A DNA stretch of 64,000 nucleotides, from positions 434,001-498,000 of the forward strand of contig JBLDXI010000017.1 in assembly GCA_047495785.1 (NCBI GenBank), in the 5' to 3' direction. This stretch comes from Lepidodermella squamata (taxonomy: Eukaryota > Animalia > Gastrotricha). Of the stretch, positions 1 through 64,000 are shown piece after piece. The translations under genes and the position numbers were made by a program. The number at the start of each line of letters is the position of its first letter. Positions within the stretch are counted from its first letter, which is position 1. Below the pieces are notes generated by a model, which ran no database searches, was not told the origin of the DNA, and saw only the letters and a list, made by a program, of their open reading frames with translations.

Positions 1-3000
1 TACCGCTTCGTGCATGAGCCGCTCGTGGACCTTTTCACGCTTGATAATCGCGCCCGAACCAACCATGCGGCGCGTGGCCTGCATGCGGTAGAAGCCGCGG
101 CTTTTCGGCAGCCGCTTCACGAGTTCAACTTCGGCCATTTCTTGCAACTCGAGGGCCGATTTGTCCGGGTAACGTGTTCGAAGCTCTCGCAAAATGCGAA
201 TAAGCTCCTGTTGTTGCTGATCCAAATTCTGATAAAAAATAAGAACACGAATTAAAATCGAAAAATTAATCGAAAAATCGCTAAAAAAGAATAATAAATT
301 TTAAACATAAAAATGCAAGCGAGGAAGCTGTTAATCAGGATTAAGGTGGGGTAGTCATTAGTTGTTTTTACCTTCGTCCAGATTGGGTGAATAAAAAATT
401 AACCGAAACCAGTTTTAAAGGTGGCCCAACTATGACCCTTATCCGCTATTTTTTTATTCGTTAGTGGATTTTATATACTATTTTTTTTCAGACCTCGGCC
501 GATTGCGGATTGAAAAGTTGATAGAAAGTTCGAGCATTCATTCGAGACTTCATAAATATAGCAAGAAAATATTCTCAACAACTTGCGAGTGTGAGTATCA
601 AATAAAAAAAAATGTGCTTCAAAAAATCAACGAGTGCAAGGTGTTTCAAATAAAACCCGTGAAAAATGGTTTTACTCCACTCCTGAATATTTTTTTTCCC
701 AACTTCTTCGCCTTCCTGGTTCGTAAAATCGTTCCAGCGTTCGAAAATGTCGGCAATTCTACTGCCGCGTCTTGTAGAATGCTGCAGCAACGTCACAATA
801 AGCGAGCTACCTTGCAGGTGCGGATGTCTTTTCACATGCTTGAAAAAATCAAATCAACGGACAAGAACACAAAAATAATCAAACAAAATATAAGCGTGGC
901 GGGATGATATTTCAAAATAATAGCAAAATTAAACGCTCTAAAAACGATCTAGAAAATGATTTTTTTTCGTTTGAGATTACTCTTATAACTTCTTCGATTT
1001 CAGGCGAGTCGATGTGTCTAATATCTTCGAGATCATGAGGATGCTTCGCCTTTTTGCAAGGTTAATGACAATTGGTTAAAGAAATCACGGCAAAACGCAA
1101 ACAGGGGTCACTCTAAAATCGTCCGATGATTCATCAATAAATTCCCCCTCCCAATAAATTTAGCGCAAGCGATGAGAGCGAGCTGAAAAAAATCACCCCA
1201 TCACAGGAAAAATGGAATAAATGGCGCTAGAAAATTCGGAAAACAATGAATCATCAGGCGATTTTTCTGCATTTTGAGGCGGATTTTTTCTCTGAAAACT
1301 TACGGCTAAATCTTCATCAGTCATACGAGCCAGCATGCTTTGATCAGCAGCCGTGGCGCCACTTTGAGCGGTTAGCTCCGTTCCAGCGGCCTCGCCACCC
1401 TCCAACATGTGCATCTCAGCCCCGTCGGATTTCGACGGGCCGCCCTCCGCGTCGACGTACGTCAGCTGTTTACCACCCGGGCCTCGCACCTTTTTGCGGA
1501 AAAATCGACCGAAAAGCAGTTTCCGGTCGACAATCCACGACGAAAGAACGGTGAGTGGGAAAAACATGAAGGTTAAAACGCCCTCCCACACTTCAACCTC
1601 GCCCGGTGATGTGACTGAGATAATGCAGTACAGCCATAGGTAGGCGAAAACGGACCACGAGGCTGTTACGAAGAAAACGCGCAAAAATTTAATGCGCTTC
1701 ACCTCCCCGCCGCTGACCACCAGAATGCACAGGCCGGTGATGACGAAGAGGTTGTAAGCCGCTGAGCCGACAATGGTGCCCGGGCCAAGGTCGCCGGCGT
1801 CAAACCGGTTGCCGCAGATTTCGATAACTGAGAGAAGAATTTCTGGGGCGGATGAGCCGAGCGCCATCAGGGTCAAATTTGATACGGTTTCGTTCCAAAT
1901 TTTGACGCTGATTATTTGAACTTCGCCATTTTTCCGCTTCACCTGTAGAATCAAATAAAAAAATTAACATAAAGAGAAAGCAAAATGGAGTATTTTTTAA
2001 ATAATCCCACTTTCCGAAATATTCTCCGGATCTCGACGTAAAATAAATTTATTCTACAATTTTTGAAAAAATCCTGAATAATCATAAAAGGCCTCGGTAT
2101 TGATTGATCTTACAAACCTATAAAGAAATATTTTTTTCCACTAAAAATTAGAATCTCTCGTAAACTTTATCGAAAATCGAAATTTTAGCATATTATAATT
2201 AGGATTCAATAAGAATTTTCCGTAATTAAGGACGAATGGAATATTCTCGCATCACTGGTTATTTCAATATTCTATCCAAAAATTACAGCAATTTCCAATG
2301 ATGTCCCATTATTTGTCTAATAAAGTCACTTTATTTTTCTAATATGTCCCACTTTTTTAAAATTGCTTTCATGTACAATTTTAATGAAAGGACGCGAAAT
2401 TTAAGCAACTATGAGGTCACTGGGCATGTTTTTAGTTGGTTTTTTTTAGGTTAGGAAATTCAACATATCTATCGAGAAATTCAAAAATTGGCGATAAATT
2501 ATATAGCCGTGTAATTTCAAGAAAATTTCCCATTTTTTACTGGAATTTCGGCATTCTCAGTAAAACATCATCTTTCATCTTTCATCTGAAAGATTTTATC
2601 AAATTTTTGCGATTTTTCTTACAATTTTGTGAATAACATTTGTCGAATACATTTTTTTCCGGCTAAATTCGAAAATTTACCTTGACAGTTCTAGTTTGCG
2701 AGACGATAACTTCAATGGCGGCCATAAATCTGTCGGAAATGATCGAAACACCGACAAACATGTAACAGAGCGCGAAAAAGTAGACGAGCGCCCGTGCCGT
2801 TTTGTCCATCGTACTAATCTGGCCGTCGGGCCGCCATTTCGGCAACAACAGGCCGTCTTTACACGGCTTGGCACCGGCGCATTGGCCTTCTGCCAGCGCC
2901 GAAACAGAAAAATTGCCAGAATAACGAGTCGCATTAGCGTCCAACGGCTCTAAATCGTCACTCAGCGTAGCGCCTTCGTCCTTTTGCTGCTGGCCCGAGT

Positions 3001-3052
3001 TTTTAACGGCAAGGGCCAAAATGACGCCGAGTAGAACCCAGAATGCCTTCAT
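1..3052 (-). CDS. NCX: Canonical Na+/Ca2+ exchanger (SLC8/NCX family), 5' part; gene runs off the left edge. Exons 3052-2681, 1942-1304, 228-~4
   Basis: Signal peptide [16 protein letters not shown]; [10 protein letters not shown]; TM1 ending [10 protein letters not shown]; intact alpha-1 repeat [19 protein letters not shown] and [14 protein letters not shown]; XIP-like [12 protein letters not shown]; exon 3 [26 protein letters not shown] introns join in phase. Confidence 0.95.
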
Positions 3053-4444
3053 TTGAAATCGCAAATTTTCAAAATAGAATTATCAGTTTAACACAGGTGC
3101 GCTTCGATTTGTTTCCCGGACAGCGAAAAAATGGAGACACGCGACAAGTCAACTGATGCGATGAGGCGAAAAGTTCATTTGAAGTTGCCTAGCCGGATAT
3201 TTATTATTAAATTTGTAAAACAAAAAAATAATAAATTAAAACCCTGAAAATAAAATATAGAATTTGTACTATTTTTCCTCACCGCAAAAACAAGATCTGC
3301 AATCTGTGTACTCGCCCTTATCGATTCGAACAACAAAAGCGAGGGGCCAGGTATTACCAGAGAAAGTTGCGCTTTACAGATATATAGTTTTGGCGCTATG
3401 CTGTTATTATTAATAAATTTATTATATTATCTCAGTTCAGTAGCCCGCTGCGAATGCGCGCGGTCATTTTTTTCGTGAGTGTTTGTGTGTGGATCTTCGC
3501 TGCCTATAAAAATGATTACTATTATAACATTTGACTCGATGATCGCTATGAATATACTTTATTATTAATATTACATGCAACACGCCCCGATTTCTAAAAG
3601 CGATTACGAGCCCAGGCATAGGTGTATAGCCTGTCTAAACAACGCCCGGTATATAGTTCCGAAAAAGCTTTCCCGATCGAGAATCATGAAGAGCCTAGTT
3701 GGCGCGTAAAAGCGTAATATATCACGTTTATTTCGATCATTAGCAGTGAAATAAAAATTTTCCTAAAAAAAACTATATACGCCAAGGTATCGCTACTATG
3801 ATAAAAAGCTGATGCTCATTATAATGAGCCGTTCTAGCCCAAGGCGAAATCATGTCGGAAAAATATAACAAGTAAATATTTAACGTAAAATAAGACAATG
3901 TCTGAATCGATTCGCAGCCGCTAAATACAGGTGAGTTATACCTGTGTGTGATTGCGAAAAAAAATTGTAAGAAATCGATCGACGTTTTTCACGATTTTTC
4001 GTGCCGTCTATAATATTATGATGTTGAAATTCCAGGGTCGCAGTTTTCTACGGCTAATATATTCTCAAGAAATTTACAAAACGGCTTAATTATGACGACA
4101 AGTTTTCCGCGACTAGGCGCATAAATTTTCTCATACGGCTTTATGCGTGAATAGAATAGCTAATAAAAACTAAAAAATAATATTATTATATATATAGAAA
4201 AAAGTAGAGCGAAAATCACACGAGCGATAATCACATCGCATTCGACATGTATATTACAAGCGCCATTGATTTCTACATTATACTATGGGGGTGCAACATT
4301 TGCCGCGACGGGGGACTGTGGTTTTTTCTCGCTTGCCAAAGTGTTGGAGGACCGGATCATTATTAGTATCGCGGGCCAGCTAAGTGTAATAATACGATTT
4401 TCGCCACGCAGGCATGTCAACCGCACATTGGAATTCGCAATCCT

Positions 4445-4466
4445 ATATATATATATATATATATAT
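4445..4466. repeat. (TA)n microsatellite
   Basis: Run of tatatata... visible directly. Confidence 0.85.
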
Positions 4467-7400
4467 ACAACATAAACATTGTTAATAATATTGCAAAAAT
4501 TTGGAGAATGAAAAGTAAAGTTTCACCCCCTGAGCTCATTTCCTTACGCAAATTGAAATAATAGAAATGTTATTTTTTGTCTCTAACGCGCATGAATAAA
4601 AATCAGCAGGTCCCACAGGGTGCGAAAAATTCTTCCTAAATACAAAATTTTCAGTACGCAAATAATTTTTTTTATCGTGTAATAGTCGATAGTAAAGTTG
4701 TTACACACATATAGCTACAGAGTGTGATAAAAATCTTAAAGAGCGGAGTGCATTTAATGGTGTATAATTATACTAGGCTTTTAGCTAGTGCCAAATAATG
4801 GGCGTGACACGTTGGCAGCCATATAAGTAATACAATGTATATATTTATCAAAAAATAATCATCTGAATACCTCCTCATTCACTAGAGAATGAAAAAAAAC
4901 AAGCGCAGGAGGTGTGAAATTTTTTTTCATAAGGCGTTTTGAGACGTGAATAGATATCTTATAGAGTGACAACCTATACACCGGCTCATTGATTTATTGA
5001 TTGAAATAGCGTGAGGGGGCATTTAATTAGCTAAAATTTGACCCCTCCCTCAATTTATATAATTAAAATAGGAAAACAATATTAATCCACTGTCAACAAA
5101 ATAAATATATATGAAATCGAACGATGATGATGGGACGAGTGTAAAAGACTCGCAAAAAACGAGCTATATAGCCGATAATGTGCGCACATATCAAGTCTCA
5201 CTCACTCTCTGGCGCTCTTGTTAATATCGCTAGGGTGTATAATAAAAAAAACCGCGCGCTACCGGCGCACAGGTAACAACAAAAAATGCGGGCGCGCGCT
5301 ATAATTTTTGGTGCGCATCATCGCGCGGCGGGTGAAAAATCGCAGAAATATGCGATACCTCCGTTCCGCATAAAAATCGGCGCGTGTAATAATGGCTCTC
5401 GCGATGTGATTTTCTGACGTAGCGCAACAAAACACTGGCAGCGATGGATGGGTTGATATAATATTAAGGTGGATCGGCTGTTCGGGTGAAAGCAGCAACA
5501 AGTTTTATTACGGTCAACGATAGGTATAGCGGCGCGGTGAGCAAAGTGAAAAATCGGCCGCGATATTATACCTCGGCACATACTATCATCCGGGCACAAG
5601 CGCAAGTCAGATTTTACCTATGATAATAATAATAATAATAATAATAGCAGGGAAGCGGAAAAAGGCACTCCAAAACGCTGCCATAATGTATATACATAGC
5701 GAAAGCATGTTATTAGGCTGCTTTGCTTTTGCTTTTTTTGCTTGGTATATAGGCCAACAGCCGAAAAAATAATAAGAAAGGAAAGGTAAACTATACAGGG
5801 CTTGAACACAATATACCGGCCTCTAATAGCAATCTAGCGCATGTTGTAAGGTCCTTTTTGCTGCTGCCGTTGCTTCTGCTGCTGCTAAGATAAAACGTGG
5901 GGGAGGCGGCCGATGATATGTATACGGGAGGAGGCGAGCGAATGCACGCAGAAATCATCATCATCATCGTCGTCATCATCGCTTGTTTTAAATTACAATG
6001 TGTGTCTATTGTTTTTTGCGTATTTTCCTTTTTACATATATATATAATTTTACCGTCCCAGCGCGGCCTTTGTGTCCGTGAAACAGGATACGCATGACGC
6101 GGAAGTTAAACTTATACCAGACATATAACGCCACGTCATCGTAACTGGGTCTTCTCGGCGGACAATTGATAATGGCCGTGATTTTTTTTCATCAGGACTA
6201 ATATAATATGCACCCCGCGGCGAAAGGTAGTTGAAGAGTCGAAGCGTGTCATTGACATGCTCAAGATATTTATTACAGTTTTTAAGGCGGCTGTGGGGGT
6301 AGTTGGAACATGTGCTGAGTGAAAACGCGCCGAAATATGAGATGATACTTGAAATCCAGAGGAGGAGCAGTCGCGCATGGTAATTAACAGGGGGAGCGGC
6401 GAAAACCAAACCGAGAAAGACAGGAATAAATAATACATATATATACACGCACGAGGCCGCGATATAAATTATTACCATTTAGCAATATTTTGCGTGACGT
6501 GGCGGAAAAATTATAGCCACAGCAAAGGCTAACGCAAACAGCTGATTTAACACGGTGGTGTAGAAAATGTAGACTTGGTATGCTCCAGCTAACAGCGCAC
6601 TCGAGTGTGTGATGGAAGTAGAGAATATAGCGGCTAATTAACTTGTGGGTTTCAAAGAATGAAGGAGAAATTTGGCGGAGTAAAAACCAGAGCTTACTAT
6701 GGACCTCGTTAGCAACAGAAATCAGCCATAACTAACGAGATATTCTACAAAAATGTCAGCAAATCTTGAATTTTGGCACGGAATCTGATAAATTTTTTAA
6801 GCCAATAATTTTCTACAGATTCATATTTAATGCGACGGGGGTCTCAAAGGGATTTCTTAAGAAAATCACCAGGAATTTTATTAGTATGATTTGGAACCCA
6901 TAGGAAATGCCATTAGCTCCATTCTAAATTCCATTCCTTTGCCAATAAATTCGGAAATTGAAAGCACCAAAGGAAATTCCGGCTCAAGCTAAGGTAACTG
7001 AAATATGCAAATGATTTTTTCCCTGTAACGCCCGGAATAAAAATAAACTCAAGATAAAGATTCGAAATTTGGTTCCATTGAAAAGATACTCTGATATTGA
7101 ATACCACCTTAATACTAAAAAATTCACGTCTTATCAATCAAGCCCGGCTTCAATAGCCGAAAAATCCTCAGGGATTGCAGATTCTCAGCGGCAAAAAAAT
7201 ATCCGAAGCGCTTGTGTCTTTCATATATTCGTTAATCGAGGAAACACTACAGCAATGAGAAATGAGAACAATAGAACAATGACATTTCTACAGATTTTCG
7301 TGGGTATCGTGGGATTTTGTCAAAATAGAATCCGCAGGAAAACTAGAGCATGCGCAGCATATTTTTTCATGAATAAAACAAGATCAGCTTCTCGCCGCGA

Positions 7401-7906
7401 TGATGAATGATTGATGACAATAAATTCACCTAGATTTACGATGAGTTACCAAAAGGATTTAAATATTGTTTATTAAAACAACAACAAAAAACAGCGGTAA
7501 AACCTCGCCCGAAAACGTGTGTCAGCTGAAGCATGAAGTCCGGTGCACGAGTGCTTATATACCCACACAAATTACATCAGTAGCCGAGATCAGTAGCTCG
7601 TCGCCGGACCCCCACTTGATTCCGAGGTCGGGCGGATGGATACCGGCTGCTCATCGAGTAAAATAATACAATCACTGAATAAACAGCAGCGCGGCCGAAA
7701 AATTGCGACGCGCACTCATCGAGTGAAAAAATCGTAATATTTAACGTGGTATTTACTCAGCATTATACTTGTCTAGTGGCACTTGAGTAACTCGTGCTAC
7801 CAGATTGCGCTCAACAAACACTAGACTCGAGCGTTTTTTGTGTTCATCAAAAGTGATATTATTGTGGCTTTTATTGCTATTTAAAAAAACATTGAGAATT
7901 TTCTAG

Positions 7907-10900
7907 CTAATTGCCGCGCTGTGGCGAAGGCAGAACAAAGCCGCACTCTGAGCGAATTGCGTCAATGTCGCGCTGATTCACGACCGGCTCGTACGTCGCC
8001 AGTTCCATGGCCAGGCTGATGCGCCCTGATGCCAAAACGCGAGCCGCCGTCGAGTAGCCCCGCAGCAGGCGTAGAGGAGCCGTACACCGCACGAAAACGC
8101 GACTGTCTTCATCTGTCGGGTGAACTATAGATTCAATAACCGCTTGGCGGCCGGACAAATCGGACAGGATTGCGGAGAGAAAAGGCTTCTCCACTTGGAC
8201 CTGAAATGAGGAAACAAAAGAGGGGCATTATGGATCTTTACAGAGCAATTAACAATACGAGAAATGCTGGTATCACATTAGTAACGGTGATAAAACGATT
8301 TGAGACGAAATTTACCAAATTCCTAGCTTCATTAGACATTAAATCGTCTCGAAATTTTGCGAATAATCGCTACACTTGAATTCCCGGGCATAGTATTGTG
8401 CCCCAGCGATATTCTTCGGAAATGTTTCATTCAGAAATTTCCGTCCCGAGTCGAACTAAAGGACCCCGCGGATACGAAGCCCTCGAAAGTCCCGCACTGT
8501 TAATATCGTGGTTGTGAATAGGAATCTACGGTCAACACGATTCGTATAGTCATCAGGGTAATCGTTATAGTCATCAGTACACATCCAAAAGATAATGCAA
8601 ACCAACAAGTCCTACACCACTCCGATACATATCAATTACGTCCTAATATGAGGCACTACGGTGCTTATCACATCTAATTGAAAATAACTATTATATTAAA
8701 ATGAAAAATACCTCGAGTCTCATGTGAGGTTCCAGGAGTACGGGAGAGGCTTCGGCTAATAAACTGCGGACTGCTCTTGAGAAAGCCGATGTTACAATAG
8801 CCATGCTGGTGCCGGGTGAAACGGCGTAAGCGAATAGACGGCATTCGAAGGACGATTGCATTGGATATCGCATGATCGGACCTAATAAAAATAAAAAATA
8901 AGACGCTCAATTTAGCTCGATTTAAATTTAAATCAGAAAATTTCATTTGAAATTTAGGCATCGAGTCAAAAAATGTTGGACTGTGTTTAAATTGTTAGTC
9001 TATTCTTTGTTTACACCATGCGTCGTTTCTCTTGCCGGTACCTTTTTCCCCATTTCATTTAATTCCCAGCTCCCGATAGTGCGCCCGCGATCGATAAAAT
9101 CAAGGTGAAAACCCCAATCAACTCAATCATATTGTCCTCTAATTGCCCAAAGTTGGGTAAGCTGGCGCGTGTGTTTTGGAATGGATTTCGCCCTTTCCAG
9201 ATTGTGGGTTTCCAAGTTACATACTACTTTTACACGTCAGGGATGCATATCTACGTACTCTAACGTCATTTTATGTTGAAACGGATAAATGATTTTTCTC
9301 TAGTAAATGAATCCGCTGGCAGAACACTTGTTGTCGCTATATTCGAGTAATCGTAACTTGTGTTCTTCTTTTAACTTATCTATGTTGTAAGCTGATTTCA
9401 TACTTTTTGACAACTGCAACCGTTTAACCCAACCAATTCAGTGACATCACGCGACCGTCCAGAACCGTTAAGCTGAGTTGAGGCGCTTTTCGGTGATGAA
9501 GCAGTCAGCGAAGAGGGATGCTTGATACGTGGTCGTAGATTTGTTAAGGATGGCAAAGTTATCGCGTTTGAATATACCGTATTTCATCGATTAATAGCCT
9601 CCCTCGAATAAAAGCCCCCTCGAATAATAGCCCGATATTTTCTGCTGTTTTCAGCATTTAAAACTAAATAATAGCCCGCCTCGAATAATAGCCACGCCTT
9701 GCCTTGTCCGAAGCAGGTGGCGCGCTGGAGGAGGGACGAATATGTCCTAATTTCGTCGCCTACAACGGCTAAGCGGATTGGAGGTGGTGGACGTAAGCCG
9801 CTGTTTGCGGATGTCGAGGAGAGATTAGCAGCATGGGTCAGATAAGATAGAAGTCAACCGTGGAAATGACTTGCGGTGATGAAATTTGCCAATTGCCAAT
9901 AAATAATAGCCCCCCTCGTATAATAGCCCCCTCGAATAATTGCCTCTTTTTTGGACCATTTTCAGAGTTCCGAAAAAAATAGTAGCCATGGCTATTATTT
10001 GATGAAATACGGTACGCAGCAGCTCAAAGCGTTGTCAAATTTTCCGTCGATGACCTTCTCTTCAAATGTGCGGTTGGACAATTCAAATGTGCACACATGT
10101 CCAAAACCGACGTTGCTTTCAAGGGAAAGTTTTCTGCTCCCAACGTCCCCTCGAGCCCGCTGAGATTCATTTTAAGAAGGCGAAGGTTGAAGTCGTTTAC
10201 GATGCAGCCACTGCTCCTTGGTTGTCGAGCTTTGGCCGATGCATGTCAAGGTCGCAATCAACCAAGTGACGCATAGTGACGATAAAATCTTAGTCATTTC
10301 CATGTTCTCAAAAACTCTTCACATTTTTCACTTTATTGGGGGAAATACCTTTCGATTGTCCTCTGATCGCGGTCTCACTTTCCTTAATGCTAGTCGGCAA
10401 CAAGAAGCTCCGCAGTTGCCTCACGACCAGTTGACTGCTGAGCCGACGCTGGACGAGGTGGCAGCGCATATTTCGTCGAATGTTAAGTCATTTACTAACG
10501 TCTGCCTAAATCTCAGTGCAATCACGACGACCTCGATACCCAGGACGAATTTGACGCCACGTCAAAAATATGCCAAATTTACAAATCCTGGCAGAACTGG
10601 GATTTTGATAGAACAGGCCGACACCTCCATCTTCTATTGGATCATGACGATAACGAAGTTTTCGAAACTCGGCCAAGAACTGTCATGGGAATCGAAGAAG
10701 AGATTGAAGTAAAGCCCAGAAAGCGTGCTGACTTTGCACCAATCCCGCCGCCTAATAGTAGGGTCCCTGGAACTCGCCTCAACTGCCAAGCCCTCTGATT
10801 CCCTTAAAGAAATCGACGATGGAAAGTCCGCGAAGCTAGGGCGAAAGTCCAAACCAGCTTCAACTGCCATGCTCTCTGTCAAAGCTACCAAGTCAAAGGT

Positions 10901-13900
10901 AAATAACTCATCCTTTCCTAATGTTTAAAATCTCAATTTTTTCAATTACAGAAGAGCGAAGGAATCACTGAATGGCTGTGTTATCATTGTGGCATGGATA
11001 TAAACGACAAGCCGATTCGGCCCAGTGCGGAATGTTCGCACTGTATGGAATGGATCTGCACGAAACAAGGTTTTTTTGAAAACGATATGACTTGTTATGA
11101 CTTTCACCACCGCTATCGTCAAGTGGCGTGCAAAACCGCATGAGAAACTAAGTCCATTGCCTCAGAGTAGTTAATTTGATACTGCCTTAGTTTTCCAGTC
11201 GGTTTTGCTCGTCACTTGACGGTGTGTAAACGATGATTTCTTGAATTCTCATTATTTCAATATTCGGTGATTTTTTTCTTTCAATTCGATTTTCTCGATT
11301 TCATTTTTTTGTTATATTGTGATTTTACCCGACGTGCCAATCTAATCTCTATGATCTATGATAAAGGGACGAATGAATAAATGAATAAAGTGAAATTTGA
11401 AGTTATAGTTGTCTTTGTTCTCCTCCATTGCGTAGCAAAAAATGAGTACGCGGGAAGAACACGTACACGTTCCAAGTAAGGGACAATTATACGGTGACAA
11501 AGGGACATTTAGAAGTTTTTATCGCTGCTCGTCGATATTTTGTCCCTAATGATGCCTAATGATGATGCCAAGATTATGCAACGAAACGTTGCAACTGTCA
11601 ATAATAAAAAGAAACTAACAGAATTCTACGCGTTAATGTTCCTAATAAAAGCAAAAAGTTCGAGCAATTCGACTCACCAGCTCGACAAGCTGACTCCAAT
11701 CCCAAGTTGAGCGCCTTCAGTTCGATATGCTTGATAAATTCGATTTGAGAATCTTTCGTTGATTTGACAACTTCCACGTGTGGAAACGAAGTTTCGCCAG
11801 TCGATGAAATGTTACACGCCGTTTTCTTCGGTCGAATTTCCACGTCGAAAGCGACAGAGAAACTCTGGCCGCCAATTTGAATTTTATCCGAGATGAGATG
11901 CCGCGCTGATTGCGTTACAGCCTCAACATAGGCGATTTGTAACGGGCCGAAGACTGTTTTCAATTTCCATTCCTTCTCCAGACGATGTTTGATTATTTCG
12001 AGATGAAGTTCGCCCAAGCCCGATATCACCAGAGAGGAATTTCCACCTGGTGATGAATCATCTTCTGTTGAGTGTAGCAAGATACTAGGATCCTCTCGAG
12101 CAAGGATTTGAAGCGCAGATTCAAGCGCAGCTTGTTGAGACGAACTTTCAGCCTCTAAAATACAAAAACGCAGAGATAATATATAACTTAAGCGAATCCA
12201 TGTCTGAAAGCTTTGAAGGTGATGATATGATGGAGATTGGCAGCGAGGCGGGAGGATCGGACGCCAACACCGTTGAGGATGGCGGAAACAGTGAAAGGGC
12301 ATCATCTTCATCCAAACATGCCAAGGGCCCAGTTAACAGTAGCCTAATGCTAGCTGACAGACTGATTGGGAACAATTACCGAGATAGGGCCTACGGGACC
12401 TACTATATCCTCGTGGCCTCGGAAGCGACTGTGCTCAGGGTGCAAGAAATCAGGCTTAGTATAAATAAAGCGCAGGGCAAGAAAGTTGCCGTTTTGCTAT
12501 TCAGCACTCAAGTTACAAAGTCAGTAGACCCGTACACAATTCTTTTAAAAATCGACCACTATTTCTCCGCGAAATCGAGTCTCAAATAATGTAAAAACCA
12601 GTTGAGAGTGTAGTTGAGTCAATTGGCTCCATATTGCGCAGAAGCTTCATACAACCATAGAGAACGTAGTGATCACTTCGTTCTCTATGGGTTTAGTATA
12701 TCTGTTTTCAGGTGGATTCGTGTCGTGGTCAAGCCAATTCCAAACTAGTCGCCGATTCGCCTATGGAGGCTGAATATAGGCCCACGCTTGTGCTCAAGAA
12801 GGCATCTGGTTACTACGCGTCATCGTTAAATCAATGATCAAGTCGCGTGTGCCTGCCTTGCGCGCCGACATCCTCACTTATACCCTCCCAACCTTCGACC
12901 TCTCTAACCATAACTGATTATTCATCAACTGATACTCAAGGCAAGCAACGTAACTCAACAAATTCAATAAGTATTTCGAAGTTCGAAGTGAATTTTTTAG
13001 ATTAGTACAAGCATGAGAATTTTAAAATACACATTATTAATTAATATTTACCTATCGCGCAGGAAAAAACGGGAGGAGGAATGCGAAGACGACTGAGCGG
13101 TAAAACGTTTGACAGTAAATTCAGCTCTTTTTGCTCGAATTTCCGAGTTGACACCATCATACCAGTCGCAGCTTGTTTTAGGCCAGATATGGCTATTATT
13201 CCGCCCCAATCCGCTTCCTCGATTTCCTCCAATTGATCCGCCATAATTCTATAGACTTTGAGAACTTTCTCGGTCCGGGTTGAAGAATCATTTTGTGTCA
13301 AATGAAGCAAAGTACCGCGTTTCAACGACCCGGAATACAATCGGCAGTAAGCTAGCGGACCTTTCACTTTATCGTGGACCGTTTTAAAAATCAACCCACA
13401 GGTTAAATTCGGCTCATTCGGGAAAATCTTCGAAATTTCGGTCTTTTTCGCAACAGGACTTGGTAAATGACCAACAATTCCATCAAGCAGCGGTTGGACA
13501 CCGATATTTCTAAGACTAGAACCAACAAAAACAGGCATAGCCCGGCTTTTTAAGGAGACTGATATTACTGATTGTGCGAGATTTGAGTTCAGTTTTTCAC
13601 TCAATGGGTCTTCGATTGATAAAAATAATTCCGCGAAAGAGTCGTCCAGATTCGCAACAGTTTCGACCAAACCTCTCCGCCCTTCGTACGCAATTTTCGC
13701 TATTTTGTCACTTTCACTTATCGGAACTCTTGTAATAACAGATCCATTCGCGTCTTTCTGATAGTCGTATTTGATTACCTCCATTTTTATTAGGTCGATG
13801 ATTCCAGTCATTTTGGACCGGTCTTTTTCGTCGAAAATCGGCATTTGAAGTAGCAACGGTGTTGCGCCGAGTTGTTGCTGAATCGAATTGATACAAAGAG

Positions 13901-16179
13901 GTACACTCGCCGTTGGCTTGTCGAGTTTGTTCAGGTAGCAAATTATCGGCATTTTGTAGGATTTCGCTCGTTGAGTTACGCTCAGAGTTTGAGCTTCCAC
14001 GCCTAAAAACATGAATTAAATTAGAAATTTCATAGGCAACTCGAATGCATCCAATCGAGGACCGAAGTCCACAATTAAAAATTAGATTCCTTTTCTTTTA
14101 AATTTTCTCATTTTCCCCCATTGGATCCGATGATCATCTATCATCGGAAGATATGTCGAAGCTAGTCGAGGCAAAGGACCATGGAGGGCTTCACTACCAA
14201 ACTCCCTAAGCCTTTGCAGAATTCGCCAATTTTTAAAACAAATTCAAAAGGGTTAGCTAAGGAGTGAGGAGTGAGCATGGCTCGCGGAAAAATACCTAAG
14301 CATTAGCTCGATTGAGGTATATCCCAACCTATTAGCTTCCTTAAAGTTTGCAGTGAAAATTATTCGAATTTTTTGACAATTTTTCCCGAGGGAAAGTAAT
14401 GGAAATAATTCGAAAAATTGACATCTTGAATTTTAAATTCGATACTGCTAGATGGCGGATGAAAATAGACGAAGGTGTGGTCATATTTTAGGCAGAATTG
14501 CCTCATATTAATATTAGACCAAAATTTGATAGAATTGGGGCTGCTGACGTTTCAACACTCGAACACGCGCAGAATCACAGGAGAGAACCAAGAGAAATGA
14601 CTGGAACTTATCGATTTTTTCAGATTTTTTTTAATTTTCAGGTATTTATCCGAACTTCAATACGGATTATAGGGTGATTCGAAACTGACACAGTGACACG
14701 ACTCGTTCATTTTAGGAGGATTTTGGCAACATTTAAGAATTGTTATAATTGCGAAATCGATCATTTCTATTTACCAGGACCGAAGAATCGTAAAGATCCC
14801 AGGCCAGCTAACGATGCGACCGCGAAGTTAATGAAATTGCGGTTGCCTGATACTGCAAAACTTGAGATTTAAACCGCCCTGTAGTGCCTTGTAAATATCG
14901 CCCTTAAAAATTGCTCACGAAAATTTGAAGCGAGTAGAGGAGCCATGATCACTAGCTGATATATTTGATTAATAAATAAGGGATTGTTAAAAAAAACTTT
15001 ACGGGCAATCGAACCACCTTCAAACCGCTTATCGATTTCTTGCGGAGCAAGGTTTAATAACCAAACGATCGAAGAAATACGAGAAAACACGACATACGAC
15101 GCGCGATAATTCGAAATAAGAAATACGAAAAAATTGAAAAAGCCCTCCTATAATTTAAGACCTCGCCGTAACAAAGTTCTTGAAAACAAAGTTTTAAAGA
15201 TATTTGCACGGACTTGCCACGCGCTGAATGTCCTTGAGGCATGATTGGGTCAGAATCTTTTCAACATCTTGCACGGAATTTTCTCTCAGGGGTGGTAACG
15301 ATTGGGTGCGAATATGAAATTCGACAAAAACTAGACCAAACAGTGTCCGACCTAAGGCTAGATATTGACTCTTCAATTGCGGAGTAATCTGGGACCCGAA
15401 AAACTCGCAAATTAATATTCCGGCTATATGGGGGTTCACTTTACGGAAGTGCCAAGTAAATAGAAGCCCAGGAATTAACAATTCGTAATCAATTACCTGC
15501 AGATGCGTCAAGAATGACAACAGCACCATCGAGCACGAACAGAGATCGCTCGACCTCCACAGCGAAGTCAACATGTCCCGGCGTATCGATTAGATTAAGG
15601 TGAAAGGGCACTCCTTGTTTCCGCCATCTGAACGAAATCGCAGCAGCGCTGATAGTTATACCACGGTCTCGTTCTTCCTCCAGAAAATCCATCACGGTAT
15701 CGCCTCGATCAACGTTTCCAAGTTGGGGAATAGCTCCAGCATAGAATAGCATTCGCTCTGTAGTCGTGGTTTTCCCTATATTTCGGTGTTAAGTATAAAA
15801 AAATTCTATTATAATTTCTATGCAAGTCATTATCAAATAATCCAAGATTAGGAAGGCCGTTTGCCTCCATTAATGGCTCAAAGAGCATCTTTATTCCTTA
15901 CTAGAATGACAGTAATTTTTCGAATGAATCGCAAATCATGAGTTAATTCCAACTTAAAGCCTTTTGAGCCCAAGGAGAGACTGGGTGTGAATAATGTTTG
16001 TGAAATTGGGTCAATTTCTTGATAAAAGAAAGTTAAAAATTACCGGCATCGACATGGGCAATTATGCCAATATTTCGCGTAGTTTCTTGAGAAGCCAGGC
16101 CTCGATATGGCACAGAAAAATTGCGTAAATTTCGCTTCAACAAAGCTCTCTGGCAATGCCAGAGCAACAAATTCCTCAT
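7907..16179 (-). CDS. GFM2: Mitochondrial ribosome-releasing factor 2 / EF-G2mt. Exons 16179-16044, 15775-15497, 14002-13052, 12154-11678, 8881-8712, 8200-7907
   Basis: Arg-rich targeting peptide, then [12 protein letters not shown]|[73 protein letters not shown]. All introns GT-AG and in phase. Confidence 0.93.
9480..11143 (+). pseudogene. Degenerate zinc-finger coding remnant (SWIM-like and PHD-like), probably transposon-derived, antisense in GFM2 intron 4
   Basis: [16 protein letters not shown] at ~10060-10105; Lys-rich linker spliced (GT 10899, AG 10951) to [17 protein letters not shown] ending TGA 11143; AATAAA near 11376-11390. Frames are broken. Confidence 0.4.
9577..10012 (+). mobile_element. 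Non-autonomous pogo/Tc2-type (Tc1/mariner superfamily) deletion derivative in GFM2 intron 4
   Basis: TIRs CCGTATTTCATCGATTAATAGCC / GGCTATTATTTGATGAAATACGG, flanking TA on both sides, repeated subterminal CCTCGAATAATAGCC motifs, and an internal CENP-B-type HTH fragment [24 protein letters not shown]. Confidence 0.88.
12655..12690. repeat. 36-bp near-perfect palindrome in GFM2 intron 3
   Basis: CCATAGAGAACG-t-AGTGATCACT-t-CGTTCTCTATGG; one mismatched pair. Confidence 0.8.
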
Positions 16180-16237
16180 ATCACAGATTCACTTTAAAAA
16201 ATAAACTAAATCGAGGAAAAAATGGATCATTATTTTT

Positions 16238-18118
16238 TTATCTCGGCAATTGTTTCGCGTTTTCAATGTAACGCCTTGTCGATTTTTCGCCAATAAATTT
16301 ATCAGTACTCATCAATGTTATCGCAGTACAAACAGCGGTATCAAAAGCTGAGCGAAATGTCAGGTAACAATCATAAATTTTGAAAGAGACAGGTAAGATA
16401 ATAGAACTTTCAATACAAAAAGAGCGAGAATGAAGATCTTTGTTGAGAACGTCAATGAGATTAGAGTTAATCTTGAGACCACTTTCGGCTAGACATCGGC
16501 AAAACTCGACGAAGCCTCGAATTATTTGAGCTTTTGACAGCCCCAGTTCAGAACTATAATAGTCCAATTTATCACGAACCTAGAAATTAAAAAATGTTTA
16601 TGTTTATGGAAAATTACAAAATTCAGAAGACATGGCTAAAATACATGTTCGTAGATTCGATTAGCGAGCTGAATTTGCCACATTCCACCGCCTTTCAAGA
16701 CAATATTTTTGCTAGCCACGGTTAGTTTCAGACTACTCATTGCGCATTCACATAATGCCTGAAAGAATGCTTACAAATTTTAATTATTGCAAATTTAAGG
16801 TCTCACTTTCAAATCGAGAAGCAAATCTTCGATAGGAGACGAAACGAGAATTGTGTGAAAATCGCTAATCGACTTTTTAAGGTGGACCAGTTGTTTGCGA
16901 TTGCCGATAGAAATCGTCAAAAGATCTTCGAATGCGCCAATTTTTATCGAATCATTTCTCGCTTTACTGTTGGGAGACGGCCAAATGGAACCGGATATTC
17001 CTGAGGATTAAAAGTCCATGAATTTTTTTCAAAACGAAAAAGAAAATAGCAAACCGGTAAACGTTTGAATATACGTTATTTCCTCATCTCCGAGCCGGTC
17101 TAACAGCAAAATATTTCGTCTCGAGCATTCGAATATCAGCTCTTCATCAACATATTTTTGACAGAAAATAACCGCAATATCCTTCGATTTGAAGTCTGGT
17201 TAGAAATTCCAAATTTAATTAGGAATTAAATGAATTATTTTCACATTTACAGTCTGCTGTCGTGGCACAGTAACCCGCCTTGAAGGTGTCGAAAGACAAG
17301 CCATAATAACGAGTTTCATCTTCCAGCTTTCTTTTCCCCTCATTATCGACTGGGTTACCGAAAATTGGCGGCGAATCGCAAAATACTACGCATTTCAAAG
17401 AATTATTCGGCGTAGAATTTCTTCGATTTCCCCATGCCTCAATTCGATCTAGAACGTCTTCACCAAGGATGGATTTGATAACAAGACCTTTGACAACTGG
17501 TTCGTGGGAACTTGCGGTACAAATTGGCAGAATTTTACATATATTGGCCAGTATTCCGTCATCGCCGAGTGAAATTAGAAACACCCGGACGATAGCCACC
17601 GAAATTTGAAGTAATTCGCAATTTTCATGGTTGCAATTTCTGGAACACGCAATTTGCTTCGAGCCGATTATTGATATGACAAAATCGATCAGAGGTTTGC
17701 AAGAATCAAAATTAAGGTGATCGACAATTGTTGACGAATCGAAATTTTCCAGCGCGATTTTACGAAATAACGCCAATATCTTCGCAACAATTTGCGGATG
17801 CATTTCGAGTTTATTACAAGCTCGGATTAAAGAACCGAGAAGTTGAACCGAAAACGACCCTCCGTCATGAAATGCAGATAAATGATCAAGCAGCTGGCGC
17901 CGGATAAAAGCTTCGGGTAAAATGAGATTAACCAGCGTCACTCCAGGTGAGAAAGTTTCAACAGCTCGTAAAATTTCTTCAGATCGGCCTGAAGTGCAAA
18001 TTACAGCGCCGTGAACATTAACAACAATTTTCAATCGGTTTTTCGGGTAACTGCAAGAATCAAGGGCGAAACACATAGCCTCTAATGGGGCATTACTGAA
18101 ATTCACCAACGCGTCCAT
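16238..18118 (-). CDS. MKKS: McKusick-Kaufman/BBS6 chaperonin-like protein. Exons 18118-17251, 17195-17055, 17000-16807, 16758-~16644, 16579-16238
   Basis: SCSYPKNRLKIVVN, HLSAFHDGG, NFDSCKPLIDFVISIIGSKQIAC, VIFCQKYV..LLDRLG, KGGG and YDCYLTFRSAFDTAVCTA match recalled MKKS blocks (SCYGPSGRLKQLHN, HVSSFSDCG, LVLCQKVI..IDRIG). Confidence 0.85.
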
Positions 18119-18289
18119 TTTTAAATACCTAGGGTATGAAAATTACAATGAATTCATTTCATGCATCTTTCTTTAATCAATTAAAACAAAGAATAAGCGA
18201 ATAATCTTTGGCGATCAACAATTAGGTATATTATCAAATCAGATCACATTAAATAAAAAAGTCGACACACGAGAAAAATTATCAAATTT

Positions 18290-20011
18290 TCAAGGCTGAG
18301 AGGTTGTGGCTCGTCTCCGTTTGCTCGTTCGAGGTTCCGGGTTGTTTGTTGATGATTGTTGAGCGTTTTCGGCCGGTACTACCGGGCTAAGATGAGATTT
18401 AGTCGCCGAAGTTTGAGCTGTTAACTGCAGCTGAATTCCATCAGGTCTCAAACGATCGGCGAAAAGCAGATCTTTTATCGCTAGCATTTTCGCGCTTTGA
18501 AGTTGAACACAAGTTTCATTCTCTTCCGCGAACACGAATGAACTCATCTCAGATAAAAACTTCAAGGCATTCTGTTCAAGTTTCGATGCGTTCTTCACGC
18601 TGAAACCAGGTTTGTCTGATTTCTTCAGATCTTTAGAGCGATCGTATATTTTGGCGGTATTTCGAACCTTTGATGAAAATCGCGATAAAACAGCGAAAAT
18701 CGCCTTACTCCACACAATATGCAGCACAGGGAGCGGAGATCCTTCTTCCCACAAGCATAGCCCGTCGTATAATTTCAGCAGTAATGCGAATCCAAGAGGT
18801 TCGGTACAAACTTCGGCAACTTCCTCGCTATTGCCTTTGAACAGTGCCGGTAGCATTTCGACGCAAAATTCGTACATTTCTTTGTACACTTCTTCGTCCT
18901 CACGGGTATAACAATAAGATGCGAGTATATTGGTGGCTTCGGCCCAGCACCATATCGCCGATCGGAGGCATGAATTTCTCAACAAATAACCGCCGTAAAA
19001 TGTGTAGGGGTAGATATGTCGATTTCCGTAGTTACTCTTTGCAGAGGAAATTGCAGCCTTGTAAACCTCACGAACTTCATCTTCGGGCAGAGATAGCAAC
19101 TCCATTGAGTTAGCAAGATTACTAACGGCGAAGGGAATCTTGGTGAGAACCTCCTTCTCCAATAAAATTTTCAAAATTTTTTGTTGAATGGTCACTAGCT
19201 CAAAGCTATCGATTCCAACTTCAACAATAGGGTTAAGAGAATTGACGATAGCTGCCAGTTCTTGTTGTCGAGTTTTGCAACGAATAGGATTTCCATCGAG
19301 GTAAACCCAGGTTTTTAAACAAGCTTGCGATATCGCTGACCCTCGCCGCTCTTCGCCGGATTTATGATGCCATGTTACCTCCATAGTATCCCCTGCTTCG
19401 CCGAAAGATATCCAAGAATGATCCTCGGATAGACACAAGTGGACGTTATCGTAACCAAGCAATTGACAAGCAGCAACAACAGCCAATGTAACGCCCAATG
19501 CATCTAACTGCCCAGCTGAATAATTAAAAAAGTGATTATCCCAAACAGGTGAGAAATTTTCGAACTTACCACTTAGAAACGAGTACAATGAGTGGATGTG
19601 AGGCTTATCTCTGCTGTATTTTTGCGATAAGGAATTCCATACTGTATCCGCTAGGAGCTTCAATGTTTCCGGCAGGTTGTCATCTTTTGTAGCTGATTCG
19701 AAATTAGGAATTCCTTCATCGCGTAGAATTGTGAGAAATTTATCGAAGAGACTCTTTGAATGGGAATAATCCAGAGCCGGGAATACGCTGGAGATCTCTG
19801 AACCAATTTGAGAAGTTGCAGATTCGGATGTCGTTATTGGTGATGATTCGTGATTATTGCGCCTCTTAATTGTCAATGCATTTTCATAAAAGCCAAGGAC
19901 GATTGAAGCCAATGCCAGGCAAGGACTTTTCTGGTCCAATTCGAAGTTTATGTATCGCAGTAGAGAGTCAAGGCTATCTATTGGGAAGTAGGTTTCGCGG
20001 AGTTCAATCAT
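18290..20011 (-). CDS. MEN1: Menin; one 54-nt in-frame intron at 19569-19516
   Basis: FPIDSL..LALASIVLGFYE, ADTVWNSLSQKYSRDKPHIHSLYSF, VHLCLSEDHSWI, EVTWH, HIYPYTFYGGY, YTREDEEVYKE, YDGLCLWEEGSPLPVLHIVW, SAKMLAIKDLL, IQLQLTAQ and C-terminal KRRR. Confidence 0.97.
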   Translation of the reverse strand: MIELRETYFPIDSLDSLLRYINFELDQKSPCLALASIVLGFYENALTIKRRNNHESSPITTSESATSQIGSEISSVFPALDYSHSKSLFDKFLTILRDEGIPNFESATKDDNLPETLKLLADTVWNSLSQKYSRDKPHIHSLYSFLSGKFENFSPVWDNHFFNYSAGQLDALGVTLAVVAACQLLGYDNVHLCLSEDHSWISFGEAGDTMEVTWHHKSGEERRGSAISQACLKTWVYLDGNPIRCKTRQQELAAIVNSLNPIVEVGIDSFELVTIQQKILKILLEKEVLTKIPFAVSNLANSMELLSLPEDEVREVYKAAISSAKSNYGNRHIYPYTFYGGYLLRNSCLRSAIWCWAEATNILASYCYTREDEEVYKEMYEFCVEMLPALFKGNSEEVAEVCTEPLGFALLLKLYDGLCLWEEGSPLPVLHIVWSKAIFAVLSRFSSKVRNTAKIYDRSKDLKKSDKPGFSVKNASKLEQNALKFLSEMSSFVFAEENETCVQLQSAKMLAIKDLLFADRLRPDGIQLQLTAQTSATKSHLSPVVPAENAQQSSTNNPEPRTSKRRRATTSQP

Positions 20012-21438
20012 TGCAGGGACATATTTGCGTAAAACACGTCAATTAAAAAGCATCCGCAACCTTCATCTAAACAACGTAGAATACATGTAATGATATGCAA
20101 CAAAGACACAGAGAATTTGCAATGTTCCATTGCTGCGGCTGTGCAACCGCAGGAAAACATGAGTCTCTCTAAAGTACGTCACCGCCAACAGGGCTTAAAG
20201 CTTTAAACTAAAGAAGATAGCCCACGGTCAGTGGCTCTCCACTTTCCAACACACTTCTTTTGGCATCAACCTGAACGCCGGGTGCATCCCAAACCATGCC
20301 GAAGAAGGTCAGGCTTGGCGGCGGCAAATGAACTGATTTAAAAAAATAGCGCCAAATTTTTTGTTTGTTTTTTAGCAACAACTATGTAATTTGTTTTATA
20401 AGGAACTCTTATTTATCAAAAAATTAATTTGAAAATCAGACCTTAGTCACGCGGGGTTTTTCTGAATTTTTTCTGAAAACTACACCATCGATTTCGCGAA
20501 GAGGGAAGAAGTTGGCATCCACGGAGGCCAGAGGACTATTTTTCGGTCGATTTCGCAACGGTTACTTCGTGAACTTGTCCGCTACCGCTTCGAGATTTAT
20601 TGCTGGGTTTTTCTGACGAGATTAGCTAAAGAGATTCTCGCCATCACGGTGTTGGATACCGACATTTGCTCGCGCCCGATGTCGGCGCCTAGTTTAACTG
20701 TCCGAGACGTCGCACCCTGCAGCTCCTTTTGAGCCACGTTGCACTCTGTTATACGACCTCGAGCTCCGATTCGGCGACCTCTCGCGCCATTTCTTCCACC
20801 ATTGTGTGGTTAGGAGTGGCTCACCCTCCTGCGATGACCATTCCCGTCAGCTCATCCGCTTGGGAATCAAAGCTGTTATGTGAGCGACATCAAATTGATC
20901 ACCGATATCGGTAGATTAAAAACCACGTCAGAACGAAATTAGTCAGATTAAAAACAATGAACGACCAGAGCAACGCTAACAGAGTTTCAGGAAGACGTAT
21001 TGCCTCACTTAGTTAAGTTTGAAGTGGTTGCCATGTGGATTTATGGATGATCGTTAAGACCCCACAATCTGAGCCAATCTGGCGTGTTTCCGCACAGATT
21101 ACGTAAGCATTCTATATCCAAAAAACGCGTATCACATGATTAACCACAATTATATAAATTCAACGCCGTTTTTTCTCGCTCGAGGTTCGACCTAGCGTCT
21201 GCTCCTATCCTTCTTGACCATGTGCATATTAGCGAGTCGCACTGATCCTGCTTTCACATTTTGCTAATAATGTGATAGCGCGATCAATGGTCTTAGTTTG
21301 ATTAATCTTTGGATATTTCGCCTACAGCCATTGCTTCAAAGCAAAAGATGATTTCTTGTACCAATTATCGATATGTTATTATATTTTATTATCTATTAGC
21401 AATGCTTAATTAATCCTAAGTGTTAAATTTATTACATA
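20012..21438. promoter_or_regulatory. Putative bidirectional promoter region between divergent MEN1 and FBXO3 clusters
   Basis: Head-to-head gene arrangement only; no specific motif identified. Confidence 0.5.
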
Positions 21439-22891
21439 ATGTCTGCGGCAAATTTGGAGGAATTGCCGATTGATATCCTGGAGTGCATCTTTCAATGCTT
21501 GGACGGTGGATCATTTTGCAGATTGCTTCAAACATGCTCTCGGTTTTCTCAAATATGCTCTGATGAGAGGTTTTGGCAACACCGTTGTGTAAACGACTTC
21601 CATTTGCAATCCTTGAGCGAGAATGACACATCTTGGCGCGAAATGTACGGCCGATATTATCAGAAATTCTCCCGATTCGGAATTGAAACTTACAAACGCA
21701 TTCGTTCTGCGTGGTCGAAAATCGAGCTGTTCTTCAAAACGCACGGATCACGTATCACCTTTGACGATCCGGCTAGCTGGGATGATATCGAGAACCTGAA
21801 GCAACAGCTTGGTGCTAATGTTGAGCTGCCTAATGATTATGTTTGCAGCTTACTGATTCACAATGGCCAGCGGATCGATGAAAGTGTATTGAATGGTGCT
21901 TCATCAGGTTTGTAATCATTTGACTATTCTTTCATCAATTTGGACGGGCTTGTTTTTAGGAGCTTTCGGCAGTCTCTACGCCTACGAGGAGTATAAAACA
22001 GAATTCTTAGCCAGCGTTATGAATGTCTTGATTGCTCAAAATCACGCAGTTGTTGATCGACGCCACTCGGTTTTGCCATTTATTTGCTTAACGATCGCTG
22101 TCACTAATCGTTACTGGTCCAACTCGCACTTATTATGCGTAGCCCCACGTGATGCTGCTATACCTGAAGATCGTAAAATCCGACATGGAACTGTTGTTAG
22201 CGCCCCTCAACCTCGCCATCGCTTCGACAACCCAGCCTGGATTGTCGCGGCAAATTACACGGAATGGCTTGAGAATTTTGCTGATGCCTTGGATCAAAAC
22301 CGCTTTGCTCTGTCTTTAAATGAGCCAGTTACCGATGATAATGAGCTTCTGCGGTTTTTCAACGCCCCTGGCTGCGAGACTCGCACCGGGCCGTTTGTTT
22401 GCCGAGTAGCTACCGCCTTTATTCCGGAAAATTCTTCCCTGAATCCAGCGAGATTCTATTTTTCTTATCGTGTCACTATGATGATGGACGCTGATGCTGA
22501 TGCGAAATACAGCTGTCAACTTGAGAGTAGGCATTGGGTTATAACTGATGGCGATGGAAAAGTAGAACGTGTTGATGGTCCCGGAGTTATTGGGCAATTT
22601 CCAGTACTCAAGTAATTTGACGCGAAATTATTTGAAATCATGAGTATTTGTTGATTTGACAGGCCTGGCTCGTCGTTTTCCTATGTATCATGCACGTTTT
22701 TTCCTACTCGCACGGGCCGCATGAGTGGCCGTTTCAAAATGAAGTACCTCGAATCAAAATCTGCCAGTGAATTTGTCGAAATTGCTTGCCCTGAATTTGT
22801 CATGGAAGCTCCGGACTGCGAAAATCTGCACCACACAATCAATGCTAACCCAGTTCTAACTGATTCATTCGACCAGGACGTCGCAATCTAA
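21439..22891 (+). CDS. FBXO3: F-box only protein 3 (F-box, SMI1/KNR4, ApaG). Exons 21439-21907, 21960-22611, 22663-22891
   Basis: LEELPIDILECIFQCLD F-box; LPNDYVCSLLIHNGQ SMI1/KNR4; YFSYRVTM..SCQLESRHWVITD..VDGPGVIGQFPVLKPGSSFSYVSCT ApaG. Confidence 0.94.
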
Positions 22892-22982
22892 TTTAGAGTC
22901 CGTCTATTCTTTCTACTACTGCTTTTCTACTTCTTTAACATCGCTTCAAAAATTTGTTGTGATAAAAGTGTAAAATGTGTAA

Positions 22983-23945
<963 letters not shown>

Positions 23946-24045
23946 TAAATCTTTCGTTGTTTTTTTTACTTGTTCCAATAAAAAATGAAAAAAAACGTTT
24001 TAAAATAAATAAAAATATTTCTGGTTCAGTTTAGAATTTTTTAAG

Positions 24046-25193
24046 CTGGATTCAAAAGGTGACTCGACGCCTTCGGGCGATTCTGCGTCCTTACCAGGGC
24101 AAATTTTAGCCCTGATTCAGAAGCATGCGAAAGGAATAGCTGATGTACTGTTGCAGGAATTGTTGCCTGGAATCAGCGGTTCGGACAGAATTGAAGCGAT
24201 AAATAAGTTGTTACAAGAGGGAAAAATCGATCTACTCAAAGCTGGGACTCAGTTATTTTATAAAGTCAAAGAATCTTCATCCTCGTAAGTCTTTTTAACT
24301 CATTGATCTTCGATTTCTCTTACCGAAATATTCAAAAAATTGAAGTTTGACTTTTTAAAAAGTTTTAAGGAGGATTTTTTAAGCTAATTTTCTGTCAATT
24401 CTTTTAGAGACAAGCTCATTGGCGATAAGCAAGAGGGTCTCGTCTTTCAAATCATCAAAGATGCGGGTAACAAGGGTATCTGGGTGCGCGACATTCGGCT
24501 ACGCGCCAACCTGCCTCAGCCTCAAATAAACAAAATCCTTAAAAGCCTCGAATCGAAAAAACTCATCAAAGGCGTCAATTCAGTGGCGGCTTCGAAAAAG
24601 AAATTGTACATGCTAGCCGAGCTGACCCCGGATGTTTCAGTAACAGGCGGCACATGGTACTCGAACAACGACTTCGAATCAGAATTCGTCGACGTTTTAT
24701 CCGAACAATGCCTCGCGTTTTTGCAAAATAAAGGCCGTATAGCCGAGGAGCAATCGACGAATAACACAAACCCGGTCGCGCGTATCAACAAATCGTGGGC
24801 GACTGTTGGCGAGGTGCAGCGATATATCAGCGATTTGGGCATTTCGAAAGTTCAGCTGAGTGAAGTTGACGTTCAAATGGTGCTGCAAACACTGGTGTAT
24901 GACGGCAAGGCCGAGTGGCAGCCGAGCAACCCTGCGGCCAATAACAACCAGTCTGACCCGGCTGATCAGGTTGGTACTTCTGAACTTGGGCGGGTTTACC
25001 GGGCTATAATGAAGCCTGGCCAACCAGCCGCCTTAATTCGGCTACCATGCGGCGTTTGCCCAGTAAGTTTGATTTGAAATATCAAATTATTGGAATTTTT
25101 TGTGTATTTTTTCAGCTCATTCGCGAATGTATGGAAGGCCGAGCAATATCACCTCAAAACTGCGTATATCTAACAGACTGGCTCAAATTCTAG
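24046..25193 (+). CDS. POLR3F: RNA polymerase III subunit RPC6/RPC34. Exons 24046-24284, 24408-25062, 25116-25193; start codon uncertain (CTG)
   Basis: AINKLLQEGKIDLLK, IIKDAGNKGIWVRDIR, KILKSLESKKLIK, VTGGTWY, LGISKVQL, and C-terminal Fe-S motif PCGVCPLIRECMEGRAISPQNCVYLTDWL. Confidence 0.93.
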
Positions 25194-25574
25194 CTAGAAA
25201 TATACCTTATTTAGTAAAAAACGATAAAAGTATCTTATCTTACCAAATATTATTGAAAAACACCACCATCTTTAACGTAAACGAATGGCTGAAAAATTGT
25301 TAATGCAAACGAAAAAGAGTGAAGAACTATTATTTTGGGAAATTCAAACACGGGGACCTATGTACTGATCTCCCTTTTTTGAGGTTTGGAGTTGTACTGG
25401 AATGATAGCTCTTTCCTTTGTTCACGACTGCTGTTTTTCCTTCTCACAATGCCTAGTTTCTTTTTCTGGTGGTAAACAAATGCGATTATTTTTATGTGCT
25501 CAATTTACGGAAAGAGATCATTGTTGACCGGTATCTGAAATTTCATAATTTTGTTTAGTAATTTTTATTTGAAA

Positions 25575-26222
25575 ATGTCTTCAGCCGACGAAAGTGATGC
25601 AGGTGATCAGCGGATCGAGTCAGATGGCGAGGGCCCGACTGCGTTGGCCAAAGTTATGGCCAATATTCTAGCCTCATCTTCAGCCGCTAGAAAGGAGAAG
25701 AAAAAAGAGACTATTCTAACAAAAGCCACGTTAAGTAAACGCCTGAAACGGACTGAACTCGAGAAAGAATCACTGCGTTTAAAGCGGGAGGCGAAACACA
25801 GGCGTCACTTGGCTAAAATGGCGTGGGAAAGAATGGCTATGGCGAAGCCGTCCATCGGGGAGAAAGACCGGGAGAGGAACCTAGCGAAAACTGCCACGAA
25901 GGGTGTGGTTCAGCTTTTCAACGCTGTAGCAGCTCAACAAGACCGCCTGCGGACGAAATTATCGAACGAGGGTACTACTGACGTGAAACGAACTCGAATT
26001 GTCGACAGCCTCAGCCGGTCGTCTTTCATCGATTTGCTCAAAACTCAGGCCGGCGTGAAGCCAGAATCTGCGAAATCAGCCGTGAAAAAGGAGGCGAAAG
26101 TTGAGAAGCAACAGCCGCCGAAATGGCGGACCCTGCAGGACGATTTCGTGCTATCCGAGTACGCGTCTGGGCTACGTGCTGGTGGTGAAAGTGATTCGGA
26201 GGTGAAACCTGAACCTCGTTGA
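25575..26222 (+). CDS. RRP15: RRP15-like ribosome biogenesis protein, single exon
   Basis: DRERNLAKTATKGVVQLFNAV, SFIDLLK and KWRTLQDDF motifs. Confidence 0.9.
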   Translation: MSSADESDAGDQRIESDGEGPTALAKVMANILASSSAARKEKKKETILTKATLSKRLKRTELEKESLRLKREAKHRRHLAKMAWERMAMAKPSIGEKDRERNLAKTATKGVVQLFNAVAAQQDRLRTKLSNEGTTDVKRTRIVDSLSRSSFIDLLKTQAGVKPESAKSAVKKEAKVEKQQPPKWRTLQDDFVLSEYASGLRAGGESDSEVKPEPR

Positions 26223-26502
26223 TCTACGCGAATAAATAGTTTGCTTTAGAAAATCAAACCGAAAATTAAAAATAAATAATTGTTATGCTTGTTTTCACCA
26301 ATGTCTTTTTCGGCCAAAAATCATACCAAACTTGGGAAAAATTCGTCAAACTATTTTTTACTTCAAATTTTAAAATTTTTAGTTCACTGAAAAAAACAAA
26401 ACAACAAAAAAACAATTTATTTTAATAATAAAATGGAAAAAAGTTGAAATTATTCGAAATTTTGAGGTTATCCATCGAATTTCTGTTTAACTTTTGGTAA
26501 TA

Positions 26503-26668
26503 CAGGGTGGCCGAAAAAGCCGCAGAACTCGAATTTGATGCGCATTATTTCAATGAGGAGTTTCATTGGCAAAAGAATACTTGAAATTCTTCAGCTTCTT
26601 AAACTCATCATTAAATTCATGCGCATCAAATTCGCCTTCTGCGGCTTTTTGGGTTTTTGGCCACCCTG
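26503..26668. mobile_element. Tc1/mariner-type fold-back MITE
   Basis: TA|CAGGGTGGCC...GGCCACCCTG|TA with long internal inverted arms (AAAAAGCCGCAGAA..GAATTTGATGCGCAT / ATGCGCATCAAATTC..TTCTGCGGCTTTTT). Confidence 0.88.
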
Positions 26669-27025
26669 TAATCAAATAAGTAATTGGAATTAGGCTCCGA
26701 TCCTGGGCAAATTTGATTCTGCTACACGTAAAACCCGTTTCCTCCACAAAAAAGTTTTAGTTTTGGGTTGAAAGATTGGATTCTTGTGTTTAAGAATATC
26801 AAATTTCGAAATCGAAATTGGGTTTAATGTTTTGAAAAATTTCCGGGAATAAATTTTTCAATTACTTGGAGCAGCATTTGAAAGCACTTGTTTATAAGAT
26901 ATATGGCCTAATTTTTAGTTGAGCTAATATTTAAAAATACTGAATATTTAGTTTTGCTCTGATTATATTATTTCAATTTTTAAATTTCTGAAATTTTTTA
27001 GGGTTTTATCTAAAATATTTTAATA

Positions 27026-29559
27026 ATGAGGATTTGTGCATTAATATCTGGCGGCAAGGACAGCTGTTTCGCGACCATGTGCTGCATGGCCGCCGGTCAC
27101 CAGATCGTCGCCCTGGCGAATCTTCACCCGATCCGAGGCGCTAAAGACGACCTGGACTCGTTCATGTACCAAACCGTGGGCCACGAAGCAGTCGAAGCGT
27201 ACGCCCAGTGCTTCCTAGATGGCTCAGTTCCGCTGTATCGCAGCGATATCAACGGCTCGGCTGTGTGTCTAGGCAGCGAGTACACGCCGAATGCGGCTGA
27301 TGAAGTCGAGGATTTGCGCGATTTGTTGGCTCGAATTGTCGAGGAGCAAAAAATCGATGCGATTTGCTGCGGCGCGGTGCTGTCCAGCTACCAGAAAGTT
27401 CGCGTCGAAAATGTGTAAGTCATTAAATTGCGAAATTATGTAACTTACTAAAATATATGGGCTAATTTTGTGTAACTCTGAATACTTTGGCCTTCTCAGG
27501 GTTGTAGGCTAAAAACACGGGATTTTATGGGTTCGGGTCATTTTCCGCCATTTGATTTCCGCTAATTTGATTCCCGCTAAATATGTTCCGCTATCCCAAT
27601 TTCCGCCACATTTTTTCCGCCCAATTTTTTTTCGCTCAAAATATTCTCCGCCAAAATAAGTTCCGCTGCTGTTTATTTCCGCTCAGCTCTTTTTTGGTAC
27701 TTTCAGCTCCTTCAATCGTTAATAGCACCAGAAACCCAATTCAATTATTACAAAAATCAAGTTTTTTTATTCATTTTTATGTTATTTGGATTAGGGGAAA
27801 ATTCGCACGAACTTATTACTAGAATTATCATTAATAAATTAACATTATCACGAATTATTGAGAATAACGTGGGACTTAGTTCATGATTTAGTCCGATTCT
27901 GAAGAGTATTCGCCGTCCATAGCTGGGTCGTATTCGGACCCGTTCCATGGCGTTGTTCGCCGGCGCCGCGTCGGACAGTTCGACCACAAAATCAGCGAAT
28001 TTTGCCAAGTTGTATTGCACACCTCTCAGATAGCGATCGATGTCGATCTCACCTCTCACCTTCTTGCAGTCTCCGCCGTCGTCTATTGAGCCGCGAGTTC
28101 ACGCGAACGTATCGAGGAATACGTCGATAACCTGCAAAAATTGATTGATTAAACTTGAGCAATTTTAAGCGATAACATACTCGAGCTCCGGCAGCAATCG
28201 GCAAACGCTGGAGGCGAAAGTGCCGTTCTTCCCTGACCAATATTGCCATCAGCTACCATATAGGGGGATGGCGCTTGCCAAATTGCCGATGGTATCTTTG
28301 AAAAATAAACGAGATAAAAATGTCAAGAATTTAATGGAAATGCCACCTTCAACAGCGTTGTTGGTTCGGGTGCCGCGGCCGTACACGTTCCAGTGTTGTA
28401 TAGTCAGATTTGGATTATTCGACCATTGCGGCATGAAGTAGTCCAGGAAATCCTCTTTTTCATAACTATCGGCCTCCTCAACAACGAGCTCCATGTCGCC
28501 AGGGACTTTATCGACGGTCAAATCATGTTGGCGGAAATTACAAAAGCGGAATTAAATACTGGCGGAAATTTTTTTGAGCGGAAAAAAATTGGGCGGAAAT
28601 TACGATAGCGGAAAAAGTGTAGGCGGAAATAAAAAAGCGGAACTTATTTGGTGGAAAATGTGATACACCGATTTGTTGTTCACTCGAGTCACTTTTGTTG
28701 TTGGTATTAGACGTTGGTTTGTGTGCTGAAACTTGCCCGCCAGTTTTAATTCGAAATCAACCGAATATGTGCCGTCCAGAACTTTTCGAATGACATTTCT
28801 TCGATTTTGTACGCGTCGGTTTCTTCTGTAGTCATTGTTAGTTGGAAATCAACCGAATATGATCAGTCCAACATTTTTCGAATGCCATCTCCTCGATGTT
28901 ATACTCGTCAGATTCTGAAACTCAACGATCCGGGTGCCATCTATGACTTCAAAGTCGTGTAACTAGCAATTTTTTCGGGTCCCTCTGTTTCAAATAATTT
29001 TGAAAAAACTTCTTGGAATTTTCATTATTGCAATATTTGAAATCCGAAATTTTGAATTTTAAGAAATTAACCAATTTTTATTATTTTAGTTGCGCCCGTC
29101 TTGGTATCAAAAGTTTGGCGCCAATGTGGGAACAAGATCAGGTCGATCTAGTCGAGCGGATGATCGGCAGTGATATCGACGCAATTCTCGTTAAGGTGGC
29201 TGCTTGCGGCCTCAAACCTCACTCGCACCTCGGCCAATCGCTGGCCGAAATGCTGCCGACCTTGAAAAGCCTCAGCGAAAAATTCGGCCTTCACGTCTGT
29301 GGCGAGGGCGGTGAATTCGAGTCTTTTGTCCTCGACTGTCCAACATTCAGCCGGCGTATTGTTATGTAAGTTCCGAAATTTTCGAATACAATGTTTTTGT
29401 ACATTAATTTTTAATATTTTCAGTGACGAATCTGAAGTCGTTATCACCGATGATAACAGCGTCTGCCCGGTTGGCCATCTGAAAATTAAGAAATTACATT
29501 TGGAGGCCAAGCCAAATTGGCGATTAGACTTATCAGGCTTGCCGCTATTACCTGTTTGA
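27026..29559 (+). CDS. DPH6: Diphthine--ammonia ligase. Exons 27026-27414, 29090-29365, 29424-29559
   Basis: ALISGGKDS PP-loop, DDLDSFMYQTVGH, DEVEDL, GAVLSSYQKVRVENV|CARLG, ILVKVAACGL, HVCGEGGEFESFVLDCPTF. Confidence 0.96.
27530..28669 (-). mobile_element. Mutator-like (MULE) internally deleted element in DPH6 intron 1
   Basis: Ends GG-N7-CATTTTCC(G/A)CC, arrays of subterminal TTTCCGC repeats in inverted orientation, 9-bp TSD gattttatg/gatttgttg, and transposase C-terminal motifs FLDYFMPQW..WNVYGRGTRTNNAVEG, RHPPIW*, RYLRGVQYNL. Confidence 0.9.
28754..28912. repeat. Diverged direct duplication, ~92-bp period
   Basis: GAAATCAACCGAATATG...TTTTCGAATG occurs at ~28754 and ~28846. Confidence 0.7.
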
Positions 29560-29860
29560 TGATCTGCATTTTTTTTGAAGTAATCAACGTTGAGAGTCGA
29601 GAATCGATTTATTAACTAAAATGCTCAAAATAAAATTGTTAATGATGTTGGTAATATTGTCACTATTTTTTATTATTCAGTTTTCCGCAATGAGGCCCGA
29701 GGCCAGCAAGTTCCAAGTTGACCCCGAAATGACAATAGCCGAGCTAATCATTTTTAGATGCCCAGATCTAAGGTTGAAAAAATGAAAATGTTTGAAAATT
29801 CAAAAATCCTCCTTAAAGTGATCGAGATTAGGCGCTACCTACCATGTTTATTATTTTACT

Positions 29861-30226
29861 GGGTGCAAACTTTCATACATAAATTTTTTCATTGAATTCA
29901 AGCTGTAAATGTAAAGAAAATGACAGCCGACTAGTTTTCGGTTTGTAAAAACAAAAAACGGGATTCCGAAAACGTAGCCAATTTTTTCCGTTTGAAAATA
30001 GTAATTGGTGAAGTGCAAGGGCCATAAAACTTTGAAAAAACTTGAAAATCGACCTAAACCTAACCCTAACCTTAACCCTGAACCCTACCCAAGCCCTAAA
30101 ACTAACCCTAACCCTAACCCATAACCCTAACTCCTATTCGTCGTTTTGTTGAAAAACACAATTTTATGAAAAATATGTATGAAAGGTGATTTTGTCATAC
30201 ATAATTATGTATGAAAGAATACTTCG
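29861..30226. mobile_element. MULE-type MITE carrying telomere-like repeats
   Basis: Both ends read N9-CTTTCATACATAA in inverted orientation; 9-bp TSD tattttact/tattttatt. Confidence 0.7.
30053..30131. repeat. Degenerate (TAACCC)n tract (TTAGGG-type)
   Basis: cctaaacctaaccctaaccttaaccctgaaccc...ctaaccctaaccctaacccataaccctaac seen directly. Confidence 0.85.
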
Positions 30227-31671
30227 TATTTTATTTTCAGGCTCCTCTCTTAAGAGGGACGTTGCAAATTTCAGAAAATAATAGTATTCCTATCTAGCGG
30301 GTTCGTTAGCGACTAGATTGAAAGCTACCTTATATCCTTACATTTTACTAATAAAAAATTAGGTTTGTAACGATTCGTATCAGTTTTTGTCATCAAGCTC
30401 GCGGTGTAGCGACATATTTTCATAAAAATAATTTGCGAGCGCTTTTTAGAGTAAATAAAAATGAAGTGAGGGCTCCTACTATTAAGCAGTGCATTCTGCA
30501 ATAAAGTAGAATTTTCATAATTGGTTTCTATGATTTTTTTTCAACCTCGTTATAATGATGATATGAGATTTATCCATGCTCGATCACACCTCTCTCTCTA
30601 ACAAATATTCAAGATAATTGCAATTTTGGGATCAATTTAGAGCAATCGGGAAACATTTGTTTAAGTGTGACCAAGATCGATTATCATAAAGTTTGAATAA
30701 GGACATTTATTTAGGTTCAACAATCCGAGATACAGACATTTTTTCCATTTTGCCGACAATATGATTATTGTAATATTTGTCGGCCGATTATCTGTGTTGT
30801 AAACAGTAAAAATATCGCGACACCGAATATAAATGAAACCGAATAATTGGCGGTGATGATGAACGCACTTATCCGGCCACGAGTCTCCTGAGTCTCGGCA
30901 CTAAGACGAGCCGGCTGGTTTACACAGATTATGAAGAATGAGACGCGCACTGTTTACGCGACACTTGATGTTTACGATTGATTTTTTCGCTAGTCTTTTG
31001 ACCACCAATTTAGCCCGAGCGCCGACGTTTTAATAGTAAGGAAAATATGTGTAGTATAGTAGTAGCTATTTCGACTGTCTTCCGGGCTGGTTTTTCGTCA
31101 TCAGTGAGTGGTGACATCACTGATTTTCGCCTCGTGGGGCCAGCTTTGTGCGCATGCATGGGCCCTTGATCGCGGCCGTCTGCCTATTTTCCGTCGTGTG
31201 TATAGCCACTTGGTGCGCAACTGCAGACGATGAGCAAGAAAAAGATGTATATTTTACGTGCTATTATTTTTACTTACACACTCAATTTCTGCGCACCCTG
31301 TGTGTATGCGCGCGCGAGATAAATTTACGCGTTTTTCGCACGCGCCACCCGCTGTCATCCTCCTAGCTTCTACTATACTAGAAAAAAACGCGCCAATTTT
31401 TTCACTCAACACCGTGTGCCCACCCCAGGAGAAACACGGCATTGTACAAACCAAGAGTTATAGGAATGTAGACCCAATCCTTATCGTTACTTTCCGCAAT
31501 TCGATACAACCCTATCGTCCCAGATTTAAATTTTACAGCCACCTTAAAAAATCCTTCAGTTTAACCTAAATAATTAATGTCGCAGTATAATTTTTCAGCA
31601 AATTTACACATTGGTGACGTATTTATTAATATGTGAATCATCTACGTCACGCTCCAATTCCCGCCCAAGCG

Positions 31672-34600
31672 ATGACTTACTACCCGGGCGGAAATTTTAC
31701 GTCAATATTCGGCACATTCAACGCCCCGCCTCTACTGCTCGGCCCCGGTCTGCCGCACGGCTACCCGCCGCCGTCGACAGCAGCCAGTCGGTGTTTGACG
31801 AAGCACGACGGACAAGCGGCCCAGTGCGATCAGGGCCTCATTCTACCGACCTGGCAGCCGCCGCTAATGCGGGGCGATGTTCCTACAACTACATTCCGCG
31901 CTTTTGTTTACATCGTCGCTTTGGGCTACATGCTGTTCGGCATCAACGTCATTACCGACCGCATATTGTCCGCAATCGAGGTCATTGTGTCGCAAAAACG
32001 ATCAGTCTCTGTGCGCTCAAAATCAGGTGAGAAAAATTTAATACAAACCTCCTCAAAAGTCAAAATTCGATTTTTTTCACGTATTTTGTGACACATATCA
32101 ATCGAATCAGCTTTCATCACTCATTCTTACTATCCTAGTCCTAGAACTCGTGAAAAAAATGAATTTTGCCGAGTTTTTTTCCAATTTTTGCAATAAGGAT
32201 TTAATTTTTATTCCTTTTTTTACAGGTGAGACTCATACTGTGGAGGTTCCATGTTGGCACCACGTTGTAGCCACCCTAACAGTCTACTGCATCGGTACCT
32301 CAACGCCGGAAATTTTCCTGCCAATCGTCGATGTGTTCAAACGCCGGTTCCAAGCCGATGAACTCGGCCCAGCCGTTGTAGTCGGCTCAGGCGCCTACCA
32401 CTTATTCCTAATCACCGGCGTGTGTTTAGCCTCGGTGAAAGAACCAGCTGGCAAGCCCATCCGAGATCTGAACGTGTTCTTCGTAACAGCTGCCTATGCA
32501 ATTTTCGCGTATCTCTGGATTTGGATGCTGGTCGCCGTAATTTCACCTGGGGTTGTTGAGTTGTGGGAGGCACTTATGACCCTAGCCCTCTTTCCTGCCA
32601 TCGTCTTCACTGCCTGGTTTGTTGAGCGGCGGTTGTACCGCCGGTACTACTATCGACTGAGAAACTTCCTGCGGTGTAACAAACAACCTGGGACCCCTGG
32701 AGAAGAGTCGCCTGCGGAAGATATCGGCGAGGTAGATAACGGCGCCATGTTGGATGGAATTCACGAGAGGCGCAGGAGGTTAGCACAGCTACTGCAACGG
32801 CTAAAGGTCGAATTTCCGGACAAAAGCCGGGCGGAACTCGAGGAAATGGCTGAAATGAAGCTTCTAGAAGAAATGCCGAAAGATGCTGCTTTTTATCGAA
32901 GTAAATATTTTTTGAAAATTTCAAACGAAATTCGAAACTTGGTTTTTTTCTAGTTCAAGCTGGCAAAGCGATATCTGGCGGCGGAAATTTAATTTCAAAG
33001 GAGAAAATCAAAGAAAAAATGGTTATTTTTCCATTCACTCAACTTTTGGGGAGAAATTCCGAGTTGGAAAATTGAATTTTTTTGGCTGAATGCTGATTGC
33101 TAAGAAATAATTTCCCAAGTTGTTAATGTTTATTCGATTTTTTTTCTCCGATTTTAGCGCGAGGAATTCCAGCGAAAAACGTCCTTTCATGTGATAGCAA
33201 CCGATCCGAACACCCAGTACATAACCTTCGACGCCCCTCGATACACGTGCATGGAGAGCTGCGGCCAAACCTTACTAACCGTCACAAGATCCGGCCCTGG
33301 AATCACCGAAACAGCCCTCAACGTTGAATACGAAGCCTTCGAAGGCACGGCCAAGTTCGGCGAAGATTTCGAACCGTCCAAGGGTCGACTGACCTTCCAC
33401 CCGGGCCAAATCAACGCCGATATAGCTGTCACCGTTATCGACGACGATGAATTTGAGGATGATAAAGAATTCTCCGTCCGAATCTATCGGCCACTTTTGA
33501 GGGCGTCGAAAGCTTGTTTTCAGTCGCTAATGGTACCTAGCCAGCCTGTTAATGAACCAGCTAGTCAAAAGGTCGAAATAGGCCCTATTGCCGAGGCGAC
33601 TGTTTGCATCTTGGACGACGATCATTGCGGTGTTTTTTCGTTCGAAAGCCCGGAATCAGCAATAGCTGACAATGTTGGCGTGGCGAAAATCAAGGTTGAG
33701 AGGTCAACAGGTGCGAGAGGTCGAGTTGCCGTGCCTTACAAGGTCATACCAGGCTCGGCTAAGCCTAACGATGATTACCTGGTCCTAGAGCGCAATTTTC
33801 GGCACAACGAACACGGCGCCGTGCTGCCGATGGTCGTGTTTGATAACGACGAATTTGAGGCGTATATCGAGATAGAGATTATTGATAAAAATCGAATCGG
33901 TGAGGTGGCGACGTTTTACATCGAACTAATGGAACCGGAGATTTTATCGTCGCCGCCGAAAAATCCGCTCGGCAATCCGTTGCTGGGTTCGCCGAGGTCG
34001 ATAAAACTCGGAATTTGCGAAGATGCAGAGCTGAAAGAAGCACTAGGTATATTCCCTGAACATTTTCCCGAAATCCAAAAAGAATCCCGGTAAATCTGAG
34101 GAAAATTTATGAATGCATTTTTTTTATTAAAAACTTGATTTCCCTAATATTTTATCGAATTTTTCGAGCTCTATGAATTTAGACTTCGACCACGAAATTT
34201 GAGGTTCCTAAGCTAAATATGGATCTCGAGCTTGGCCTCCATGCTAAAATTTGGTTTTTCGCGACGTTATGAAATTTTTTCAATTTTTTTTGAAAATTTG
34301 AAAATAAAAAAAAATTCAAAACGTCGCGGATTTCTGAATTTGGAGCATTAATTTAGTCAAAAAATATTTTTCGGATTTCGTACATTTCAAATTAAATTCA
34401 AATTTAAATTTAACATTTTCTGAAACTTGAAATAATTTCCGTTGATTTTAGATCGATTGCTGAAAATGGCGGATATTTCTCACCTTGTCGGCACAACCAG
34501 CTGGAGCGGCCAATTTAAAGAGGCAATCACCATCAATTTCGGCGACGAGTACCACGAGGGCGATAAAGCACAACGTCGATGGTTCAAACACATGTCGACC

Positions 34601-35389
34601 TACGCGGTATTCGGGCTCTCTCTACCCTGGCGGTTACTCGCCGCCGCCCTGCCGCCAACCTACCTCCTCCACGGTTGGCTGGCTTTCGTGTCTCTACTCG
34701 GCGTTCTTGGCTTCATGGCCGCGTTGACTGGCGATTTGGCGTCGGCGTTTGGCTGTACAGTTGGCTTGGACGACGCTGTTACAGCGGTTACGCTGATCGC
34801 CTTTGGCATGGGCCTGCCGGACACGTTTGCCAGCCGGCACGCGGCGATGAGTGAGAAAACGGCCGACGCCGCCATCGGCCACATCACAGGGTCTAATGCT
34901 GTCAGTGTCTTTCTCGGCATCGGTATTTCGTGGACTATCGCGTCCTGTTATCACCTCTACCACAATCAGCCATTCCTGGTAAGCAAAAATCAACAATCGC
35001 CCAAAATAATTCTATGAATTTTGCTAAAAATCGAAGATTCGCGAAAATTCAATTAAATTGAAGAAATTCCATCTTTTTTTTTTTTACAAAAATTTCAGCC
35101 TTCAGCTTTCAGTCCCTTTCTCTCCTCATTTCCTAAACTGATGGCGAATTTTTCCTAAAAAACTTTCCAGGTCCCTCCCGGAAGCATCGGCCTGTCGGTC
35201 ACGCTCTACTGCGCCTTCGCGACGGCCGGCATTTCGGCTCTGCTGTTAAGGCGGCTGCCACCGATCGGCGGCGAACTCGGCGGGCCCCTCGGTGTCCGCG
35301 CCATCTCGGCCGTCTTCTTCATTTGTCTGTGGTTCGCCTTTGTCGCACTGTCAATACTCGAAAATTACTGCATAATATCCGGCTTCTAG
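31672..35389 (+). CDS. NCX-like array copy A. Exons 31672-32026, 32226-32900, 32954-33021, 33158-34046, 34452-34978, 35171-35389
   Basis: GLILPTW; alpha-1 GTSTPE / GSGAYH; two Calx-beta domains (IDDDEFEDD, LDDDHCG); alpha-2 GMGLPD / GSNAVS; RR..GGELGGP; ENYC C-terminus. In-phase GT-AG introns. Confidence 0.93.
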
Positions 35390-37162
35390 TCGCAAGGAGA
35401 CAAATAACAAAAAATAATTCCATTTTTATTTTTGCTAAATGACTAATCAATTTAGCCAAAAAAATGTAATTTAAACTATAATTTCCTGTCTTTATTTTTA
35501 CGTTTGCAATTTTACGACACTTTCCGTTGCTTCTCCTTGACTTTTATTTTTGTTGATTTGTTTGCGATGATAAATGATGATTGAGATGGAGGATATAAAA
35601 CAATCGAATTCTTCATTATTTGCGTGCGAAGGACTTGATCAATTAAAGCGGGTTTTATAATAAAAACTTCGACTACAACACGAGACGCTGAGTGCGCAAT
35701 CAAGGCGAATTAAAAAATTGAGTAAATAATAAACAAGAACCGGTTGTATACAAGAGCGCATGCAATGCATAAACACATTTTTCAAGTTTTACGAACCGGC
35801 GCGACTTTCGATTTATCAAATAAATCTAGGCAACTGCCGCGTGTGACAATAGGAAAAAATCACTTGATTACAACGGCGGCGGCTCGAGTTTTCGATAAAC
35901 ACTCGGCTAAGGTAAAAAGTTTACTATCCATGTTATTATTATTACATTCAAAGTCAAAACACGCACCCTCAGCGTGCGGCAAATCGTAGTATTAGCAAAA
36001 TTTTTTAGAAAGTTATATATTTCACTATATATACGTTCGCAGATTCACTAATATTATTATTAAGGCACATGTTTGCCGTGATAATATGACGATGATATAG
36101 AAGGCCGTTGAGGATGTGTGCGAGCGATTTTGCGCGCGCGCAACTTTTCGAGAGCGATTATTATTATTATTACTAGCATTATTTTCGCCAAAAAAGGAAA
36201 CGCAATACTGCGCGCACGCGACATCGCCATCACCGCCAGCCAGGTGTGCGTCGGCAGCGGCCGGCGATATATATCGATCGATTTTCTGCCCAGCGCCTAT
36301 ACTCGCGGCCACACATTATGAAAAAAAAAATTCGCGATTTTTACACATATAATATATATTGGCTTCACGTGTTTTCGCTTCATCTGTGTATTTAGTATTA
36401 AGTCGCGCGTATGTAGGGACCTTGATAATTTTTTGTTTCGCTGACCGCTCGATTGACTGACTGACTGCAGCTGGCGCTGCTCTTGAAAATAACTTACTCC
36501 TATAAGCATAAACAACATGTTTTCGCCCGCGAATATATTTCGAATTTATTTTTCTCGACGTAATATTATATATAAATCGAGACTCATCCGTTCGATTATA
36601 ATATAGCAATGATAGATTTTCCTATATTCCTATTATAATCGCGCATTCCTTTTCTGTGTTTTCATCAACAGAACCCAACATTTTTCAAAATTATTCGCCA
36701 TGAAAAGGGAATAAGTATCATGGCACAGCAATAATTGAGCGTGACGCCATAAATTCTGTAAAATTTTCGTATCATATAGGATGTTTCGGTGCCAAAAATG
36801 TCGAAATTCATCATGCGCACATCTGTCACCTCGACACCCATATTCACCCAGTAAACCTTAGATTCTCCCAGGAGAACTGGAAGCTCCAGACTTCTGAATC
36901 TCAAAGGACCCTCAAAATAAGAACTCGATTATGGCCCCCCCCCCCCCAAAGTGGATTCCCTATTCACACCATAAAACCCAAAGCCATAAGGTATTTGTGG
37001 CATTAGAACCCTTGTTACCATGCACCCATGTGCACCCTGCGCGCACCCATATCACCCAGTCACCCTTCGAGGATTCTGCTATATAGAATATATTTTTACC
37101 TCCTTTTCCATAGATAAGGTAAATTATTAGACACAGATGCCGTGATTAAGGAAGAGGTGTTC

Positions 37163-40100
37163 ATGGATACCACCCCGGCTGTCGTCAACGTATTTGGCGA
37201 CTGGCGCCTGCCACCCGAAGCCCTGCCGCCAGAAGTGCATGCCATCTCCTCATCAAAACTCGGCATGGCGTCATGCAACGCCCCCAACGAATGCGAAGCC
37301 GGTCTCATCCTACCATTATGGTTGCCCCACGTAACATTCAGTGAAGACCCGTTTACCCTAATCTACCGGGCTTTCCTCTACGGATTCGCTCTAGCTTACC
37401 TCCTCTTCGGCGTCAGCATTGTAACAGACCGAATTATTACAGCGGCTGAGGTCATGGCTTCGCACAAGGTAGAGCGGACCATCAAGCTGAAATCAGGCGG
37501 AACGACCACTGTTAAGCAGCTGTTTTGGCACCCGGTTGTCGCCTCGCTAACTTTTGGCGTCGTCGGCACTTCATCCCCCGAAATCTTGTTGCCAATCATC
37601 GAAGTGTTGCACCGCGACTTTCAGGGATCCGACCTTGGTCCGTCGTTGATTGTCGGCAGCGGCGCGTATCACTTGTTCTTCATTACTTCCATATGTCTTC
37701 TGAGCGTTAGAGAATCAAAAGGGAAACCCATTAAAGATCTGCATTTATTTTTCACAACGGCTTCTTTCGCAATACTGGCGTATCTCTGGGTGTACTTGAT
37801 CATCGGAGTCTTCTCGCCAGGGGTCATCGAGTTGTGGGAGGCGCTAGTCACCCTGGCCATGTTCCCCGCCCTCATACTCATCGCCTGGATCATAGCCCGG
37901 CGGTTTCCGGTCAAACTCTGGCGGAAATGTTTGCGCCATTTGAGGCAAAAGGCACTGTCTGATGAGAAAAAACGACGAAGACGGCCCTCGCAGATGCAGC
38001 TCGGGAGTATTGGCCGAACGCCTAGTCAAGAAACTTCTGGCTCGGGAGTAGGTGTGACACGGCAGGCCAGTTTCCCGGAAGACTCAGCGGCAGATGATGA
38101 CGACGATGACGACTCGCCAGAGAACGAAAAGCGACGCAAACTTACTGCTTTGATGCAACGGCTCAAAAAACTGTTCCCGCTCAAATCTCAGCAAGAAATC
38201 GAAGGTTGAAACTCGCAATCCGCCTTAATTGTTAATTTCCGACATTTTTCGCCTGATTTTAGAAATAGCGCAGCAAGAACTCCTTGACGACACGGGCAAA
38301 AGTGCGGCCTTCTACCGGTGGGTTTTGCATGGTTACACGGCCTAACACTCTTAATAGATGCCTGAACCCCGTTTTAACATGCTCATTTTTTCCGCGGAGC
38401 TGATGTGATATGAAAGCTGATTGCTGATTTCATTCCTTCTCATCTCGAATTTTTGCTTCGTTAGCTAACGCTATGGAATTTTGAATATTTCGTAACCGTC
38501 TTACTGGTAATCCTTTAGGTTCTTCAATGCTCGGTTAAATTCGCGGTAATTTTGATACACCCTGTTCAGTAGCATAGGACAAGCTGTCTGCTATCATTAT
38601 TTCAATTTTAATACATTGAACACAGCCTTTGAAATCGTTGCTTGATACACTATGAATTTTAAATTTGCACATGCCTCGAAGTTTACTTTGCTATTCGAAT
38701 CTCACCCCGTAGATTGCAGGCGACTAAAGCCTTCTCCGGTACCAGAAACATGATGGATCTAATGCGAGAGAAAATGGTGAGTTAACTCAATTAGATTTCT
38801 GTTAACCTACCGGTGTATTTTACGCAGGAGGATCAAGGCCGGTCCTCTGCTATGGGTGCTGCGCCATCAAACGCAAACGCGCAACTTGTCGGATTTTCTT
38901 CAAGCCTGTCAACTTGCCAAGAAAGTTGCGGCACATGTGTGATCAAAGTTAACCGATCTGGCGCTGGGGTCAACGAGACAACGACTTTAGTAGAGTATGA
39001 AACTATTGAAGGAACGGCCAAGGCAAACGTGAACTTTGCTCCAACCTCTGGGCAACTTATCTTTTTGCCCGGTCAGCTTAGCAGCGAAATCAAAGTGAGA
39101 ATTCTTGATGACGGAATTTACGACGAGGTCTGCAAGTACTTTGAGATAAAGCTCTCGAATCCTGTCCTGCGAGAGCAATCGACTACTCTCTCTCGGTTGA
39201 TAGTGTCCCCGTCAAGACGCGGCTCTCCGCCTACTTTGCAGTTTAAGGTTAGCCGGGTCGAGCTGAGTATTCCTCAAACGAAAGTTTCCATTCTTGACGA
39301 CGATCACTGCGGAGTTTTCTCATTCGAGCGACCAGAGCAAACAATACCGGACAATATAGGAATAGGGACAATCAAAGTCATTCGGTCGATTGGAAGTAAA
39401 GGGCGCATTAATGTACCTTACAAGATAACACCTGGAACCGCCAAGCCAAATGCGGACTACATTGCTTCAAAATCAAAAGGAACTCTCTGCTTTGAAGATG
39501 GGCAAGCCGAGGCCAATATCGAAGTCACAATTATCGATAAAAATCGCCATGGAGAGGTCTATACGTTTTATATCGAGCTGCAGCAACCTCTTAAAGATGC
39601 CGACATTAAGGCGACTATAGGAGATCCGGTTCTTGGTGACCCAAAGGCTGTACAGATCGGAATTTGCGAAGACGAAGAAATGGAGCAGATGCTGGATCGC
39701 TTGCTCAAAATGACTGATATGGCTGAATATTTCATGTCAGCATCGTGGAAGTCTCAACTCAGGGACGCCGTAATTGTGTTCCGCGACGAGGAAGCTAAAA
39801 AGATTCCGATTTGCCAACGCGTGAAATACTACACTATACATGCTGTAGCATTTCCTTGGAAGCTATTAGTCGCACTCGTCCCCCCGGCTAGAATAATGCA
39901 CGGCTGGCTGTCGTACTGCACTTGCTTGTGTTACATGGGCTTCATAGCTGCGCTTATCGGCGACTGCGCCAGTCATCTCGGTTGTACGATTGGTCTCAAA
40001 GACACAGTTACAGCCATTACGCTCATTCCTTTTGGGATGGGTCTGCCTGATACTTTCGCGAGCAGGAGAGCTGCGATTCACGAAGCAACCGCCGATGCAG

Positions 40101-40479
40101 CGATTGGTTCCATAACAGGTTCTAATGCAGTGTCTGTCTTTCTTGGAATGGGAATGGCTTGGACAATCGGTGCTGGAGTTCGAACAATAAGAGCTGATTA
40201 CTTTCGCGTAAGATTCAAAATGTGAACAGTACTGCTTAACATTTACGATTTATTTAGATGCCTCCTTCTGATTTCGACTTCAGTGTAATGCTCTACTGCA
40301 CGTTGGCCAGCATCTGTGTTCTATTTTTGCTGCTACGTCGGTTGCCCCCGATTCGCGGCGAGCTAGGCGGCCCGTTCAGTCTTCAAATTTTATCAGCTCT
40401 TTTCATTCTATGCTTTTGGATTATTTTCATCGTACTGTCAGCTCTAAAGAGCTACTGCTACATAAATGGCTTCACATAA
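37163..40479 (+). CDS. NCX-like array copy B. Exons 37163-38204, 38263-38317, 38713-38776, 38828-40207, 40258-40479
   Basis: GTSSPE / GSGAYH, two Calx-beta domains, GMGLPD / GSNAVS, GELGGP. Confidence 0.93.
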
Positions 40480-42450
40480 TCTTTTCGTGCAAAGCATGAC
40501 TTGAATTCAAAATTCGCCGTGATAAAAAGCAACTTCAAGTTGAGCTTTTGTTTAATGTCGTTTATAGGTTCAGTCTCACATGTCCTGCTTTCGCAGCGTA
40601 TTAAATACGAATCACAGAAAGTTGCTAAAGCAAAAGAAAGATGATAAATAAAGAACACTTGAATACAACATCTTTTAGCTCAAGCTTGTGAATATGAATA
40701 AGTCTCAGCAAAATGAGAGCGATAGATTCCTGTTCCTAAAGTTTGGAAAAAGAGAGCAAGAGAGTGAAATCGATTTCACTGAATTAATAATTCATTTACC
40801 ATGCCTCTGCAACTGCAGACGTACTTGATCTAGGTTTGTTCCTGAAGAACTTTCCGGAAAGTCGACAGAGCTACAGGATACCATGGGATATAAGTATGAC
40901 GCGGGTCTGGCTAACAACATCTCTATACTCATGATTCAGCTTCGTCTCAATCGATCCCAGGGTCTGACTAGTGGAAAGTATGTAACGATTTTTTGTTAGG
41001 AAGCACTCGGCATTTCCGCAGCTCGTTTTATTTCGACGCTGGCGATTCCTCGAGCAGTGCAGTTATTATTATTAATGCTATGAATATTACACTAATGCAA
41101 GAGTGATGATCATCATTAAAGATGCATGATGATTCTACTTCTGACGCGCCCACAAGTGAAGACGCGTAAAATACGGGGCGCGCATGTTTCATTCGCCTAA
41201 TATATTAGGAATGAATTTTCCAGTCTCAGCCTCCAGTTGCGTTTGTCACGTAAAATCACCGCCATCTAATGTCTCAGGCACAGTTCTTAGTGCGCTATGC
41301 CTGCGACATCAGTCGGTACTACCTGTTCTCTACTTTTATTACCGCGTGCCGTGAAAACTGCTACTGGGACAAACTCTATGTCTTACATATAGCTATAGCA
41401 AGCTAAGAAAGAAAAAAACGCAGCCACACCATGGTTACTCGTACGTATTTCACAATTAATCAATACTCTTTTGAAACATGCATTTGGCATTGTATTCTTG
41501 CCCAGACGTAAAATTATGCTGGAGGGCCCTTCTATCAGCTGATCATTCCCAGCTCATCCAGGAGGATTTATGCTTTACAAGTTAATCCCATCGCTTTATT
41601 TTTCTTCAGGACCATAACATTTAGGAAAATAATGTACTCGGCAATTATCCCGTTTACTTGGAATCATACTGCTGGGAATATCGGATAATATGTCATTTTG
41701 AGATTTCCTATCAAATTCTAGCCTTCTCGGTTCAAATTGCCTGACCCCCCGAGAGGCACAAATTAAAAATGTAGTAACGAGCTCATAATTGGTTGATAGA
41801 TATTTTTAAGTACCCTCTCGCTCTCCAAATCGATATATCCTAGTATTTGCTCTTCGTTATCAATCAATCCACACGTGTGAATTTTATAGATTCAGTCAAC
41901 AAAGTGAAAGCATTTCACGAGTGCCGGAGACTCTGAACCGAATTCATGTGCTCTGCAGCCCCCATCGAAACATGCGAGCTTGCTCTTATCGGATCTCAGC
42001 TAAATCATTGCGCGAAATTCTAATCCGCTTAAAACATGATACTATTATCTGTGCAAAACATAAAATTTGTCACGAAAGGACGCCCCACATAAAAGAACAT
42101 GAAGTTCTCCGCGAGAAAAGATCGATGGCATCTTTCCGTCTGCACTGCGTACTGACGCGAGGTTTAGCCTCTCCAAGTAGAGACATTTTATTATTATTAT
42201 TACGCTTCGAGCTCTGGTTCACAGCATATTTCCAAGGTGCAAAAACAAGCAGTTTTTTACGCTCGCACCAAAAAACAAGACCAATAATTTGCAGACGCGA
42301 TCCTAGCAACAACAATTGATGATTATCGATCGCTAACTGCCTTTTGTTAACTGTGTTATTTTATTCATCGCGCTGTAGATTTTTCCAGCATTTTACTATT
42401 TAAAGATTCACATAATGATGTACATCCGCGTGATTAAATGACTTTAACTG

Positions 42451-45400
42451 ATGACTGAAAATGGTGGTGATATGATCACTGGCAACGAAACGAAGGCTGA
42501 AATTCTCAATGCAGCTTTTGCCGAGTCTACTACATCACTAACCACTGCTTTATTTACTTCAGTCGTCGATTTCAATAACAACAGCTCGTTACTCAACAAC
42601 ACCAAATATCTGTCCAAGTGTGTTGTCGAGCGGCGAAACTGCAGTAGCGCCATTATATTGCCATTATGGCTTCCTCAGGTCAGCGAAAGCTCAGAACCAG
42701 GGGCTGTCATCGCCTATCGAACAATCACGTACTCGATAATCCTAGCGTACCTCCTTTTCGGCGTCAGCATCGTGACTGATAGAATTCTTACGGCTGCGGA
42801 AGTCATTTTATCCCACAAGAGAAATGTCACTGTCAGGCTGAAATCCGGTGAAACGAAAACGAATAAAGTACAGGTTTGGCACCCCATAGTTGGCTACTGC
42901 ATATTCTGCACACCTGCTACTTCATCCCAATCACTGCTTTTACCTATTATAGGAGTATTTAGGCGCAACTTTCAAGGTAATGTTGTGAATAATGTCGGTT
43001 ACAAACCTAAATATTCGGTATTTCAGGTGACGAATTAGGTCCTTCTGTGATTGTCGGTACTGGAGCCTTTCAATACTACGTTGTTTTGGCTGTTTGTCTT
43101 CTCAGTATAAAAGACACTTTCCCGAAGCCTATTAGGAATCTTCACATCTTCTTCACGTCATCATTCTACACAATATTCGCTTATTTATGGATATTTCTCA
43201 TCCTGGACGAATTTTCGCCAGGAAAAATAGACTTATGGGAAGCAATATTCACGGTATGCTGATTTCCTGATTTTTCATTGATTTTTCATTGCCTTTTTTT
43301 TAGCTAATGATCTTTCCTCTTTTCGTCGTGTCAGTATGGCTGACTGCGAAACGCATTCCACAACGATTCTTTCATAGGATTGTGCGATCTTGTCGAGCTT
43401 CAACTGTTACCCCGTCTGACGGGGATGATTCTTCCGAAATGAGCGTCACGGTGGATGCCGATTCGCCGGAACAAGAGCAGCGGCGAAGATTTGTAAAATT
43501 GATGCACAAATATAAGCAAGAATACCCGGAGAAAACAAATCATGGTTTGAGTTCTGAAAAATCCTATTATTTCATAGTCATTGTACCTCTTTTAACAGAA
43601 TTGGAGCAAATGGTCATCCAAGAAATGGACGAAGAGCAAGAGAGGAGCGAATTGTTCTATCGACTTCAGGGTGGCACAAAAGGCTTATCTATATCCCATG
43701 GGATAATGCCAATGTCTGAGGAAGGCAAGGTATGTCATCCCATCCTGTTTTTGTCAACCCATCACACATGTTTTCCTACTAAATAGGACAACTTAAAAAA
43801 GACTCTAGAAGGCTTAAGTCAAAACGTTCAATCTGTCGGATTTGTCGCCCATGAAATAAGCTGCGCCGAGAGCAGCGGCGCAGCCACCCTTGTCGTCGAG
43901 CGGCGAGGCCCTGGATGTGAGGAGCACGTGCTTATGGTTAATTTCGACACAGTCGAATGCACGGCCAAGGCGAATTCCAATTTTCTTCCCGTCAATGGAG
44001 CTAAGCTGACTTTTTACCCCGGTGAAACCCAAGCTGAAATAGAAGTCTCAATATTGGATGATCATATCTTCGACCCTACCGCGAAATTCTTCAAAGTGAA
44101 GCTGTCTAATCCTATGGTAATCGGCGTTTCGGATTACGACTTCAGAGTTGAGTTAGGACTGCAAGAGTGTACTGTTTCAATAATGGATGACGACCACTGC
44201 GGAATCTTTGCCTTCGAAAGACAAGAGTTAGTCACATACATAATATTTTGCAATATTAATGATCATGTTTTTCCACTTTAGCTTGGCTGTTGCGGATGAT
44301 TGCGAGGTTGCTAAAGTTCCGGTTCATCGTACTGTCGGCTCTAGAGGAACTATTTGTGTTCCTTATCACATCGTACCCGGCAGTGCGAAACCGGGTGATG
44401 ACTATATTGCTCCTCAGAAAAATGAGGTCGTCTTCCAAAGCGGGCAACTTGAAGCTACCATCGACATACGAATCATCGACAAAGTTCGCAACGGCAAGGT
44501 TTTCACGTTTTACATCGAACTCCTTACGCCGAAGAAAGTCTCAGAGGACATCGAAAAGACCATTGGAGACCCAGCTCTTGGGGACCAAAAGCTAATCCAG
44601 GTTGGAATTTGCGAGAACGAGGAGATTCAAGAAGCTTTGAAGCGTATCGCGAAAGTTAATGATTTAGCTTCGCATATCGCAGCCTCGACTTGGAAAGACC
44701 AATTATTCGGCACTTTCACGGTCTATCCAGGAAACAGCGCCAAGGACGTGCCTTATATGACACTACTTTACGCCTATACCCTGCACGTGTTGGCATTTCC
44801 GTGGAAACTTGCGATAGCCATCATTCCACCGCCAGGGTTCGCTCAAGGCTATGTTGCGTATTTCTCGCTTCTTGGAGTTATGCTGATCATAACTGTCCTC
44901 GTGAGTGACTGCGCGTCCTATCTAGGGTGCACAATGGGAATCAAAGACACTATAACTGCTATCACTCTGATCTCTTTCGGAACTGGTATTCCGGGTCTGT
45001 TTTCTAGTCGAAGGGCCGCGATGCGGGAAAAGACAGCAGACGCTGCTATCGGAGCGATAACTCGAGCAAATGCCTCCACTAAGTTTCTAGGCATCGGGAT
45101 CGCTTGGACAATCGGCGCTGCTTACCAAATGGCTGTTGGAGATGAACGAGGATTTACGGTGAGATTTTTAATAACTATTAATGTCCCAGCAACATTTAAA
45201 AAATTGAAATTGCAGATCAAATCAAACGACGTAGGATTTAGCGTTTTGCTCTATTGCTCTTTCACAACGGTAGTTATTATTGTGTTAATGCTTCGACGAC
45301 TGCCGCCAATTCGTGGCGAGTTGGGCGGTCCGAACTGGGCTAAATATCTATCAGCCGGTCTGTTCATCGTACTATGGCTAACGTTCATCACTCTTTCCAT

Positions 45401-45458
45401 TCTGGAGAACTACTGTTACATCCGGATATTGGAATTGAGACATTTTCAATCTGCGTAG
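42451..45458 (+). CDS. NCX-like array copy C, lacking both core acidic residues. Exons 42451-42976, 43027-43253, 43304-43544, 43599-43729, 43787-44226, 44282-45158, 45216-45458
   Basis: Full NCX architecture in an open spliced frame; alpha-1 reads PATSSQS / GTGAFQ and alpha-2 reads GTGIPG / RANAST. Confidence 0.9.
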
Positions 45459-46391
45459 TTGATGATGAAATGCTTGAATGCTAATTATATGATTTGAAAC
45501 AGAGCGATAATATCAACTCGAGTGGCTAATTTTTATTTGCTGTTTTTATTGATCTCTGCTCATTGCGAAATCACAAAATAAAAGTGAATCGATAGAAATT
45601 CTAGACTTTTCACCTTTGGTCGGTTTGCTGTTAGGATAATGTTTACTTTCCCCCTAGTTACCAGGTATTCCCGGAGAATTTTTGTAAAGGAAGGCTTCAC
45701 CGGACTGTCTATATTCATCAGCTGGAACTGCGCAACGCAGGTGAAAAAAAGTTAATCAATCATTCATAGTGCGTTGCCTGGATATCATGAAAAATGAAAC
45801 AAGCGGTCGATTCCGGCGTTTTCTTGACTATTCCATTCACTATCAACAGCGCCAAGGTGCGATATTTTATATTTTATATTGCGCATCCTTTTGTCTGGAA
45901 TGCATTAAATATTAAGGTTTCTAAGATGTTAACTTTTGTTTAGGAAGACGAATTACGAATTTAGAAGATTACAATTTACAATTTTGCGTAAAATATGGAC
46001 AGCAATACTTTCGGAAAATACAGTGCACATACACATAATACTGAACCATTGAATCCAGCAGAATTTGGCTTTTGAACCATGTATAATCAATCAGAAAGTA
46101 TCAATCTGCGGGGAGAATTCTTGCACGTGACATGGGTGATGAATTTGGACCAACATAACAAATTTTCGATATTTTTAGATCCCAAAGGCGTTAAAATTTC
46201 CTGCGTCTCAAAGGTAGCAAGAATTAAAAGAAATTAAACAAAGGCATCAGTCATTTTTTATCTTGTTTGATTCCGCTGAAAATCCAGGTTGATTGTTCCT
46301 TAATCGGATTGAACGAATTCCGTCGGATTAGAGCGTTGATTTGCCGTAAAGATCGATACTAACCGCAGTTATGAGTTATGTATAGAGTTGA

Positions 46392-49241
46392 ATGCAAAAA
46401 AACCTTTCTCATCGCTGCGAGAACATGAACGAATCTTCTGATGTAGTTTCGGAAACACAATTTAACATTTCGAACTCAACATCCCCGACACCGCCAAGCA
46501 ACACAAGTTCTCAACACTCGTGCCACACTGTGATAAGAGGTGAATGCAAGCACGGATTGATCATCCCAGCTTTCACGTCTTCCCTCACCTACAATGCCCT
46601 GGATGAATTTTACCAGGCCTTGATCTACGGCTTATCTTTGATCTACTTGCTGTTCGGCGTAAGTATTATAACAGAACGCATCGTTGCGAGTGCCGAGGTA
46701 ATAGCTGCTCATAAAGTCTTAAAATCAATAACCTACCGTAATGGCTCATCAAGGGTCGTGAAAGTAAGTTGATACACTTCAAAAACTTCATAAATTATAA
46801 ATCTTCGAATGTTCAGAGAAAGTTTTGGCATCCTGTTGTAGCTATGCTTCTGTTCACAGTTCCAGGGACATCTTGGCCTGAAATCCTCCTTCCATTTATT
46901 GCTACATTCCATCAAAATTATCGAATGGATGACTTGGGATCTACTCTGATTATCGGAAGTGGCGCATATCATTTCTTCATTATCATCGGTAACTTTGGTT
47001 GCTTGAAAAGTAATACTTCATAATTAACTTACTGTTTCCCAGCTGTTTGCCTATTTTCGGCGAGAGATTCTAGTGGAAAGCCGATCAAGAACCAAGATTT
47101 GTTCTTCACTACCTCGGCCTTTGCGTTGTTTGCCTACATCTGGGTTTACATTGTTCTCGAAGTTCTGACACCTTATGTCGTTGATGTATGGGAAGCGCTG
47201 ATTACAGTCCTTCTGTTTCCCGCTATGATCATCACAGCATGGTTAATGGCAGCTCGCATCCCCCATCAGTTGCTCATGCGAATGACCCATTTGATTCGAA
47301 GCAATAGCGTTACGCCTACTATTTCAACTACACCGTCATCAGGCTCAGTTTTCAGTAGCGATGACGGAGATTTTGAAGAGAGAAAACAACGCCGTCGTGT
47401 CGCTAGCCGCCTCAAATCACTGAAGAGTAAGCACCCGGAGAAGTCTCAATTCGAACTCGAAGTTATGGCCCAGCAAGAAATTCTCGATAGCTTACCAAAA
47501 AGTACAGCATTTTACCGGCTAAAAGCCACCAAATTCATCTCAGGTAGCAGCAGCAGCGAGTCAAGTCTGAAGGAAATCGCTTGGAAACATCGCAGGAGAA
47601 GTACTTCTAACTTTATACAGCAAACAGTCGGATTTGTCTCGGATAAAATCTGCTGCCTTGAAAGCTGTGGCCACGTCACTATACCTGTTGAGCGATTCGG
47701 AGCTGGGGTCAATGAGAAAGGCCTAACTTTAGAGTATGAAACAACACAGGCAACCGCGAAAATGAACCGTAATTTTGAACCAGTCCTAAATGGGGTACTA
47801 AATTTCGAACCCGGGCAAAGTAGGGCAGAAATTCGGATTAAGATTATCGATGATGGAATTTACGAGGAAAGATCGAAATTCTTTCAAGTGAAACTGAAAA
47901 ATCCCAACCTTGAGTCGCCGAAAACGCTTCTGGTGCCCGCAGACAGTCGGGCAAGCGGGGATTCACACTTGAAAATACCTGTAAACAGGCCCCACAAACA
48001 CCGGCACCCTAAAGTAGAACTCGCAAAATCTGTAACGACGATTTCGATATTGGATGACGATCACTGTGGGATTTTCTCTTTTGAGAAGGCTGAGATAGCT
48101 GTGTCTGACAACGTTGGAACAGCGAAGATAAAGGTTTGCAGATCAGTCGGGGCAAAGTGTAGAATCTCGGTACCTTATCGAATAACCCAAGGTTCGGCCA
48201 AGCTGGGCGAGGACTATAGGGTCAAGAATCCCGAGGGTTTGCTAGTTTTCGAAGAGGGTCAGTTCGAAAACTTCATCGAAATAGGGATAGTCGATAAAAA
48301 TAGACACGGCGAGGTATACGATTTCCATATTGAACTATTGCATCCAAGGAGAGATACAGCGCTACGCGAAGCTTTTCGAAAAAGCCTAATGCTCGGCCTG
48401 CCAAAACTCGGAGACCCGTCCTTGGTCCAAGTCGGTATTTGTGAGAGTGAAGAAATCCGAGAGGCACTGGATCGTTTGATGAAAACACCAGAAGTACCAA
48501 GGCATGTTGTCTCTTCCACGTGGCGAGATCAGATAAAAAATGCATTTATAGTTCATCGCGAGTCTGCATCAAAAAAGGCCCTTGTAAGGCTTTACGCACT
48601 TCACATTCTTGCTTTTCCGTGGAAGTTTATCGTCGCTTTGCTTCCACCCGCCAAAATGATGCATGGGTATTTGTCGTATTTTACCCTGCTTTGCCTAATG
48701 GCTCTGATCGCTACCTTGATTGGCGATTGCGCGTCTCTATTCGCTTGCACTGTTGGCCTGAAAGATACGGTCACTGCAATCACGCTGATTCCTTTGGGCA
48801 CAGGCTTGCCGGATACACTCGCAGCCCGATACGCCTCTATAAATGAGAAAACAGCTGATGCTGCGATTGGAGGAATTCTCGCCTCGAATGCTGTCGGGGT
48901 CTTCTTTGGAATAGGACTGTCTTGGACAATCAGCTCTATTTATCATACAGCGAACGGAAACATCCTCAAGGTATTAACCAACGTCAAAAAGGAATTGTTA
49001 TTGACCATTGTTTTAATAGGCGCCAGCTAAACATTTTGGCTTTAGCATCATTATATTTTGCTCACTGGCTGTGATCGGCTTAATAGTCCTGCTTCTGCGA
49101 AGGCTGCCTCCGATACGAGGAGAGCTGGGAGGTCCGAACGCAGCAAGATTTGCATCTGGAGCATTTTTTCTATTACTGTGGATACTTTTTGCATCGCTGT
49201 CTGTACTCGAAAGCTACTGCGTATTTCAGACATACGTGTGA
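46392..49241 (+). CDS. NCX-like array copy D (alternative ATG 46425). Exons 46392-46763, 46817-46988, 47043-48970, 49020-49241
   Basis: GTSWPE / GSGAYH, two Calx-beta domains, GTGLPD / ASNAVG, GELGGP. Confidence 0.92.
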
Positions 49242-49515
49242 CTCAGTTCAATTCGACACTCATGCGATTGTAACTGGCCGTATTGATTTTAGTCTGTGTG
49301 ATGAAATGTTAATCTTTACGCACTCCGAAGACGAGACTTTTTTACGATATGCGCAACTTATGCCTCAAAATAAAGCACGCTTTACGTAATGAAAAAAAAC
49401 TTCACCTAATAAGAAGGGCTGAGCTCAAATTTCCCCCAGGCAGAGTGAAGCAGATTTTCGAGTAAAGAAACGACCTCCCATGAAGACTATATACTAATGT
49501 CTGTTTCTAAACGGA

Positions 49516-52328
49516 ATGAATAACAGTCTCGATTCGAATTCGTCAAATTTCACTGTAAATGCGTATTACTTCCACAAATCGGAATGTTCAGAATTCCATT
49601 GTGCTGGCGGTTTGATACTACCGCTGTGGAACTATACGCATCTGGAGGGTGACAACTACGAGCTTCAAATCGCGTACCGAGCCATTGTCTACGGTCTTGG
49701 TTTGATGTACTTACTTCTTGGGGTCAGCATAATTACTGACCGGATAGTCTCTGCCACCGAATACATGACCTCCCATAGACGGGCAGTTTCTGTGACCCTC
49801 AGATCAGGGAACACAACTACAGTCAAGGTTTGCATTAATTACTTTATCAGCCTTCATCTTTCTGATTGATTTTCAGCTCCCGATTTGGCATCCGACAGTT
49901 GCTGCCCTTAGTTTCGACGTCATTGGAACAAGCTCGCCTGAAATCCTTTTGCCCATAATTGAAATTTTCAAGCTCAACTTCACGATAGACAAGCTAGGGC
50001 TGTCTCTCATTGTAGGCAGTGGTGCTTATCGGCTCTTCATAATTACAGGTAACTTGACTGGCTTTTTTGGCATCATTCTCCTTGTTTTCTTTTGTAAAAG
50101 CCGTTTGCTTGTTTTCTGTTCGAGAGTCGAGCGGGAAGCCGATAAAAGATCTGCATCTCTTCTTCACAACAGCAGCTTTTTCAATTTTTGCTTATTTATG
50201 GGTTTATCTGGTGCTTGATGTCATATCGCCAAATTTGATTGAGATATGGGAGGCTATTGTCACTCTCAGTCTATTTCCAATCCTGGTTTTCACTGGATGG
50301 ATTGTGTCGAGAAGATTACCGAGCAGTATTGCCTCAAGAGTTGCTAATCTGTTCTCGAGATCTCGAGCCATATCACCCGCGACATCGCTAGCTAGCTCTG
50401 TTATTTCCGATCCAGACACTGATGTGGGTGATGCAGAGGAGGAAGCGTTCAAAAAGAATCGAATCCGGGCGAGAATGCGGGAGCTAAGGACCCTGCATCC
50501 TGAGAAAAAGCGTGATGAGTTGCAAGGTGTCGTAATCTATTTCCTTTTAGCTTCTTTTGTAAGTTGTCTTATTTCAGAAATGGCCAAGTTGGAAATTGGC
50601 GAGGATTTCCATACGCATCACACTTCTTCGCTTTACCGGCTGAGTCCTTCGAAGAATTCAACTCCCAGAACGCCCGGACTAGCAGCTGTTTTGGAAAGTC
50701 ACAGCAGGCCGGGGGCGGAATCAATGACACAGACAGTCGGCTTCACACAAGCCCGTCAATCTTGCATCGAAAGTTGTGGAACAGTTTCAGTATCTGTCGA
50801 AAGATGGGGCGCAGGCGTTGAGGACACAACGCTAACAATCGACTACGAAACTATACAAGGTTCAGCGAAAAGCAACGTCAATTTCAAAAGCATAGTTGGC
50901 CGACTGATTTTCGAGCCGGGCGAGAAGAAAGCTTTTATCGATGTGACCATTCTCGATGACGATATCTACGAGCAAGCGGCTAAATTCTTTAAGATAAAAT
51001 TGTCGAGACCAGTCATCGAGTCATCAAACACGCTGAGAGTACCGCAAGCAACCTTAGGCCCCGATATCGGCCCAAAGAAGTCAAAAGTCAGCCGAATTGA
51101 GTTTGAACGTGACGAAACTATCATGTCAATTCTTGACGACGACCATTGCGGAATTTTTCATTTTGAGAAGACTGAAATCGCTGTCCCGGATGATGTAGCC
51201 GTTGCTAGGATCAAAGTTGCTCGATCAATAGGAACAAAAGGGCGAGTTGTCGTCCCGTATCGTATCACCCCAGGTAGTGCAAAAGCCGGGATCGACTACA
51301 TAGCTTTACCCAATGGGTTATTAACGTTCCACAGTGGTCAGATGGAAGCTTTTATAGAGATCCGGATTGTTGATAAAGACCGATTTGGCGAGGTACACAA
51401 TTTTTATATCGAGCTGTTCGCGCCTAAGAAAGAATCGAGTGTTGACGTGAAGAGCACAGTTAGACAGCCGTCTCTTGGCCAGCCGAACTTGGTTCAGGTC
51501 GGCATTTGTGAAACAGAAGAAACTCGCCAAGCCCTGGATAGATTGCTCAGAACGCCAGAAATAACTGCCCTGGTGATAAAAAGCCGGTGGAGGGATCAGT
51601 TGCGTGAGGCTTTCGTTGTTGATGACGAAGACGAAAGTAATGAATCTAGTTCTTGTTTTCGTCGAATTTTTCTCAAATATGCGATCCACATAATATCTTT
51701 TCCGTGGAAATTTATTGTTGCGATTCTGCCTCCACCGAGGCTTTACAACGGATGGGTTGCTTATATCTCCTTGCTCTGTGTAATGGGCGCTGTGGCGGCA
51801 TTGATCGGCGATTGCGCCTCCCATTTCGCTTGCACTGTTGGACTTACTGAAACGTTAACAGCCGTAGCACTAATTCCAATCGGATTGGCTCTCCCAGACA
51901 CTTTTGCAAGTAGACGAGCGGCTATCTATGAGAAGAATGCAGATGCAGCGATTGGCGGCATCTTAGGGTCTAATGCAGCCAGTGTCTTTCTAGGAATGGG
52001 CATATCTTGGACGATTGACTCTATTTATCAGTCTGCAAATGGAGGATCTTTGACTGTAAGGCTCATTTTGTTGCTTCATCATCGTTTCATTTGTGTCACC
52101 CTATAGGTTACTTCCGGCGATCTCGGTTTCAGCGTAATGCTGTTTTGCACTTTCGCTGCAGCTGGTGTACTAGTTCTGTTGTTGAGGAGGCTACCTCCTG
52201 TTTACGGCGAGCTGGGCGGGCCGAACGGAATCAAGTATCTATCGGCTTGCTTTTTCCTCACTTTATGGGCGGTGTTTATTACTCTAAATGTTTTGGAAAA
52301 CTACTGCATAATTCACGTTTTCAAATGA
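49516..52328 (+). CDS. NCX-like array copy E. Exons 49516-49827, 49877-50048, 50101-50526, 50578-52055, 52107-52328
   Basis: GTSSPE / GSGAYR, two Calx-beta domains, GLALPD / GSNAAS, GELGGP. Confidence 0.93.
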
Positions 52329-52660
52329 TAGTCGATCGATAACTATGTAAGATGGATGCAAAGGCAATTATGATTGAATAGTAATAAAGGTCGCCGTGAT
52401 AATCACGCGTATGAAATTTGATGCGGGAGAATTTGAGAAAGTGAACGCGCAAGATTAAAGATCGATGAGATTCAAGCCTCGAGCTAGTTCGAGCGGATTA
52501 TTTGACACTATTTCTTTCGAAAAAAAGAGAGTGATTTGTCGGCTGGCTCCCTCAATGCCTCAGCTTCCGCAATATTTTTTTTCATTGAAATTCAAGTATT
52601 TTTATAGCAAAAAATCAATCCAACTGAGCTCTAGCTTAAAGACTGTTCCCTAGGTTTTTA

Positions 52661-55598
52661 ATGGGAATAAAACTAGAAAATATTACAAATTCTACCGCCG
52701 TACATGCATGCTATGAAGCAACTCAATGTGTTGATGGTATCATTCTACCAGTATGGATTAGGGACGAAAGTGAAGTTGGCGCATTACGATCGGTCGGAAC
52801 CTTCTACAGAGCGGTGATCTACATCGCTGGCCTCGCCTATGTTCTATTCGGTGTCAGCATAGTCACAGATCACATCGTTGAGATAACCCATTACATGGCT
52901 GAGCATAAGCGCAGTGTTAGCATGAAGCTGAAATCAGGGACTATAACAACTGTCAAAGTTCTTGTTTGGCATCCGGCTGTAGCAGCCTTAAGTTTTCACG
53001 TTATCGGAACAAGCTCACCTGAAATTTTGCTCCCGGTCATTGAAATGATCAAATTCCACTTTCATGGTAACGAACTCGGCCCATTTCTCATTATTGGAAG
53101 CGGAGCCTATCATCTCTTCATAATCACAGGTGCGTAACAAAATTTTTACGAGTATTCATGTAATTTGCTATCACTTTTAGCCGTTTGCATGTTCACTGTT
53201 CGAGAACCTGAGGTCAAAGCAATTAAAGACCTCCATTTGTTCTTCACAACTGCTGCTTTCGCGATTTTCGCTTACTTATGGGTGTACCTTCTACTGGACG
53301 TCATATCTCCCAATATCATTGAGTTATGGGAAGCGATTATCACACTGTCCCTCTTTCCGGCTCTGGTAACCGCGGGATATTTAGTTGCTCGGCGTAAACC
53401 TGCTGGCATTGTAACTCGTATAACAAATTTAGCTCTCAAGAGTAATGCTGTGCATCCTTCTCCACATTTACGCCCTCGTTCTGCTAACAACTTACTATCA
53501 GGCACATTGGACAACTTGAATAGTCTGGCGTCTCCCAGCAGCACGAACAGCATTATTTGCCCAATAAACTTTGAAATCGGCGACGAGGAAAGCAGCCGTG
53601 AAATATCCCGAGACTTCCTTCAACTGAAAAGAAATGGCTCTACTGCAAAGCGTTATGCAGTTGGCTTTAAAAACAAATTGGAGAGGCAACCAGAGGTGGA
53701 GATGGAGCGTGAGTTCAATTTTCAATAATTTCTCCAATTATTGTATCCATTACTTTCAGAGGCGGAGAACATCGAATTGGAACAAGAAGTTAAGATAACT
53801 TTCACAAATTACAGAACTCCTAGAGTTAGCCAAGATACCAAGTCGCCAAGCACTGACCAAAGAGGCTCAACGCTGCTCGATATTTTGGAGGCAAATAGCC
53901 GCATTGGCCCAGAAAGTTTAACCCAAGTTATTGGCTTCAAATCTGCGACGCAATCCTGCGAAGAGGGCTGTGGTTCTGTTTCTCTTATAGTCGAGCGATG
54001 GGGCGCTGGGATTGATGAAACAACGCTTTTTGTAGACTTCGAAACAATCCCCGCGACGGCGAAGGGAAACGTGAATTATAGGACAACAAGCGGTTGTTTG
54101 ATTTTTGCTCCTAAGGAGACTCAGGCAGACATTTTGGTCGATATACTTGATGACGATGTCTACGAAAAGGCTGCGAAAGTGTTCAAAGTCAAGCTATCAA
54201 AGCCAACAATATCAGCTCAACATCTAGTAACAGAAGCTGCCGCTATAGGACTCGAAATCCCAACTGCAAGGCGTGAATCTCTTCGACGGACAAAGTCTCA
54301 CACAAATGAATCTGTTTCATCATGGACACCCGCTCCGAAAGCGAAAAGGGTCAGACGAATTATGTTTGATCGAGATGAAATAGCCGTATCGATTGTGGAC
54401 AGTGATCATGGTGGCGTTTTCGCCTTCGAAAAAGCTGAACTTCCCGTACCAGACAACGTAGGAATAGCTCGAATTCGGGTAATAAGAGGAACTGGATCAA
54501 AAGGCCGGGTTATAGTACCGTACCGGATAACTTCAGGTACTGCCAGGCCTCATGAGGATTACATAGCCCAGGCGAACGGTTCCCTGACTTTCGACGACGG
54601 CCAGATAGAATCTTGTATCGAAATTCAAATTATCGACAAAAATCGTTATGGCGAGGTCTACAATTTTTACATACAGCTACAAACGCCTCGATTCGAGGCC
54701 GTAATAGACAAGGCCAGTAGGATCCACGCCCCCTCAATAGGTCATCCGCATCTCGTTCAGGTCGGAATATGCGAGAGCGAGGAGACGCAGGAGGCGCTGC
54801 ATCGATTGATGACTACGCCGGACTTGACACCGCAATTTGTCGGGCAAGAGTGGCGGGATCAGTTTCGCGAGGCTTTGAAAGTTCAGCTGATTGATGACCA
54901 CGACGATTTAGGATGCTTCCGAAGTCACATTCGTCCATACCTATTCTACGTTCTAGCATTGCCATGGAAACTAGCTGTTGCCGCGAAACCACCGAAGCGG
55001 CTACTTCACGGTTGGCTCTCATACTTATTCCTGATAGGAATCATGGCTTTAGCTGCAATTTTCATTGGGGACTGCGCGTCACACCTGGCGTGCACCTTGG
55101 GATTGAAAGATACTATAATGGCCATAACTCTCATTCCATTCGGAATGGGTCTGCCTGATACTTTTGCCAGTCGGAGAGCTGCTATTTTCGAAAAAACAGC
55201 CGACGTGGCTATTGGAGGGATTTTGGGCTCAAACGCAGTGAGTGTCTTCTTAGGAATTGGTCTTTCGTGGACGATCGGAGCTTCGTATCAAACTGCTAAT
55301 GGGAGTTTTTTGAAGGTATGGTTTACCTTATTATCGGTCAGATTTGTTTTATATTTGTTTCTTTCAGATGAACTCGGGGAAGCTTGGATTCAGCGTCATG
55401 CTCTACTGCACATTCGCATCGGCTGGATGTCTCGTCCTGGTGCTCAGGCGGTTGCCTCCAATACGCGGCGAGCTGGGCGGCACTCGAGTGGTGAAACACT
55501 TGTCAACAGCATTTTTCGCCCTTTTGTGGATCTTGTTCATCATTTTAAATATTCTTGAGAATTACTGTGTCATCGGAGGATTTAGGCAATCAAATTAA
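52661..55598 (+). CDS. NCX-like array copy F. Exons 52661-53129, 53181-53708, 53760-55315, 55368-55598
   Basis: GTSSPE / GSGAYH, two Calx-beta domains, GMGLPD / GSNAVS, GELGG. Confidence 0.93.
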
Positions 55599-56250
55599 TG
55601 AAGTGTACTCAGCTTTGCCCGAAGGTGGATTGTCGGCAATTCAGACCCAACGCAGTATTAAAGTTGATTAATTCTCGTGGAAAGTCGCGTGGTTTCAATA
55701 AATTGATCGAGATTCATGCTGTCCTATGAAATTATACGCTGAAACTGAGCCCTACCCTCAAGTATCTTAACGTCTGGAGTAGGCAGAACTCAAGTGAACC
55801 ATAACGTTTTTACAAAGTAAATTACCAATCTCATTGTAAACCATGCACAGGGTAGCAGCTATGCCTTTGTTTCTGTGTCCGGTGTAAAAATGCACCCTGA
55901 GTACAGATTTGCAAATGACCGAGAAAAATACTCGCTCGTAGACATGAACAGGTTCAAATGACGAGGGATCCTTCAACAAAATCAGCCACTTATTAAACGT
56001 TTTTATTATACAGCGAGCCAGTCGAGTTGATTGATTGGAACGTGCTACAGAGCTGTTCTGAAGAATTTCGATGGCCCCTATTTTTTAACGAATGCGAAAT
56101 TTGATACTTTCAGCTTTTGAGCAACTGAGAAGGAAGAAATAAATTAATCAATATTTCACTCACCATAAACTCGGTTGATGCTACTTGACACTACTCACTA
56201 CTACATTATAACTATCGTGGATCTAATAGATACTCAGTAGATACAGGATA

Positions 56251-59092
56251 ATGCAACTAACATATAACTCGAGCGTGAGTGGTCTGAATTCATCTTATTG
56301 CTTTGAAAGCCACACATGTGTCGCCGGCATCGCTCTACCAATTTGGAAACAGATCGCAAACGAAACCGACGCTCTCCGATGGCTAGGCGTAATTTACAAG
56401 GCTATAGTCTACATCGTCGGCCTGGCATACGTATTATTCGGCGTCACCATTGTCACAGATCACATCGTTGAGATTTCACATTACATGGCTGAGCACAAAC
56501 GAAGTGTCAGCTTGAAACTTAAATCCGGGACTACTACAACAGTAAAGGTCTTAGTTTGGCATCCAACTGTAGCAGCTCTGAGTTTCCATGTTGTCGGAAC
56601 CTGCTCAGCCGAAATTTTGCTTCCAGTCATTGAAATGATAAAAAACGATTTCCACAGCAGTGAGCTTGGTCCTTTCCTCATCATTGGAAGTGGTGCTTAC
56701 CATTTATTCATAATCACAGGTAAGTTTTCGTGTATTGCTCAGAAATCCTTCTCAGCAATGTTTTTACAGCTGTGTGCATGTACACTGTCCGTGAATCACC
56801 CGGCAAATCAATCAGAGATTTGCATTTGTTCTTCACGACAGCAGGTTTCGCAATATTCGCGTATCTTTGGGTATTCTTAGCCCTTGATGTCTTTTCACCA
56901 AATATTATTGAACTATGGGAGGCAATTTTCACTCTGTCACTCTTTCCTGTCTTAATTATAACTGCTTATCTGGTAGCACGAAGAAGGCCCGTGGGAATTG
57001 TTACTCGTCTGAATAATCTAGCGCTGAGAAGCAACGTAATTATGCCGGGAATTAGAACGCCATCTCGGGCAACATTATTCACCCCTGAAGTTCCGGAGAG
57101 TTCAAGGAAAAGCGACCCACAAGTTCAAGTAACGCAACAGAGTTTAAGCCCTTACCTAACTGTGGCTCAAAGCGGAACTTTGTCGCCGCAAGCTATCGAG
57201 CGGAGCAACTCGATCAACAGCCGTATTGATACTCTTGCTAAGGAACGACCAGACAGACCGAGATCTGAAATTGAAAGTAATAACCTAATACTTCACATTG
57301 CGATTTAATATTTTTTTAAATCAGGAATGGTCCACTCGGAATCTAAGTTATTTCGGCACTATCGTTTGCGATATAACATCGAAGAGAAACAGCCGGAAAG
57401 TCCTGATCATAGAGACTTGTCACTTCTTGCCATTCTCGAGGCTAACAGCCGTGTTGGGCCAGAGACTTTAACACAGGTAATTGGCTTCAAAACGGCCGAT
57501 CATCGCTGCGAAGAAGGTTGCGGTGCAGTGTCTTTAATCGTAGAACGTTGGGGAGCGGGTGTCGATAACACAACGCTGTTCGTAGACTTCGAGACGGTGC
57601 CTGGAACCGCAAAAGGAAACGTCAATTTCAAAACCACAAGCGGGTGTTTAATCTTTGGACCTGGCGAGCTACAGTCTGAAGTTTTGGTCAACATCTTGGA
57701 CGACGATGTTTACGACAAGGATGTGAAATGGTTCAAAGTCAAGCTGTCGAAACCAACGATAAACACGCAATTTTTGAACCCAAACCGAGTTCAGGTCATG
57801 GGACCAAAGCGGGGCAGGAAAGCTCGAAGAATGGACTCAAGGATTCTAAATGTCCGACGGATAATGTTCGATCGCGATGAAATCACTGTTTCGATTATTG
57901 ACAGCGACCATGCTGGCATCTTCGCCTTCGAAAAAGCTGAAATTCCAGTTCCGGATGATATAGAAGTCGCCGAATTTCGTGTACTGCGAACGATCGGCTC
58001 AAAAGGTCGCGTTGTAGCACCCTACCGAATAACTTCTGGCACGGCACTCTTGCATGAAGACTATATAGCTGAACCGACTGGTTCGCTAACCTTTGACGAC
58101 AAACAAACCGAGGCTTTCATAAAAATTCGAATAATCGACAAAAATCGCTACGGAGAGGTGCATAACTTCTACATCGAACTGCTGACGCCTAATTGCGAAT
58201 TGGATGCCAAAACCACGATCCATGCACCGTCAATAGGCCAGCCTCATATTCTTCAGGTCGGTATTTGTGAAAGTGAGGAAGCTCAAGAGGCTCTGAGGCG
58301 TTTGATGAAAACGCCAGATCTGACCCCTCGTATTGTAGCGAAAGAATGGCGCAAGCAATTCGTTGAAGCGATGAATATTCACCGAAGTGAAGACCGAGAG
58401 GATCTCGGATATTTCGCAGCTAATATCCGACCTTATATTATTCATTTCTTGGCTCTACCTTGGAAATTAGCCATCGCGATTATGCCGCCGAAATGTTTAC
58501 TCCATGGTTGGCTGTCGTACATATTTCTAATCGGAATCATGGTTATCGCAGCAATTTTCATTGGCGATTGCGCTACTAGTCTAGCGTGTACAATCGGCAT
58601 CAAGGAGCCGATAGTTGGAATCACGTTGATTCCTTTCGGACTAGGACTTGCGGATACGTTTGCTAGTCGAAGAGCTGCTATTTTCGAAAAAACTGCTGAT
58701 GTGGCGATTGGAAACATTCTAGGGGCAAATGCAGTCAGTGTCTTTCTAGGAATCGGTCTTTCTTGGACGATAGGCGCTGGCTATCAAAGCGCTCATGGCA
58801 GCGTATTGAAGGTTGGTTTAGATTTCCATATGATCCGGAAATTTATGTGCATTTCATCTTTTCTCAGATGAGCTCGGGAAACCTTGGTTTCAGCGTCATG
58901 CTTTACTGCACATTTGCCTCAGCCGGCGTGTTGGTGCTTCTTCTAAGGAGGCTTCCTCCAGTTCGAGGAGAGCTCGGTGGTCCGAAAATTATCAAAAATG
59001 CATCCACGACCTTTTTCGTCCTCCTATGGATCATTTTCATCATTTTAAATGTTCTTGAGAATTACTGCTTGATTAGCGGCTTTAAGCACTGA
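56251..59092 (+). CDS. NCX-like array copy G (closest to F). Exons 56251-56719, 56770-57276, 57325-58811, 58868-59092
   Basis: GTCSAE / GSGAYH, two Calx-beta domains, GLGLAD / GANAVS, GELGGP; same intron set as F. Confidence 0.93.
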
Positions 59093-59289
59093 TCGATACA
59101 TTTTTAATTAATAAAACAATTGCTTACACGAACAATTTGCCTACTTTCATTTTAGCTTAATCACTAGATTTGCCCGGGGTCAGATGTCAGGTGCATTAGA
59201 AAGCCTATACATCCTGTTTGCTATAGGCTGTTTTCCATATTAAAGCCTTCACTTCCGTCGGCTTGTCATTACATTAACGTCGCTTCGCT

Positions 59290-62148
59290 ATGAATGCCGT
59301 CAATCTTTCTCAGCTTAACATAACCATTAATTATTCAGATAACTCTACAACCGATAGCGACCAATGCTACACGTCCGTGATTCTGGATATTTGGGGCCAA
59401 GATGAAGCTATATTTCAGGCAAACTTCGTCGCTTTTCGGGTCATTGTCTATTTGGCCATATTGTCCTACCTCATGTACGGCTGCAGCCTTATAACGGATC
59501 AAATAGTTGTAGCAGCGGAGATGATTGCTACACAAAGACGGGCTGTTTATGTAACCTTAAAATCCGGGAATAGAGTGGCGACTAATGTAACAACTCCTGC
59601 TTAATTAATTTTTTATTTATTTTCTGCGATTTTTGAGTAGCGCGTTTTGTGGCATCACACAATTGCAGCTTTAACTATTTACGCTATTGGCATCAGTTCC
59701 GTAGAAATTTGCATTCCAATCATCAAAGTCGTTTCACTCAACTTCCAAGGAGATACGCTCGGGCCATCGTTAATTGCCGGCAGTTCTGCATTTCATTTCC
59801 TCCTGAGCACAGGTTAATTAATTACACGCTAATGAATATCGATAGATATTAACCTTTTTATTTAGGAATATGCCTTTGGGTTACACCCGGGTCAGCAGTT
59901 AAAGAGATCAGAGATAGCTACCACGTCCTCATCACAGCGATATTCTTTGCGACTACATACTTGGTACGCACTTTCCTTTTTTGAGATTTTTGCATCAGTT
60001 TCAATTCTTTGAAGTGGTTGTTTCTGATCTCGGATGTGATCTCTCCCGGGGTTGCTGAACTGTGGGAAGCGCTTCTTTTGCTCGCAATATATCCCGCTAT
60101 GGTCATATCTGCTTGGCTGGTGGCCCGCCGGATACCCGTGGGACTGGTTGCTAGGTTAAAATTTCTCATGATGCGGCGCAACGTCAACTTCTTACCAGCT
60201 CCAACCGCCATTTGGTTTACATCGTCACGCTTCTCAACGCAAATGAGTGTCACTAGCGACAGTGGAGAGCGAAAAAATTCGGTTATTCGAATATTGCAAC
60301 TTCAAAAAGAGCATCCTAAGAGGACAAGGGATGAGTTGGAAGGTAATCGCCCCTTTTCAAGTAAATCAAACAATTTGATGCTTTTTTGTTTTTTGCTCAG
60401 AAATCGCAAGATTGGAGGTCAATGATGAAGAGGAGCAGAGGGCGGCCATTTTCTACCGGGATCGAACTCGATCAAGGCATAAGAATGTCAGCTTAAAAGC
60501 ACGCAACTTGGACACCATTCTTGAAGGATTGAGCCGTGAAGGGCCGGAGTCTACGACGCAATGGGTCGGATTTAGGAAGAGCAAACTTTTGGTTGAAGAG
60601 GGATGTGGGGCTGTTCCGATTCCTGTCGAGCGATGGGGCGCTGGAATAGACGAGACAATTCTGATAATAGATTTCGAAACAATCCAGCTCTCTGCAAAAA
60701 GTAACATCAACTTCAAACAGTCAAATGGGTCGATCATTTTCGGTCCGGGTGAACCGCGGTGTGACGTGGTTGTGAACATTTTGAGTGACGACGTCTACAG
60801 CAAGGATGATAAGACATTCCGAGTCAAACTTTCAAGGCCGAAACTCGAGCTTAAATCTGCAACGAAAAGATGGGCATCTGCAAGAAGTTTGAGGCCGACT
60901 CTTTCGCAGATCGAGCCGGTAGTCCAGGTGAATAGGACAACATTCCACCGGGATGAAATTACTATCGCAATAATCGACAGCGATCAATGCGGGACGTTTC
61001 ATTTCGAGAAACGTGACCTGCCCTTGCCGGATGATATCGGCGCAGCTAGTATCAAAGTATACCGGTCGAGGGGCTCAAAATGCGCCGTTCTAGTTCCATA
61101 TCGAATAACACCCGGCAGTGCCAAGCTGAATGACGACTTTTTCGCAGAATCATCTGTATTGGAATTCTCCGAGGGTCAAACTGAGGCTTCAATCACAGTT
61201 TTTATCTTCGATAAAAATCGTTACGGACAGGTTCATAACTTCTACATCGAATTGCTACAACCTCGAACGGAAGCCATCAAGCCAAACATTCGACCACCCA
61301 AGCTTGGTTATCCGTATCAGGTTCAAGTCGGCATTTGCGAGAGTGAGGAGACCTTTGAGGCATTATGTCAGATGAAAAATTCGCAGAGCCTCTCCTGGCA
61401 AGAAATGGCAAACTGTTGGCGGCGGCATGTTTTCGACCAACTAATTGGTGTATTCTTCAAAAATCACGACGAGGACTCCATTCTAACTTGTGCGAAACCT
61501 TATTTTATCCACATGTTCTCTTTCCCGTGGAAATTGCTACTCGCAATCTCGCCTCCGAGTAGAATTTTTCACGGGTGGCCTTCTTTTATCACACTGTTAG
61601 CAGTTATGGTTCTGATATCGATTCTAATCTGCGATTGCTCGTCTCATTTATCTTGCCTAACCGGTGTGAGGGAGTCTGTGATAGGACTAACCATCATCCC
61701 TTTAGGCTTGGGTATGCCTGATACAGCTTTAAGGAGGAAAGCGGCGATCTACGAGAAATTTGCAGATGCAGCTATTGGAAATCTGATCGGAACAAATTTG
61801 GTCAAATCATTGTTAGGCCTTGCAATTTCATGGTTGGCTGGAGCAGCATACCACATCTCCTCCGGAGGGGATTATGAGGTAAGACAATGGTAATAAGAGC
61901 CTAATTGGAAGATTCAAGTATATTTTCAGTTAGCGTTCGCAAAGGATGTTGGTTTCAGCTTCTTACTCTGCTGCATAATGACGACAGCTGGCTTTGCTGT
62001 ATTGCAACTACGTCGGCTATCTCCCATCCAGGGAGAATTAGGAGGACATATTGTCTTGAAGTATATCAGTGCAATTTTCTTTCTATCTCTCTGGATCGCT
62101 TTTGTTACCTTGACTGTCTTGAAAAATTACAGCCTTATACAATTTTAG
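59290..62148 (+). CDS. NCX-like array copy H (highly diverged). Exons 59290-59586, 59641-59812, 59866-59963, 60015-60342, 60401-61878, 61930-62148
   Basis: GISSVE / GSSAFH, two Calx-beta domains, GLGMPD / GTNLVK, GELGG; open after splicing. Confidence 0.9.
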
Positions 62149-62315
62149 TCGAAATGAAATAAAGGATTAAATGACGTGAACACTCAGAAGTTTTGGGCTG
62201 CAGGCTAATAAACATAAATCGATGTGGTTTAATGGTTTGCCCAAAGGGTAGGGATTACAAAGCTGCTACTCACAAAATATATGTCATTGCCTCGGAGTTC
62301 TCGATTTTAGCAAAA

Positions 62316-64000
62316 ATGATAGATGCCGATTTGACTTGCAATGTCTCGGATCATTATGACAATGGATCGTGCCATTCAGAGCGGCATTGTGAGGGAGGTC
62401 TCATTCTACCCGTTTGGGGATTCTCAGAAGCTGAGGAGGAAATGAATCCCTACATCCCAATTATATATCATGCCTTAATTTACATAATATCACTGGGATA
62501 TCTTCTCCTTGGCGTAAGCATCATTACTGACCGACTAGTATCGGCAACTGAGTACATGAGTGACCAGAAAAGAAGCATCGAGGTCACGCTCAGTACGGGG
62601 AATTCTACCCTTATTAAGGTAACTCCTAAACAATTTTCGCAACCCGTTTTTTCACTCAGTTTCAGTTACCGATTTGGCACCCAAACGTGGCAGCACTGAG
62701 TTTGCATGTTATTGGCACAAGTGCTCCAGAGATTTTACTGCCAGTTATTGAAATTTTCAAACTCCGCTTTGAAACAACACACGAGCTCGGGTCTTCACTT
62801 ATTTTGGGAAGTGGAGCTTATCACCTCTTCATCATCACATGTAAGCAAGCGATTTGAAATTGCTACATTTAACCTAATTTTTGGACATTTTAGCTGTGTG
62901 TCTAGCTACAGTGCGCGGAGAAGCTCCAAAGCCAATACGAGATCTAAGATTATTCTTCCTCACAGCTGCATTCGCAATTTCAGCCTATCTATGGGTGTTT
63001 CTTGTCCTTGACATCATTTCGCCTCAACAAATCGAACTGTGGGAGGCTTTGGTCACGCTAGCGCTCTTCCCTACCCTCCTCGTGCTAGCCTGGTTGCAAG
63101 GCAGAAGGACTCCAGTCAGCCTTCTTTCGAGGCTAAACCACGCTGTCCACAAAAGTAGGTCATCAGCTGCAAACCACTTTCGACAGGCAGAATCTGACGC
63201 TGCGTTGAAGCGGTGGAGCATTGTAAGCAGCCGTGTTGAATTTTTAAAGCAAGAATATCCTGGCAAGACGTCGGAGGAGCTACAGGAGATTGCTAGCATG
63301 GAACTTGAAGGTATCGGAGATAACCGGCGACCCTCTGCTTACCGGTTTACGCGACCGAAAACCCCTGCGACGAAAAACCGAACCTTAGCAGACATTCTCG
63401 AGACTCACAACAGGGTTGACCCGGATAAGATTACTCAAAGCGTCGGGTTCCCGATAGCAACAGTAAACTGTGATGAAAACTGCGAGAAAGTCAAGATTCC
63501 GGTCGAAAGATGGGGTACTGGCCTAGACGAAACTTCCCTCTTTGTCGAATTCGAAACCGTGCAAGGTACCGCTAAAGACGGGGTAAACTTCAAAGGCAAG
63601 TCTGGGTGCATTTCGTTTCCTCCTGGAGAAAGTCGGGCATACATAACCATCGAAATCTTGGACGACGATGTTTACAGCAAAGACCCTCGACGTTTCAAAG
63701 TTAAGCTTGCTAAACCAATAGTCAGCTACCCGCGAGTTGAACTTCCAGCTTCCTCTACTCAAACGGCACAAGTTCAGCGGATTATCTTTGAACGGAATGA
63801 ATTGAGCGTATTAATACTGGACAGCGACCATTTCGGCGTCTTTTCGTTTGAAACTTATGACATACCTATACCGGACAACATCGGAGTCGCGAAAATCAAG
63901 GTCAGGAGGACTATGGGTGCGAAGGGATCTGTAGCTGTTTCCTACAGGATCACACCAGGTACCGCAAGACTTGGCGAGGACTACGTCGCTCAACCAGCTG
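62316..64000 (+). CDS. NCX-like array copy I, truncated by window end. Exons 62316-62618, 62666-62840, 62894->64000
   Basis: CEGGLILPVW, GTSAPE / GSGAYH, CBD1 (ILDDDVYS, LDSDHFG) and start of CBD2. Confidence 0.9.

Follow-up and report, generated by a model that had tools for sequence, protein, structure and literature searches.

Few transporters are as conserved as the NCX (SLC8) proteins, and two tandem Calx-beta domains set them apart from NCKX, CCX and CAX. One NCX gene has been reported for invertebrates (PMC2408596) and three for C. elegans (PMC4232491). Within the superfamily, specificity is set by "subtle changes in the ion-binding region", and the position equivalent to N842 of NCX1 and D240 of NCX_Mj sets K+ dependence in NCKX2 (PMC5749117). 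Our comparison of about 230 NCX homologues, from protist to vertebrates, revealed four canonical motif blocks that are almost invariant. The window (the whole 64,000-nucleotide stretch analysed here) carries a family with at least nine copies per genome, as against the single gene reported for invertebrates (PMC2408596). Its members share with canonical NCX (human NCX1, PDB 8SGI/8JP0; Drosophila CALX; gene Z of the window) the order TM1-5, XIP-like segment, CBD1, CBD2 and TM6-10, but differ from it in sequence (37-41% identity), in pocket and CBD substitutions and in the long stem of the family.

Gene content and structure of the array

Nine NCX (SLC8)-type genes, copies A to I, lie head-to-tail on the + strand between 31672 and 64000. 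Pfam searches identified Na_Ca_ex and two Calx-beta domains in long + strand ORFs from 32 to 62 kb, with Na_Ca_ex_C also matched in the ORFs of some copies, and a tblastn query with P0001, the closest protein in the databases, separated nine + strand copies in the window. Gene models, built with a protein-to-genome spliced aligner written for this analysis and manual start/stop checks, gave eight complete ATG-to-stop frames of 863-897 aa (copies A-H) with zero stops or frameshifts, and an open frame in copy I that is truncated at the window end. The chance of one 880-codon frame remaining open is p about 4e-19. A search of the gaps between the copies of the window array found no NCX fragments and no dead copies. 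Pairwise amino-acid identity among the copies is 42-66%, and the derived marks WH for WN, EILLP for EILLS, GSGAYH, GxGLPD and, in CBD2, IDK[N/V/D]RxG are all present. The first-pass annotation had described at least nine intact and strongly diverged genes with these shared marks, and the models bear out this description; its start, 31672, is the exact ATG of copy A.

Copy A (31672..35389, +; 896 aa, 5 exons; spliced alignment and start/stop check) is the slowest-evolving family member, with the motifs WH (32255), GTSTPEIFLP (32288-32323) and GSGAYH (32384-32401), AFGMGLPD (34799-34828) and GSNAVSVF (34889-34912). It is followed on the same strand by copy B (37265..40479; about 880 aa), copy C (42451..45458; 889 aa, 7 exons), copy D (46392..49241; 897 aa, 4 exons) and copy E (49516..52328; 869 aa, 5 exons), the last covered by cDNA and reading GSGAYR in TM3 and PIGLALPD in alpha-2. 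Copy F (52661..55598, +; 882 aa, 5 exons) is cDNA-covered in its 3' half, and there is uncertainty over two of its introns, called at 53418-53501 and 54227-54295. Copy G (56251..59092, +; 895 aa, 4 exons) has F as its nearest paralog (66% identity), and copy H (59290..62148, +; 863 aa, 6 exons) has the longest branch of the window array (about 1.2) and a further altered pocket (GISSVEICIP, GTNLVKSL) in which E113 and D814 are retained. For copy I (62316..64000, +), the first 528 aa comprise TM1-5, CBD1 and the start of CBD2. Copies B-I have AT-rich GT-AG introns of 46-58 bp; those of copy A are longer, at 192-405 bp. Exon boundaries in the loop region are uncertain for B (38318-38794), F and G, with all alternative models still open. 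The array family lacks an N-terminal signal peptide, in contrast to canonical NCX; its N-terminus is short and sequon-rich.

A tenth NCX gene in the window, missed by the first-pass annotation, was recovered by tblastn and spliced alignment. This canonical NCX (SLC8), gene Z (40..3339, - strand), is represented by its N-terminal third only, the rest lying beyond the start of the window, and its introns are large; it keeps the canonical motifs, including GSAAYN, and lies on a short branch with meta_L001c as its ortholog (78% identity).

Origin, age and maintenance

Copies A-I group with the copies of one metagenome relative in a single clade (support 100/100), as expected from the one founding duplicate proposed in the first-pass annotation. 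When the tree was constructed with a protist NCX outgroup, the family was nested among bilaterian NCX as its own clade, the stem of which measures about 1.0 substitutions per site; a sister grouping with the local canonical gene was weak or unresolved in three trees (81/16, 84 and a polytomy). An exhaustive search of 1.84 billion protein representatives found relatives of the family only in metagenome contigs and none elsewhere. The family, with its low identity to canonical NCX, lies outside any named NCX group and is an apparently undescribed NCX offshoot. Canonical NCX is linked to the divergent array in both species examined, and duplication of that canonical gene is the probable origin of the array subfamily.

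The relative has at least ten family copies of its own, at least seven of them head-to-tail on one contig and further copies elsewhere, and gene order is partly preserved. Ortholog pairs were found for A (L001b; 66% identity, SH-aLRT 100), B (L003b; 52%), C (L003c), D (P0002; 57%) and E-I jointly (P0001), with identities of only 47-66% overall. As the relative has both these orthologs and its own set of copies, the array must predate the species split, and the orthologs in so distant a relative, along with zero dead copies, indicate that it is old and stable. Expansion in the window lineage is confined to the E-I subgroup.

Synonymous divergence (dS) is saturated for all paralog pairs, including the closest, F-G (dN 0.26). 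Between the window and public reads, 31 of the 32 coding differences listed for E and F are synonymous (10 of 10 in E; 21 of 22 in F, the remaining one being a conservative V to I), and a further 8 listed differences are non-coding; given 76% non-synonymous expected, the binomial probability of the 31:1 split is 1e-18. Purifying selection on the array is thus strong. The cDNA run X1 covers E (49601 to 52359) and the 3' half of F, with a SMART adaptor within loose ends and zero depth over 52401-53400; RNA support is limited to E and F, in short contigs, with no GT-AG splice joints among the rows listed. The view that the copies are not pseudogenised is upheld by the open frames, the absence of gap fragments, the saturated dS and the excess of synonymous changes. 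Untranscribed copies with dN/dS near 1, which the first-pass annotation had named as grounds for rejecting its proposal, are not what the cDNA coverage of E and F and the 31:1 ratio show.

Fold, regulatory loop and ion pocket

The array genes have the NCX layout of two Na_Ca_ex alpha-repeat membrane domains around a large cytoplasmic loop. Both the N- and the C-terminal exons match PF01699, some copies also match PF16494, and PF03160 is matched as two stretches in each copy whose region falls in one ORF. The AF2 model of P0001 (pLDDT 86.3) shows a five-helix bundle on either side of the loop, and this protein aligns along its entire length with human NCX1 (E 1e-136). Cryo-EM structures of human NCX1 take the first four places among its Foldseek hits (about 890 aligned columns; E 2e-45 to 2e-51), with a global TM of only 0.42-0.55 because the relative placement of domains differs; crystal structures of CBD12, CBD1 and CBD2 were also matched, with TMt about 0.9 for CBD1 and CBD2. 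NCKX (SLC24), CCX/NCLX and CAX were ruled out as assignments, since two Calx-beta domains occur in every copy and the closest sequences and structures are those of NCX.

Within CBD1, copies A to E keep E385, D446/447 and D498-500, but D421 is lost, E454 is replaced by Lys or Arg in all members (E454K), and copies F to I have Ser for D499. In CBD2, Asp stands in for E516, and N/D-R-x-G takes the place of the acidic EEYE segment. The predicted regulatory Ca2+ sites of the CBDs are more degraded than the transport core.

In the transport core, with ligands assigned to Sint, Sext, Smid and SCa according to PMC5133943, the Ca2+-site (SCa) carboxylates E113 and D814 are kept in seven of the eight complete copies (A, B, D, E, F, G and H). 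The SCa backbone ligands, the Sint Na+ site and S110, S139 and S838 are retained in the family, and most relatives likewise conserve E113/D814, the Sint ligands and the glycines and prolines of the alpha-repeats. Ligands of the third Na+ site (Sext; A807P, T810M/L, S811G) and of the central Smid site (N143H, N842S) are replaced family-wide; N842S (or G/T/K) is seen in most members and the other four changes in nearly all, and WN to WH and S117P are further family-wide changes. Two of these positions vary among paralogs, 810 as M, L or T and 842 as S, G, T, K or N. The canonical set of twelve ion-coordinating residues, including ALGTSxPD and GSNAVN, is absent from the family and present in gene Z and L001c; among the homologues compared, the full derived signature is confined to family members, and 80 of 80 metagenome loci are canonical. 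Where canonical NCX has invariant columns, the family keeps 104 and replaces 43, the replaced ones being concentrated in TM1-3 and TM7-8. The remodelled pocket supports changed ion handling, and the ion-handling or ion-sensing system that the first-pass annotation proposed is plausible. In NCX_Mj, however, exchange rates are unaffected by N81A, and D240N retains full activity (PMC5133943), so the two Smid substitutions alone need not alter function, and as T810 gives its backbone to SCa, Met or Leu there may be tolerated.

Copy C has neither central carboxylate: E113 is replaced by S (within 42910-42945) and D814 by G (within 44973-45002), and TM3 and TM8 read GTGAFQ and RANASTKF. Its ortholog L003c has the same losses (IPATSSQTLFLP, SFGLCLPGTF, RSNVSTKF), and this likeness suggests a conserved non-transporting exchanger. 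The carboxylates were lost before the species split and the state has been conserved since, most likely in a non-transporting regulator or sensor; the sensor idea has real support for copy C only. If confirmed, copy C would be a pseudo-transporter with retained function.

Function of the family and comparison with known systems

On balance, we think it probable that the locus is an old, maintained tandem array of a lineage-restricted, fast-evolving NCX subfamily, whose members would be working Ca2+/cation exchangers with an altered coupling ion or stoichiometry. We infer both transport by the copies and the altered coupling: with SCa and Sint kept and Sext and Smid replaced, the coupling ion or stoichiometry would be other than canonical 3Na+:1Ca2+, regulation would act mainly via the partly retained CBD1, and paralogs would be specialised by tissue or ion conditions. 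A more tentative proposal is that Na+/Ca2+ exchange has been abandoned, such that Ca2+ may be coupled to another ion, such as H+, or with another stoichiometry, or a different divalent cation, such as a transition metal, may be moved, with paralogs tuned to different ions and the copy C type acting as a non-transporting partner or sensor. The residues behind this proposal are the central His of the pocket, the Met/Leu and Gly of the third Na+ site and the Ser that occupies the NCKX K+-dependence position, and the variation at 810 and 842 would fit relaxed constraint as well as tuning. Alternatively, and with a still smaller though appreciable probability, the copies could be ordinary 3Na+:1Ca2+ exchangers, that is, fast-evolving tissue-specific isoforms whose pocket changes are neutral or kinetic only. 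The unchanged fold and domain order, the SCa and Sint ligands with both carboxylates in seven of eight complete copies, the unimpaired NCX_Mj mutants N81A and D240N (PMC5133943) and the loss of the TM3 Asn in a few unrelated NCX homologues as well (P0134, P0143, P0148, P0192 and P0205) are all consistent with it. Against it, the four near-invariant motif blocks, which the local canonical gene also has, have been rewritten jointly throughout the family, S811 (S210 in NCX_Mj), the side-chain ligand of Sext, is missing, A807 is now Pro, and the replaced invariant columns cluster in TM1-3 and TM7-8; a canonical NCX is moreover kept alongside, suggesting a different job for the family.

The intact state of C and L003c in both species, the loss of all recognisable pocket motifs from the relative's copy L007a and the retention of CBD domains would suit a whole family of non-transporting Ca2+ sensors or regulatory subunits, for example partners of canonical NCX; this is unlikely, as pocket conservation in A, B, D-H and most relatives is hard to explain without ion binding, and the CBD sites (E454K, loss of D421, D499S in F-I, loss of the CBD2 acidic cluster) have degraded further than the transport core. 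The first-pass annotation likened the cluster to a chemoreceptor or detoxification family, which implies rapid, recent, lineage-specific and environment-driven turnover by birth and death. Many tandem copies of low mutual identity, the expansion of E to I and soft pocket ligands (His, Met) that could suit transition metals speak for such turnover, but the relative, with identities of only 47-66%, has a one-to-one ortholog of each major type, pseudogene remnants are absent, dS is saturated even in the youngest pair, and present-day purifying selection is strong. The analogy is consequently not supported, and turnover of this kind is very improbable. Least credible of all is an array of decaying or neutral duplicates, unexpressed pseudogenes that look intact. 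The long branch of copy H and RNA coverage limited to E and F could be cited for it, whereas eight frames of ~880 codons are open despite saturated synonymous sites, cDNA lies over E and F, orthologs persist in a distant relative and the 31:1 ratio is far from neutral; for E and F this reading is refuted.

In a group of proteins otherwise so conserved, selection has thus long maintained, in two or more species, a family of at least nine to ten copies per genome, with ligands of the third Na+ and central sites rewritten and the Ca2+ site kept. The array amounts to a natural mutagenesis series for CaCA ion selectivity and stoichiometry, with the canonical gene of the same genome as internal control.

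A precedent for shifting ion selectivity by replaced ion-coordinating residues on an unchanged CaCA scaffold is NCLX/CCX (SLC8B1): NCX_Mj with nine of its twelve residues swapped to those of NCLX performs Li+/Ca2+ exchange (PMC5133943). The array family changes about four of the twelve ion-coordinating positions, and different ones from those of the swap, and NCLX, a different CaCA branch, is without Calx-beta domains. In NCKX2 (SLC24A2), one of the NCKX proteins, which are without CBD domains, Asp575 occupies the position of NCX_Mj D240 and NCX1 N842; the array family has S, G, T or K there rather than Asp, so K+ coupling would not be predicted by analogy with NCKX2. For the regulatory loop, the E454K-CBD1 of NCX1 (PDB 3GIN) is among the best CBD1 structural matches (TMt 0.93), and Lys/Arg at E454 is common to the family; 3GIN is, however, a laboratory mutant with its other Ca2+ sites intact, whereas the array family is also without D421 and, in F to I, without D499.

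The NCX array and its neighbourhood

The window represents a compact animal genome region with a GC content of ~0.42, in which no tRNA genes or Rfam families were found. Pfam searches revealed Na_Ca_ex together with paired Calx-beta domains in every long plus-strand ORF between 32 and 62 kb, and a tblastn search with P0001, an NCX copy from a metagenome relative and the closest protein in the database, identified nine plus-strand copies, plus one minus-strand copy at the extreme start of the window. All copies were aligned without a stop or frameshift by a custom protein-to-genome spliced aligner that could place GT-AG introns in all three phases and pass through frameshifts and stops, and the starts and stops of models A to I were set by hand after alignment. 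The nine models lie on the plus strand at 31672-35389 (A), 37265-40479 (B), 42451-45458 (C), 46392-49241 (D), 49516-52328 (E), 52661-55598 (F), 56251-59092 (G), 59290-62148 (H) and from 62316 to the window end (I). All nine are open, and the array of at least nine genes proposed by the first-pass annotation was confirmed, including its start coordinate at 31672.

The complete genes of the array encode products of 863-897 aa, with AT-rich introns of 46-58 bp in B to I and introns of 192-405 bp in A. Exon boundaries are uncertain in the variable cytoplasmic loop, at 38318-38794 in B and in parts of F and G, with every alternative remaining open; small 5' exons and GC-rich, in-frame "introns" that the initial automatic modelling had produced were discarded as artefacts of alignment. 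From D to I, the spacers measure 167-332 bp (49242-49515, 52329-52660, 59093-59289 and 62149-62315), with 652 bp between F and G, and AATAAA occurs downstream of the stop in E, F, G and H. No recognisable trans-splicing or operon signals were observed upstream of the array ATGs, and the gaps between copies contained no NCX-like fragments, extra copies or remnants.

The minus-strand copy, gene Z (3339-40), is a canonical NCX with large introns that is cut by the window start. Its motifs are canonical (a stretch of 12 residues, letters not shown, and GSAAYN) and its branch in the tree is short; it is the ordinary NCX of this genome. The block between gene Z and the array (window 4000-31000) consists of housekeeping genes, with an EF-G-like GTPase (11598-14012), a weak Cpn60/TCP1 match (17219-18118) and Menin (18290-20011) on the minus strand, and an ApaG-domain protein (21893-22615), NKAP (22983-23945), Rpc34 (24484-25077) and Rrp15 (25551-26222) on the plus strand. 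The closest matches of this Menin, from hemichordates, molluscs and arthropods, reach no more than 40% identity.

Relatives, age and rate of the family

P0001 was searched both with a word index and by exhaustive HMMER over 1.84 billion representatives, with the same outcome. Family-level matches (42-57% identity) were ENA metagenome proteins only (P0001, P0002, P0003, P0082, P0089, P0095 and P0098), all from one eukaryote present in three or four related samples; in the exhaustive search, these were followed by the canonical NCX of a nematode, a ray, fish, the rotifer Seison and a mite. In the Atlas, the top structural match was an NCX cluster dominated by rotifers. For scanning JGI metagenome contigs, the first family alignment (A2) was unusable, as no stretch was conserved enough, and a second one (A3) was used; every one of the 80 NCX loci that it retrieved has the canonical motifs.

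In the relative, contig k141_598481 carries at least seven head-to-tail copies (L007a, L007b, L007c, P0082, L003b, L003c and P0003), and a second contig carries P0001, the A-type copy L001b and the canonical L001c side by side, so that L001c, the orthologue of gene Z, directly adjoins divergent copies. On a third contig, P0002 lies beside an EF-G-like gene, the counterpart of that at 11.6-14 kb in the window; as this gene adjoins a D-type copy in the relative (L006), the neighbourhood is partly syntenic. By these searches, the family is confined to this lineage, and it lies in linkage with the canonical gene. Two of the relative's copies are unusual. L007a (L007:1278-3852) has an end branch of 2.5 and has lost all recognisable pocket motifs, yet retains an 824-aa open frame. 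L001b (L001:12690-15590, minus strand) needed a frameshift in alignment and was split by the gene caller into products of 367 and 591 aa, a break that may stem from an error in the assembly or from an intron that is very short or not of the GT-AG type.

An IQ-TREE analysis (LG+C20, 33 rows, protist NCX as outgroup) placed A to I and the metagenome copies in one clade with 100/100 support and a stem of ~1.0 substitutions per site, and the same clade received an SH-aLRT of 100 in two quick trees with more rows. Within it, copies from the window and the metagenome interleave as ortholog pairs: A with L001b (66% identity), B with L003b (52%), C with L003c (47%) and D with P0002 (57%), while E, F, G, H and I jointly pair with P0001 (47-50%). 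The family therefore comprised five or more types by the time the two species diverged, and E to I represent a later expansion in the window lineage. Gene Z and L001c share 78% identity and are separated by a path length of 0.29, compared with 0.7-1.6 for the family pairs, indicating a rate of evolution in the family ~2 to 5 times that of the canonical gene over the same species pair. Support for the canonical pair as sister of the family was weak (81/16 in IQ-TREE, 84 in the first quick tree and a polytomy in the second), so that the main argument for descent of the family from the local canonical gene is the physical linkage in both species. In the IQ-TREE tree, the Seison NCX and the local canonical NCX formed a group with 97/97 support, which neither quick tree resolved; this group and the rotifer-dominated Atlas match are weak hints of a rotifer-like animal. 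Copy H (59290-62148) has a branch about three times as long as those of its siblings and additional pocket changes (GISSVEICIP, GTNLVKSL and PDTALR), and may be under relaxed or directional selection.

Fold, regulatory domains and ion pocket

Along its entire length, P0001 aligned with human NCX1 (E 1e-136). Its AlphaFold2 model, built from a 56-row alignment (mean pLDDT 86.3), shows two beta-sandwich domains between five-helix bundles, with a beta-hairpin between TM1 and TM2; the best four PDB matches in Foldseek were human NCX1 cryo-EM structures, and crystal structures of isolated CBD1 and CBD2, the Calx-beta domains, matched at a TMt of ~0.9. The N-termini of the family are short and rich in N-x-S/T sequons, with no signal peptide. 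In CBD1, D421 is lost and E454 is Lys or Arg family-wide, and copies F to I have Ser in place of D499; A to E retain most of the acidic ligands, and their CBD1 may still bind Ca2+. In CBD2, E516 is replaced by Asp and the acidic segment reads D-K-[N/D/V]-R-x-G, bearing out the motif pointed out in the first-pass annotation; the CBD2 of the family probably does not bind Ca2+.

In the motif alignment, every canonical NCX, including Z and L001c, carries a stretch of 16 residues (letters not shown) followed by [FY]N, ALGTSxPDTFAS and GSN[AS]VNVF, and the family instead carries x-x-GTSSPEILLP, GSGAYH, P-x-G-[M/L/T]-G-L-PDTFAS and GSNAVSVF. NCX1 residue numbers used here were matched by motif and follow the mature canine/human numbering. 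The twelve ion ligands of NCX_Mj comprise A47, T50, S51, E213 and S236 at Sint, A206, T209, S210, E54 and S77 at Sext, E54, N81, E213 and D240 at Smid, and T50, E54, T209 and E213 at SCa (PMC5133943). The family keeps its two carboxylates, E113 and D814 (copy C and L003c excepted), as well as the ligands of Sint and SCa, and has changed those of Sext (A807P, T810M/L and S811G) and Smid (N143H and N842S), with Arg at 143 in copy E, Lys at 842 in copy H and Gly at 842 in copy D. At both the central site and the third Na+ site, the family shares a specific remodelling. Among the columns invariant in canonical NCX, 104 are kept and 43 replaced, the latter clustering in TM1-3 and TM7-8. Across ~230 NCX homologues, the combined signature is limited to family members; the TM3 Asn alone is lost in five unrelated homologues of the exhaustive search that keep the other canonical motifs (L in P0134 and P0143, H in P0148, S in P0192 and F in P0205), and this position is thus not absolutely invariant outside the family.

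Copy C (42451-45458) and its ortholog L003c (L003:6864-9520) have replaced E113 by S or T and D814 by G, with Gln at 143 and a TM8 of the form R-x-N-x-S-T-K-F (RANASTKF / RSNVSTKF); the carboxylates are retained in P0003, the sister type of C. The C-type pocket must therefore have been taken apart prior to the divergence of the two species, and it has stayed conserved in this form. The shared losses and the rewritten TM8 suggest a conserved and presumably non-transporting exchanger.

Selection, transcription and interpretation

Saturation of synonymous sites in all paralog pairs made dN/dS unusable: NG86 and YN00 failed, and even F and G, at 66% amino-acid identity and a dN of 0.26, gave no finite dS. 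Instead, the window was compared with public contigs of read runs X1 and X2, and the 40 differing sites listed were placed on the E and F models. Thirty-one were synonymous, one was a V to I change and eight were non-coding, five of the latter falling inside the predicted last intron of F. As 76% of all possible single-base changes in E and F are non-synonymous, the binomial probability of this pattern is ~1e-18. The pattern also confirms the reading frames, and pseudogene decay, which the first-pass annotation had denied for the copies, is refuted for E and F. Run X1 has a SMART cDNA adaptor in loose ends and covers E at 49601-52359 and F from ~53400 on, with zero depth at 52401-53400, which fits 3'-biased cDNA rather than genomic contamination; among the joints listed over E and F there was no GT-AG joint in RNA, only "opposite strand" artefacts. 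In run X2, 50658-50930, 51671-51743 and 54460-54589 each occur in two versions of about half depth that differ almost only at third codon positions (e.g., 20 differences in a 273-bp contig), suggesting a very heterozygous individual or two strains.

Taken together, the family is a real, old, selected and monophyletic multigene subfamily of NCX architecture that is at least partly transcribed. As the Ca2+ site is conserved under selection, we infer that its proteins would still move Ca2+, with a coupling unlike 3Na+:1Ca2+. In NCX_Mj, Sext occupancy closes the Na+-loaded state (PMC5133943), and in NCKX2 the N842/D240 position is known to switch selectivity (PMC5749117). The main rival explanation is that the pocket changes are tolerated and the family consists of ordinary exchangers, in favour of which N81A and D240N are benign in NCX_Mj (PMC5133943). 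The picture of chemoreceptor-like turnover, which takes up an analogy of the first-pass annotation, is not supported.

The literature searched contained no account of an NCX expansion of this kind or of the motif set, and we regard the family as a new NCX subfamily. A single NCX gene has been reported for invertebrates (PMC2408596) and three for C. elegans (PMC4232491); the window holds nine family copies in addition to the canonical gene Z.

What the first reader, a model, noticed from the sequence alone, without database searches (positions are those of the whole stretch)
32294..62840. Ion-binding core is systematically rewired, with His and Met replacing oxygen ligands
Seen: the canonical neighbour has GSSAPE / GSAAYN. 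In the array the TM3 Asn (NCX1 N143, NCX_Mj N81) is His in A, B, D, F, G, H and I, Gln in C and Arg in E. Alpha-2 GTSVPD becomes GMGLPD (A, B, F), GTGLPD (D), GLALPD (E), GLGLAD (G), GLGMPD (H), GTGIPG (C), so the Ser (S811/S210) is lost in all eight complete copies. The TM8 Asn (N842/D240) is S, T, G or K in all eight. The core Glu and Asp are mostly kept. Known: these positions form the Sext, Smid and Ca sites and determine selectivity across the CaCA superfamily. Inference: Na+ coupling is probably changed. A conserved His, often with Met, beside retained carboxylates suggests H+ coupling, pH sensing or transition-metal (Zn, Mn, Ni, Cu) transport.
Basis: partly seen in the sequence, partly recalled or inferred. 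Interest (0 to 1): 0.88.

Follow-up and report, generated by a model that had tools for sequence, protein, structure and literature searches.

The report
Rewired sodium-calcium exchanger gene family
Nine tandem genes in an unidentified small invertebrate derive from the sodium-calcium exchanger but have a conserved, rebuilt ion pocket, kept by natural selection, so they probably move calcium or another metal with a different partner ion than the textbook exchanger.

Summary
Nine intact NCX (SLC8)-like genes, A to I, lie on the + strand at 31672-64000. A canonical NCX lies on the - strand at 16-2968.

At the 12 ion-coordinating positions defined in NCX_Mj, 45 non-redundant canonical NCXs are essentially invariant (A S S E S N A T S D S N). 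The array consensus is V T S E S H P M/L G D S S. The Ca site and the Sint site are kept. The two Sext hydroxyls are lost. The Smid pair becomes His and Ser.

At least 10 more copies carry the same signature in a metagenome animal, with pairwise orthologues. All 19 copies form a 100/100 clade on a long stem, beside the two animals' own canonical NCX.

Of 29 coding differences from a DNA run, 27 are synonymous, so the genes are under purifying selection. Ion-site columns are enriched for class switches (7/12 against 28/133, p = 0.009).

Changed Na+ coupling is a sound inference. H+ or transition-metal coupling remains untested, and the Met position is labile, which argues against it being an obligate ligand. 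The scan had already noted this array and copy C on this same window.

Verdict: a new variant of a known kind. Function is unknown but testable.

The parts
31672..35389 (+). Copy A, 901 aa, 5 exons. GTSTPE at 32294-32311, GSGAYH at 32384-32401, GMGLPD at 34805-34822, GSNAVS at 34889-34906.
   Evidence: Spliced model; motif coordinates. Its orthologue is meta_y2 (100/100).
37163..40479 (+). Copy B, 911 aa, 4 exons. GTSSPE at 37565-37582, GSGAYH at 37655-37672, GMGLPD at 40034-40051, GSNAVS at 40118-40135.
   Evidence: HMMER alignment to human NCX1. Its orthologue is meta_m1.
42451..45458 (+). Copy C, 887 aa, 7 exons. It lacks both pocket carboxylates: ATSSQS at 42916-42933, GTGAFQ at 43056-43073, GTGIPG at 44979-44996, RANAST at 45063-45080.
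   Evidence: Its orthologue meta_m2 (100/98) shows the same losses (ATSSQT / GSGAFQ / GLCLPG / RSNVST).
46392..49241 (+). Copy D, 897 aa, 4 exons. GTSWPE at 46865-46882, GSGAYH at 46955-46972, GTGLPD at 48797-48814, ASNAVG at 48881-48898.
   Evidence: Its orthologue is meta_z1 (P0207), 100/100.
49516..52328 (+). Copy E, 869 aa, 5 exons. GTSSPE at 49925-49942, GSGAYR (Arg in place of His) at 50015-50032, GLALPD at 51882-51899, GSNAAS at 51966-51983.
   Evidence: All 10 coding differences from DNA run X2 are synonymous. Contigs of RNA run X1 cover the 3' half.
52661..55598 (+). Copy F, 908 aa, 4 exons. GTSSPE at 53006-53023, GSGAYH at 53096-53113, GMGLPD at 55142-55159, GSNAVS at 55226-55243.
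   Evidence: Eight synonymous and one conservative (V>I) coding difference from X2. X1 RNA contigs cover 53500-55699 but not the flanking intergenic DNA.
56251..59092 (+). Copy G, 895 aa, 4 exons. GTCSAE at 56596-56613, GSGAYH at 56686-56703, GLGLAD at 58638-58655, GANAVS at 58722-58739.
   Evidence: Nine synonymous and one conservative (T>S) difference from X2. It is 65% identical to F.
59290..62148 (+). Copy H, 863 aa, 6 exons, the most diverged window copy. GISSVE at 59689-59706, GSSAFH at 59779-59796, GLGMPD at 61705-61722, GTNLVK (Lys at the TM8 site) at 61789-61806.
   Evidence: terminal branch length 1.15.
62232..64000 (+). Copy I, cut off by the window end (557 aa seen). GTSAPE at 62714-62731, GSGAYH at 62807-62824. 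The alpha-2 repeat is not in the window.
16..2968 (-). The 5' part of the canonical NCX gene (GSSAPE / GSAAYN). The rest lies beyond the window start.
   Evidence: It groups with the metagenome animal's canonical NCX (meta_y3, 100/98), and the pair is sister to the variant clade (90/96).

Best explanation
Shown:
- The array is a real, expressed and selectively maintained subfamily of SLC8/NCX exchangers.
- It arose by duplication of this animal lineage's own canonical NCX.
- It passed through a burst of change (stem of about 1 substitution per site) that rebuilt the ion pocket, and then radiated into tandem arrays. At least 9 copies are here and at least 10 are in a related metagenome animal.

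Inferred:
- The proteins are still alternating-access cation exchangers. They keep the central divalent site: the Glu and Asp carboxylates plus the TM2 and TM7 backbone.
- They keep the cytoplasm-side monovalent site Sint (Thr, Ser, Asp, Ser).
- They have lost the extracellular Na+ site Sext. Its two hydroxyls are replaced by Met/Leu and Gly, a roughly volume-conserving swap that probably plugs the site.
- The central water site Smid is refilled by His (Arg in copy E), paired with a smaller Ser (Lys in copy H) on TM8.

Prediction:
- They cannot bind 3 Na+ as NCX does, so they should exchange Ca2+ or another divalent cation with fewer Na+ ions or with a different counter-ion.
- The His would act as a titratable or cationic group, giving H+ coupling or pH gating.
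- Copies C, meta_m2 and meta_x1 lack the carboxylate pair and carry Gln instead of His. They are probably non-transporting or have quite different substrates.
For: - Domain content is Na_Ca_ex x2 plus Calx-beta x2. The match to human NCX1 is E = 1e-77.
- An AlphaFold2 model of family member P0001 has pLDDT 86.6, with the broken TM2 and TM7 helices at the motifs. Its best PDB matches are the NCX1 cryo-EM structures, E = 4e-52.
- The 12-site table covers 19 variant copies against an invariant canonical signature.
- Site assignments come from PMC5133943.
- All nine frames are intact.
- 27 synonymous against 2 conservative non-synonymous differences from DNA run X2 in copies E, F and G.
- Contigs of RNA run X1 lie only on the 3' parts of E and F and not on the spacers.
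- The variant clade has 100/100 support, sits beside the two animals' canonical NCX, and contains orthologue pairs A/y2, B/m1, C/m2 and D/z1.
- His changes only 3 times on the tree. Gln appears only in copies that have lost the Glu/Asp pair. Arg and Lys are tolerated at the Smid pair.
- Precedent: NCLX keeps SCa, lacks Na+ ligands and uses Na+, K+, Li+ and possibly H+ (PMC13483046).
Against: - No flux or binding data exist.
- N81A is silent in NCX_Mj, so the His may be structurally tolerated rather than mechanistically important.
- Copies m1 and m5 keep the TM8 Asn together with His, so the His/Ser size compensation is not strict.
- I had no model coordinates, so I could not measure side-chain geometry or the distance from His to the carboxylates.
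- The fold evidence comes from a 48%-identical relative (P0001), not from a window copy.
- RNA evidence covers only E and F and did not resolve splice junctions.
Confidence: 0.5

Rival explanations
1. They are transition-metal (Zn2+, Mn2+, Fe2+, Cu+) exchangers. His, Met and the two carboxylates would form a borderline or soft metal site, by analogy with the Asp/Asn/Met site of NRAMP (from general knowledge). CaCA members linked to Mg/Zn or Mn (plant MHX, Borrelia bb0164) would be precedents.
For: - His is present in 15 of 19 copies and Met in 10 of 18, next to the retained Glu and Asp.
- Plant MHX shows that an NCX-type protein can change its substrate ions (PMC3679957).
- A 2026 preprint links a CaCA homologue to Mn2+ homeostasis (listed; I did not read it).
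Against: - The Met position is among the most labile of the 12 sites: M/L/T/W, at least 7 changes.
- Copies G and H combine His with Leu, and E has Arg with Leu.
- The hard-oxygen Sint ligands (Thr, Ser, Ser) are conserved, which suits Na+ or Ca2+ rather than soft metals.
Confidence: 0.15
2. They are still conventional Na+/Ca2+ exchangers. The substitutions only tune kinetics or affinity, and water or backbone carbonyls replace the lost hydroxyls.
For: - SCa, Sint, S77 and both carboxylates are kept.
- N81A is neutral in NCX_Mj.
- NCKX differs from NCX_Mj at only 2 of the 12 sites yet has a different stoichiometry, which shows that sequence-to-function rules are loose (PMC9820601).
Against: - The 12-site signature is essentially invariant in 45 non-redundant NCXs from protists to vertebrates. 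That implies strong constraint on ordinary NCX function.
- This clade changed 7 of the 12 sites on one long branch and then conserved the new state.
- A canonical NCX is retained alongside the variants in both animals.
Confidence: 0.13
3. They are non-transporting derivatives, such as sensors, regulators or partners of the canonical NCX, kept for their Calx-beta and loop functions.
For: - Copies C, m2 and x1 have lost the carboxylates that are essential for transport, yet C/m2 is conserved as an orthologue pair.
- The CBD2 acidic cluster is replaced by DKNRxGE in all variant copies, so regulation is also rewired.
Against: - Most copies keep Glu, Asp, Thr, Ser and Ser at the pocket, with few changes on the tree.
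- The differences from run X2 that fall in membrane segments are synonymous.
- A sensor would have no reason to preserve a complete Ca/Sint pocket.
Confidence: 0.1
4. They are decaying duplicates or pseudogenes, and the pattern is drift.
For: The copies evolve fast: orthologue branches are 0.34-0.99, against 0.15-0.18 for the canonical gene.
Against: - All nine frames are open.
- The ratio of synonymous to non-synonymous differences is 27:2.
- The same substitutions are kept in two species.
- RNA coverage is present.
Confidence: 0.02

Closest known systems
Canonical NCX / SLC8A1-3 (human NCX1, Drosophila CALX, C. elegans NCX-1 to -3)
   Same: - Same architecture: N-terminal extracellular Cys motif, TM1-5 with alpha-1, long loop with an XIP-like region and two Calx-beta domains, TM6-10 with alpha-2.
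- 29-36% identity.
- Nested beside the lineage's own NCX in the tree.
   Different: - 7 of the 12 ion-site positions have a different consensus: N143 to H, T810 to M/L, S811 to G, N842 to S, S109 to T, and the two backbone positions A to V and A to P.
- WNET becomes WHP in TM2.
- The CBD2 acidic cluster is replaced by basic residues.
- The genes sit in tandem arrays of 9 or more.
NCLX / SLC8B1
   Same: It keeps the central Ca site but lacks several Na+ ligands. It is the published example of relaxed counter-ion selectivity arising that way (PMC13483046).
   Different: - It belongs to a different branch of the superfamily (CCX) and has no Calx-beta domains.
- NCLX replaces the ligands with small residues (Gly, Ala, Val) that enlarge the pocket. 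Here His and Met/Leu fill it.
Plant MHX (Mg2+/H+ and Zn2+/H+ exchanger)
   Same: It is an NCX-derived, lineage-restricted family whose change of substrate is ascribed to alpha-1 substitutions, E113 to Q among them (PMC3679957).
   Different: - It is plant-specific and lacks Calx-beta domains.
- Its diagnostic changes (Asp100, Gln112, Asp119) are not those seen here, and most array copies keep the Glu.
NCX_Mj engineered with NCLX residues (9 of 12 sites swapped)
   Same: It shows that swapping the 12 ligands is enough to change counter-ion selectivity while transport is kept (PMC5133943).
   Different: It is an artificial construct with a different residue set.

Membership tests
SLC8 / NCX family (CaCA superfamily) | Two Na_Ca_ex (PF01699) alpha-repeat membrane domains | tested here: met
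   Pfam hits on the exons of B and F; alpha-1 and alpha-2 align without gaps to NCX1.
SLC8 / NCX family (CaCA superfamily) | Large cytosolic loop with two Calx-beta domains (CBD1, CBD2) | tested here: met
   PF03160 matched in 2 stretches, E = 1e-35. Matches to the CBD12 structures 3us9 and 3rb5.
SLC8 / NCX family (CaCA superfamily) | NCX1-like 10-TM fold | tested here: met
   AlphaFold2 model of family member P0001 (pLDDT 86.6) best matches 8sgj, 9iv8, 8sgt and 8jp0, E = 4e-52. This was tested on a 48%-identical relative, not on a window copy.
SLC8 / NCX family (CaCA superfamily) | Placement within or beside the bilaterian NCX clade in a phylogeny | tested here: met
   The variant clade (100/100) is sister to win_canonical + meta_y3 (90/96) inside the animal NCXs.
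SLC8 / NCX family (CaCA superfamily) | Canonical 12-residue ion-coordination signature (A S S E S N / A T S D S N) | tested here: not met
   The consensus is changed at 7 of 12 positions, and the canonical residue is kept in 20% or fewer of the copies at 6 of them.
SLC8 / NCX family (CaCA superfamily) | Electrogenic 3Na+:1Ca2+ exchange | not testable with these tools
   This needs flux or patch-clamp assays.
NCKX / SLC24 | Asp at the TM8 site for K+ dependence (NCKX2 D575, recalled from memory), and no Calx-beta domains | tested here: not met
   The TM8 site is S/T/G/K/N and never Asp. Calx-beta domains are present.
NCLX / CCX | No Calx-beta domains; small residues at S51, S236, S77 and N81 | tested here: not met
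   S51, S77 and S236 are kept, N81 is His, and Calx-beta domains are present. NCLX chains match only at E of about 5e-4.
Plant MHX | Gln in place of the alpha-1 Glu (NCX1 E113); Asp at the N101 and E120 positions | tested here: not met
   Glu is kept in 16 of 19 copies. The MHX criteria are from PMC3679957.

The most novel reading that the evidence does not exclude
This is a previously undescribed, lineage-restricted SLC8-derived transporter family. Its pocket (Glu, Asp, His, Met/Leu, with no Sext) would confer a coupling mode unknown for NCX-type proteins: H+-coupled or electroneutral divalent-cation exchange, or transition-metal transport. The paralogues would have diversified in selectivity at the two labile positions (T209 and D240 equivalents). 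A conserved carboxylate-less paralogue (C/m2) would serve a non-transport role.
Probability: 0.35. Interest if true: 0.8.

Novelty: new variant of a known kind. Interest (0 to 1): 0.62.

Why it matters
The 12 ion ligands of NCX are among the most conserved features of the CaCA superfamily. How they set stoichiometry and selectivity is still argued from a few families (NCX, NCKX, NCLX, CAX) and from engineered mutants.

This clade is a natural, selected experiment on that question. It has an NCX scaffold with intact regulatory domains. One Na+ site has been removed, and a His, Arg or Lys sits at the central water site. It offers about 19 paralogues that vary at two further pocket positions.

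Expressing a few copies, and making the reciprocal swaps in NCX1 or NCX_Mj, would test directly whether Sext sets the 3:1 stoichiometry. It would also test whether a titratable residue at Smid can bring in H+ coupling.

The family is absent from annotated genomes. I found it only here and in one metagenome animal.

Tried and rejected
- **Pseudogene or drift reading:** rejected, because all frames are intact and differences from run X2 are 27 synonymous to 2 non-synonymous.
- **Spliced-alignment artefacts:** my aligner first proposed in-frame 'introns' with weak donors inside the variable loops. I treated these as insertions relative to the query unless their position was conserved among copies. 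A's first two junctions were corrected by eye. None of this touches the alpha-repeats.
- **RNA evidence for splicing:** run X1 is held only as short contigs with many 'opposite strands' joints. No splice junction could be read, and a SMART-primer loose end at 52359 is ambiguous in orientation.
- **Wider distribution:**
  - The profile search of 1.84 billion representatives was swamped by giant multi-Calx-beta proteins. Only P0001, P0002, P0168, P0207, P0209, P0213 and P0279 were of the variant type, all from the same metagenome samples.
  - A JGI metagenome scan with the motifs GM[GS]LPD[TM]F and E[KNA][TSY]AD[AV][AS]IG[SGH] found no relative.
  - The ESM Atlas returned only canonical NCX clusters.
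- **Organism:** the best menin hits are only 40% identical, spread over hemichordates, molluscs and arthropods. The animal remains unidentified.
- **Literature:** searches for N143/N842 variants and for invertebrate NCX expansions found nothing on this clade.
- **Geometry of His and Met in the model:** not measurable, because the structure tool returns no coordinates.
- **dN/dS between paralogues or orthologues:** not attempted, because protein distances of 0.7-1.6 imply saturated synonymous sites.


Full report
**What is in the window**

A tblastn overview and a spliced protein-to-genome alignment with the intronless relative P0001 define nine co-oriented genes on the + strand:
- A 31672-35389
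- B 37163-40479
- C 42451-45458
- D 46392-49241
- E 49516-52328
- F 52661-55598
- G 56251-59092
- H 59290-62148
- I 62232 to the window end

Each has three to seven exons. Most introns are about 50 nt; copies A and B have longer ones, up to 473 nt. All reading frames are open, and the eight complete products are 863-911 aa.

Pfam finds Na_Ca_ex twice and Calx-beta twice. The best solved relatives are the human NCX1 cryo-EM chains, E = 1e-77.

The 5' part of a canonical NCX gene lies on the - strand at 16-2968 and reads GSSAPE / GSAAYN. Between it and the array lie ordinary animal genes: a mitochondrial EF-G-like gene, menin, an F-box/ApaG-like gene, an NKAP-like gene and an RPC34-like gene. 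Only menin was checked by search; the other names rest on reading the ORF translations.

**Checking the observation**

The HMMER alignments to NCX1 are gapless through both alpha-repeats. The TM3 His therefore occupies exactly the position of NCX1 N143 (NCX_Mj N81). It lies four residues after the retained Ser (S77), on the same helical face.

I mapped the 12 published ligand positions of NCX_Mj (PMC5133943):
- Sint: A47, T50, S51, E213, S236
- Sext: A206, T209, S210, E54, S77
- Smid: E54, N81, E213, D240
- SCa: T50, E54, T209, E213

In 45 non-redundant canonical NCXs, from protists to vertebrates, the signature is essentially invariant: A S S E S N / A T S D S N. The array consensus is V T S E S H / P M(L) G D S S.

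Among the 145 columns that are at least 90% conserved in canonical NCXs, the consensus differs in 7 of the 12 ion-site columns and in 28 of the 133 others (Fisher p = 0.009). Restricted to membrane regions the counts are 7/12 against 24/94 (p = 0.026). The pocket has therefore changed more than the rest of the conserved core.

All Sint side-chain ligands and both carboxylates are kept. Both Sext hydroxyls are gone: T209 is M in A, B and F, L in E, G and H, and T in C and D; S210 is G, or A in E. The backbone position A206 is mostly Pro.

The Smid pair changes from Asn/Asn to His/Ser. The two swaps, Thr+Ser to Met+Gly and Asn+Asn to His+Ser, roughly conserve side-chain volume. That estimate rests on standard residue volumes and is an inference. 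It suggests the Sext and Smid cavities are filled by protein rather than left open.

**A real gene family under selection**

- *Relatives.* The closest database proteins, P0001 and P0002 (41% and 37% identity), carry the same signature. They and P0168, P0207, P0209, P0213 and P0279 come from contigs of one metagenome animal (ENA ERZ27333047, ERZ27332993 and the CAOS20-1 samples). There they again form tandem arrays: at least seven copies on one 35-kb contig, and further copies next to that animal's canonical NCX and next to an EF-G gene.
- *Residues across the family.* Across 19 variant copies, the TM3 residue is His in 15, Gln in 3 (C, m2, x1) and Arg in 1 (E). Across the 18 copies with an alpha-2 repeat, the S210 position is Gly in 15, and Asp is kept in 15. 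Glu is kept in 16 of 19.
- *Phylogeny.* A maximum-likelihood tree puts all variants in one clade (100/100) on a stem of about 1.0 substitution per site. The clade is sister to the two animals' own canonical NCXs (90/96). It contains orthologue pairs A/y2, B/m1, C/m2 and D/z1. The family therefore predates the split of the two animals and has kept its new pocket since.
- *Selection.* A DNA run that holds 84% of the sampled words (X2) differs from the window at 29 listed coding positions in E, F and G. Of these, 27 are synonymous and 2 are conservative (V>I, T>S). The listed intron and spacer positions vary freely.
- *Expression.* A 2015 cDNA-type run (X1) has contigs only over the 3' parts of E and F and none over the spacers. 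That fits 3'-biased transcripts rather than DNA contamination. Splice junctions could not be read.

**Fold**

An AlphaFold2 model of P0001, built on 67 aligned sequences, has mean pLDDT 86.6 and pTM 0.73. It shows the characteristic helix breaks at ATSSPE (residues 132-137) and GMGLPD (720-725). His167 lies inside the TM3 helix in blocks with pLDDT above 90. Foldseek ranks the four human NCX1 structures first, E = 4e-52 to 5e-46, over the whole length. I had no coordinates, so I could not measure side-chain geometry.

**How constrained is each new residue?**

Minimum numbers of changes within the variant clade:

| Position | Changes |
|---|---|
| His (N81) | 3 |
| Gly (S210) | 3 |
| Glu (E54) | 3 |
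| Asp (E213) | 2 |
| Ser (S77) | 2 |
| Met (T209) | 7 |
| TM8 (D240) | 7 |

The His is a hallmark of the family. The Met is not: Met, Leu and Thr alternate repeatedly. Gln replaces His only in copies that have also lost the Glu/Asp pair. Arg (copy E) and Lys (copy H, at the TM8 site) are tolerated at Smid. This points to a functional link between the His and the carboxylates, and to tolerance of a fixed positive charge at that spot.

**Interpretation**

In NCX_Mj, three Na+ ions occupy Sint, SCa and Sext, and Smid holds a water molecule. N81A does not change exchange rates, and occupancy of Sext bends TM7 and occludes the pocket (PMC5133943). The most consequential change here is therefore the loss of Sext, not the His by itself.

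NCLX is the published case of a CaCA protein that keeps SCa, lacks Na+ ligands and accepts Na+, K+, Li+ and possibly H+ (PMC13483046). Plant MHX shows an NCX-type protein turned into a Mg/Zn:H+ exchanger (PMC3679957).

My best reading (about 0.5) is that these are exchangers of Ca2+ or another divalent cation with altered counter-ion or stoichiometry, in which the His acts as a titratable or cationic element.

The rivals are:
- transition-metal transport, 0.15; weakened by the labile Met and the conserved hard-oxygen Sint
- ordinary Na+/Ca2+ exchange, 0.13; hard to square with the invariance of the signature elsewhere and with a canonical copy being retained in both animals
- non-transport roles, 0.10; likely for C, m2 and x1
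- decay, 0.02

**Comparison and novelty**

By architecture, fold and phylogeny these are SLC8/NCX derivatives. They fail one defining feature of the family, the ligand signature, and their transport mode is untested. They are not NCKX, NCLX/CCX, CAX or MHX (see the membership rows).

No paper in the searched library describes them. No annotated genome protein of this type was returned by any of the protein searches. A motif scan of JGI metagenomes found none. I file them as a new variant of a known kind.

The scan had already noted the array and copy C on this same window (s1-379568, s1-379857). Those notes are not independent evidence.

Noticed in passing
window: TM2 start of every copy, e.g. 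B around 37520-37535 ('FWHPVVA'). C. elegans NCX N127 = NCX1 'WN96ET'.: There is a second family-wide Asn-to-His switch. The canonical WNET is WHP (WHH in copy A) in 18 of 19 variant copies, with only one change on the tree. It is the most conserved class switch found. NCX1 N101 (in VSNLT) is also lost. Other switch columns cluster in the alpha-repeats: GPST to GPSL, GSA to GSG, LLS to LLP.
   Followed up: partly
window: Calx-beta regions of all copies, e.g. B 38795-39600: The regulatory Ca2+ sites are rewired as well. The CBD2 acidic cluster (D/N-x-E-E-Y-E-K) is DKNRxGE in all variant copies. CBD1 D421 is Asn in most copies, but the A group (A, y2, m4, m5) keeps the full canonical CBD1 set (DFE/DYE, IDDDEFE, DDDH). 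F to I have DSD instead of DDD.
   Followed up: partly
window 42451-45458 (copy C) and L001:6876-9517 (meta_m2): The paralogue without carboxylates is conserved as an orthologue pair across the two animals (100/98), with the same losses (ATSSQS/T, Gln in TM3, G-x-x-x-P-G in TM7). This is a long-lived non-canonical copy, not a recent casualty.
   Followed up: partly
L007:1000-4100 (meta_x1): This is an extremely diverged member (terminal branch 2.48) with SWASLD / GHSCFQ / FWGLHH / SLNIVT and a long insert in CBD1. Its frame is open, so it is either degenerating or put to a new use.
   Followed up: no
L010:4616-10409 against window 11598-15752 and 46392-49241: In the metagenome animal the orthologue of copy D (z1 = P0207) lies directly downstream of an EF-G gene. 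In the window an EF-G-like gene lies between the canonical NCX and the array. In L005 the metagenome animal's canonical NCX (y3) sits beside variants y1 and y2. The neighbourhood of canonical NCX, EF-G and variants therefore seems old.
   Followed up: no
window 51569-51773: In DNA run X2, eight differences occur at about half depth (51-53 of 110-112) and all are synonymous, which suggests two haplotypes in that sample. Elsewhere the differences are at full depth.
   Followed up: no
window 52359: A contig of RNA run X1 ends here, 31 nt after E's stop codon, joined to a SMART cDNA primer followed by a run of T. This may be the poly(A) site of copy E, but the orientation is ambiguous and an AATAAA lies further downstream at 52384-52389.
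   Followed up: partly
window 18290-20011 (- strand): A single-exon menin gene whose best database matches are only about 40% identical, spread over hemichordates, molluscs, echinoderms and arthropods. The genome belongs to a bilaterian lineage without an annotated close relative in the protein collection. It is intron-poor, with introns of about 50 nt.
   Followed up: partly
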